A stretch of 64,000 nt of DNA from Botryllus schlosseri (Eukaryota), in the NCBI GenBank assembly GCA_051294905.1, contig CM119372.1:3474001-3538000 (forward strand), written 5' to 3'. Below are positions 1 to 64,000 of the stretch, piece after piece (the first letter of the stretch is position 1; each line of letters opens with the position of its first letter). The notes below the pieces were generated by a model. That model searched no databases and was not told the origin of the DNA. It was given only the letters and a program-made list of their open reading frames with translations. Both the position numbers and the translations under genes were made by a program.

Positions 1-519
1 CATTTTCAGGGGCACCAGAAATTCGATAAGAATTACAATTAGAACATAGAAACATTTAGAAATTAAATTAGAATTAAAGTAGGTAAAGTAGACATATAGA
101 AATATCTAGCAATCCCAGTGTGTTCGGAATATAGGCCGACACAGTAGTTGAATTACGTGGTAAAAATTCGAACTGATTTTGCGAATTCCAACCTGTCTCG
201 TATCAAGGGCGCTCTGCATCACCTTACTCATATGCAAATTTAATACAGTCGTTTATTCTGTCATAAAGTACCATAAGGTATTAACTTCAAGTTATGTGAG
301 GGGTCGTAAAATCCAAATCAAAATGTTCGATTCCAATCCAAATCCATGCTCATCTCTGACATATGAACCTGCTAGGCAAAATCATATTACGTAAGGTAGT
401 TCGGACCGCTCTGGTATACAGAATATTGTCCCTCATTTGAGTAAGGAAAATTTGGTTCCGCGAGTTACACTTGTAGCAGTGATGGATTGTTAAACTATGT
501 ACTATATACTTGCTGATAA

Positions 520-665
520 CTATATACGATTTTTCGTATACAAAGTTCTATTCTCTACTATAGTTGCCGACAATTACCCCTGACGAGTGTCAGTCTGAAA
601 TATTCTGGTTTATTTCGATATGAATATATTATTCAATTGTATATTGAAGTACTCTACCTCCAAGA
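520..665 (+). mobile_element. Short Penelope pLTR-derived element with degenerate hammerhead motif
   Basis: Matches the PLE 3' end at 11885-12035 (ttctctacta..gttgccgacaattacccCTGACGAgtgtcagtctGAAAtattctggt..atattgaagtactctacctccaag). Confidence 0.8.
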
Positions 666-696
666 GTGAGGCGCGCGTACAGCAGCGACTGTTACA

Positions 697-1127
697 TAGG
701 GTAACCATACGTCCTCCTTTACAAGGATTTGTACTACTTTTTCAGGTTTTTGAAACTGTCCTCCGAGGACGCCTAAATGTCCTCTTTTTTTGGCAATTCG
801 TTCTCCTTTACAGCTTTTACAGCTAAGATAATGGACAAATTCGAGTGAAAATTGGCATAAATGACGTTAGATATAGCATAGACGGACGTTCGAGCGGGAA
901 ATTCGTGGTTCGATCGAAAGTGGCGACCCTATTTTTAGTCGATACCACTAAATTTAAGTAAAAACTGTGTAAATTGGGAGTCGAACGAAAGTGATGACCC
1001 TTTTTTAGTCAACTCACCAAATTTTACCCCAAAAATAGCGAAACCGGCTGTTTTCAGTTTTGATCAACTAACTTTTTGATTTGGTAAAAGTGTTCTCCTT
1101 TCCCGATCACAAAATATGGTAACCCTA
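697..1127. mobile_element. hAT-like MITE
   Basis: TIRs tagggtaaccata / tatggtaacccta; imperfect 8-bp flanks ctgttaca / ttgctaca. Confidence 0.7.
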
Positions 1128-1197
1128 TTGCTACACGATGCGCCTCGGCTAGAGAGAAATGCCCGTCTTTGACAACCATGTTTCCATTCTGCTCTAG

Positions 1198-2858
1198 GAA
1201 TTGAAAGAGTCGGTTCAGAAAACTCGGGAATATCTCGGCGGTCAATTGGGGGAAACCGGCGAAGGTCTCACCGCGCTCGCCAAAATTGAATCCAGCAACA
1301 CCCGCACGTCGATAGAAAACACTCGGGCCATGGTGCAGAGTCTTCACGATGAGTTGAACGATACCAGGAGCGTGATTTTGGAGGTATAGGCTTTCTCGTG
1401 GATTAACATTTAATGTTATATGTAGGGCTGGGCAAAATCGAGTACCTGAGTGATTCGTTTCTGAATCATGTAATATGCTTCGAGTCGAGTCGAGTAATCG
1501 AGTATCACCCATTATGACGTCATCGCAGAATGTAAATCGTCAAAGTTCAAATATAAACCGTTTATGCCTGTTATCAATCTCATAAATGATACTGTGGTAT
1601 TTTCCCGACCATACCGATTTCAATCCACTTGGTCACAATGTTGTGGGATAATCATGATTTCGGAAGTGTGCTATGTCCAGTAACCTTCGTCGCTTTGTAT
1701 TATATGTTTCGTATATTACGATACCACCGATCAAGGTTTCAATGCTTCAACAGTGAAAATTGGTATCGAAACTATAATTCTCGTTGACAAATTAACTTTC
1801 AGTGGCGAGAGGCGTATAATGTCAGTACTCGAAAAAATCGTATTTTACTACTCGACTCAAATCATTAAAATTATTACTCGATTCAGATTCGAGTACTCGA
1901 ATCATTTTGCCTAGCCCTAGTTACATGTACGGCAGGGCTGTATTGACTCGAGTCGCAGTTTTGCGAGTCATTTTCGTAAAATTAGAGAATGACTCGGCTC
2001 GACTTGAGTCAATTTGTACTCGACTTGTACGTGAGTCATTGCGCATGATTCGACCAAGTCACGTGACTTCACAAATTCTAGATGACTGATTCCAGTCTCG
2101 TATATCACGACCCACACTTAAAAAATCGGCCCAGAAACGATCTTTTATGTCTTTGGTAAACGTGTTTAGTATATTATGAATCCGAGGCCTTCGATGTCAC
2201 CCAAGAGTTTTACAGAATTGAGTTGAACTTGAATTGAACTCGATACTGAACAATAAACGCTATGACTTGGACTCCGACTTGAGTCTTAACAATATGACTC
2301 GGTCGTGACCTGGTGGTGAATATAAAATGACTCGGCTTGACTCGTGTCAAAACTAAAAAAAGTAAAATTGACTTGGGACTCGGAATCTTGTGACTTGGTT
2401 ACAACCCTGATGTATAGTGTTGTAGCAGTATCGTGCAGAGGCGGTTAAAATTGTCGGCCTCGGTCTCTCAAGTAGAAGTTGAAGTAACAGTATCTGATTC
2501 CATACAATAACAAGTACGAGTACTGATTTCTGAAGAATTCCAAAACTTCTTCACATGGAAGTATTAAATTAAGGTTTCAGAAGTACTCAAGCTAGCAATT
2601 AATCGGATGGCTTATTTCGGGGTTGCTTGATGAATATCGTGACTGACGCAAACTACATGTTACGAACAGGTACGCAAGGATTTGCAAGAGCAGATGGCTC
2701 AAATGCAGCAGCAGCTCATGGAGAGGAAAGGGAAGGAGCTGGAGGACGCGCTGGAGGAATGCAACAAGAAAATCGATCAAACCAGGAACGAGGTTCTGAA
2801 CAGCGTCGAGGAAATGAAGATGATTTTAGTGAAGGAGAAATACATGACATCGGTTTAG
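1198..2858 (+). CDS. 3' coding exons of a coiled-coil protein gene (5' part not identified, probably upstream of window)
   Basis: Exon 1198-1383 (ag|ELKESVQKTREYL...RSVILE|gt) splices in phase 0 to exon 2670-2858 (VRKDLQEQMAQMQQQLMERKGKELEDALEECNKKIDQTRNEVLNSVEEMKMILVKEKYMTSV*). Heptad-like E/Q/K/L composition. A gtaagt donor at ~2879 and a cag acceptor at ~3670 suggest a 3'UTR intron. Confidence 0.75.
1423..1919. mobile_element. hAT-like MITE family A (cgagta-rich subtermini)
   Basis: TIRs tagggctgggcaaaat / attttgcctagcccta; TSD gttatatg / gttacatg. A reverse copy lies at ~19515-21018 and related copies near 43770-44180. Confidence 0.85.
1933..2409. mobile_element. hAT-like MITE family B (gactcg/gacttg-rich)
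   Basis: TIRs cagggctgta / tacaaccctg and many gactcga/gacttga motifs. Other copies at ~2897-2995, 28760-29230, 36955-37150, 39502-39993, 49220-49640, 51587-52015. Confidence 0.85.
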
Positions 2859-3431
2859 TGATTACCATGCTCTGTAAAGTAAGTTCTGAGATCTGTGACA
2901 GGATTGTAATGACTTGACTCGTGATTTTTTTAGTGACTCGACTTGACTGGAGTAATTTTCTAAAATATGGAAAATGACTCGACTCGACTTGGGGAAATTT
3001 GTATAGCATATACTTACCTTTTTAATTGTCTGTGTGTGAATCACTACTTCTACTTCTACTTGAGTACCAACAATGACTACTTTGACCACCTCTGGACGAT
3101 ACAAGTATCCGTAATCCCAAAATCAACAATCACCCTAGATCTACCATAGGCACTAACCTCACCCTAAATATGACCATTGCTTCAACCCCAACCAAAAAAC
3201 ACCTTACCGTAAATCTAGCCCTAAATCGAACCCATACCACAACCCCAACCCCAAATCCTAAATGACACCCTGTGCGGTTTTATGTACTGTATAATTGCTT
3301 CTCTGACGATATCCTAATTTTCGCATATTTTTAATAGTGGCATCGTCGTCTCATTTTAGGCACTGCAAATATTCAAGAATTATATTCTGCATATCCTTCA
3401 TATTTTCGAATGCATAATGTATTCTTGTTGT

Positions 3432-3612
3432 ATATCAACAATCGTATCACTAAATATTTGGCGTTCGGTGATACGGTTGTTGATATACAATGTTCTTTCC
3501 AATTCTCTACTAGTTGCTGACGATTTCCCCTGACGAGTGTCAGCCGAAAATATTCGGGCTCATTTCAAAATGAATATATTATTCAATTATATATTGAAGT
3601 TCTGTACCTCCA
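3432..3612 (+). mobile_element. Short Penelope-derived element with inverted 5' piece and intact hammerhead core (3516-3559)
   Basis: tgtatatcaacaatcgtatcac is inverted against gtgatacggttgttgatataca, followed by gctgacgatttcccCTGACGAgtgtcagccGAAAatattcggg. Confidence 0.85.
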
Positions 3613-4611
3613 ATAGTATCTTGATATTTCCAATTCATTGGAACTTAATTAATCCGTTGCTCAATTCCAGGACTCCAGACCTCGGTCATTGAGCAAGAGT
3701 TACAAAGAAGACCGTTCTTGTGCCTTCGCGGACGCGAACAGGTTGCATTGATATAAAACCGTCCGTGAGCACGAACCGACGATCCCTGTTACCGAGCATA
3801 TAGATTTCTTCAAGATCTGGAAAGATGGATTTTTCGTCATAGGCCTATACTTTGTTTTGATGTCTCCACGATGCTTGTCAGTACATGCTGTTGTACATAT
3901 AATAGTATTATAGTATAGAAAAGTGGTAATGTCTCGGCTTATTTGATTTAATACACGGAGCCATATACGGTGTGATTCGTATAATTTGAGATGGTGTAAT
4001 GCAACAGGTGTATCGCAGTACGTCAATTTTCAGTACGAATCAATGGTTGCCATGGCATGTACAATGTACATATTGTACATGTACATTGCCATGGCTGTAT
4101 AAAAAGTTATTATGCAGGTTAGGTTAGGTTTGTGCAACGTGCAGACAGCAAAGAACAATTACGACCCTCCAAGAAGTGGCCTTTCGGAATCGTGTGCTCA
4201 AGACAGTGGCGTTCTTGAACCTTTACTAACTTGGGAAACCGGTACGCTAATCTGCAAGCCTCCGGCGAACCCGAAACTTTCGCCTTATCATAAAAAGAAA
4301 AATCTTCGACGTTGCACATCTAATACATTAGCCTACTATCGAATATATAAAACACTATAATTGCTTATCCTCCCTATTCACATTATTTTTGACATGTTTA
4401 TTCAATAACCTGAATGGCGACCCTGCCGAAATGTTTTCACACACTCAACTGTAATGTGGCCGCATTACATTTAGAACGCCTTTCCCTGTAACTGACCGAC
4501 CTGCAAACTTCAACAGGCTGTAATTAGGCTATGATTACTCTCCCCCTCGCTGTCCCTCTCCCTGCAGACTTCAACAGACTGTATCCTCCACCCCCCTCAC
4601 CATTTCTCTTT

Positions 4612-4613
<2 letters not shown>

Positions 4614-4657
<44 letters not shown>
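4614..4657. repeat. (CT)n microsatellite
   Basis: Perfect tc dinucleotide run. Confidence 0.95.
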
Positions 4658-4660
<3 letters not shown>

Positions 4661-4831
4661 CCCAAATACTGAAAGCAAGTCACGACCATTTGCTTTCACG
4701 CGCTTCAAATATCGTTATTCACAAAATTTTGAATTAATATGCTCACGAAACTGCCCCAAACACGATGATCACGCATGCCTCTTCCAGTCCAGCCTCGTTA
4801 TTTGCTATGATTATAATCGAATTCACTACAC

Positions 4832-5602
4832 CAGTGGCTCTCAACCGGGGGTCCGCGAAACCTCCAAATTTGCAAACTGATTGATAACCTAATTTATATA
4901 TGTATATTTAATTGGAGAAATCATGAGGCAGTTTCTCTTCATAACTGCTGAAACCTCAGTAGGCTACTCACATAAAAAGGACGGTCGTCTAAGATGAAAT
5001 ATTCTACTGTGCCATATTATTTTAATTACCAAATTGCCAATAGCCTACTAATACAAACATATTGCTATTTACAGATGTTTTGTGTGCGATTTGGAAAAAA
5101 ATGTTTGAAAAAATCCATGTTCTTCGGTGACATATATAATCGCTAATCCGGAATAACTTCAAGATGACTCTACTAAGTAGCAATGACTAGGCTGGGCGTG
5201 ATATGTTCATTAAAAATCTGTTTCTCAATTTTGGTGCCGTATATTTTGCGATCATACCCACAGCTGCCGTCGGAAGCGTAACGCATTATTATTACATTCG
5301 CCACCAAATATATTTGTGGAAATGCATTCGGCATTAGTTCATATCAAATCGTCGGCGCATATTTTCAAGACATGGCCGCATATTTCGAGGAATGTAGCGA
5401 CAAAGCTCGCATTGAAATAATAAAAGTCTTGCAAATTTCTAAATGAATAATATGATTTTATTTTAAAGAAATGTCATTTTTTTGCTGTTTAGCACTAACC
5501 AACAGTTAATATAAGCGCACGACAGATGACCGCTGCATGGTAATTGAGCTAAATTTGAACTAAAACGGGGGTCCGCACAGACAAAAGAGTTGAGAATCAC
5601 TA
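4832..5602. mobile_element. hAT (Charlie-like) MITE
   Basis: TIRs cagtggctctcaac / gttgagaatcacta; TSD cactacac / cactacat; ggggtccgc subterminal motifs. Confidence 0.8.
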
Positions 5603-6564
5603 CACTACATGTTTTCCGTCTAGAATGCGTAATAGTGACGAGTAAAACGCGCACGGCTTCGCGATTAAATCGGCGCACTATTTATGTGTATCTAAGAAAT
5701 TCTGAATATATCCACACACAAAAAAAAATTTACCTCGATTTACCGCGAAATGTCTGGAAGCAGGGTGGCCAGCCACTTGGCAGTAATATAACATTACCGT
5801 CACTCAATGTAAATTCAACTTACACCCGTCCGGTAATCTAGCTTTACACGCCAGACTGTAATGTTATAGTCACCTCTGGTATATTCAATTTACATTCTTT
5901 CCTGTACATTTACGAGCGAGACTGTAATTTTACCGCCTACCTAGTACCTACAACCCTACATGCTGTCCTTCGTAAATCAGATTACATGCCAGCTTCTAAA
6001 TTCACGTACATCCATACCTATCCCAAAGCAACGCGATGCCAAAATACCGCAAAAGTTTCTTCACGCTTTAAAAACGACATTGGGACAACTGTATATTCAT
6101 TCACGATTCACGATGAAAAAGTATTGCTGCTGGAGGTCTAGTTCTTCTTTAGGAGGAATGCAAATATAGCACAAGTGGTCCCAAGAAAAGGCGAATTAAT
6201 TCCACCGCCGGATAAACTTCCAATTGTTTCTTTTTCTCGTCTTCTTTCCTTCTGTGCGACTAGTATCTTGCAGTTCCACTAAAAAGAACTCATGCATAAG
6301 TGCTATATTAAGCAAAGTTCCTAACCTAGACATGACATTACAATAACTACCAAGACAAATAGGCTAGCAGAAATATAACAATTTTTGAAGTACCGGTACT
6401 GGTACATTGTGTGATGAGGGCTCCGCCGTTTACATGATATAGCAGAGATTCATGACTTACTTCATCTAATGCAGCGGTTCTCAACCTTTTTGGACATGCG
6501 CCACCCTCGGCGATGGCCAAAAAGTTTGCGCCCCCTTCACTTATTGCCACGTCAAAAAGGGCAC

Positions 6565-7536
6565 GGCGCTTCTTCGTTATACGATCATGACAAGCCAGTG
6601 TTCCCCCATGACACCAACAAATGTTTCCCATGAACACGAACAAAAATTTATAAACGTCAAAATAAATTGTTTTTTTGTGTCTTTGTAGGGACGGATATTT
6701 GGGTGGGGTGGGGTAGGGTTACGTGAGGGGGATATTAGGGTTAGGGTTAGGATTAGGATTAGGGGAGGTGGGATATTAGGGTTAGGGGACGGGAATATTA
6801 GGGTTAGGGGAGGTGGGATATTAGGGTTAGGGTTAGGTTAGGGTTATGATTAGGGGAGGTGGGATATTAGGGTTAGGGGACGGGAATATTAGGGTTGAGG
6901 GAGAGGGTGATGTTAGGGGAGGCGGGATATAGGGTTGGAGAGAGGGGGATGTTAGGGTTGGGGAGAGGGGTGATATTAGGGTTGGAGAAGAGGGTTAGGG
7001 TTAGGGTTAGGGTTAGGGTTAGGGTTAGGGACATGATATCCCACCTCCCTAACCCTAATCATAACCCTAACCTAACCCTAATATCTCCCCTAACCCTAAT
7101 ATCCCACTTCCCCTAATCCTAATCCTAACCCCTAACCCTAATATCCCACCTCCCCTAACCCTAATATTCCACCTCCCCTAACCCTAATATCCCACCTCCC
7201 CTAACCCTAATCATAACCCTAACCCTCCTAACCCTAACATCCCTCTCTCCCCCAACCCTAATATCCCCCCTTACCCCAACCCTAATCTTGAGATAACCTA
7301 CCCCAACCTGGCCCTAACCCGCATCCAATCCCCCTTTCCCCCAACCCTAACATATCCCAACCCTAATCTTGGGATACCCTACCCCAACCTTGGCCCTAAC
7401 CCGCATCCAATCCCCCTTTCCCCAACCCTAAACAATTTATTTTGGCGTTTATAAATTTTTGTTCGTGTTCATGGGAAACATTTATTGGTGTCATGGGGAA
7501 CACTGGCTTGTCATGATCGTATAACGAAGAAGCGCC
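6565..7536. mobile_element. Fold-back non-autonomous DNA transposon with inverted telomere-like arrays (Merlin-like termini)
   Basis: ~105-bp near-perfect TIRs starting ggcgcttcttcg; perfect 8-bp TSD aagggcac (6557-6564, 7537-7544); interior is degenerate (TTAGGG)n then (CCCTAA)n. Confidence 0.85.
6700..7430. repeat. Interstitial telomere-like repeats, G-strand array (~6700-7030) then C-strand array (~7040-7430)
   Basis: A pure ttaggg run at ~6995-7030 plus higher-order units such as tagggttaggggaggtgggatat and their reverse complements. Confidence 0.9.
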
Positions 7537-8861
7537 AAGGGCACATCATCTAATACAGAGATAGGCAACCTTTTTGCTAATCACGGTCACATTTCAATTA
7601 CTTGGGTAGCCTAAGGCCGCATTCCAGGGCATAGCCGCATAGCAACCTATATTGCATCAAGTCTGCAGTTCACCAGCTATTACCAACAGCTACCCAGCGC
7701 ACTGAGCTTTAGGCTACTGCCAAATCTATGAAGTAATGAATGACTTACACGTGGGAATTGCTCTAAATCTTCAAAGAATATCAAAAATTTGTTCCAATGA
7801 AGTTGAGTGCGACTGCTGGAGTTTGAATTTGGCGAGCTTTCTTGAATACGAAATAAGTTTCTTCAACAATTGTCTTCTGAAAATGGTTGTGAAACAAATG
7901 TTTAGTCAGAATTCAGACAGACTTAGTTTATTTCTCGCGCCCCGCAGGTGGAGAGCCACTGATCTAATGTATTGAAGCAAAAGGTTCCTCATTTGAGGTG
8001 GCATGTGTGCCAAACAAATCCAGCAGTGGATGGAAACATCTCTGTGCTATGGCCCGAAAATTACATGAACAAGCCAACAGTTTCAACTCCTCTGTGGCGG
8101 ACTATGTGGTGTCACAGGTCACTATGTAAGTCGACTAATATCCCAAAATAGAACAGAGAATGCGGCGAATGAAATATTTCAATAATGAAATTAAAGTCAT
8201 CCTGGTGGTGTGCACAGTCGTAGATATTCACGGTAACAAATACTATGCAGTACTGTACCTTTTACGATGCGTATCCCATTCAGCATTCCTAGGAATCTTC
8301 AACGATCCACTTTCTTCAAGCACAACAAGCTTCGCTCCACCCGGGTTGGAATCCCGGTACGTTTAGCGAGACACCGATTCCATATTGGCGCTCCACCCTT
8401 TGCTCAAATCTCAATAATGGCCAGACGACGATACGACACTCGAACGATTTCAAAATGAGTGGTATTCATCCGCTGACATCCCACCGATAATATTTACTGG
8501 CCACGTTTGATTACGCCATGTTTGATTTAGGTCGTATTTTTTCATACATAAACATTTATCATTACATATAGTCCCTTTCTTTTCCATCTAATCTCGTATA
8601 AATTGACATCTATTCCACGTGATGTTCACTACTTACTGTACTTACTTAACCAGACGCTGCTTGTGATGTCACAGTTGTGCGTTGGTTGTTTACTACGAAA
8701 CTCTGAAAAAGCAGTAACGCGTAACCCTAACCTACTGTAACATGACAGACGCCATGTCCGCCATTAACAAATGGTCAACTGAGCATGCGGTGCTGATATT
8801 TCCAGTTTCCCGAACAATATTATACCTCCTAAACTTAAATAGTATATTCATATTGAAATGA

Positions 8862-8905
8862 ACCCGAATATTTTCGGCTGACACTCGTCAGGGGTAATCG
8901 TCAGC
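8862..8905 (-). ncRNA. Minimal type I hammerhead ribozyme in the inverted pLTR
   Basis: Minus strand reads gctgacgatt-accc-CTGACGA-g-tgtcagc-c-GAAA-atat-TC^gggt: conserved core, stem I accc/gggt, palindromic stem III AATATT. Confidence 0.9.
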
Positions 8906-9504
8906 AACTAGTAGAGAATTGGAAAGAACATTGTATATCAACAATCGTATCACAAAATATGACGTCACCAGCATGAAATTTCGAATGAGAGAGCGTTCAA
9001 TGTACTATTTTTAGGTGATACACGAACTCCTTTTGTTGACAGAGTTTTGGTTGGTGTATTTTGATAAAAGTTGATTCCAAGGCACACAAATGGAATTGTG
9101 AACGGCCTCGACCTACGATTCGAAATCGGTCGTCTCGATAATTATTCGCACAAATCGGATTATCCAACAGATGTTTGCCGATGGCAGAATTAATTGCCTT
9201 TGATCGATCAGCATCAATCTTAAGTGGATGAGTCAAGGGTGAGCTTTTCACATCGCGTGACGCACGTGTTCTGATAAATCTGGGGACATGTTGGTTTATG
9301 CGGTCCTGCAGACGTCTTGACGTTCTTCCCACGTAGCCACAATCACAGTGGCACCTATATTCGTACACTACATTACTTTGTTGAAGTGCAGGAAGCACGT
9401 CTTTGCGTGTTGAAGGGAGCAGTTGTGTTGTTGTAAAAATCACATTGGTTTTGACTGTATCGTAACATTTACCTACAGCAGAAATCAATTGTTTTTCAAA
9501 GCGG

Positions 9505-11844
9505 GTGGAAATGGGGCCAATCCGCCTCAATCCTAGAATGGAACAAGCGTTTTTATATGACGAGATTGGGAAGAATGAGAAGTTGGTTACTACTCTCCGC
9601 CGTGTTTGTCGATCGCTGCAGAAGGAAGTACGTTCAATCCTGTCGTTCTTCGACTTATTTCGCTTCTGCCGTTATTTGGCATCGATAGATACTATCAAAG
9701 AAAAGCAGAATTCAACAAGGAACGAACGTGGCATTAACCGCTTAGTTAGCCAGCGATTCGGTAGCAATGCAAGTCCAAGCAAGAAGAATATACTCAACTT
9801 ATCAGATCATAAGCTAAGCCCGACTGAAGAATTTGTTTTATCCCATGGGCTCAATTTTTGCCTGCCGCCTACCACTGTCAAGAATGAGGAGGTATTTGCG
9901 GAATTTGAAGTTCTCCTCGGCCAATTAAAACACCACGATTCTAAATCAGACGAGGGTATACCTGCTCTCAAAGCTCGGTTATCAGATTTGGCGCATTCGT
10001 ATTGTGGATGCCCGGTCGACAAGGCGGACTTCCTGATGAACAAAGAGTGTTTCCTAGCCATCAAAGCATTGCGATCCAACCCTGAAATCCACATCACCAA
10101 ACCAGACAAAGGATCCGGTGTTGTCATTCTGAACAAAGCTGACTACATTTCGAAAATGGAATCAATATTGCATGACAAAACCAAATTTATCTCGCTTGGT
10201 TCGGTTTCGGAATTTGATAATACACCTAAAATTGAAAGACGACTGACCAACCGTTTGCTGACATTGAAGAAAAACGGTGTCCTAACGGCAGAAACATACA
10301 GCGCCATCAGACCGACGGGATCGCAAAGACCACGCATGTACGGACTGCCAAAAACTCACAAAGACAATGTCCCAGTGAGACCTATACTTTCCATGATCGG
10401 GTCTGCTCACCATCAGCTGGCAAAATGGCTTATTGACATTTTGGAACCGGTTCGGGAATTGTACGGCACGGAATGTGTTCGCGATTCGTTCACGTTCGCT
10501 GGTGAAATACGAAACCTGGATTTGCCGAATCCAGACGTGTTTCTGAGCTCATTTGATATCTCTAGTCTTTTTACGAACGTTCCGCTGCATAAGACTATTG
10601 ATATTTGTGCCAACGCGCTGTACGGTGGTAAGTTACCGCCACCATCAATCCCGCGTAACGTCTTTGTTGAACTTTTACAAGCGGCAACTTGCTGCGTGGA
10701 ATTTAGCTTTAACGAGGTCATGTTTCGCCAAATAGACGGCTTAGCCATGGGAAGTCCCCTGGGACCTATTTTGGCCAATATTTTCGTAGGGTATTACGAG
10801 GGCGAGCTTCTGTCCCAGCGTGAGTCCGCCAAACCACTATTGTACCGCCGATATGTAGATGATACATTTGTCATTTTCAGGAATGAATTGGAGTGTGACC
10901 AATTTCTCATTCGCTTAAACTCGCTTCACCCGGCCTTGCAATTCACAATAGAAAAAGAACGCAATAACTCATTATCATTTCTACACGTATTAGTTGAAAA
11001 GCGCAATACCAACAAATTTGAAACGTCTGTTTTCAGAAAACCGACATTCACAGGCCAATACCTTCGCTGGAATTCATTTAGTCCTCGGCGCAGAAAAATT
11101 AACCTCATAGGCACACTCGTGCATAGAGCGTTGATGATATGTTCGGGTAACAAACTGAGTTTAGAACTTGACTACATCCGAAAAATCTTACTTGATAACG
11201 GTTACCCTGAACACGTCATCAGCCGCGGCATGGAGAGGAAATTAACGCAATTCAACGCAGAAAAACGAACAGAGCCCACCGCACGAACAATAAAAGATGT
11301 TTATATCCATCTACCTTGGATTGGCCCCATTTCCACCCGCTTTGAAAAACAATTGATTTCTGCTGTAGGTAAATGTTACGATACAGTCAAAACCAATGTG
11401 ATTTTTACAACAACACAACTGCTCCCTTCAACACGCAAAGACGTGCTTCCTGCACTTCAACAAAGTAATGTAGTGTACGAATATAGGTGCCACTGTGATT
11501 GTGGCTACGTGGGAAGAACGTCAAGACGTCTGCAGGACCGCATAAACCAACATGTCCCCAGATTTATCAGAACACGTGCGTCACGCGATGTGAAAAGCTC
11601 ACCCTTAACTCATCCACTTAAGATTGATGCTGATCGATCAAAGGCAATTAATTCTGCCATCGGCAAACATCTGTTGGATAATCCGATTTGTGCGAATAAT
11701 TATCGAGACGACCGATTTCGAATCGTAGGTCGAGGCCGTTCACAATTCCATTTGTGTGCCTTGGAATCAACTTTTATCAAAATACACCAACCAAAACTCT
11801 GTCAACAAAAGGAGTTCGTGTATCACCTAAAAATAGTACATTGA
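9505..11844 (+). CDS. Penelope-like reverse transcriptase with C-terminal GIY-YIG endonuclease (N-terminus truncated)
   Basis: PLE RT motifs KPDKGSGVV, MYGLPKTHK..PVRPI, SFDISSLFTNVP, QIDGLAMGSPLGPILANIF, RYVDD, FTIEKE; GIY-YIG NVVYEYRC-H-CDCGYVGRT..RINQH..SAIGKHL..LES. The first codons come from the inverted segment. Confidence 0.95.
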   Translation: MEMGPIRLNPRMEQAFLYDEIGKNEKLVTTLRRVCRSLQKEVRSILSFFDLFRFCRYLASIDTIKEKQNSTRNERGINRLVSQRFGSNASPSKKNILNLSDHKLSPTEEFVLSHGLNFCLPPTTVKNEEVFAEFEVLLGQLKHHDSKSDEGIPALKARLSDLAHSYCGCPVDKADFLMNKECFLAIKALRSNPEIHITKPDKGSGVVILNKADYISKMESILHDKTKFISLGSVSEFDNTPKIERRLTNRLLTLKKNGVLTAETYSAIRPTGSQRPRMYGLPKTHKDNVPVRPILSMIGSAHHQLAKWLIDILEPVRELYGTECVRDSFTFAGEIRNLDLPNPDVFLSSFDISSLFTNVPLHKTIDICANALYGGKLPPPSIPRNVFVELLQAATCCVEFSFNEVMFRQIDGLAMGSPLGPILANIFVGYYEGELLSQRESAKPLLYRRYVDDTFVIFRNELECDQFLIRLNSLHPALQFTIEKERNNSLSFLHVLVEKRNTNKFETSVFRKPTFTGQYLRWNSFSPRRRKINLIGTLVHRALMICSGNKLSLELDYIRKILLDNGYPEHVISRGMERKLTQFNAEKRTEPTARTIKDVYIHLPWIGPISTRFEKQLISAVGKCYDTVKTNVIFTTTQLLPSTRKDVLPALQQSNVVYEYRCHCDCGYVGRTSRRLQDRINQHVPRFIRTRASRDVKSSPLTHPLKIDADRSKAINSAIGKHLLDNPICANNYRDDRFRIVGRGRSQFHLCALESTFIKIHQPKLCQQKEFVYHLKIVH

Positions 11845-11935
11845 ACGCTCTCTCATTCGAAATTTCATGCTGGTGACGTCATATTTTGTGATACGATTGT
11901 TGATATACAATGTTCTTTCCAATTCTCTACTAGTT

Positions 11936-11979
11936 GCTGACGATTACCCCTGACGAGTGTCAGCCGAAAATACTCGGGT
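11936..11979 (+). ncRNA. Minimal type I hammerhead ribozyme in the 3' pLTR
   Basis: gctgacgatt-accc-CTGACGA-gtgtcagcc-GAAA-atac-TC^gggt; predicted cleavage after 11975. One substitution breaks the stem III palindrome. Confidence 0.85.
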
Positions 11980-12781
11980 TCATTTCAATATGAATATACT
12001 ATTTAATTGTATATTGAAGTTCTGTACCTCCAAGAAGACCTCCTAAACTGATATTTTAACTTATCAGTCTTATCCGTGGTAACTAACGAGACCGGCCGTA
12101 TAGCCACAGCCTTACAATATAATATAGTGGCTATGGTGTATACCACATTAGCTACGATTGTCAGTTGTTTCTTTTACCCTAGTATGTACTTTACTGAAAT
12201 TGGTACTAGGGCCAACAATTTCCGTATGATAGACCCCAGTCTCGCGAACGTGGTTGAATCAGGTCAAATCACCACAAAAATGATATCAGTAACATTCAGT
12301 TCCACGTATAACATTGACCGCAGCGATTTTCAAGCTAATCAATTTTGCCAATAGCCTGATAAACTGCAGGAACGAGTAACAGCCAGTAATTTTGCGAAGT
12401 AATTCTGGTAACTTGACTTTACAGCTAAATTAAGGTAATATTACATATCAAAATGTAAAATTACAAGATACTCACAGTTATTGGCTGCGACTGGTAATTC
12501 GTTGTAAAATTTACAGAGATTTCCCAGTAAATCTACCAGATTTTTTTCAGTGCAAAGCTACAGACAGGCAGATATATTATAGTTCTGTCTGTCGTTTACA
12601 CGTTATCCAACAATACATGGTCGCCATGGTGTGTGATTCAGGACGTGAGTCATTTCACGTCGGGTTATACCAGTGAGTCTGTGTGCTGTACAACATTTTC
12701 TTCCACATCAGTTACTGCAAAGGGAGCACATGCATAATAACATGGTGGCGCATTGACAATTGTGTATGCCTTCACCTGCAG

Positions 12782-15700
12782 ATGCTATTCGGAATACTAT
12801 TGATCACAAGCGTAGCGTATAGCGTCTCGAGCAAAGAGTAGTGCGTCGCACTTTATCCGGAAGCCACAAACGCATTGTGCGCACAGTGCACTCTTTGCTA
12901 CATAGGAAACTCATGCCGCATTGTTTCATCGATAGCTGCCGGTTCTGCGCGACTATTTTGTATACATTTTAACCAGTTCTGCAGCAGAGGAGGTTGACAA
13001 ACAAAAACGTGGCGCAAAGAGGTAATATTTTATATTGAGATTAAGCCTATATTCTGTATATCCGCATGATACGGTGTGTATAAATAGACTATAATATGAG
13101 GCGATTTGACTGTATGTTGTTTGCATCGATACTATAAGGCAGCGCGTCATTACGGGGAGCTGATTCTTCTCCCGAGAGAGAAGGCAGACCCGAACCTATT
13201 CGCCCAAGCTTCGCCGCAGAAAGTCAACGCATACAAGATATATCAGAAGACGAGCTAAAACAATTACAGGTGAGCCAAGCTGAGGCATCATATAAATATC
13301 GGCCTGCTGTATTAGCTAACCTATTACGATTTTCAGACAATACCACTGCTAGAATTCTCGAGAAGATCTTCGTCGGGGTAAGTTTTATTCAATCTTTGGA
13401 CTTGATAGATTACAACAGTGTGTATATATCTAAATTATGAGATTCCAAGATCGAGTACTAGAGTGCGTACGACGTACGTCTGTACGAGCATTAACCAGCA
13501 AATGCCAGCCGTAATGTCGCGCATGCTCCCTGTTAATGAGGTTGTGACAGCATAATATGACAGTGTCTGGTTATGGTTTTATGCATAACTACGTGGTTTT
13601 AACCGATTGACAGTAACGTCACATCCTTGAGCACTTGTTTTCCTGTGTGACATGTTTTGTTTCTGCGGTAACCCTACTTGAAGATTCAAAGTCTCACAAC
13701 TAACTCAAAGTAACTCATTAAATTGTCCCAGGGATACTCCCAGTGGTTACCAGTGAATCCGGCAATGGAGTTATAGTCAATATTGAAAGTGATTCATCAA
13801 TATGGTATTAGCAAATTCGAAAATTAATGTTTCATTGTGTATGAGCGGGAATTGTAATATACGGTAGTTGCTGAGCTCGGCATCGGGTATTTATTTATTT
13901 ATATATAGTAATGTAAAGGGGTATGCTAGGTGCAGACTTGGGCAAATAGATAATTATAGTTATCTAATACTGTTCCGAGCGAAATGCCTGTAATCTACTT
14001 GTAATCTAATCTCTGGTTTTCCTGAAAATGCTACAGGAAAAAACTGCTGCATAGTGTGAAACGAGCCAAGCTTGTACAATGTACAGACATTTGCTATTCT
14101 CATGCTTATGATAATGAATTCTGATTTGATATGAACTGAACTTCATTCAATGTCCAAGTTTGCGCAAATTCAGTAGTTATAACTCTAATCAAATATGGAA
14201 ATAATGTGTAGCGGGGCCTACGATATCGTATAGGCCCCGTGTGTAGCTATAATTGTAATTCTTATCTAATTTGGAAAATGAAACAATGTTCCTATATAGT
14301 TCTCCAAGTCGGGTCAAACCCCGAGTTTAATCTTTACCTTGTCTATATTTTCAGATTGGTCCCGGCATCAGTGCTTAATTCGACGGAGGTTAATAAACTG
14401 GCGTCTGGACTGCCGAGCAGCGTGAATGTGAGCGTGGAGGATTTGACTAACCCGGTAAGTTTTCATGACAACAAAAACTTTATAATGATTCTTGTTGCTA
14501 AGCGGACAGTTATATGCATGCGAAGCAAAGCCATGCGATGGGATGAAATGTCGAATAATTACTAGTGACGGTATTTCTACTACCATAACGCATGACCAAG
14601 TATATTGGCGTCTGGTACCAGATTAATAAACGCACAACAAGCACCCATTCGAATCCATTTCCCGACTTCGTGCGCCGGAAACGGTGAAACACAATCCCTC
14701 GCTCTCGTTTGGCCCATTCCAGCGGCATAAACTCATCCGTATCTGAATTATTCCGTTCTTATCAATGCGCCAGAGTTGAAATTGTTCAGCTTTTCCAGAG
14801 TAGATAAGAATTAGAAATACTGAATTCGCAAAATATAATGAAATCGAGTTCAGTTGACGTCAAATTAGCATCAGTGTTAGCATGAGTGTAAGCATGAGAA
14901 TGGCGAATGTATGTACACTAGGGCTCTTCAAAAATGACTTTTTTTCTCAAATCGTACTGGCTACTTGATAAAATTGTTAGGTTACCTAATTTAAGCCTAC
15001 ACACAAAATTTGGTTCAATTCCAGCCTGTAACCGGTCTGCTACAGGAGAAGATAGTTTATATTTATTAAATAAAAATAAATAATAAAAAATTTGAAAATT
15101 TTCTGTTCACCCCATGAAAGTGTTAGGCTGTCTATAGAAACGATCCTCACCAAATTTGGTTTAATTCCAACCAATGGAAGCGGAGTTATTGCCGTCGAAA
15201 AATTTTGATTTGAATAAAATAGTATTTACGGTGAGCACGACTATAATAAATAAACGAAGAATCGGTCACGTAAATACTATTTTATTCAAATCCAAATTTT
15301 TCGACGGCAATAACTCCGCTTCCATTGGTTGGAATTGAACCAAATTTGGTGAGGATCGTTTCTATAGACAGCCTAACACTTTCATGGGGTGAACAGAAAA
15401 TTTTCAAATTTTTCATAATTTATTTTTATATGATAAATAGAAACTTTCTTCTCCTGTAGCAGAGCGGTTACTGGCTGGAATTGAACCAAATTTTGTGTGT
15501 AGGCTTAAACTAGGTAACCTACCAATTATATCAAGTAGCCGGTAAGATTTGAGAAAAAAGTCATTTTTGAAGAGCCCTAATGTACACCAAGCTTGGTTCC
15601 TTTCGCATAGTTGTACAGTTTGCCTGTATCATTTTCCAGAAAACCAGAACTTAAGTTACAATTAACATGAGAACATGGAAACATTTCACACATTAGATAG

Positions 15701-18700
15701 AATTAGATGACCGGCAATTGCCCACTGCGGACATTTCGTCCCTATTCCGAATTAGCACAGTAAAATTCATTGAAAGTAATAAGATCTCTACAGTTACAGT
15801 TTTACTCTGAAATAGACCAATTATAATGGCCGACGCGCCTGTGACGTGAAATTCAATACCTATCCTCCTTCGCTGGACCTGCGTTCTGTATAATTTCGGA
15901 GAAAATAGACTACTCTATATCTTAAAATTATCATATTAGTAACGTTTCGCGCGGGTATATTATGTATATTTCTAGGATAATCCTTCTTCGATTCTCTCGC
16001 CGATTCGCGGAGAATCGGAAAACCGACACAAGATGGGACAGCAGCCTACGAAGCGGCCTGCCAGAACGATTCCAAAGAATATTATGAACGAAAATCCACA
16101 GGTATATGCCTGATATTGCTATAGTTTTATTAGCTGTACTGTGCAGTACATACGCAATGCGAATTGCAATTTTGGTAGTCTTTAAGGGTGGTTTTTAACG
16201 ATCTTCGCCGTAAAAGGAGTCACTAACTCAAGAGATCATTAAATATCACGAGAATTTGAGTTTGTCTCGCAAAATAGTCGCTAATCCCGAGTTATAGATA
16301 GGTAACAGAGATATATAGGTAACAGAGATATATAGAAATCTACACAAGTCTGATAGGTCGATATTTTTTCATTTGTTCGTCTCACTGTAAAGAAAGGAAT
16401 GAGTGATACGAAAAATTGTGGAGATGTCGCTTGGTCAGGACGAGATAGTGGCGATTTATTAGACCAGGTTGAGTTTTGAGAGGAACCGATGTTTTATGAC
16501 GTCTAGTAGGTGTTGATATGATATTCATCTGTTGTGATACAGGATCATCATTTAAGTACATGATTGAGTAATAGCCTATAGTTGACACGCATTTCTGTTT
16601 TATGGTTATGCGCATAATTGCATATATTCATGTGCGTATGTATTTATCAGTTGACATAGAGAAGCAAACTAGAAGTAATAAAACAATGAGAATGGGGGCA
16701 ATTGGAAACGAATGGTTGTAATAATTTCTCTAGTACAGAATCTATGGTTTGAGTCTCGAGCACTTGTCTTTTTATGCGATTTTGAGGTACTTTGTTGTAG
16801 TTTTAGGAAGTTGTAATCTCGGCTTTTATTTGGGCCCATACTATAGAAACATTTGGAAGGATCATTTCATTTTTGGGGGAGGCAAAATAAATTTACTAAT
16901 GACGTTACTTCACATATCTATTTGACGTAGCCAAAACCGACGTGATATGGCTTAGTCTCAATCGAAATTGGGTAGTAAATGTATGCCATTTGTTCCTCCC
17001 CCCCTCGTCCCAATGGCTACGCCTCTGGGCTGCAATATATTAGTCACTGCGAAATGAAGATACCGACGAGAAATCATTGGATATTCTTCACCTCATATAT
17101 TTCGGGTATTTCATATTTTCGTAACCATCCACAATAGGGTGACTTCTAGTCAATATTAACATGAAAAATTGACTATATACTCTGCCATATTACGATATCA
17201 TCATATTTTGGAATCCTCAACTAAATCTCAAGGCATATGCGTACATTATACGTTACTAGAGCTGCCTCTTTCGACTCGCAGGAATTCATGACCCGGCATC
17301 GGCAAATCGAAACGGAGGTCACCGGAAACTGCATGCCATGGTCAGAACACGTCTACTACAAGCTTTTCCTAGACACGGAAGGACGGCTCGCTACGCTATT
17401 AGTGCTGAAATGTGAAATCACATATGTGGACCTCTTCACCGATGTCGAGCATGTATTGTACAGATCAAGATTCATAGGTTTGAAATTTGTAAACGGTATA
17501 TTGCACATTACTAGGCTGCTTTGCGGTTGGCGCTACTGTCCATCAATGGGTCATTCTGATCAGACTTGGACTTCTAGTTGTATAATTACACTAATTAAAG
17601 CGAAATCCATGTAATCTAATTCTAATCTATTTTGTCAAATGTTTCTATGCTCTAATTTGAATTATAATCTAATTTCTGGTCTTCCTGAAAATGATGCATG
17701 CAGGGTGACTGTATAGTGCGAATATATAGTGCGATATAGTGCGAAACAAGCTAAGTTTGGTGTACAGTCATTTGCCACTCTCGAGCTAATGACTATGAAC
17801 TCTCATTTGACACCAACTGAACTTGAAATTTGTTACATTCTTTTCAAATTCAGATTTAAAGCAATTTCCAAGATTTTGTGTATTCACTAATTTCACATTT
17901 TTAGTCGTCAACTCTGCCCTTTAGCAGTCCAACTGATACCCTGGTTGAGAATCACTGCTCTATACTAAGATTGCCATCCCTATACACGACAAACGGCCAC
18001 AAATTCGTTAGTATACGTCAGTGTACCGTTTATCTCAAACAGGGATATATATATCCCTGATCTCAAACAGGTGGTAAAGCTGACGGGGTAGCGCAAATAT
18101 TCGTGTACGATCTGATGAAGGTTCCATGGGAGGATAAAATCCCGAAGTCTCAGGCTATCGAGCTTAATATCGATATTGTCGTGAGCTCGTCCCCGATCCA
18201 CGCTTGTTCCGAAACTTTACTGAATCTCATCAAACTAGAAAAGGTAAGGAAGAACTATTCCGATGTTCTGATCATCGAAGTGCACATGCAAACTCATTAC
18301 TATGGCGATTTTTTTGACATGTTAAAATAAGTCAAAATTTTGTCAAAATTGTCGAGTTAAGTCAAAAAATTGTCAAAATTGTTTACAAAGTCAAAAAAAT
18401 CTGCAACCTGCGTTTCGTTTGTATTGTAGATATTTGCACTGTCGATGAAGCATATCCTACATAAAGGCTATTGATGAACTTATCATTTCACATTTTACAC
18501 TAAGCTTGTAGCCTACTTTATAGGCCTAAACATCATAAACATTCAAATGAAACAAATAGGTTGACATGGTGTTATGCTCAACGTATCGCAATATCCTAAC
18601 TGAAGCAAGATTGCGTGGTTCTTGTATCAAGAGGCGCATGATGAAAAGTTGTGATATAGACAACGTTATCAGAATGAAGCAACATGGCGTGTCACCAGCA

Positions 18701-21700
18701 AGTGTACTCACAACTTCAGTGTTGCCAGCCAACAACTGTTGCTGTTGAACGTTCTTTCTCCATTATTGGCAAGTTACTTAGTAAGGACAGACACTTTCTA
18801 CCCAAGAACGTAGGGAAGTATCTTTCGTTGTACTACATAAATATTTAATCATTTCTACCATAATGCGTGATGTGACTGCTGGAATTCTTCATAGGTCCAG
18901 ATTTCATTAAAATAAAGTTTTTTCAAGTTAAAATTTGTCAGTTTTTAGGTCAAAAAAGTTTTTTTCAGGCCGAACTACTTCGTGAGGACAGACAGTTCCA
19001 ATCAGAAATGAAGATTAGTAGTACATTTTTAACATTATGTGGGAAAACACCTAATTTACATACCTGAGGTCAAAATCTGGTCAAAATTAAGTTTTCAAGG
19101 TCAAAAACGTTAAAATTTTTATTTTTTAGGACAAAATCCGCAGTTTTCTAGGTAAAAAAATCGCCTTACTCATTACTCATTATGTGATATATGTATTTCA
19201 CGAAAGGCGTATCTCAAGCACCGGAATTTCGATGGGCAGTTGAATGTGAACTTGCGCTTCGCGCATGCGTTGGGCTGGGACGTGAAAGATACCGAGACCA
19301 GGAACAAAATTCACGAAGGTACAGTCGGCTGACTCAAAGGAAAATATTATTCGACTACTCAGATCTTTTTGATTACTGTTGGGAAAGTTTGAGCTGCGTT
19401 GCAGAAATAGTAGGGCTATAGTGACTCGTCAGATTAAGTTATTTTCACTAACGAGCATACGACGGACGTTGATTTTACGTTGTAAAGTCTAACGTTTTGA
19501 GTATTGGTTTGTATAAGGCTGGGCACAATAATTCGAGTACTCGAATCTTAATCGAGTAATTATTTTAATGCTCCGAGTGGAGTAGTAAAAGAGGATTTTT
19601 TCGAGTACTGAAGTTATACGCTCCTAGCCACCGGAAGTTATTTTATCAACGAGAATTATGGTTTCGGTACTATTTTCCACCGTGAAAGCCTTGAAACCTT
19701 GATTGGCTGTGTCCCAGCATACAAAACATATAGTACAAAGCTTCTGATGTTACTAGAAATAACACATTTCCGAAGTCATGGTCCTCCCACAACATTGTCA
19801 CAAAGTGTAATGAAATCGGTAGGGTCGAAAAAATACCAAAGTATCTTTAATGTGATGGATAACAGGCAATATAGGCTATTCTTTGTGCCACCTTCTCTCT
19901 TCCGCATCTTCGACGGCAGAGCTGGATGCCCTGACAGGTGACCAAATGCCTAAAGTCCATCAGTGGGCATCCCAGAACAACCTTTGCATAAACGCCTCGA
20001 AATCCCAATTGCTGACAGTAAATTCAAAAAGTAACCTAACCGTTAATATCGCTGGTCAGCCCGTCTCCAACACAGATAATGCCAAATATCTCGGGGTTTT
20101 ACTGGACTCGAACATGTCCTGGAAGAGTCATATTCAGTCCCTAGAAACTAAATTATCTCCGAAGTGCGGCCTGTTCTACAGCCTTAGGCGCTTCATGCCA
20201 GCATGGGTTCTTCTGATACTCTTTAAATCCTTAATCCAATCGAAGTTACATTATGGCATCCTCTGTTGGGGGGCTGCCAGTAAAACTGCACTCAAGCCAC
20301 TGCAGAAACTACAGCATAAAGTACTCCGAATCATAGCTAGAGCCCCAAAGGGGCCTGGCTGCCCAGTGCCCATCCAATAAGTCGCTGCTAAAGAGATTCG
20401 GCGTCCTAAACATAGAAGATATGCGGAAACTAGGAGTCGCCAAGTTTATGTATCAGTTTCACTGCGGTCGTTGCCCCGAATATTTCAATGACTTCTTGAC
20501 CTCTGAATCAAAAGCGCACAAGTACAACACACGCGCGTCCACGTCATCCAAATATCATATGATCGACCGAAAAGATCATCGCTCCTTCAAATATGCCGGA
20601 CCTGATGTGTGGAACAGTATCCCGCCGGCCATCCGGCAGTCGACGAGCATGTCCACATTCAAGTCGAAATACAAGCAATTACTACTAAATAAATACAGTC
20701 CATCCTCAAGATTACCGGACCACGACTGACCTATCGATCTCGCTTCCCATGACATGCTGCCCTATTTCTTGTCGCTTCCTTTTTCTATACTGTCTTTCTT
20801 ACTTTCATTCAGTGTGCATGCCTCCTCTTTACATCGCCTAGGCCAAGGTGGGTGTCTGATTCCATAGACAACTCCTAGTCGCTTCGACATAAAAGGTACA
20901 TATTTGAACTTTGACATAGTACCTTCTGCTATGACGCCAAAATGAGTGATACTCGACTCGAAGCATTATACGTGATTCAGAATCGAATCACTCAGGTTCT
21001 CGATTTTGCCCAGCCCTATGGCGATAATTGAATTCTAATTAGGCTGCGAACAAATATACCATCGCTCACGAAAAGTAAGCTATACTTATTGCGAGTTGAA
21101 GATGTCATTATTATCGCGACGCACCTTCGCACTCTGGGACAATGTATGTGTATTAGGGTTGTTCGAATAAAAAAAATGTTAGGTTTTCTGAAGAACGCTG
21201 CACACCAAATTTTGCTCAATTACAACTAGTAGATGTGAAGCTACGGGAATTCGAAAATTTTGAATATGTTATAAAAAATGTTTGAAATTTGAAAAACAAT
21301 TTTCAAATTTTACTGTCAACCTCGTGAAATTGTTGACGATGCATAACAATTTTATGCTTCATTCCTACCGGTAGAAGCGAAGTGATTGCAGTTGAGAATT
21401 TTGGATTTAAAAAAATAGCATTGAAGGTGAGTGTTACGTAATCCCTGAATTAATAATGAAAAACTTAACCAACACCAAGTCTAACTAAGTCTGCGGGTTT
21501 TAATTGCGTCACATTTGTTTCGCGTCATTTTTGTAAACAACTCAACCATTTCATGGGTGGACAGTAAAATTTGGAAAAAAGTATTCAATTTTTATCATAC
21601 ATTTGAAATCTTCAAATCCCGGAAACTTCACATCTACTAGCAGAAATTGGGCCTAATTTGGTGTGTAACGTGTTTTAAACCAACCCGACAATTTGATCAA

Positions 21701-22260
21701 ATAGCACAAATTTGAAAACAAAGTTATTTGTGAACAAGGGTGCAGCTATACGATGTATATGTGTTGGTCGATTGTGACCAAGGTTTTTAAGAGTCGGTCT
21801 TTCAAGCCTATATCTGGTTGTCATGTAGTCTATATTTTTTGCCATAGCAACGGCTTCAAAATTTAGTTGCGCTCAGTCTTTCAGAACTCTGTAGGATTCC
21901 TCATAGTCATATCTCTCCATGTCCCTGTTTTATAAAAATAGATTTCACAAATCGCTTCCAAGCGCAATGTACACTCAATACATTCGATCGCTTTGTGCCA
22001 ATGAATCGAATCGTGGTTTTGTGGCAGGATTGCGAAACTTGTACAGAGAAGGAGTGAATCTCGAAGTCATGAGCGCAGACGCGGTCCTGGAAGAAATGCG
22101 TGTCGACGAAGTCGCAATATCTGACGAGGAGAGAGTCAAACACTATATTTCAGCTCGCAGTGCCTGGACCATCCCGCCGATGAAATTTCGAGTGGGTTTG
22201 AATCAGTACTGGAAATCGGTATATGAGACTAGCCGGAGTTACCAGAGTTCATTTTCATGA
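12782..22260 (+). CDS. Putative secreted AID/APOBEC-like (pseudo)deaminase, 10 coding exons, 403 aa
   Basis: Phase-consistent GT-AG exons 12782-12840, 12977-13021, 13143-13269, 13337-13377, 14355-14454, 15976-16101, 17282-17477, 18071-18243, 19207-19318, 22028-22260 (1212 nt, no internal stop). N-terminus MLFGILLITSVAYSVSS is signal-peptide-like. The C-terminal half aligns by eye with AID: GRLATLLVLKCE ~ GRRETYLCYVVK; IVVSSSPIHACSETL ~ WFTSWSPCYDCARHV; LNVNLRFAHAL ~ LSLRIFTARL; EGLRNLYREGVNLEVM ~ EGLRRLHRAGVQIAIM. Confidence 0.75.
13933..14200. repeat. Dispersed repeat family C (probable MITE)
   Basis: Core ggttttcctgaaaatgctacagg..tagtgcgaaacgagccaagcttg..cagacatttgc recurs in either orientation at ~14770-15730, 17560-17860, 22260-22470, 25600-25830, 29230-29490, 38450-38820, 42120-42335, 63130-63410. 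Confidence 0.75.
14919..15579. mobile_element. Palindromic fold-back MITE (hAT-like)
   Basis: ~310-bp inverted arms tagggctcttcaaaaatgac / gtcatttttgaagagcccta; perfect TSD atgtacac. Family copies at 35412-36080, ~21152-21740 (older) and ~60355-60540 (partial). Confidence 0.9.
18301..19168 (+). mobile_element. Non-autonomous hAT derivative retaining the transposase C-terminal dimerisation remnant
   Basis: TIRs tatggcgatttttt / aaaaaatcgcctta; TSD ctcattac; decayed QPTTxAVERSFSI.GKLL..DRHF. Sister copies at ~27590-28283, ~31430-32120 and ~47570-47808 (minus, partial). Confidence 0.8.
19868..20888 (+). mobile_element. 5'-truncated non-LTR retrotransposon (CR1/L2-group-like) RT C-terminal fragment
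   Basis: WASQNNLCINASKSQ..AKYLGVLLDSNMSWKSHI..LIQSKLHYGILCWG..LQKLQHKVLRII, and after a break HKYNTR..SFKYAGPDVWNSIP. It splits a family A MITE (~19515-21018). Confidence 0.9.
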
Positions 22261-22639
22261 ACACGAGAATAGCAAATGTCTGTATACCAAGCTTGGCACG
22301 CTTCGCACGATACAGTACTGCTGTAGTATTTTCTGTAGAACCCGACATTAAACTAGAATTAAAATTGAAGCATCACATTTCACAAATTAAATTATAGTTA
22401 GATTACCGGCATTTCGCTCTATTTAGTTTAATTAGACACCAAAAAATCCCCAGTTGTCCAAGTTCGAGACTAGCGTATGCATGCAGTCGCGTGAGCAGTG
22501 GACGTTTTAGTGAACTCGTGGCTATCATTTCCCGATCCTTGATACATATATTCAACCCATCTTTTCATACGAATGCCATTAAAAAATGCAGTAGGCTAGA
22601 TACCCTGATAACCTAGCTTGGAAGCAGCTTTTTAGGCTA

Positions 22640-24120
22640 CGCAGGCCTTGTTTTCTTGTCCCGTACATTTGATGTCTTCACTCAAAATGAGAAGTCTAAA
22701 TTATATGCCCAAATTAACCAAGACATCGACTGCCTTGCATTCCAGGGCCGAGCTGCTTCCAAGGCGGGAAATCGTAAGCCCAGGCGTGATTACGACGACT
22801 CGTCTTCCGAGGAAGATTTTCAAACGTTGGACGAAGACGATATGTATCACGTTTACCTCATTGAAAAACTAGACCATATCGTAAACGGCAGTTACAAATA
22901 CACGCGAATAGGTTCGACCGTCACAGATAGCATAGCGTAGGATAGAATATAAAGCCTCTTTGTAACCTGTTTGTGCAGACAAGCGACCTAGAGGAAGCAG
23001 AGAGTGACGAAGACGCAGAAGAAGAACTAGAAGCAGAAGAGAATAAACAAGACGAGCCTCGTACCAGCCGTGCGTCGACACCATCGTTGCTAACGAAAGC
23101 AGTATCGCAGCTGTCCGTGAGAGGCCGTTCAGCGGAGAGTACGATGCAAACGATGGACGACGGGTATTACGTATATTTGCATTCGAGCTTGTGGGGAATT
23201 CTGCGTGACACCAAGAGAACCAAGTCCATTCTGGAACAAACCTCTGAAGATTGATCGTATCAGACCAATAGTTTAAGGTTGACTGAATGTAAACGATGCT
23301 GTGAGCAAACCATATTTTTAATCACCGATCCGCAGTAATTTTGCAATCAATTTCTGGTAATAAAAGCACAAATGTGAGAGTCACCGACGATTACCACTGA
23401 CAAGTGTGAGCCGACAATCTTATCCAATTGTACAGTATATTGAAGTTCTGTAGTTGCCTCGGAGTCTCTTCTAACGAGAGTCTGTTCCATAATGACCAAT
23501 TTCGGAGTAGGTAAGCCTGTCTATACGCTAAAGCCATCATCCTCAACGCCAGGCGTGCTAACAGCGGCGGAAACTGGGGGGAAGTCATTCGTGGCTTTTC
23601 CGGATATGAGCGAAGAGAGGTCGAAAGAATCCACATCATTGCTCGCATTCGCCCTCACTATCGTAGGAAACGAAGCATGACAAGCTAGTGCTCTAAGCTC
23701 TTCAGTCAGTGTGCTCCAAAATAAGCAAGGGTTGCGTCAGTACGAAAATGGACGCACGGGTGAAGCGCTAACCTGTCACACTAGCTGGCATGCTTCCCAA
23801 ATAGGCCGCGATAATGGAAGGTGCTGATCTTCACAGAACATGTTTGGAGAGCATTGTGACGAAGTGTCTCTTCGAGTATTCAAATAAGTAACACGAATAT
23901 GGGTGAGAAACACCATTCTAATAGTATATCTGCCTTAATAGGACCCTCCGAGAACGTGACGCAAACAAAACAAAAGTGATTTTGTTGAACCTTTTTGTGG
24001 TTGTCGGTACTTTGCAGCTCAGCTGGCGTGATTGTCCCGCAGCAGCGTAATGATTTCGGACCATCCCCGCCTGCTATTTCGATTTGACGCTTTGGGTTTG
24101 CGTAGACACCTCCCCTGATG
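22640..24120 (+). pseudogene. Unidentified decayed intronless coding-like segment
   Basis: GC-richer block with successive protein-like + strand ORF pieces (22656-22940, 22973-23254, 23492-23680) broken by stops and frameshifts; acidic tracts. Confidence 0.4.
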
Positions 24121-24142
24121 CACTAACTATCCAGTACTGCTT

Positions 24143-24527
24143 TATATATATATATATATATATAGTTCTAGCTCTGTCTGCATTCAGACTAAGAGCACCA
24201 TCACCGTGGTGATGGAAGTATCCATCGAAAAAAGACACAGCATTAAAGATTTCAAATATAAATTAAATTTCGCGTGAAAATGCTGCTTTCGAAAATGTCC
24301 TGATGTCGGTATCGTTCCGATTAAGGACATTGTTCATCAGCGCTGCAGAGGGTCTTCCTTTTTTGGTTCTCCTTTCATCTTCAAAGGTTATTGACTTCAC
24401 GACACTATCATTAGGTTTTCGAATTATATGGGCTAGAAATTTAGCTTGTTGGTGATCAATAAATGATGAGAGATCTTCAGTGCGACAGATTTTATGAAGA
24501 TTTTTATTACTTTGCCATGCCTTAAAG
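24143..24527 (-). mobile_element. 3' end of a LINE (RTE-like) with (TA)n tail
   Basis: Minus ORF ..SNKNLHKIC..LSSFIDHQQAKFLAHIIRKPNDSVVK..RRTKKGRP resembles the non-LTR RT C-terminus; short 3'UTR ends in (ta)n at 24143-24164. Confidence 0.7.
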
Positions 24528-25236
24528 CAGTGCTTCTCAACCTTTTTGTCCTTGCGGACCCCTTTTGTACTGTCACGGTCCCCCGCGAACCCCCTCAAGT
24601 TTTCATTCAAAATTTGCTCAATTATCGTGCAACCGTCATCGGTCTCGTGCAAATATTAACTGTAGGCTTGTGAGAAACACTCACAAAATTACTTTTCGTG
24701 AAAGTAACATCATATTATATGTAGAAATTGGGTAGAGTTTTATTGTTTCGAAGCGAATTTTGCAGCGCGCGCTTCTTGCAGGTACAGTTCGAACTTCAAT
24801 ATACAATTGAATAGTATATTCATATTGAAATGAACCGAATATTTTTGGCCGACCAGCGTGGTGACATCATATTTTGTGATACGATTGTTGATGATCGATG
24901 TTCTTTCCCATTCTCTACTAGTTGCTGACGATTACCCCTGACGAGTGTCAGCCGAAAATATTCGGGTACATTTCAATATGAATATTGGCCTACTATTCAA
25001 TTGTATATTGAAGTTCTGTACCTCCAAGAAGCTCTTCAAATCTCTGTATCAATACGCTATTGGCAATAAAAATGACTTTTATCTCATACGGCCATTCTAG
25101 TGATGAGTCCTGACGTTTTACCAATTATGAAGCGACATTGTCAGATGTTTTCTCTAATCAAAAATTAACTTATCAATCATTTTGCAAAAAAGGTTTCGTG
25201 GACCACCTAAAAATGCCTCGCGGACGAGAACTGCTG
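24528..25236. mobile_element. hAT (Charlie-like) MITE
   Basis: TIRs cagtgcttctc / gagaactgctg; perfect TSD ccttaaag (24520-24527, 25237-25244). Confidence 0.85.
24770..25038 (+). mobile_element. Short Penelope-derived element with inverted arms and intact hammerhead (24924-24967)
   Basis: An inverted pLTR tail (~24772-24853) followed by a forward pLTR with gctgacgattacccCTGACGAgtgtcagccGAAAatattcgggt. Confidence 0.85.
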
Positions 25237-25325
25237 CCTTAAAGCAAGGGTCAAGAAGCAGAAAACTTGGATAACTTCAGAATTCCTTCTGGTTATCAAA
25301 TTTTGTGAAATGTTTCTATCTAATG

Positions 25326-25580
25326 CAGGGGTCACCAATACGCGACCTGGTTTGAAATTTCGGAAGAACGCTTAGCAAAGCATTTTGAAATGCTGAAATT
25401 GATTTCAGTTTAAACATAATTTGTTGTTGTTGTACAAAGAAAGCTATTCTATAGTGCCCAATATCACTATTACTCACTAGCTGATACGGCTTCGGTGGTG
25501 GTAATATCATTCCATGGAGGAAGAATTTGCGGATACGAATTTTGAAGTTGCCCGCGACCCATTAAAGTTGGCGACCCCTG
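25326..25580. mobile_element. Small hAT-like MITE
   Basis: TIRs caggggtcaccaa / ttggcgacccctg; flanks atctaatg / atctatga. Confidence 0.7.
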
Positions 25581-26678
25581 ATCTATGACTGACTTCCCCT
25601 AACACGCTACAGGATTGTTCCATGCGAAGCGAGTCAAGCTTGGTGTACAGACATTTGCCGTTCACATACTTCTGAGAATGTATGTTGTGTGTCTTGCAAA
25701 TTCGGAACGGAACTCAGGTTCCAAGTTATAGCAAACCAGGTATTCTAATCTAATTTGGAAAAGACCGTATGGCTATAATAGTTCTAATTCTAATTCTAAT
25801 CTTATTTGGAAAAACTGAACATTTTCTAGTGGTCAAACTATGCGCCCTAATCCATCCACTCCATAGCTGGCTATCTCGCAGTAGAACACCTTCCCCACCT
25901 CACCGCTTCCATCGCGAAACCGAGCCAGTTCCCGCGATTCTCGTCGAACGAAATATTTACTCCAACGCAAAGAAGACGTCACTTATACTCAACGATAAAA
26001 ACAGGTACGGCACAACGCAAAAACAAGAAAAAAATCAATCGGTCGCGCCAATCAAGTCCCGACGAACAGCAAGGTAAGCGAGTAAGATGCACAGCCGCCA
26101 AGCGGCGATGAAATATCGTGAAAACTCAAACATGCTACTATCATCACAGGCCCGCAATTGAGAGTGTACTAACGCGATTGATACGAATAATGCCGATAAC
26201 AATGATATAGCATCTAAAAGGGTGAACGCAGCTAGACCTGCATATGGTTAAGAGCACCAAGCTGTCTTCGAACACGCGAAGCCGTACACAATCCAGTTAA
26301 AAGAGTAATCGCGTGGGTACTATGGAGGGAAAACGCGCTACGCCAATGATTATCACAGTCATGCATTTTGAAAAGCCAGTACGCGTAGTATGATCAATTT
26401 GCAACGTGCGAACAATTGTCGAGTATGCGATTACGTATTCGCAAAGAAATCAAGAAGGTATTTTGTGTCGTTGTTGAAGACGGCGCACCTAAGAAGCCGT
26501 AGTAGAATTTGCAACAATCTCGCGTGTCCGCCGCATGCAACTACAACCCCATAGATAATTTACGATCCTAAAAGCCAACAGCCTTATACGCAGTGAAAAC
26601 AGAGCGACGTCGTCAGCAGTCAGCCTGTCAGGAGTCATTCCGAGCGGTGGCGTTTCGGACGCTGGCTTCGGCCGATGT

Positions 26679-29600
26679 TCAGTGCGCGCTTGCCTGCGAA
26701 CGCTTGATATACACTTGCAAAAGTTTCATCTAAACGGAAACAAAACGCACGGTCACACCATCGTGGTGGAAATGTTTGTCCAGAGCTCCAACTACTGGAT
26801 TATCAAGTAGTTATAATTGAATAGTATATTCATATTGAAATAAACCCAAATATTTTCGGTTGACACTCGTCAGGGGTAATCGTAAGCAACGTAGTATACT
26901 ATTCAATTGTATATTGAAGTTCTGTACCTCTAAGAAGCTCTTCAAGTAGTTTTAGTTCTAGCTGCAGATTTTGAAGCGAGTCATTCTAATTCTAGCCGCA
27001 CATTTACAAGAAATCAGTTGTAAAACGACTAGAAAACACACATTTGGCATGAATCGTATGTGATACTTGTGTTCTGCTGTGTGTGGGAGCGCGAACTTTT
27101 AGAAGTTACTAGGAGGCGGTTACTTTCAAAATTGCTAGATATGTTTTCGCGACGCTACAAATTGACGCAATTTTCAAAAATATACACAGTCACTGTCGCG
27201 AGAATTCACCCGTGAAAGTGACACAACATATCACTGACCCAAATGATAAAATCCAAACAGCTCGAAGTAAATAGTTTTTCCTCGCAGGCAAAACATACTT
27301 GAGTATTCCGTAAGAGTTGAAATACTTCGTTTCTAGACCACTTCTGACCGACTCCCCACCCGTACTGCTATATCAGAGCTACAAGGTGGTCGAATTCCGC
27401 CGCTATCCTCACCTTACTTCCTGATAAAGCGGACAGGTGCTTCTGTAAATTTTCCTCTCCGATCACTTGATGAATAGCCACGAGACAAAACACGGCGGCC
27501 TTTCGCATGCTGCTCACCGGGTTGTCGTAGCCCTGGAAAGGACGGTATGCATCAATTTTACCACTTTGTCGATTGGGAATAAGTGTTTATCATTTGACAT
27601 TTTATAGCTTGTAGCCTACTTCATAGGCGGTCCATTGTCTGCTTATTGTGAATCATTAAAATTCAAATGAAACAAATAGGTTAACGTGGTGTTATGCTCA
27701 ACGTACCGCAACATCCCAACTACAGGAAGACTGCGTGGGCATTGGTTCTTATATGAAGAAGCGCATGATGAAAAATTGTGACGTAGACACCATTGCCAGA
27801 ATGAAGCAACATGACGTGTCACCAGCAGTGTACGCACAACTTCAGTGCTGTCAGCCAACAACTGCTGCCGTTGAACGTTCTTTCTCCATTCTTGGCAAGC
27901 TACTTAGTAATGACAAACACTTTCTAACCGTGAATGTAGGAAAGTATCTCTCGTTGTACTACAACATATTTTAATTATTTCTACCATAATACGTGATGTA
28001 ACTACTGGAATTCTTCATAGGGCCAGATTTCGTTGAAATGAAGTTTTTTCACGTACCATTTTCTCCGTTTTTGAGGCAAAAAAGTTTTTTTCAGGCCAAA
28101 CTACTTCGTAAGGACAGACAGTTTCAACCAGAAATGAAGATTAGTACAATTCTAATACCATGTGGGAAAACATCTAATTTGCATACGTTAGGTCAAATTT
28201 GGTAAGTTTTTTAGGTCAAAAAATCTCAAAATTTTAATTTTATGGGTCAAAATCTTCTGTATTTCAGGTAAAAAAATCGCCCATATTATTATACACTGAT
28301 CGTGTCGGTAAAGCTGACCTCACACTACTCAACTCGAAACATTACAATTAATACCGGATCCTGATTTGAGTGCTAGTTTCGCTCATTATGACGCCACAAC
28401 ATTACGAATGATGTGACAAGTGCCCAAATATGTACCTTTTACGCCCACAAAGAATATAATTCCAGTTCTACATCACATTACAGATTTGGCATTTCACGTT
28501 CACACTAACAGCACCGACCTTGATCAAACAGGGCACGATGTCCCTGACCACGTTTTCGCTGAGCTGATCTTTCCGCGCCCGGTGAATCGCCCCGGTCAGC
28601 AGCTTTATCGCCGCCTGGCAAGTGTGCAGGATCTCCACGTCCAGAAAGGGCACCACCACTTGAAAACACAGTTCGGGCGGGATGAACGTGCCGATGGTCC
28701 CGGTCAGGGCTTCGGCGGCCCGCACCACCTGGACAGTAAGTACACTTTAGGACTCAGGAGCATGATTGTAATGACTCTAGTCAATTTTTGTAATGACTCG
28801 ACTTGTACTCGAGCCATCGTGCATGACTCGAGACTAGGACGGCCAAGACCGATATTTCATTGTAACTTCGAAGTATAGTGAAGTTACCACATTATTGGTA
28901 TTTCGTCTATCAGTCCTGATACTAGGAAAATAGCACCAGAAGCTGTTAAAACTCAGGAAAATTACTGTATTGTGAATGCGAGCCATTCTAAATCACTCGA
29001 GCTGTATTGAAAAACGCGGATTGAACCGGACAGAGCTGAAAACCGAACAGTGAACATAATGATTTGGACTCGGACTCGAGTCAAAACACTGTGACTCGGA
29101 CTCCACCCTCTACGAGCCGACTCGGACTCGGACTTGACTCGGCGGTGAATTGAAATGACTCGACTTGACTCGAGTCAAAACTGTAAAAGTGAGATTGACT
29201 TGTGACTCGGAACCTTGCGACTTGGTTCCATGCAATAATCTCAATTCTAATCTGCTTTCTGGTTTTCCTGAAAATGCAACGGGGGAACTGTACAGTGCGG
29301 AACGAACCAAGCTTGGTTGACAGGCATTTGCAATTCTCGTACTAAGGAAAATGAACTTTCGTATGATATGAAGTGAACTCGATTTCTGTTGTATTTGTTT
29401 GTACTCCTGAATTCAATTTCGAAGGTTCTACGAATTTAGTGATTCCAATTCTAATCTGATTTGAAAAAGCCGAAGATTTTCTAGCGGTAGAACACTTTAT
29501 GTAATTCCGTAAAGCAAAGATCGATGCAACTTTTAACGTACTTTAATCATCTTTTACCAGGTGTGGCCATCGCGCAAATTTCAAAATATTGATATTTTTA

Positions 29601-32600
29601 AACCTGAAAGTAAGCTCAAGTGAAATAAAGTACTCAAGATCAAGAAGCAAATTCTTGTTGTGATAGTATTATTTTCAATATCAAATTTTGCTGTAGTTGT
29701 AGACTTGAAGATGCTCATTTTTTCGAACGTTTTCATGCCCCCAACCCATTAAAAGGGCCCCCAGGTTAGTTCATACCTCCAGGCTGCTGTCGTTGTGAAT
29801 TTGGAACACAGTGAAGATGACCGTTTCCACGTAGTCGGAAAAGTTGTTCCAAGAGATTTGCGAAAACATGTCCTTCAGCAGTCCCAGGGCCAGGGTCCGC
29901 GTGTCGGGCTGATAATGAGATAAGAGATATGCGTTTAGAAATCGATTACAGTACGATGCTGGCAAACGACATGCAGATTTAAACAAGGATGACAAAAGTG
30001 TGCAAGAAACCCTAATATTTGAGTGTTTTTTTCAAATTTTCAAGTTTGACATATATTGAGAAAAAAATATAATATGGTGAGTAGTGCATTGCAATTTTTT
30101 TCACAATAACAGAGAAATTTCAATCTCTCACGCAACCAAGACCGCAATTTGGCGAGTGGGCTAAAATCCTCACAATCTTCAAGAAGACACGAAAACCCCG
30201 AAATTTCAGTAAAAAATATAATCCTTGAAATTTCGGAATAAAATGAAATCGTCAAAATTTCACAGGAAAAACGAGTCAAAATGAAATTCCTGAAATTCGA
30301 AAAAGCGAAACACTCAAAACTTGGAGAAAGTGAAATGTTTAAAAATTCAGAAAAAATTTTATTGAGAAAAATGAAATTCCCAAAATTCAGAAGTAAAGTA
30401 AAGTTGCTAAAACTTTGGATACAAAATGAGATCATAAAAATTCCCTAGAAAAATGGAATTTCTGAAATTTGAAAGAAAAGTGAAATTCCTAATACTTTCG
30501 AGAAAAATGATGGGGAGTAAAGATGCCTCTGCTTATCAAGCTACATAACCACATAACTACAGTAAAAAAGAAAAGTCTTCCCCCTTCATTTTGGCAAAAG
30601 CTCAACGACAGCAATTTCAAGGGGCACTGCACTCTAAAAATGATGTGGTCTCAAATTGAAAGGCAAACCGAAAGAAAAATCTTGGCCGCAGCCGTTTTCT
30701 TCAGAACGCCACCGTAATGGAGCTGTAATGTATTGAAATTTCCACAGATGCATCACGCTCCAGCAGTCACGTAGAGATCGAACTTTATATAGTTGTCAGC
30801 CGATGATACGAAGGAAGTATGTCGTACACGCCAGGGTGGTTTAAATACCGCATTCAACGGAAGATGTCCAGTCAGGATATTTATGTCAAAATCGGGCCTA
30901 GTGTATCCTACTTCCTTCATAACATCGGCTGACAACTATATAAAGTTCGATCTCTACGTGACTGCTGGAGCGTGATGCATCTGTGGAAATTTCAATACAT
31001 TACAGCTCTATTACATTGGCGTTCTGAAGAAAACGGCCGCGGCCAAAATTTTTCTTTCGTTTTGCTCTTCAATTTGAGACCACATCATTTTCAGAGTGCA
31101 GTGCCCCTTTCAGTACAACGGCAATCATCGACAATTTCGACCGAACCTCCTCGTCCTTGGCACAGTCCAGCACGTGCATCAGAAGAGGCCCGAAATAGTC
31201 TTCCGAGTTTTCCAGCAGAGACAACTGAATCTCTCCGTTTTTCAGACGCCGCATAAAGTCCGTCAACGCCGCTTTTCTTCGCGATTTTTTCGGCAGCGTG
31301 TCTTTCAATTGCGCGAAAAGGTAAGCTTCTTCTCGACTCATTTCTGAACGGCAAACGTGTTTCAAGGGTGACGCACGGAGCAACTTAGCCATGATATTAG
31401 CCAATTTCAAATCCGAACTTATGAATTAACATTTTACAGTTTATAGCCTACTTTATAGGCCTACCGTTGTAGACGGCCCATTGTCTGCTCATTGTGAATC
31501 ATAAACATTCAAATGAAACGAATAGGTTGACATGGTGTTCACCGCAATACCCGAACTGAAGCAAGACTGCGTGGGCATTGCATGGTTCTCATATCAAGAA
31601 GCGCATGATGAAAAATTGTGATGTAGACACCATTGCCAGGATGAATTAACACGGTTTGTCACCAGCAGTGTACACACAACTACATTGTCGTCAGCCAACA
31701 ACTGCTGGTGTTGAACGTTCTTTCTCCATTCGTGGCAAGCCATAGTGAGGACAGGCACTTTCTACCCGAGAATGTAGGAAAGTGTCTTTCGTTGCACTAA
31801 AACAAATTTTAATTATTCCTACCATAATACGCGATGTAACTACTGGAATTCTTCATAGGGCCAGATTTCGTAAACAAAGTTTTTTCATGTAAAAATTTGT
31901 CAGTTTTCAGTCAAAAATGTTTTTCCAGGCCAAACTACTTCGCAAGGACAGACAGTCCCACACAGAAATGAAGATAAGTAGTACAATTCTAACAGTATGT
32001 GGGACAACACCTAATTTGCATATGTTTGCATATGTCAAAATTAAGTTTTTCCAAGGTCAAAAATGACAAAATTTTGATTTATAAGGTCGAAATTTCCTTT
32101 TTTAGGTCAAAATAAATCGTTCTAGTGATAACTTACCATCTCTGATGACACCACCATCCGAAAACAAGGCTTCTTTATTGAAATACGGTGGGTTGGCCGT
32201 CTTCTCAGAGTAGATCCCCGGGTTGTATCTGTTCGCCCCGCGGTTACCGGACAGTTGCTACGGGAAAGAGAAATTTAGGGGGGCACCGAATTAGAGTCCG
32301 ATAGCGAAAGTCATTTTACCATGGGGGTATTCTGTAACTGCTGAAAGGGTGGCGGGTAGCACACCGGTGGCAGACTATGGCCGTCTCCGCGTCCGGATTT
32401 GTCATTAAAAGGACTCTGTGAACAGGAACGGATTGTATGCGTCAGCCTTGCGTGGCGCCGGGTCATCGGAAACCCAGTGACTTTACACTCGCATGCAGTT
32501 ACAATTCACACTTCTTTTTACCGGCGATTAAAACACCCATGGGTTGAATCAGGAAAGCGTGAAGAGTTCAAAAAAAGTAGTTCAAAAACAGAAAAATTGT

Positions 32601-35600
32601 GCCACGCCCCCGGTCAGGGTTGTTAGGGTTGCATTAGGGTTGTTGAAAAATATTTTTTTCAAATTATACTTGAATAGTATATTCATATTGTAATGATCCC
32701 AAATATTTTCGGCCGACACTCGTCAGGGGTAATCGTCAGCAACTAGTAGAGAATTGGAAAGAACATCGTATATCAACAATCGTAACACAAAATATGACGT
32801 CACCAGCAGGAAATGTCGAATACGAGAACGTTCAATGTACTATTTTTAGATGATACATGAACTCTTTTTGTTGACACAGCCTAGGCTGGTGTATTTTGAT
32901 AAAAGTCGACTCCAAGGCACACAAATAAAACTGAGCGACCCTTTCCAAGTATGCGAAATCTGTCGTCTCGATAATTTTTTGCACATGCGGGATTATCCAA
33001 CAAGCATAGGCGCCGAACGCTAATTTTGCTTAGGCATGCGAGTTCGATGACGTCACAAAGGAAGACGTCATGATCCGACGGAATTGATAATTAGGGATAA
33101 TACAGCATCAATTCATGAGGGTTAAGTGCCTGCATAAATGCCGATTATGCAATATCTGCGTGTTAACAAACTTGCGCGTATGATAAGCTTGTCGACGAGT
33201 CCGGAAGTGCTGTCAATTAGCGAGTCCCGATCGCTAGCGAACAATTAAATACGTCGCTTATCAACGCATATTATGTAACCTCAGCGACGATTTGCGCAAG
33301 GCAAAATGTCAGAGTTGTTATGGAATCTGTTTTATAATGGCACCAATTTCAGGTTGTTCAAACCTTTCCCGTCTTTTACAACTCAAGCCTTGACAGTTGA
33401 CACACATCTTCCGATAGTTATGTTTAGGTATTAGCAGGATTCACTTACGCATGCACGGCGCACTCACAATCGCACATGTCTGCGGACATTCGATGCCATT
33501 CAGGTCAGCGATGTCGCTCTTCAATTACAATCGCTAACCAACAAACACCTAACGGCATTGTCACCAAGCCATCGAAAGATTGGAGCTAACGCATGCTAGG
33601 CTCGAGAGATGGGAGCCAACGCATGCTCAGCTCTAGACGCGATAGTTGGCCAGCGATGATATCTTTCGTACCAGGCCTGTTGCAGATGCGATTGTGCAGG
33701 CAAGCGATAATATCGTGTGCGCCAATGCAGATGCGAATGTGCAGGAAGCGATGGCACCGGGCCTACTGCTGATGTGATTGTTCATCATGCTCAAGCGAGT
33801 GAAACTAGGCTTGTAGGAGACGCGATAAAGCAGGCAAGCGTCCCAAGCGATGATTGCCGAACGCACGGCAATCAATGACACAATTTCGCGATCATCTCAG
33901 CGGGAGATCGCGTCGCGTTACATTGTGCACAGACAAATCTTGTTAATTGGCAACGCGCTTGTAGCTAATTGGCCGCGCGCAACGGGTTACCTCGCTCACA
34001 TAAGCGGTAGCAGGTAATGTCGTAAACGGAAATACATTGCGATTCGTTCTAAATAACACAATCGGGGATTATGCCGATTCATGCCAAACCGAATTCTAGG
34101 CATGCCGCATGCCTAAAAAAATGTCTAGGCATGCCTGGCATGCCTTGCATGCCCAGGTTCGGCGCCTATGCCAACAAGTGTTTGCCGATTGCAGAATTTA
34201 TGGCCTGCGATTGGCAAACACTTGTTGCCAACGTTTCTTAGACAAATTAACAACACCACGGGGTAGCCGGTGAAATTTTAATGGAGAGGTATCTTTTTTT
34301 AATAAACGCAAAATTTTTCAGCTCTCAATAGCTTTTCTTATAATGGTTGTAATTCATTCAATTAATTGGTGCGCAACATTTTATTTTAGCCACCGTGATA
34401 ATTTCATCAATTAGCCGATAAAATATGAAGTAAAACGTTGTTTTTGAACAATCTGCCAATCCATCCATCAATGACAGTGGTACAAAGGGGAGGGAATTAT
34501 ATCTGTGGTTGTTCTCATATTACACACTGGGTCAGTTTCAAGAGACAGGGGTGTAGCTAATGGACAGGGCAAGAGTGGGGAGATGATGAAAGGTTTATTC
34601 GATTACAGTGTTTCATTTTTGCCAAGTTCAATTTATGACACAGGTCAACACACGTTCTTCGGCAGATAAACTAAGAGGGCTCTGTGGGGCACCGATTCCA
34701 AATATGGCTTGTTTTTTTTTCAAATTGACTCCAGTTTTGGAGACAAGATAATTCGAGTCGCTATTTGGACTAAAATCTCATATTAGAGACTTGCCCGGTA
34801 GATAAAGAAAACTGTTAGTACAACTTCCAATGGTTAATCCAGCAATACAATTACGAAATCACAATTCCTTTTATGAGATCACTAGACGGGTAGAAATTGA
34901 CTGTATTTATGTCCATTTGACCGTGGGAATTGGAGTTTATCTGTAAACCCCGTCACACACCATTCGAAATCGTGAACGCATATATATGCGGCACGCAATT
35001 CCTCTCCCACCGCAAAAACACACCGCAAAGACACAGCAAAGTCACAAACCTGTTTATAATCGGGCACATCTTCGCTGCTGTCCATCCTCAGCTGATGAAT
35101 CCCGGCCGTGATGTCGTTAAAATTGAGCGTCTCTTCCATTTCGTCGTTACCGGACCGGTCCGACAACACAAAGTCAGCCTCGCTACTCCTGCCGGGGCAA
35201 AACGAGACTCGTTTTTACCGCAAAACACCAAACGCGACTACAAGACTTTTACCTAGGAGACATGATGTCAGCCATACCCGACATGCTGCCATGGGGCGAT
35301 ACCACCTGCCCGGCTGGGGCCATCCCGACACGCGCAGTGACCCGACCGGATGACGGAGTAGTGGGTGACTAAAATAGATGGGACTGCTGCATGAGATTCA
35401 AACGTGGTTACTAGGGGTGTTCCAAAATGACTTTTTTCCTAAAATTGTACTGGCTACTTGATAAAATTATTAGGTTACCTAATTCAAGCCTACACACCAA
35501 ATTTGGTTCAATTCCAGCCAGTAGCCGCATTGCTACAGAAGAAAGTTTCTATTTATTATATAGAAATAAATTAACAAAAATTTCAAAATTTTCTGTTGAC

Positions 35601-38600
35601 CCCATAAAAGTGTTAGGTCGTCTATAGAAACGATGTTCACCAAATTTGGCTCAATTCCAGCCAGTGGAAGCGGAATTATTGCCGTCGAAAAATTTGCAAT
35701 ATCAATAAAACAGTATTTACAGTTCCCAATTCTTTAATTATTTATTATAGGTTTGCCCACCGTAAATACTATTTCATTAAAATCCAATTTTTTCGAAGGC
35801 AATAACTCCTCTTCCACTGGTTGGAATTGAGCTAAATTTGGTGAACATCGTTTCCATAGACGTCCTAACACTTTCACGGGGTGAACAGAAAATTTTGAAA
35901 TTTTTGTTCATTTGTTTTTACATAATAAATAGAAACTTTCTTCTCCTGTAGCAATGCTTCCACTGGCTGGAATTGAACCAAATTTGGTGTGTAGGCTTAA
36001 ATTAGGTAACCTAACAATTTTATCGAGTAGCCAGTTCAATTTGAGTAAAAAAGTCATTTTCGAACTATCGAACACCCCTACTGTACAGACAGCAGCCATT
36101 GTCATGCTTCCGTTAAGTGTTAGGTTAGGGTAGGTTAAGATTGCCAAATGCCGATTCACTGCTAGCCTAACCGTTACAACGGTACCTTGGGTTCTCCGTT
36201 TGCTTTGACGTGGGAGTGCAGGACCCGCATGGCGCCGTCTTGGAAGGTCTTGGGCAAGGTGCAGAGCATCTGGGAGAATTCGCCGGGGTTCAACTCGAAC
36301 AGACTCATTATAACGGACTCGGCCGCCTGAAAACGAAACACAGAATTAGCGACCCGGAGGGTTATTTTGAAAATCACCGACTGCCCGCATAAACCTTGTC
36401 CAGCTTTCCAGGTCTTGCACCACTCCTCCTCGCTATCCCGAAATGCTGAGCGCCAAGAAGGAAAGCCACAATACCAGTTTTACACGTCAGGTCTTTTTCG
36501 CGACCCGGCCAGGGATTGAACCAACGACCGACCGATCGAGAAGCCGGCCGCTTCACCACTAGGCTATCTTGACCACACCCAAAATAAAACATAACAAGCT
36601 TACTTTTCGAACGTCCTGACTTTTAGGTTCCGTGACCCACGTAATCATCCTCGAGATGGCCAGCCTGGTTTCGCTTGTGTTGCGCAGATCGTTGGACTCC
36701 ATGAGCGCCGTCAGCTCCAGCAGGTAGTGTAGAAGAGCTACTTTCACTTTGAGATTGGGCGTTTGCGTCTGATCCACGATGTAGCGCGTCAGAATCGTGA
36801 ACTGTTGCTTCGGGGGAAAAGACGTCCTGCGACGAAGAAAGGAGGCTCTTATAACTAGGACTTGACGAACCTTTCGACCAGGTTACAACCCTGAGACATA
36901 CTATATTTCAACATTTTAGTTTATTATTAACTGATATTGTGTCACGCTAAGACAGGATTATAATAACTCGACTCGAGTCAATTTCTGTATTGACTCGACT
37001 TGTACCGGAGTCATTGTGCACGACTCGAACCAAGTTGTATGACTCCAGTCTAGGATGGCCAAGACAGACATTCATCATTGCAACTTCGAAGAATAGTAAA
37101 GTCACCACATTATTGGTATTTCGTCTATCAGTCCTGATACTTGGAAAATTGCGATATTTAGTCAGCCAGATACTTGATTTTGCGCAGCCCTACTTATAAA
37201 TACTGTGAAATAATCGTAATCGGGCCAACAATACCTGGTGGCTTGCATTGCCTTGATTACTTTAGCTTGCACGGAACCCAGCAGGTCGGCACCCATCTTC
37301 TTCAAGAGCTGCGTCATCAAAACGTACAGCCACTCGTCGATGTGATCCTTGTATGTCGATATGAAATCGGGCAAGATCTCCAGAAAGAGACTGAAAACCT
37401 TCAAAACGGTGTTTCGGTCGTGTTAAAATTTCAGCGACGCCACGAAAGAACTGGGTGAAGACAGGCAGCTAGCGATATGACAGGCTGACATGGTGAACAT
37501 GAATCCGTGCACATTGAAAAAGTTCACCGAGTATTTGCTGTTGAAGTCTTAGGCAGGCCTTTCTATTGTTAGTACGTCAGGTTAAAGAAACATAAATTCA
37601 CAATTTACAAATACGAGTAAAATTTCCAGTTCAAGTCAACGCGCCTCGATATTTAAAACAGTATCTTGCGGAAAAGAATCTCGCAACGTATGCAAAGTCA
37701 GTGACAAATTCAACCAATGGATCCAATGCAAATCGACAGATAAGAATTGTGCCACTGCGATATGTTGATGCCCACAGAGACGGTTTGAATGTGGTATTCA
37801 CCGATTTGGGCGTTCACAACTAATGGCAGTTTTCAAACAAGCTATGAATCAATTATGAATTCGTCTCTGGAGAGTGAAAATGTTACGATACAAAAACCTC
37901 TTTCTACAATGAATAACATACCAAGCCTGCTACAAATACTCGTATAACAGACAGAGACACGGGCAAGACAAGCACGCAGACAGACACATGCCAATGTAGT
38001 AATTCACGACTATATGCCAGAATTGAAAAAGTTCTCTAGGCACACTACACCACCAACTTCAATCATAACCAACATATTAAGACAAATTTGTCACAGTAAA
38101 TCTCGAATTAGCACGGCCATTTTCTCATCTGCCAGATTCCTACGACACAAAATTTCACTTATGTGACTTGGCAATACCAAGCAGAGTGGGATATCGTGTT
38201 TACATGCCATAGAAAGGAAGAAGAATGCAGTATTTTGGTACAATTGGGGTTATTTCAAACGATGGCATATATACGAGATATTAGTCATGAACAACATACA
38301 CAGATAGGGTATAGAGTTGAGATGTCAGGCTGAATGATTCAAGCATTCGACGGCATGATTTATTACCCGTTTTGTTCCCTGCAAAGACATATAAAGAAAA
38401 GCTCATCGTCACAACCATATCAGCATATACCAACGTAAGCGAATCACTAACTTGGACAACTAGATAATTTGAGCGGTCCAATTAGACCAATTATAGTTAA
38501 AAGCCTGTAATCTAATTCTAAAATCAATTGCGAATAGTTTCTATGCTGTCGTTTTAATTTTTATCTAATATCTGGTTTTCCAAGAAATGCTACAGGAGAA

Positions 38601-41600
38601 CTGTATAGTGCGAAACGGGCCAAGCTTATTGTATACTGTACAGACATTTTCCATTTTCCTGCTTATGGAAATGAACTGTGATTCAATATGAACTGCTTCT
38701 CAAATCAGAATTTTCATTCAGTGATTATAATTTTAACCTAATACGGAAAAGCGGTGTAGCTTCAAGCCTAATTCTAATCTAATTCGGAAAAGCTGCAAAT
38801 TCTCTAGCTGTCCGACCCTGCATACTATGATTCTTTTATATGCCCAACACAAACACACCTTTCCGTGAGGGTCCGCAAACATACGGTTGAAGATCTCCAG
38901 AATTTTCTTCATTTCCATACGACTGAAAGCGATCAGACTCGGCATGAATGCAAAACACGCGAGACAAACCCAATTCCACCCACCTTATCAACTTTTCCTT
39001 CTTGACCAAATAGTGTAGACTGACCAGCCCCTCTTTTCGGTCGGCCCAGTTTGTGCTTTGGCACAGAGGCAGAATTTCGGCGATGTCTTCCGTTCGAATT
39101 TGCGAATGCGTTCGTCTGCCGCCGTTTCGGCTATCGGGTTTGAAAGGGGAAAAAATTAGCATGAAAAATTCGGTAATATATATAGTCGATAGTCAAAAGA
39201 GACGTCATATATCTTGCGGCGTATTCCAGCCATTGTTAAGCTTGGACATGAAATAAAATACAAAGGCTGCATCTGGACACATGTGTATGAAATATAGCAA
39301 TATTCTAAGTCACATATTATAAGTTCTGTGACTTCCTATAAGAATTACCGATATTATCTAATGGCCGACCCCAATATTACTTTCAAAGTGTGATATTAGT
39401 AAGATATTATCAGCTAGTAGCTCTAAACGTTCGGGTTCTAGTTACAAGGCTCGATTACAATACTCAACATATGTACAACTGATACATTTGTGGGATGCTG
39501 CCAGGGTTGTATTGACTCGAGTCAGGATTTTTGGTGACTCTAGTCATTTTTCCAAATGCCTAAAATGACTAGACTCAAACCAAGTCATAGGACTCGAGAC
39601 TAGGACGGCCAAGACAGACATTTCATCGTAACTTCTGAGAATAGTAAGGTCACCACATGATTGGTATTTCGTCTATCAGTCCTGATACTTGAAAAAATAG
39701 GGCCAGAAACTGTTAAAACTGAGGAAAATTACTATATTATGAATGCGAGTCATTCTATATGACTCGAGCAGAGTTGAAAAAAGTGGGTTGAACTAAAAAA
39801 TAAACAGTGAACATACAAAGACTTGGACTCGGACTAGAGTAGAAACACAATGACTCGGACTCGACCCTCTACTAGACTTGGACTCGGACTTGACTCGGCT
39901 GTGAATTGAAAATGACTCGACTTGACTCGAGTCACAACTATAAAAGTGAGATTGACTTGTGACTCGGAACCTTGTGACTCGGTTACAACCCTGGATGCTG
40001 CTTCAGATTTCAATTACGATATCGTGAATTACTTCATTGAGCAGACAATAAAGAGATATTTAATATCTTGGCGGCTTTTCACACCTTATTCACTGATTCC
40101 ACTTGAAATATGAAACATTTTATTCGTCACAAAAGATTTAGACTCTTTCGGTAAAATTACATAGTCCCTAGATGTGCCAGAACCCAAAATCACGATTAAT
40201 GAATTTCCGTTCGATATTTAGGCATATATATCAAGACTAATTTTTAAAATAATTTTTTTTTACCTTGATTGATACGATGAAGATCGGTCAGAACAAACGC
40301 TTGATGTGTCCGATAAGTCATCGTCATTGTCCGAGAATTGATCACTGCGTCTTCTTGGCGTGCGGCCAGACTGTACGACAAAAGAAACGGCATGACATAG
40401 TGTCCTCTAGAATTTTCAAAGGTAAAAATTGGTGTTATTAAAAAAAATTAAATATAAATATAAGTAAATAAATATTAAATAACGTTATTGGGAAATGTGC
40501 ATATTCTTCGGAAGAATGCACCACTAGAGACTTAGACTCAGAAATTTCCGCAATTTCAATTCTTCATTTTTCAATCATCGCAACCTATGGAACCCTTACC
40601 ATGTATTGCGGAAGGATAATAATTTGACTCGATTACCGTACTGCAATCTCAAGATTTTCATTAGGAGACATGCGCATGTATTTTCCAGTTTACTATGGAT
40701 AAAGTAAAATAAATAATAAAAGTGTTAAATAAACATACGAAAGCAGCCGACAACACTTGTTCCCCTTCCCGTCCTTTAGGCAGCACTCTCATCGGGCCAT
40801 ATCCTGAACTGCTGGAAACCGAGGTACGGGCCGCGCCTGTGGCACCTTCAAAACAGGCAAAAAAATAGTGTCACGACAGACAATTTCAAATCATCGGGGC
40901 AGAAATGTAAAATGAATCATCACGCTGTCTTCATGTCCACATAACAAAGATCGCGCACGACAACAGGCACACAAACTTTAGTTTCTGCCGATTATATTCA
41001 ACACGAAAACGCCACTGAATAACGGGATCACCATGTCATTCCATTGCTGACAGCAAATCTTTGCCGTCTCCAAATTACCCTTATTTTATCCAAACTGTTT
41101 ACATCAGGGTCTAAAATATAGGGAAAAATGCAAAAAAAAAGAAATCAAAACTTGATAGAAATACAACAGCAATAAGCTACTTGTCTATAAGTCTTGAGTT
41201 TACTTTCACTGATTTATTATTATTAAAATTTTAAACCCTGCTAAAAGAAGTGAACTCCTCAAGCTGCGGTAGTAACTAAGCAAATCGTACCCTAATGATA
41301 ATGAAATAGTCATGCCCATGCTGTTGCATTTTCCATCAAATATCATTGTGAATGTGGCTTTAACAATGTTACTTCTGAAGACAGCACAAAGCATTGTCCT
41401 GAATATTCAATATGGCTGGCCCGTTTCGCCAGAAAATCAGGAATTAAGACATTGTCATTACACAACACAAACAAGCTCAACCATCACATTATCTGAATAC
41501 GCAATGACTATCATGTTTATTATGTGATGTATTCGTGTAATTTCATCACCGATTACTGCATTAACCAAATTTTAATCTTTTAAAAGATCGAAATAAATAG

Positions 41601-44600
41601 GGTGGCCATCGATTTTTCAAAATTTTCAAAATGTAAAAATGGCGTTAGAAACCCCTGCTTTACACACAAGTCAGCAAGGTCGTGTGGAATATGTTACACT
41701 TCAATTAGAAAGATGATTAGAAATACTTAATACAGACATAACAAAGAAACAAAAAACGATGAAAAAAGATCACATAGCACGCCGAACGATCGCAGCAAAA
41801 AAATGAGATGCGTAGGGCATTGACACACACAAAACTGGCTTAGGTTAGATTTTTCGATCTGGACGTGGTAAGAATGGAGACGCCGACATTCACACCGAAC
41901 TCACCTCCAGGACTCGAGTCCCGGCTGCTAACTTGCGAAGAGGCCACGCGACTACAATTGCGCGACGCTGGCTCACTACGCAGGCCGCGCTTACCCGATC
42001 TGGCAGCTTGCGTTAAAGATAGATTTTATGATATCATCGCACAGATTACGAGCGGTTAGCTCATTGAAAAGACAATGTCAAGCATGCAATGACGTAGTAT
42101 CGGGGTATTTTTGGCGTCAGAATTGGACAACTAGAAAATTTCCAGCTTTTCCAAATTAGGAATTACTGAAGTCGCAAGAAGTTGGAAAAATTAAGTTCCG
42201 TTCATATCAAATCATACTATACAGTTTTCCTGTAGCATTTTCAGGAAAAACCAGGAATTAAACGATAAAACATTCAACAAATTTCGCTTTAATTGGTCCA
42301 ATTAAGCAACTAGAATCATCTAGTTGTCCAAGTCTGGTTCATGGTTGGTATGATTTCAGTCGGATAGGCGTCATTACAGTGTGGCATGCTATTTTCATGA
42401 TCATTCGATTATATCGGTAGCGATGACAGATGTACAAGTGTGTATGCTACCGGATACTTGTGGCTAGGATGCAATGATGATGATGATGATGTCGTGTTAT
42501 GTCTACAAAGATTGAATTTACGCTGTCTTGGAAAATACTAATAATACAATCGACTGAAATTTCAAACCGTAATCGATTTCATGACGATTCGTGGCTTAAA
42601 ATGTTATTTATCACAGAGTGACATATCACAACTTATTATACGACAAATGTGTAATCTATGAAGCCTCTCTTTGTGAGATTCCGACCAATACCGACAATTA
42701 ACAGAGTCTCGATATAGTAATTGATAACTAGTTTAACCTGCGGCGGAAGATTACTGGTCTCGGTCGACCCTAATACCAAATCAGTTCTTCAAAATTATAC
42801 TTTACATGCGCTTTGTAACCACAAAGAGTTATTCGACTGATACAAAACAAAAACTCTGTAATCAGTCATCGATTACAGAGATTGAAAGTAGAAAAATTTT
42901 GTTACTGGTCTAGGAATATTTACAGTCGTAGTAGGATATGTTATATCAGACGGGAAAGCATCTGAAAAGTTCGAACAGGTTACTTTGGAGACGTACTGGA
43001 AGTCAAGTAGATGTATCTTCAGAGAGAGAGAGAGAGACAATCCTTAGATCAGGATGCATTTGAAGAGGATTTTGGAGGCACACAGCTTAAATACACAGTT
43101 GAATAATACCGTATATTCATTCATATTACGATAGGAATAGGACGTCGTATAGCCATAGCCGGACGCTCCACCATTAGCCTACGCAATCTTTTCGGCAGAC
43201 CCTCGTCAGGTCAGCAACTAGTAGAGATTTCAAAAGAAATCGAGTTACAGTTGTTAATATGCAATGTTCTTCTCAATTCTCTACTAGTTGCTGACGATTA
43301 GCTCAAACGAGTCTAGCCGAAAATACTTGGGATTATTTCGATACGAATATATTATTCAATTGAATACATCATTCAACTGTAGATGAAGATAATGAAAAAA
43401 CAGAAATCAAAGATATTCAAGAGGCAACGTATAAGCGGTCGCATGCAGATTAACGTTCAAACCGCCACCGGCCATGCGCCACATCGAAAGGCCTCAATCT
43501 TACCTCTATACCGATGGGGGCTAGCGTCCCGACTACCGGAAGGCGACCCGACACGAGACCCTGCCCGCGAACCCACCCTGGACCCGGTCCTAGAACCAGA
43601 CCGGGACGCAGAGACGGGTATACGCGATCGCCGACTATTCATCGGCGACGACGGCGGGGTTCTCATGGGCACCTTCGGGGTACGCTGAGCCCCGTTTGAG
43701 TAAATACCCATTGAGCTGGCACTGGTACGTCTCGGTAGGTCAAATTCTACAAGCCGAACAAAAACCAGATTTCAAAGAAGATCAGTACGAGTGTACTAAA
43801 GATTTGAAGCATGACATTCAGTACAGATGACTAGGGCTTGGCTTAATAGTTCGAGTACCTGAGTATTATATTCTTCGATTATCAATAATTACGAATATTA
43901 CGATGTCATAACATTATGGATAATGATGAATGTTCAAATATGTACCTTTTATGCGACCATGAATAATATAATGCCAGTTCCACATCACATTAAATAAAAT
44001 TTGGTATTTTGTCTACCATACCTATTCTATTCTATTGCACTTAGTGACAACGCTGTGGGTTGGTCACAACTCGCGTAAAAGGTGCATATTTCAACTTTCC
44101 AAAATCGTTCATAATGTGGCGATGTCATGAGTGATACTCGAAGTCTAAGAATCACTCAGGCACGCGATTTAGCTCCGCCCCGCTAATGACGAATCAGATT
44201 CTACGAGATGCGAGTACAAGGCTACATGATTTCCGAAATGAAACTTTTCAAAAAGCGTTGCGATAAAAATTCAACAGAGATGCCTTCACCTTCTTTGTCG
44301 TCCATAGAATACGTTGAGGAAGTCCTCGACTTTCTGCCGTAGGCCCCGGTCGGCGTACGCGGGGCGTTGTAGTAGCGAGATCGCGAATTGGGAGAATTCG
44401 ATCGGCTACCGGCTGATCAAAATCAAACAGATGAAATCTCAACTCTCGCGGCATGTTACATGAAGCGACAGTTATGACCAACTAGTTCAGTGGCTCTTAA
44501 CCGGGTTTCACAGTGCAAGTCTCAGGGGTGTGCTGGAGGTGAAGACAAACACCCTACTCCCACTGATTTGCGGTGAATATGCAGTGTGCTGTTTTTGTTT

Positions 44601-47600
44601 TGTGTGAAAATCATGTTTCAGCTATTTTGGTCTTTTAAGATTGTTGTTGATGCACAGTTTGTTCCCGCATCGGTATTCTATACTAATATGTTTGAATATT
44701 CGTGTTGATGATTCAGCGAAAATTTTGGTTCTGCAGAAGTCTTGCAGATTAAAGCAAGGGTTCCCCAGGTCAGTTAAGGTCCATCGTGTCTATTCATATC
44801 CAACGGAAGGAAATTGAATATTTCACGTCATTTACCACACCATCTCGTGCTAGAACAGTTTCAAGTGTACATAAACAAAGTGTGTCCGTGTGTCTGGCAT
44901 ATGCGCAATCGCCAAGATGAGCAAGGATTTGGATTTGAATTTTGAAAAAATAGACGATTTCTCCCAGATTAGAAACTTGGAATTATCAACGATTCACAGC
45001 TTACTTGCAACTTTATAATAAAATTTCAGTCATTACTTATCATGGGCTAGGATTTGGATATGCCAGGAAGTAAATCGGAATCTAAAATCTGTTACATCTT
45101 GCATGATATAAAACATGAAATCAGCTCATCTCGGATAATTACCGCAGGCGCCGCGTCATCACACACACAATTCCGATTGGTTCAGACGTGCCTTCATATC
45201 AAAGGACAGGTTCTACCCAAGTGTAGCGGAAATTTTCAGAAATTCACTGACAACATCATACATAGACTTTCACAGGAATTACATAGCTGTACATCTCGTG
45301 CATTGATAGTATGATATTCCAGTGAGAAGCACCAAAGTGTTCACTGTGACAATTTACTTTGAGATGGTAACAATCTCAAATCATCCACAGTTACGTCATG
45401 CGATAAAAGTGCGCGTTTCACTTTACACCATTAAAAATCTCAAGGCTGGATCACTTTCATTATAAAGTTTCCATATCACAAGATTTTCTGTGATATCAAA
45501 AACACACCGAAACCAAGCTTAAAATTGTTTAACCTTAACCGTATTTCCTCACATCTTACATATATATAGAGAACAGCAATAAACAACATTGTGCTTGGCA
45601 AACAGACAACCCATGCAGTGACCAGTCGAAATTTTAACTTGTACGAAAGCCTTCAGTACAAAGCGCAAATCTCAATACCATCCAAGTGTACGTCACATGC
45701 CTCACCCAGTCTATGCGCTGACTGCGATCCTGTTTCATGGAATGAGAATGAGATATTCGCTCCCTACTTGAATGAGGCACACAAAAACCAATGCAACTTT
45801 TTCAAAATTGTAACATACAAAAGGCTATCAACTCATTGCATGTACGTTGTTTGAGAATAGGTCTATGAAGGATATCTTGGAATCTAAGATGATTCGAATA
45901 TCAATATCAACATCACCAGGGTATCTTGTATCATTCACACTCAATTTGGCTCAGCCCTAGTAGCAACAAAAAATTCCAACTACATTCGCGGTAGATGTAG
46001 AATATAAAATATATGAAAGTCGCATGAAATTCCCTCACAAATGATATCACAGCTCGTTTTTCAAACTCATGCCGGTGACATCACTCATGAGTCACTTACT
46101 CCAATATATTCCGTCTGTTCTTTTGAGAAAAAGCTCGCTGACGCGCTCTTCTGGCGACAGCGGGTCATCAAGATAAACTGGGTCTACGCACAAACGGCTG
46201 AATCGACTGGAAAGGGTGTCGGGGGACACTACAAGGTTAGGGTAGCTGCGGAGGGAGGCTGGAGAATCGGGTGGGTCAATAACGATCACCGCGTTGCGGG
46301 CTTTGAGGGATTGCGAGCGTCGAATCCGTTTCGGAAAGGTGTTGGTAGTATAGGGCGAGTCGCTTCGAGTCGGGTGGGGGGTGGGGGCTTGTTTGCGTTT
46401 TGTTTTCTTTGCGTTTTTAACCAGGACCGAGGACAGCAGCGATTTTTTCTCGTTCGAATTAGCTTTTTCGTCTTGAAAAAGGTTGAAAGAAATACACTCG
46501 GTAACGGTGAGGCACTCGGAAAAAACTGATACACAAGAAATAATGCGGATGTTGGAAAAATAACTTATTTTTCAAATTTTACCGGCCAAGAGATAAGTTT
46601 TTGGAGTAGGGTGTTATCTGAAGCTGGTCGGTGTGGAAAATTTTAGATTTGAAAAAGAAACTACTCACGGCAGGAAATTCCACCGTTCATCTATGCTACT
46701 CCTACAACTCAAGCTACCACGGGTTGATATTGAACCAAATTTTTCATGCATCATTTTTAGACAATAAAAATTTTGAAAAAGAAATTCCATTTTCTTTAAA
46801 TACATTCAAAATTGTGAATGGAGCCAAATTCGATGCGTTTCTTTGGGCAACCTAAAAATTCCAACAATCGGCCAGTAAAGTTAAAAAGAAAAGTAACTTT
46901 TGAACAAACCTACTGCGAGATCATATTGTGAAGCAGATTACAGAAACTTACGTTGCGATGAAGCCGGCCTTGCCGAGTTGCGGCCGGACCGTTCCTGTCG
47001 GCTTGAAGCGGTTGAAGCCTGCCTTACCCGTCCTGGTGGAAAACGAAGCAATGATAACCGCAAGCCACAGAAGGAGAACGCCAAAATTATCCTGCTAACA
47101 ATCAACCGACAAGCAGGGCCGGGCCGGAGAGATTGGATTATTTATCAAACAAATTCAACTTTTTTTCAATTTTACCGTCGTTCGGCCATGAAATTGTCAA
47201 GTTGTGTAAAAGAACAATGCTTTATAATTCTTGCTCACTTCCAACAGGTAAAAGCGAAGTCATTGAAGTTCAAAATATTGGATTCACAAAAATGGCCTGG
47301 ACGGTGGATAATCTAAGAATTATTGATAAAAAAAACCAAATAACTTCACTTCTATGGGTCGGAATTGCATCAAATTTGTTTTGCATCGTTTTTCTAGACA
47401 ACTCAACAATTTTCATAATAAATTCAAAATTTTCAAACCCCTGTGCGTTCACATCTACCAGTTGGAATCGAATTTGGTGTACAGCGTTGTTTAGATAATA
47501 GAACAATTTAATCAGTGAACCTACTAAAAATTTCACCCGTTTTTAGGTGTGTTGATCATCACGCCATGTCAACTTATTCGTCTCGTTCCATGGTTTATGA

Positions 47601-50600
47601 CTCACAATGAGTAGACAATGGGCCATCTACGACAGTATGCCAATAAAGTAGGCTACAAGGTGTAATATGTCAACAGCACCAAGTCACCAACGGAATGCAG
47701 TGTGCAAAATAATTTGGAATCTGTGGACAATTTTGACAATTGTTTGACCTAACACTACAATTTTGACAAAATTTGCCTTTTTTTAAAACATCAAAAAATA
47801 ATCGCCCTGCTGAGGATCTCTAGTTGAGAGCGATAAAGATATGTTGAGCTTGATGACGGGGCGGTGAGATGAGAGTTTGGGAACCACCGATTTGAATGTT
47901 ACAAGACAAATTTTACAATGCGAATGAAACATAGCACACGACACAAATGACTACCGTTCAAGTATATTATATGATACATAGATTCTTGAAGACAAAAATG
48001 ACGAGGGTTTAATAGATGGTGACTTCGGTTATTGTTTGCAACGGAGACAGAATGACATATGAACACTGATCCGACCTATATCAGCGGTGTGGTATAGATT
48101 CTCGTGGGACTTGGCGGAAGTCCTTCCCATATTCGAGAGGCGCTTAGCACGCGTTCTACGGTCTGAATAGGAATATGCGGCATCCGATGGATATGCGAGA
48201 CTTGAAAATGAAGCTTAAACTTGACCAGTCGTCCAAAATTAGTTACTCAATTTTTCACTAGCAGAAAATTATCAAGCCCAGAGAATAGTCTTCGTAGAAT
48301 GCCAAAATTTCAACGTCTGACCCTGGTGCAGTGCGGTCAAATTAAAATCAGACTGTTGAAGATTTGCTACAATCATGTCAAAGCAAACTAACAATCAGGC
48401 GGCTTTATCGAAGTTCAACCGATCGTTTGAATGATATGATGCAGTAAAATTCCTCAACCAATGGAATTCGATATCGTATGACAATAAATAAATGTTTATG
48501 TAGCCAATATGATAAATATAGAGCACTTTTCAGACATCACCGATTTTTCAAGCTTACGAAGACAAAATCTCTTCCCATATTAAACCAATAAATCACCGCA
48601 TGTTAACCGGGTATTTTTCTCAATTCAACCTCATTGTATCTCACCGACTGAGTTGAAACCCATCGCCTTTTGAGCCGATCTTCGGGCAGCCTCGGGGTCG
48701 ATATCCGATCTGGACCTCGCAAAATTGTTCCTCGCCGTACGGCCCGCGACCGTGAATCTCGACGCTGTTGAAAAGGGTAACGATTGTCAATAGGTAGGGA
48801 AGGAAATCGTGACAGGTCGACGTACCTCCGTCTGCCGGTACACGCTGTGCATTGTTGGGCAAGAGCGATCTTCTTGGCGGTCGCCTGGTGAAATTAATCG
48901 TTATTAGGGAAGTTTTTGCAACATTTTTACAACTTCCGGCAGATTCCTAGATACTCAAAATCTATGCGCTATGAAGTTTTAAGCTGTTTGTAGGAATTTT
49001 ATAGTGCAACTTTAGTCTATTTTTAACGCAAAATATTGCGCAAAATGTAAAGGTGTGATAACAAAAACATGCTATAAACTATTCCTAGTATAGTACTATC
49101 CTCTTTGATTTGCATAACAAAGAGCTATATGATAGATTAGCTGCAAAATTAATATTATCTATGACGCAATGGCCTGTAAGCTAGAAGTACAAGATATTGA
49201 ATATATCCAATGAATATTCACTCGGCTTGTACTCGAGTCATTGTGCATGACTCGAACCAAGTCATATGACTCAAGCCTAGGACGGCCAAGGCAGACATTT
49301 CATTGTAACTCCCAAGAATAGTAAAGTGACCACATGATCGATATTTCATCTACCAGTCCTGATACTTGGAAAATATGGCCAGAAACTTTTAGGACTCAGG
49401 AAAATTACGATATTATGAACGCGAGTCATTCTATATCACTCGAGAAGAGGGTTGAACTCAAAACTGAACAGTGAAAAAAATGACTTGGACTCCACTAGGG
49501 AGTAACAACACTATGAATCGGACTCGACCCTCTACTAACTGATTTGGACTCGTACTTGACTCGGCGGTGAATTGAAAATGACTCGAGGAAAAACTATAAA
49601 AGAGAGATTGACTTGTGACTCGGAAGACTTGGTTACAGCTGTGTTCGACATACTTGCTGGCGATGGACGATTTCGCAGCTGACGATTTGGGAATGCTCTC
49701 GGTCGACGAGGACGCCGTGAGTTGGCCTTGTATCATCTTCTGCTGCGCTGCCGTTAAATCATTGTACAACTGCTCGGCTTCGACAGGAAAATGGGATCGT
49801 AAGCCCCACCAGCATCTGAAACAAGTCAAGTCGAAATTGCTAACTGATCTTGTTAACAGCACATCGTCAACGATGGTGGACAATATATGGGTATATGAGT
49901 GAAGAAAAAACACTTGCAGGTACGGAACTTCAACATACAATTAAATATTATATTCATATTGAAATAAAGCAAAATATTTTTGGCTGACACTCGCCAGAGG
50001 TAATCGTCAGCATCTAGTAGAGAATTGAAAATAACATTCTGTATCAACCGTCGTGATCGTGATGTCACATTAGGTGAGACGACTGCTGACATAAATAATG
50101 ACAAGTTCAATTCACTACTACTCTGGAGAAAATACTCGTAATAAACCCGAACATTTTCGGTTGACACTCTTCAGGGGTAATCGTCAGCAACTAGTAGAGA
50201 ATTGGAAAGGATCTGTCAGCAAGAATATTAGTGGCTACTAAATTTAAGAAAAGCAGCCTAAATTTGGCATATACCCTTGTCATTAAATGATATCATATTT
50301 ACTATTTCACTACATCGTGAAGGTTACATCCTCAAATCAAATGCAAGGAATCCGTAAGATTGATAATAATCGATCAACGATGCTCGATAATATGACAAAG
50401 AGTGTTTCCAATTCAATACTACGGAGAAGTGACACAAAGTAAACTTCGGTAAATGGACAAAACCTATTCGGATACAAAGAATTCCCGGCGCTGCACGTCA
50501 TGTTGGGTTTATCTTTAGCAAACATTGTACTGTGGTACACGCTCTATTATCGGATCCATACGATTTCCTATAAAGTAGCCTAATATCGATAAGGACATCG

Positions 50601-53600
50601 ATTGCACGAATGTGCTAAAATTTAGCTTGAACATTCTAATACCGCGATCACAATGGGGATAGCCTTTTCATGCACAAAAGAAATCCGAGGTAAATATTGG
50701 TACAATAGTAACCAGCCGATTAATGAAAATAAGCTTTCAGGATTGAAATTTTTCCAGCATTCACTTGCCATATGGGCTTGTGTGATTGGACCATATACAC
50801 ATTGGATTTTAGTCAATTGTACAACACGTTTTAATATTTGTGGTGAACGGCATAGAAATGAGGCTTTTTTCAAGAGAACTGTGGTTCGCATATACGAAAC
50901 AACAGCAGACGTTACGCTACTTTCGATTGGTTGCCTGTAACCCCTAAATTTCGGTAGTCAATGACTAAAAAAAGGTCATCACTTTATCCCAATCTCTGTA
51001 TCGTCGCTGTGGAATCAGAGTAGCTTATGTCCATTTCTCTAATTACAAGATCCATTTTGCAAATTATGAGAAAATCAAGTTTTTGCGGCATTGTCATTTT
51101 CATGCATTTCGGCCATATCTGAGCCATGGCTATCACGTTGTTTCAAAGTTAACAATGGCCTTCCACAGCGTCACAGGTATGATATAGGCTATTTGATGCC
51201 TATACAGGCAGCTATCTAACGACTAAAAAAGGTCGTCAGCTGACGGTATCATTACCAGAGAGCAATCTAGATTTGCAGTTGCATGATGATGCATTTCAGC
51301 AATGCCCTTTTCTAGACCTCCTAAAACTAGTCCTTGGACCCCAGTTTACGAACCCCTGAGCTGGGCAGATCTAGCACTAGACGCGAGCCCCTAATGTCTA
51401 TCTCCTGCTCATAACTCGAGGCAAACAAAAAAATTACAAAATTACAGACACCTAATGACTTACTTCCTCGCTTCCGATCTGGCCTCCGCATCTGCGTCGC
51501 TGATGCCCCTCTTAACAGCATCCAACACTGAGCCAAATTGCCTGTTGAAAAAAGCATATAAAGGTATTAAGATGGACAACAGAATCCAGGGTTATAATGA
51601 CTCCGGTCGCAATTTTTCGTTGACTCGACTCGAGTCATTTTCAATTGCACATGACTCAACCAAGTCATATGACTCGGGACATTCTATATTACTTGATTTA
51701 ATTCTCGTGCATCAGTACCGATACCTGAGGTATAGGCGCTTAAACCCTATTTGATCCGTTTGAATAAACATGTTCGGAGTGAGAAAAATCAGTATATTCT
51801 GAATGCGACGCCTCAAAGCACCCAAGAGTTTCACAGAAGTGAGTTCAGCCCGATTTGATCTCAATAATCAACAGCGAACTCAATGACTCGGACTAGAGTC
51901 TCAACAATATGACTTGGACTTGATTCAGTGAAGTGAAAATGACTCGACTTAACTAGAGTCAAAACTATATAAGTTAAGATTGACTTGTGACAAGGAACCT
52001 TGTGACTCAGTTTAACTAAATTGATACAAAAATTACGCAGACACGCCAATTTCTCTGATTTGTTCAACTGACGTTTCTAGTAAATTGATATAATGGCAGT
52101 TGAAATCCCGGTACGCCTACTTCAAAACTGAGCTTACTTTTCGATTACAGGCGTCGTCCATTCTTGTAGGAGCAGATTTAGAAAACCGTACGTTCGCTTC
52201 CGTACCGCGGTTGATTTTGATGCGCAATTCCCGGTTATAATCGGAATTAATCGCGGCGCGTGCGTGTTCTGCAAATAATACAACATCATGACCTTGACAA
52301 CAGAACAGGATAAAAAAGGGTTGACGACAATGAAACTCTACATTAAAACTCAATAATTTGAGAACAAGAAAATATAATCTGTACTTACTACCGATGCACA
52401 CGTTCAAAAAATTGTAATTTCAACAACCTTGAATCACTACCCATGGTTTCGTGATGATAATGATATTCATTGAAAATTTTCCGCCGAAATGAGTTAAGAC
52501 TGATGTCAAAATGTATTATCACCTTATGGTAATTCAACATCAATATCTGTACCATAGACTGTTTTTATCTGCACTGGAATTGAGATGATGTTGACACTAC
52601 CATCTGGAGCCGGGCAAGATCCTTAGCATGGACAGAGAACGCAATGAAATTGGGATGGTCAAAGAAAGAGCAAATTATCTTAATGCTGTCTATAACTGCA
52701 TCATTTTCTTTATGGTTGCATAAAATATTCATATTTGAACTCTTTAAATTATCCATACTGTTATGATGTCATAACGAGTCGTACTCCACTACTCGGTGTA
52801 AGTCAAAGTCTAATACCTGAGTACTAGTTGTGACCCCATCTATTCAAATGTTCATTGAATTGTGGCTGTTACAGCATGATCAGGTTTCTAATTCAAGTGT
52901 TTCAGCTTTGTAACCAATTTCAAAGATCTCCATCTCTTACAAATCAGCTTTTATTTGTAACGTCTCACCTCTCATCTTATCTATTCTTATCTCGTCCCCA
53001 AAACCCAAACTCTAAGCACCAATCCATGGGCGTCACCAGCACGAAAAAGACGTGACATTTTAAAACTGAAACCAGATCAAAAACCTTTTTTTCGGCTATG
53101 CATCAGTCAAATCTGTCCCTTTGATGGCAGGCATTATGTTGATAACAAATTTTAAGGGAGTGTTACAGTACATATGACAGAGAGCCTTGCTGACATTGAA
53201 AACTACAGTTACCACAAGAGCCTGTTAAAATAAAAACTATTTCTTCGCAATATCACAGACAGCAACTCGGCATCGATTCAACGTTGATTCCATGCAATAC
53301 TAACTCATTAAATCAATTGCGTGCACACTCAAACGCAATTGCGACCAACATAAAACACAGGTTGGCGGATACCTATACTCACCCTTATTATAATACGGAT
53401 TGTTGTCACCCCAGACGTGGCCATGATCTTTACGGAATTCGGCACGAGGTTAAATAAAGGTGGAAAGACAACTTCTGCCGTGTGATCAAACCGAGTTTTC
53501 AACACAGTCGTCAAATGCCTGCAATAACGGAAGTTTTTAATCGCGAGTACGGCCGAGCACAAGATTCTGGTACTCGAATCTGAATTAAGCATTAATTCTA

Positions 53601-56600
53601 ACGATCCGAGTCGAATAGTGAGAGATGATTCTTTCGAATACTGAAAATTATGCGATTCTTGCTACAGAGCAATCAAAATAGTAGTTGCTACAGTATTTTC
53701 TACTGCAAAGGTTTGAAACCTCAATTGGTCGTACCACAGCATATGAAATGCAGTACAGTAGAAAGCTACTGTACTTAATGGAAATTTCTGTGAAGTCATG
53801 GTCAGAAAGTACAATGAAATGAAGATGGTCATTAAAATACCAAATAATCTTTAACATGATGTAGAGATAGCAATATTTTCTTTGTGGTAGCTTAAACGGT
53901 ACATATTTCAACTTTCCACATCATTCATTAACCGCAAGCACATATCTTCAACTTGAAACGGATTGGCCACCGTTACTTCTTGACAAGCAAAGTTTACATT
54001 CGAAATTGAAATCAATCAGCGACTGGCGTCACTGCAAATCAATGCGATCAATTTATATTCACAATTCCAGATACCAGGTCCACGTTTTTATATCAAAAAG
54101 CCTAGCCATCATAGTAGCAACGAGACACACCGATACCTTGCAAAGGAGAATCAATAGACATTTATAATTTATTTACGATCACAGCTGAGCACTGATATCA
54201 GACAAGGGACCTCTCTCTAAACGAGATGAAGAGATTTTAGGTTAGTTTTTATAGCGCTATTGTGTGTAGGTTGAACCGACACAATACTAACCCCGAGATA
54301 AAACTATTCCAGGCATTTTGACTCTCGAACACATATATACATTACGAGAGGCACTTACGCGAGTGTGAGGCACGTTTCCCGTACAACTTGAGATCTCAAA
54401 TCTCTTGTGTTTAACACGAGAGCAGGCTCTAACGTTCTCAGATGATGCGCAAAAGACTCGTGCTCCGTGCCTCCGTTGGCGATGACCGCACGCAATGTTC
54501 TCAACTACAAAAAATAGGATTTAAAATAGATAAATACATGCCGACATGATTGTTATTGTCAAAATTTGTTGCCATACAAACACATCAAAACATATCCGGC
54601 ATTCAAACGCCAACTACAAATATAAAAAGATAGAAAATACAGTGCCCAATATAACGAATTACTCATATTAATGATATTGAAGAGCTTTTTGGAAGTATAG
54701 AACTTTAATACACAATTGCATAGTAGTTATTCCTATTTAAATGAATCAGAATTTTTTCAGCTGACACTCGTCAGCGGTAATCGTCAGCAAACTAGTAGAG
54801 AATTGAAAATATACAATGTTCTTTTCAATCTCCACTAGTTGCTGACGATTACCACTGACGAGTGTCAGTCGAAAATATTCGGGTTCATTTCAACATGAAT
54901 ACCGTACACTATTCAATTGTACACTGATATTGAATAAGCTGTTTCCTGTAAAATAGGGTATTTTGATCTCTAAATGTAAAATTGCAAGTACCTCATTCTT
55001 GCATTTTTGGCCTAAGGAACTCAAGAAATTCAGGCCCAACAACAGGTCCAAACAAGTTCGACATTAGTAAATAGTAACCATTCTAGCACCATAATCGCAT
55101 ATGCCAAGTGTACATCGTTGTAATAATTTTAATCATTATATTATACGATATCATTACGGAATTGAAAATTTACAATCAATCAACCAGACAACAGTTTACA
55201 ACTCTTAATCTATATCGACTATTGCATGTAATCAGAAAATGAGATTAAATTTTAATCAAATATACTTAGGCTAAATCTAATCTCAAAGTTCACTCGATAG
55301 TATTAAGGAAGCCTAGTCAAGAATGTGAGACGAATGATGAGGTCCAGCAAAGAAAAACATATGTTTTGCTGCTACACAGCATAAGAAATGGACTATTTAT
55401 TTCATAGCAATACCGCCGCACTACCTGAACCTAGTTAAAAACTACCTGAACCTAGTTAAAAACTATTATTACCAAAGCATTCTCACGGAACTTATGAAAT
55501 ATGAAAATATGAGGCTATTGGAAACATTTTGAGATTGTGGTAGATACTGATATTCCAGTGATCTTCAATATTGGCTTAGCCCTACTTGTGATCAGTCAAT
55601 CCTCAAGTAGGTTAGGAGGATGGGGTGTTCCTTGGGTCATTAGATAGTACCCACAAGCCACAGATCAGCAAGCTTGACAATCGATCATATTGCTATCTTT
55701 TCCATACTTGTACACGCTATCAGTCTAGTTAGTTATTAATGATGAACTAACTAATGGTTTTTTGAGTAGTTCTAGTTGCAGATTCGAAAAAGTGACTAGT
55801 TCATTTATATTGAAAATTTTCGAAAATAATTTAGAACTGGAAAAAAAAATTTTGGCTTGAATCGCCATACCGTGTTCTGTTGTGTGATGCTAGCTCAAAG
55901 TTATCACTACTGACAGTAGCGTGACCAGTAGGGTTGTTCAGATTTGAAAAATTGTCAGGAAACTTCGACCATTGTGATCCAAATGATGGTTTAGTACATA
56001 AAAACACTTTTATGAGCAAGTTTGGTCATCTTCATCGTGATCTTCCTTTACCTCAAAGCCCCCAAAGATCCAGAGGTCATTTCTCCTTATTACAGCTGAT
56101 ACACCAGAGTGTTTACGTTGACGTAGTGCTCTGTAGTGTTGACCGTGTAACCAGTTTGTAGCTTTTGTGATGTTATCAGTTGAAAACGGTTGTGCAGAAA
56201 TAAGGAATTGCAAGGAAGTATATTTGTTTTAAAAATTGTACCTAAATGTTGTCTTATAAATATCAGATGTATCTCCGTTTTCCTGTTCAAAACCCGTCTA
56301 TCGTGTTCATGGGAAGCATTTATTAGTTGCACGGGTGACACTGGTTTGTTGTGGATCGTACTTCGAAGCAGCGCCGTTGGATTGCAAAGTCGTGAACAAA
56401 TGTAGAGATTTGCAGCTACTTTTTAAGCAGTAAATGTATTGAAAGGTGTATGATATGTAATGTCAGTAATATTTACCTCAATTTTAGTTTATCTGTAACA
56501 TAACGAGTAATTCAATTTGATGGTAGAGTGCAATTTAGTAGAAGAAGAATGCCTGACACAAAGCGGAGAAAGGTAGTGCCGGATCCACCAAGAACAAGAT

Positions 56601-59600
56601 CGAAGTCTGGTTACTATTCGAGCGGATAGTCATCTGATTGTATCAGTCACTCCCAGTTCTAAAATATCTGCTATATCTGAAAGAAAACTGCCCTAAGACT
56701 ACCAAAACGCAGGAATTTATTCTTCAAACTGTTGGAAGAGGTTGCCAAACTTCATGCCGCTTGAACTTTATCATCTTCAAAAGAACATGTCAATTGTGAT
56801 GAACTCGATAAGTTGGGGGACCTTGGACATTGCGACGCAGTTGTCGCCATCTCAGAAAAATGAAGACATCGCATTTTATGAGGACCAATAGTATTCTCGC
56901 GGTGCACGACTCGCAAGAAGACATGAGACCTTTGAAAGAAACCAGGCTGAGATTAGTGACGAACCTGTTTCAGCATCTGCGAGCATAAGTTCTAGTGATG
57001 AATTTGCTACATTAATGTCCTCATCACCTGGGAAGGAAACCAGTACACCACCCCCTGATTATGATGCTGCAATCAAATATCCTTCATTTATTGAACTTCA
57101 AGCTCCTAGAAACTTGTTAAGAAAGAAACATATTACTGATAAGCTGGACCGCCTAAAATTGACTGATAACCAAGCAACTATGCTACTTAGTGCTTTCATG
57201 CAGGCATGCGGAGGGAATATTGATGCCTTTGTGCTATCCATATCATGTATAAAAGAGACAGATAAAGGCTAATCGCCGTAAGGTTCCACATGATATATTT
57301 GAATCATTCCAACAAGACCTATCCAATCCTGCTGCTATATATACAGTGGGATGGAAAGTTGACAGAAGACAGATTTGGAACAAACTATGAAGCATTGGCT
57401 GTGATATTGTCTTCTTATCCTCAGCATACAGATGGAAAATTACTTGGAATTCTCAACATTTTTTCAATGATAATACCAATTGTCGCAAGCAACGAAAATA
57501 TTATAACGTGCTGATTATTTTTTGCCATAATCTGCTTCATAAAGTTGGATTATTCAAAATGTTCTCACAATAAATTCATTGGAGTTTCAGAAACATACAT
57601 TGGCTTCACTTGACTCTCTTGTTGTTACAAGAGCAAGCCTTGTATCATGAACTTGTTGGATTTTCACAATGTTGCTCAATAGGTACCCTTGTCATATTCC
57701 ACACTATGGCAACCTCTTAGACTGTTTGAACAGGACAGTCCTGCGTTTTGGTCGTCTTCGGGCAATAAGTGAACGGGAATATTGAGTAGTGGACTTGTCT
57801 CTTGTTCTTTGCAGGACAGGTACAACCCTTCTCCACTTTGTTTCAGACATTCTTCAACTAAATTCCGGTCCTCCATCATATTAGACAACTCAGTATTTTA
57901 CAAATGAGCTGAAATTGTCCGGAGGCACTTTCATTGCACATTATGTTCCTACTTAATAGATCTTTCACCAACGTTAACAAAATAAAAGCAACCTGGAAAT
58001 GCATGCAATTGTCTCATTCATATAGCCTGACTAGCTGTAGCAGTGGGCCTATAGAGATAACAACACATGTACCAGAAGGTCGCACTGGCATTTATGTAGT
58101 TCAATACGATTGCCAAAAAGATATATTACCATGATATTTATCACCTATAGACGGTCGTTTTCAACTGCAAACTCCAATAAAGGTACAATCATCACCTCAG
58201 AGCACTGCTTTACAATAAGAGCTAGGTAAAAAGTCTGGGGAATCCCCAATAATTAGGAGAATTGGCCCCTGATCTTTAGGGGCATTGAGAAAAAGGAAGA
58301 TCACGATGAAGATGACCAAAATTGCTCATAAAATTGTTTTTGTGTACTAAACCATCATTTGGATCACAATGGCCGAAGTTTCCGGACAATTTTTCAAATC
58401 TGAACAACCCTAGTGACCAGGGGTGTTTGGTGGTCGAAATCTCTCCCATTTTAAACACGGTCCTTCTGCAATGCTGGTTCTATCTCCAACATTTCTTGGA
58501 TAATTTGCAATTCAGTAATTAGTATCAACAGTAATTAGCTAGTTGTGTTTTAGTTAGTTGCGGATTTTTAAAGGTGGTTAGTTCAAGGTCTAGTTGGTAG
58601 TTTTGAAAAGTAACAGTCCTAATATCAGTTCTAGTTGAACATCTTGAAATCCAGTATCTTGTACAATGTACAAGCCTGATCTTGTCGGCACAAACTGTTT
58701 GCATTTTTATCCACCAAAGGACTGCATTTCTGCCTAGCATTGTGCAGTAAGCAGTAGCACAAACCAATACATTCACAGTATTTCCATACTGGCATGAATA
58801 CAAAACTTCAAGTTGCACTCACTGATTTGGACCTTGCTTCCCAGTCTTTTTTCTGGTCCGAAAGAACGGCCTGGATCCGATTCATGCAATCGTCGAATTC
58901 CCGGATGTTATAAAAGCTGACTTTGGGCAGGTCTTTCTCCATGCTGAGCATAAACGTCTCATCGTCGACGGCGCCGGCTGGAAAATGAGAGAAGCAAATT
59001 GAAGAATATTCAAGCAACAGTGTATGTGGAAAGATGATAATAATCTGCAACAGATAGGACAAAAGCTTGAAAAGGCAGCATGTTTGATTTACAAATTCGT
59101 GGCAGTGCTTGATTTGGAGATGAAAGAATGACAGAAAGTCTTCAAGTGATACAAAATACATCGATACAAAGTTAATCAACATTTTTAGGCTTGTTAGCGT
59201 GTGAAAATAGGCCCAAACACTCACGAGTACGACTGAGCACAATGATTACAGTACTCGAATCTGAATCGAGTATTAATACCAACGAGACACGTACACGAAA
59301 TGAGAAATATGTATGGGTCTACTCATAATACACAAATTAGGCTACATCCACAATACACATTTGACACAGAAGTAGTAAAAACAGTTATGATCAGGACCTG
59401 CTAAGCCATACAAAGATTTATTTAATGAGAGATTAAATACAAAAATCACGATTGACACATTATTCTTGACACATTATCACCATTGACACATTGCTATCAT
59501 GCTGAGGTGACGACAAATTCACTTATCATAGTAAATAAACTATATGTTAAACGCCAAAATGCAGCATTTGCTATCATGGAAATATACCAGCTAGAGCTAC

Positions 59601-62600
59601 CATTCCCGAGTTTAATTACAACCTGCACAGACCATATCTGCAAAACAGGCTAGTGGAAGACACTTGCCATTGGTAGATTTCCTAAGATCAGTTATTCCCT
59701 TGAAGTGAATTTAATATTTTCGTAGGCTACTTCATCGATACATTAATCAATATACTGCTGATGTTAATGCATACTAAATCATTACCATAATCACAAAGAC
59801 GATGGAAGAACTCTACATTACAGCTGAGCAGCATAATAGATATATTCAGACACATACACAAGCACGACTTCACTATAGTAAGATACAATACGAATCACAA
59901 GACACCCACCCATTCGATATTGTCACCACATTCACACATTGAGCCTAAATATTATATACCACACCATTTATTACAGATTCCTAACACACAATGACTAGGA
60001 AAGTCACTGAAAAGGCTCAAATAAAGTTCAAGCCAATTTGACAAAAAGCACACACCAACTGACACACAAGGTTATAATTTATTGGAATATTTCAAATAGC
60101 CTCCTACTCGCCATTCATACATTGGATATTACGTAGTTGCGAGTTGCCAGCGGCAAACACGACTAACCTTTCGATAATAGAGTGAACACCACGTAAATAT
60201 AGCAATGGCCACAGAATTCATGGGGCTAATTTTACGGCAGCCAGCCTACAATTATGTTTGATTTGGATGCATTGAAACACGCTGTTGATCACACAACAAA
60301 AGCTAAAATTACATGCTGGTATCAGTGGGAGGATATCGTTTTGTGAATGGTACCGCCCACCGTAAATACTATTATTTGAAATCCTAAAATTTTAAACATC
60401 AATAACTTCGCGTCTACTGGTTGGAATTGAGCCAAATTCGTTGTGCATCGTTTTTCAGGTAACATAACAATTTCATGGGGTAGCCAGTAAAATTTCGAAA
60501 AAAAAAAGTGTTATTTTTGAACCGTTCTACTGTAGCATAGCGACTGAATATTTTTTAGAAAATGCATCTATTGGCTATTTGTATTTGTCCAGCATTTTCT
60601 ACTTCTGCTTGAAGTGGTTTTGGTATATCTTGGAAAATGCTTCATCTACTTATTATAATCAAGTAAAAATTTAAACTACGGTACTTGAATAGCAATGATG
60701 ATACTTTGATACACGACCTTCGAATAGGACTCTGTCAATACCATGACCGCGGATCAAAAGGAAGAATGGAGATTCACATTGCAAAACTATCTTACTCAAA
60801 CTCAACTGACCAATAAATGGCACACACATGAGCAAAATAATAATACATCACTAGGAGTAAATACGCAAAGAATATGAACCGGTATCCAGACACGAAAGAA
60901 CTCGTAGTAGATTACCATGTTATGTTTACTGGAGATGGATTAGCAATCAATAACTTGGTCATTTTTCAGATCCGAAATCACTAAAACAAACATCAATTGA
61001 TCCTGATGCGGTGTCTGCTAGTTATTTTGAATCAATTTTCCAGACCTTACAGAGAATATAATTTTCACAGGCCGGTATCATAACCAAATGCAAGCAATAT
61101 ACAAGTAAAACTGGACATCCATAAAACCCATTAAAATTATCGAACTGATGTAGTGAGGCTCATTAAATCAGCAGTAGTTTGCAATAAATGTTTACTCACA
61201 GCGCAATGAATACCACGAGTTCACTATCATATTAAATGATGCCAGCCATGAAAAACTAATCAAAACATCCAGTTAACATGTTACAACTTTGCACCGCCTA
61301 GACACGGGTAGAACATGATACCGCTACGCTGCAGTTGTGAATAGATGTTCCAAGAAGGATACAACACATGATATCAAATCATTGTAGGCTAGTAAATAAA
61401 AAATTGGAAGCAGACTGGAGCAATATCTAAACTTGTCCCAGAAGCATCGAAACAGCAGATTATAATATGCAAGGATGAATTTCACACCTAATATTCGACT
61501 TGATTGTCTTACTACAGTTTCAAAAGGTTTCGCAAATACATCCGATTCATGATGTAACTCTACTCCTATCCAAGTTGATTATACTACAGGTCTACAATTT
61601 TCATTGCACCGAAGTATCAGATCACAATACAGCATAAAGCTGATAAGAGTATTACTCTTGAGTAGCCTAAGGAGAACCTACCAAATTACAATACACTCAA
61701 TACAGTGGGTTTGGACTGGGTGGGAGACAATTTATAGTAGGCTAGCAGTTTATACAACACCAGTACACATCAGCATTTATGCGTTTACAGTATAATATTT
61801 CAACTACTTTGAAGCAATTAATGAATTACCAACAGCTACGAAGATATACCATTCGTTCAAGAACTCATATTCGAAACCATTTTCAATCCATTAAATAATT
61901 CAGTATCATAATTATCATAATAGAGATTGCAAGTGGTGATGATATAATATTTCAATAAGATTACTACAAGGATTACCACACTCTTCATCATCATGTACAC
62001 TACTTGATTAGTCAGATTATGGGATTAGCTTAAATCTTGTCTATAATTGATTTGCTTATAGCACTTTCTAAATTGACTGATATCAATAAGCAGGTATTGG
62101 AGTGAGCCCAGACTTACATCCATCCACATCATGTAGCCAACTTACAAAATCACAGCATGCATATCTTTGACCAACGCAGAATGGCATTTGACGCTGTGGA
62201 TCAGCGTTTCTCAAACTTTTACATAAAATCAAGAAACGTATTTTGACAATAAAGCACGCGAAGCTCGACTAAAATTTAAAATTGAACAATTCTCCACCAA
62301 AATAGTCTACTTTATGTTGATTTGTTTCCTGAAATTTATTTATGGTTGGAAATTTTATGGATCGTTCAAATTTTTTTAGAAAATGCTTGGTAATCCTAAA
62401 AAATGTCTCGCGGACCCCAGTTTGAGAACCCCTGCTGTATATAAATGGAATTTCAATATTATTTACTATAGGCCTACTTGTGATATGGGGACGTACTGCC
62501 TACTGGCTACAACAATCTCACCGAAAAAAATTACGCAAATCAACCACTACTTTCTACCTGAAAAAATGCGGAAAATTACTATGTCACAAATTTCGACATC

Positions 62601-63037
62601 GAAAATTATAAAAATCTCAAATCTACAAATAAAAACATGTAAGCACGTAAAAATCTGTTAGGAAAAAGTAAAAATTCAAGACCAAAATAGCCTACATAAA
62701 ACACCTGCAACCAAACTGTCATGAATAAACAGGCAATGTAAAATCGGACCTCAAGAGTGAATACTTTCAAGTATTCCGGAAGTTGCGCATTGAAGATTGA
62801 CTCAATTACTGTTTAAGTACAGGCACAAACCAACATCGTACCATTGATGTGCCAACATTAAGCGTCACACCTCAATAACGTTAAAAGAATCTGCACTTGA
62901 GGAATAAAACACAACAAACGGGAGCCGATGGACAGATTGTGCCAACGAGTTGCAGACAAGTAAAATATATTTCTCACCTTCCGATACACTTGCCTTCGCA
63001 GGTATCGCGGACCGTCTTCCGGAAGAAGAATGGGTCG
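26679..63037 (-). CDS. CLASP: CLIP-associating protein CLASP (TOG2 to C-terminal domain; 5' exons not found in window)
   Basis: Exons 5'->3': 63037-62978, 58977-58823 (AGAVDDETF..DWEAR), 54504-54359 (DLRSQVVRETCLTL), 53518-53383, 52268-52138 (THAPRLIPII), 51541-51464 (GISDADAEARSEARK), 49815-49654, 48884-48826, 48764-48645 (RSRSDID), 47032-46952, 44412-44290 (GSRSNSP), 43746-43512 (SRIP), 41999-41905, 40845-40739, 40370-40264 (SSVCSDRS), 39130-38984 (NWADRKEGL), 38922-38859 (RMFADPHGK), 37398-37235 (LLKKMGADLLGSVQAKV), 36826-36604 (DQTQTPNLKVK..EPKSQDVRK), 36326-36186, 35368-35253, 35188-35050, 32415-32320, 32257-32137, 31343-31147, 29908-29777, 28728-28519 (VVRAAE), 27532-27413 (GYDN..RKAAVFCLV), 26729-26679 (MKLLQVYIKR..stop). 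Confidence 0.95.
26813..26941. mobile_element. Mini Penelope-derived insertion (inverted hammerhead pLTR + forward tail)
   Basis: Minus-strand hammerhead at 26844-26887, then forward pLTR tail; flanking direct repeat tcaagtagtt (26803-26812, 26942-26951). Lies in the last CLASP intron. Confidence 0.8.
30620..31108. mobile_element. Palindromic MITE, Kolobok-like
   Basis: ~200-bp inverted arms aggggcactgcactct / agagtgcagtgcccct, flanked on both sides by ttca (TTAA-like 4-bp TSD). Confidence 0.75.
32670..34210 (-). mobile_element. Older Penelope 3' fragment (GIY-YIG tail + hammerhead pLTR) interrupted by a DNA transposon
   Basis: 32670-33004 and 34171-34210 match the reverse complement of ~11640-12005 with divergence; hammerhead at ~32696-32740. 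Confidence 0.85.
33005..34170. mobile_element. Non-autonomous DNA transposon (P- or hAT-like)
   Basis: Perfect 14-bp TIRs cataggcgccgaac / gttcggcgcctatg; perfect 8-bp TSD ccaacaag; subterminal ggcatgcc repeats. Confidence 0.9.
35412..36080. mobile_element. Palindromic fold-back MITE (same family as 14919-15579)
   Basis: Long inverted arms with taggggtgttc / gaacacccccta-type termini; interior highly similar to 14919-15579. Confidence 0.85.
39502..39993. mobile_element. hAT-like MITE family B, complete copy
   Basis: TIRs cagggttgta / tacaaccctg; perfect TSD gatgctgc. Confidence 0.9.
43185..43365. mobile_element. Degenerate Penelope pLTR pair (inverted) with decayed hammerheads
   Basis: Minus remnant ctcgtcaggtcagcaactagtagag, then forward ttctctactagttgctgacgatt..gccgaaaatacttggg. 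Confidence 0.7.
49915..50210 (-). mobile_element. Two tandem Penelope pLTR/hammerhead remnants
   Basis: Two minus-strand copies (~49915-50050 and ~50140-50210); the second keeps CTGAAGA..GAAA..TTC^gggt. Confidence 0.75.
54678..54922. mobile_element. Inverted pair of Penelope pLTR/hammerhead remnants
   Basis: Minus copy ~54678-54810 abuts plus copy ~54811-54922 (gctgacgattaccaCTGACGAgtgtcagtcGAAAatattcgggt). Confidence 0.8.
55929..58412 (+). mobile_element. Decayed hAT-superfamily DNA transposon with long TIRs and transposase remnants
   Basis: ~140-bp TIRs tagggttgttcagatttgaaaaattgtc; perfect 8-bp TSD gtgaccag; broken ORFs including LDRLKLTDNQATMLLSA and QWDGKLTED..LAVILS..GKLLGI (WDGK motif of hATm-type transposases, from memory). 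Confidence 0.85.
62202..62434. mobile_element. Small hAT (Charlie-like) MITE
   Basis: TIRs cagcgtttctcaaact / agtttgagaacccctg with a gcggacccc subterminal motif. Confidence 0.7.
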
Positions 63038-64000
63038 CTGAAAATACCGTAAAAATCAACATGGCAAATTGGCAATGTCTCAATCAAGCCATGGATCTCA
63101 TCCTGACTGCTGGAAACGAGATATTTCTAGTTGTCTAATTATATAATTTGAGCGAAATACCGGTGGTAATCTAATTCTAATCGAAACTGTGAATGCTTCA
63201 ATTAAAATTATACTTTCTAGTTCCAGTAAAATTGCTTCAGGGGAACTGTATAGTGAGAAAGGGGCCAAGATTGGTGCACAGACATTCTCACAAGCATGGG
63301 AATGAAATCTCAAGTTTTTGCGAATTCGTTAATTCTAATTGTAATCTAATGTGAAAAAAATGTAGCTAAAATTCTATTACTAATCGAATTTGGAAAAGTT
63401 GAAAAATCTACCCGTGATCTAAATTACTGAGTCCACAGTCCACACAACAACTGTCGAATAATGTCTATATTACATCGAGCCCACATTATTGCAGAGCGAA
63501 TCTGCTGTTGATACCAAATTTGCAAATTCATGCCACGACAAAATCGTCGGGCCAATATTAAAATTGATTGTTGAAATAAACTTGAGCATCACATGAATAT
63601 CCGGACCGATTTGGTTCAACAAATCACTGTCCGTCGACGTACAAAGTTAATGTTACAATGAATTGGTGAATTCATAGCTACAATAAAGAACAGGAATACC
63701 ATACCGTTGATAAACGAGTGTGGAATGATAACTTCAATCAAAAATATTAATATAAAAACAATATTCAACTTCCCAACACTGAAAAAACTAAAAACATCAT
63801 TGAATATCACCATCAACTCAGTCAGATTGTTTCAGGCCAGTTATATGCAGTGGAAATTATAGATTAGATATTTCGAAGAAGCAAAAAACACTGGAAGTCG
63901 ATAAATCCCTCTGGACAAACCTAATATCAAAGTTTGGGGTAGTGTACTGTACTACACATAATATTCTTATCTTCTTTCAATTGTTATTGGTTTTACAAAC

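Follow-up and report, generated by a model that had tools for sequence, protein, structure and literature searches.

The window analysed here, a stretch of 64 kb, contains a long Penelope-like element (PLE) and a number of short sequences with the same hammerhead ribozyme. Are these short copies truncated insertions of the PLE, or do they form a family of their own? All eight loci listed in a preliminary description bear the 3′ module of the long element, as was claimed there; nhmmer with this module gave 19 matches in the window and none in a reversed 400-kb control. Fourteen arms at ten loci cover the hammerhead core, including the two arms of the long element and a decayed copy missing from that list (Table 1). 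All conserved core bases are kept in eight of the 14 arms, and stem I, palindrome and leader are also kept in only 2–3. An Rfam scan of the window gave no hammerhead match; minimal forms fall outside the Rfam models. The short copies had been called non-coding, but the one at 32658–33002 contains the last ~170 bp of the ORF. Five inverted two-arm loci had been reported; four are such pairs, whereas 3428–3617 has only a stub as its second arm. The "tandem pair" at 49911–50222 does consist of two same-strand arms, 177 bp apart, but with an inverted stub in between.

Table 1. Features of the window (arm coordinates count from 0, the first C of the core CTGACGA).
Feature	Position	Strand	Details
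Old single arm	524..665	+	−59..+85; damaged core
Plus arm with 30-bp inverted stub	3428..3617		−62 to tail; intact core
Long two-armed PLE insertion	8835..12037	both	Young, 5′-truncated, 12-bp target duplication; untailed minus arm −632..+56, tailed plus arm −2428..+87
ORF for RT and C-terminal GIY-YIG-type endonuclease	9523..11844	+	About the first 75 of 848 codons absent
Minimal type I hammerhead	11936..11982	+	Core 11950–11956; predicted cut after 11975
ORF start codon and first codons	11990..12037	+	12007–12037 is the "tail" separating two 3′ end classes
Decayed remnant	23379..23468	+	Absent from preliminary description
Inverted pair, both arms tailed	24771..25039		Minus +9..+88; plus −79..+97, hammerhead intact, core at 24938
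Inverted pair	26812..26945		Untailed minus −22..+61; tailed plus from +45; 10-bp duplication
Single arm	32658..33002	−	−278..+68; includes ORF end
Old inverted pair	43060..43366		Tailed minus arm, interrupted; plus −53..+63; both cores damaged
Composite	49911..50222	−	Tailed −57..+84, inverted stub, second same-strand arm −35..+34
Old inverted pair	54677..54927		Tailed minus −43..+95; untailed plus −47..+67; 10-bp duplication

The long element had been taken as the parent of the short copies. It shares the 3′ module with them but is itself truncated, as comparison with a complete unit of 2692 bp in a sampled locus (L081) revealed that the first 176 bp are missing. The 848-aa ORF of L081 matches RVT_1 (E=8e-9). 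The endonuclease pattern VVY-RCHC-YVG is present in the ORF, with two cysteines between motifs; Pfam GIY-YIG did not match this protein but did match relatives (L114 family, E=0.0066; homologue P0012, E=4e-6). Inspection of the RT-endonuclease linker for an extra zinc finger showed no cysteine motif. The element thus shows the features of an EN+ PLE: a single ORF that combines RT with a GIY-YIG endonuclease at the C-terminus, pseudo-LTRs in partial tandem or inverted arrangement, a tail and a target duplication.

The short copies are very probably independent insertions of this autonomous PLE, either 5′-truncated or head-to-head. Their 5′ ends spread continuously from −2604 to +50, and 83 of 167 arms outside the window extend into the ORF. 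No diagnostic site between 47 short and 81 ORF-bearing arms survived correction (best p=0.005 of 27 tests), and an ORF-bearing arm was among the nearest neighbours of 44 of the 47 short arms. A tree was built from 101 columns, and 62 of its 87 inner branches stayed open. In it, the label "short" required 31 changes versus 28.7 when shuffled, and short copies formed no cluster. The samples, ~1 Mb out of 495 Mb, are biased towards young copies from a single contig; therefore, a rare independent family could be missed. The preliminary description had offered two options, 5′ truncation or a retrozyme- or SINE-like non-autonomous family, and had named random 5′ ends without subfamily-diagnostic mutations as the mark of the former. 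This is what was found: 5′ ends are continuous, and no diagnostic site survived correction. Each insertion also has a duplication of its own, and neither a short-copy clade nor short tandem arrays were seen. Neither a fixed 5′ end nor a lineage with its own diagnostic changes, as in a SINE-like family, was observed, although a broad hot zone of 5′ ends persists.

This hot zone, at −65..−42, is real. It holds 29 of the 167 outside arms, compared with 10 and 11 for bins of equal size on either side (p=3e-4), and starts in it are commoner in old arms (12/40) than in young ones (6/73; p=0.006). Plain random truncation does not predict such an excess, which counts against it. It had been stated that most copies begin at the same region; this was overstated, since 6 of 17 window arms start at −63..−42, but enrichment of the zone extends beyond the window, so that the remark has a real but weak basis. 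The single common 3′ end described earlier gave way to two classes, about +54..+62 and +87..+98. The idea that 5′ ends accumulate where the ribozyme cuts (+26) was considered and rejected, as 2 of 184 arms start in +20..+30, in an exact-core sample biased against such arms.

The hot zone might be the trace of an older non-autonomous element, or of a short transcript from −65..−42, copied by the PLE RT into solo pseudo-LTRs whose 5′ end has a preferred position. Its presence outside the window and its strength among old copies fit this, as does a motif, TGACGTCA or TTACGTCA, that four families have at −76 to −67, directly upstream of the zone; PLE promoters are located in the pseudo-LTR (PMC2377424). 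However, the 29 ends are spread over 13 positions and their flanks are unrelated; neither a clade nor a diagnostic site accompanies them. In a related family from another sample, a TATA box at −48 indicates a start close to −18 rather than −60. Because the zone is rich in AT, it can be explained by microhomology with AT-rich targets, or by alignments of old copies that break off early, as seen in the arm at 50054. We thus regard a hidden short class as unlikely.

The flanks were examined too: in most sampled copies they are unique, with a 12–13 bp target duplication particular to that copy. Among young copies, 13 of 14 pairs and 5 of 13 single arms had a duplication of at least 8 bp, versus 2% of 300 mismatched controls; that so few young single arms have a clear one is a point against the truncated-insertion account. 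Could copies have multiplied passively inside other repeats or duplications? One junction with both flanks is common to 9 of 40 loci retrieved by the +28..+55 motif and has 172 exact copies. Its host is a hAT-like MITE of 1.3–1.5 kb that has an 8-bp duplication and whose inverted ends read CAGTGGTTCTCAACC, and since both shared flanks belong to this element, the junction was rejected as a PLE-mobilised family. There are also a few local duplications (L018/L020, L201/L202/L206, L203/L205). These cases are a minority, however, and the recurrent junction occurs at none of the window's loci. Passive multiplication is highly improbable as the source of the swarm; the unique flanks refute it as a general account, and it stands as a minor route.

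A non-LTR retrozyme family that spreads by small circular RNAs, excised by tandem hammerheads, would also produce short ribozyme-bearing copies. The type I hammerhead with palindromic helix III suits dimers, retrozymes are proposed to descend from pseudo-LTRs (10.64898/2026.07.22.740005), and same-strand pairs exist, two in L056 (135 and 212 bp) and one in the window (177 bp). However, the window has no module array, a same-strand pair within 1 kb appears only once among the first 100 exact cores listed, and the L056 tandem junction was found once in the genome; these searches thus gave no tandem units with two or more consecutive complete hammerheads. The hammerhead is of the minimal PLE type, whereas described retrozymes have the canonical type (PMC7229834). 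A retrozyme origin is therefore exceedingly improbable. Contigs of four sequencing runs, none on record as RNA, cover the module with many different joints, none of which dominates among the 15 listed out of 58; these contigs were given no weight as evidence.

The inverted pairs follow a rule. Exactly one tail was found in 38 of 40 complete inverted pairs (p=7e-10) and in 11 of 11 pairs of a second set, so that 49 of 51 combine one tailed and one untailed end; 24771–25039 is the single clear exception in the window. Of the 38 one-tail pairs, 20 have a longer untailed arm and 18 a longer tailed arm. Simple fold-back on the first cDNA cannot produce this pattern, and the one-tail rule argues for two coupled priming events. 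No junction recurs among the 38 pairs, and no tiny inverted arm was hidden on the 42 single arms examined. Neighbours within 5 kb among the first 100 exact cores listed were head-to-head in 11 cases (70–2893 bp), tail-to-tail in none and same-strand in four (212, 2558, 2692 and 4267 bp). No counted one-tail rule for PLEs was found in the literature, as far as the texts retrieved by our search extend. A one-tail rule this strict, whichever arm is longer, is informative about how PLE inverted insertions originate and disfavours self-priming by the first cDNA.

These insertions may arise as follows. The PLE endonuclease would cut both target strands 12–13 nt apart, as the duplication length suggests. 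The two 3′ end classes suggest that reverse transcription begins just past the ORF start, at either of two sites separated by ~35 nt; in vitro work on another PLE, Anolis carolinensis Poseidon, demonstrated two start sites (PMC11167929). Reverse transcription would mostly halt early and leave a dead-on-arrival copy of the PLE's own RNA; therefore, the hammerhead, 55–95 nt from the start sites, would be the part copied most often. Where both cut ends prime, the near site would be used on one and the far site on the other, and the two cDNAs would then fuse head to head via 0–6 shared bases or a short insert. The ribozyme in short copies would be a by-product passenger. A transcript of an inverted pair has one sense and one antisense hammerhead, and therefore would not excise a monomer.

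The hammerhead of the long element has the motifs of the minimal type I form: CUGANGA, GAAA and UH, stem I, G10.1-C11.1 and a palindromic helix III, here interrupted by a single change. The leader (11936–11941) pairs with 11959–11964 as a pseudoknot, and the predicted helix II is one pair, G11957-C11965, extended by these 6 bp. Compensatory changes occur in the pseudoknot across four families; in an alignment of 10 distinct rows from these families, 87.5% of cells are paired and 8 of 16 pairs show two-sided change. The minimum-energy fold, from a program unable to form pseudoknots, is an inactive hairpin. CTGACGA at −13 was considered as a second core and rejected because it has neither stem I nor II; it is the pseudoknot leader. 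Judging from the covariation, the hammerhead of the full element probably acts as a dimer, cleaving 14 nt before the AUG, and has its helix II replaced by the leader pseudoknot. A one-pair-helix form in PLEs was not found in the literature covered, though Lunse, Weinberg and Breaker 2017 (RNA Biol 14:1499) and the supplements of PMC4209133, outside that coverage, may hold it. The covarying pseudoknot offers a concrete possible reason why in vitro cleavage by bare minimal PLE hammerheads might be weak: leaderless constructs would have no helix II. We tentatively entertain a broader proposal, somewhat more doubtful than not, in which one-pair helix II plus leader pseudoknot is an undescribed hammerhead form that frees the core from the inactive self-hairpin and, in addition, insertion proceeds by strictly coupled priming, one target strand per RT start site, with head-to-head pairs recording a dimeric enzyme. 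If true, about 20,000 genomic copies would make knotted fold and coupled priming directly testable.

An exact 24-mer of the module has 4,870 copies in the genome, and intact-core patterns number 8,197 versus 5 in the control. The genome total is ~23,500 arms (95% range 14,000–37,000). The window is 4.6-fold denser (219 arms/Mb) than a random sample (47.5/Mb; 19 arms in 400 kb). Thus, the very large genome-wide count expected earlier was right in kind, but extrapolation from the window would yield 108,000. Counts in the thousands per animal genome were already published for such motifs (PMC4209133). The swarm amounts to the debris expected of a PLE, and annotation should label it that way, not as a new ribozyme parasite.

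The overall architecture of these insertions matches published PLEs, as far as the parts covered of the reports cited here describe them (PMC8557442, PMC3846280, PMC11167929). EN+ Penelope/Poseidon elements likewise have one ORF with RT and C-terminal GIY-YIG-type endonuclease that begins within the pseudo-LTR, partial tandems, common 5′ truncation, a neighbouring inverted truncated copy, a 30–40 bp tail at one end and 9–13 bp duplications (PMC8557442, PMC3846280). The tail is described there as optional or often one-ended, whereas here it was counted, at 49/51, with either arm longer. In Anolis carolinensis Poseidon, as here, two RT start sites bound the tail in vitro, both target strands are cut and extended, a dimer is predicted, and the hammerhead adjoins the ORF start; unlike there, start sites here lie ~15–20 and 50–58 nt into the ORF, and the hammerhead is entirely upstream of the AUG (PMC11167929). 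The portion of that report covered holds no coupling of the two start sites to the two strands. Minimal PLE hammerheads (PMC4209133) are also type I with vestigial palindromic helix III and conserved G10.1-C11.1; they number thousands, mostly single motifs attributed to truncated PLEs, with opposite-strand pairs 100–700 bp apart. Their helix II has 6–8 bp, without the usual tertiary contact, whereas here helix II consists of a single pair, and the 5′ leader pairs with six of the seven loop bases. Metazoan non-LTR retrozymes are similarly short and non-coding, with a type I hammerhead and pseudo-LTR kinship, but are defined by tandem units and circular RNA, whereas copies here are single or head-to-head with variable ends (PMC7229834, 10.64898/2026.07.22.740005). 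About 40% of hammerheads have a pseudoknot joining stems I and II, and an active metagenomic example shares the one-pair stem II and 6-bp pseudoknot (PMC3088659). That example is type II, whereas the knot described here lies within a retroelement and is combined with a helix III of the type I, dimer kind.

The eight loci at which the preliminary description had placed a ribozyme-bearing end of a Penelope-like element (PLE) were all recovered by comparing the window with itself and mapping it onto its long PLE copy, and this revealed an extra, decayed locus at window 23379. A profile search found 19 pieces of the module in the window and none in the reversed control; 14 pieces span the hammerhead core, and 8 keep all core bases. 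The loci had been called non-coding and largely inverted, with two arms (PLE copy ends) head to head. One listed locus contains coding sequence, the inverted part of one is only a 30-bp stub, and the supposed tandem pair is a composite.

Genome-wide, exact 24-mers numbered 4,870 and intact-core patterns of several families 8,197, against 5 in the control. Core-spanning arms numbered 19 in forty 10-kb stretches taken at fixed intervals, 9 in the 160 kb around the window and 14 in the window. The estimated total is about 23,500 arms (range 14,000-37,000); thus the expectation of a very large ribozyme count stands, whereas the 108,000 extrapolated from the window alone does not. The excerpted text of PMC4209133 gives 2,000-9,000 single motifs per genome and attributes them to truncated PLEs.

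The short copies had been explained either as 5' truncations or as a retrozyme/SINE-like family. The sample comprised 560 kb of unselected DNA together with three sets of loci: the top 30 by BLAST, 60 drawn from the earliest-listed exact-core matches (one contig) and 40 picked by a motif lying downstream of the core. For the 5'-end counts, the 30 BLAST loci were set aside, as were 9 that are MITE-borne and 3 that are duplicated. Arm 5' ends are spread continuously from -2604 to +50 (0 being the first C of the core CTGACGA, at window 11950 in the long copy). Outside the window, 83 of the 167 arms extend into the ORF. Duplications of 10-16 bp accompany 13/14 young pairs, 5/13 young single arms and 2% of controls, and no junction recurs among 38 pairs. 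In a weakly resolved tree of 128 arms (101 columns), the short label took 31 changes versus 28.7 when shuffled; no site among the 128 arms was diagnostic of short arms after correction, and short arms of this set are older (5.9% from the majority vs 3.0%). Retrozymes are defined, in the excerpts of two sources (PMC7229834; 10.64898/2026.07.22.740005), by tandem units and circles. No tandem arrays were found in the window, the first 100 exact cores listed include one same-strand pair within 1 kb, and the one tandem junction that was looked up occurs nowhere else in the genome, which argues against a retrozyme. Continuous 5' ends, own duplications, non-recurrent junctions and the lack of diagnostic sites support truncation, and the short copies are very probably ordinary PLE truncation products. 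An excess of 5' ends at -65..-42 counts against so simple a picture: this zone holds the starts of 29/167 arms, and flanking bins of the same width hold 10 and 11 (p=3e-4). Such starts are commoner in old copies (12/40 vs 6/73), spread over 13 positions and have unrelated flanks. Any one of four causes could account for them: microhomology in AT-rich sequence, pausing of the RT, alignment drop-off, or an older short template.

Also at odds with simple truncation, one junction is common to 9/40 loci, with both flanks also in common, and has 172 exact copies genome-wide and none in the window. It sits in a non-autonomous element of 1.3-1.5 kb, which has inverted ends beginning CAGTGGTTCTCAACC and an 8-bp duplication (clear by pattern in 2/7 loci) and which we take to be a hAT/Charlie-like MITE. 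On this reading, the MITE carries a piece of PLE in which the hammerhead core is cut.

Coordinates of PLE-bearing loci and other repeats
Feature	Location	Remark
Host element with PLE fragment	L237-L242, L140	e.g. G000:C1:4191300-4194300
PLE palindrome (L081)	G000:C1:13417900-13427850	9-kb palindrome of two partial-tandem units, flanked by a single 13-bp duplication
Large near-perfect palindromic repeats (fold-back or MITE-like)	window 14912-15586, 35410-36065, 30619-31109, 6565-7536	TTAGGG-like arrays facing one another in 6565-7536
700-bp repeat, three copies	window 18480-19165, 27587-28281, 31419-32119	~80% identity
Two frames resembling the end of a LINE-type RT	window 19856-20729	by eye

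The long copy in the window is a two-armed, 5'-truncated insertion with a 12-bp duplication. At L081 a complete unit of 2692 bp lies in partial tandem; its 848-aa frame is open and starts with an AUG at +40, so the "tail" is the ORF start. One ORF of the L081 palindrome is open and the other is broken by a 1.5-kb insert. The source element follows the canonical PLE plan as excerpted (PMC8557442; PMC3846280).

By their 3' ends the arms fall into two classes, ending near +54..+62 (untailed) or +87..+98 (tailed). These two end positions match the two RT start sites described for Anolis Poseidon in vitro, where both strands are cut and extended (excerpt of PMC11167929). Complete head-to-head pairs join one end of each class (the one-tail rule) in 38/40 cases and in 11/11 of a second set; a further 13 and 3 pairs, in which an end is incomplete, are outside these counts. 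The two exceptions are the locus at window 24771 and L081, which breaks the rule at its inner junction but keeps it at its outer ends. By eye, three pairs of two other families have the same look. In 20 pairs the untailed arm is the longer one, in 18 the tailed arm. Fold-back of a first cDNA could give only one longer-arm class, so the RNA must have been primed twice; self-priming from an antisense template, as proposed in the excerpt of PMC3846280, may still apply in some forms. A protein dimer may couple the two priming events. The arms have 1-6 bases in common at the join in 12/18 young pairs, and paired arms agree at a subfamily site in 34/35.

The module reads as a type I hammerhead with stem I of 4-7 bp and a palindromic helix III (AATATT or AAGCTT). 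Predicted helix II consists of a single G-C pair that closes a seven-base loop, and six of the loop bases pair with the leader at fixed -14..-9. Leader/loop pairs are GCTGAC/GTCAGC, ACTAAC/GTTAGT and ACTGGC/GCCAGT in this genome's families, and TCTGAC/GTCAGA in two metagenome loci (protein identity 51-53%). Across 10 distinct rows, pairing in this knot reaches 96.7% (19-41% for slid partners), and 3/6 pairs show two-sided changes; knot shuffles are not probabilities, because these related rows also supplied the structure. The seventh loop base is free and variable. In pseudoknots, a single base can span a 6-bp helix across its deep groove, and the free base fits such a bridge. Modelled without the knot, the core would fold into an inactive hairpin.

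In this genome, at least three further PLE families (L114, L143, L162, L166) are predicted to form the same kind of hammerhead, and they carry a TGACGTCA/TTACGTCA motif at -76..-67; one AAGCTT-type pattern has 737 matches. The related metagenome PLE (L243, L244) has CCAAT at -71, TATATAAA at -48 and an AUG 3 nt past the predicted cut, a sequence layout suggesting that the transcript begins right at the ribozyme. Several copies (L021, L176, L177 and L146) have lost the leader or stem I through a 13-bp deletion between the two CTGA motifs, likely slippage on the leader/core repeat.

The value of the finding is carried by the one-tail rule and the predicted knotted fold. PLE hammerheads described in the excerpt of PMC4209133 have a long helix II, whereas the one predicted here has one pair. 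The excerpt of PMC3088659 describes one ribozyme that combines a one-pair stem II with a 6-bp knot; it is of type II, whereas our module is read as type I.
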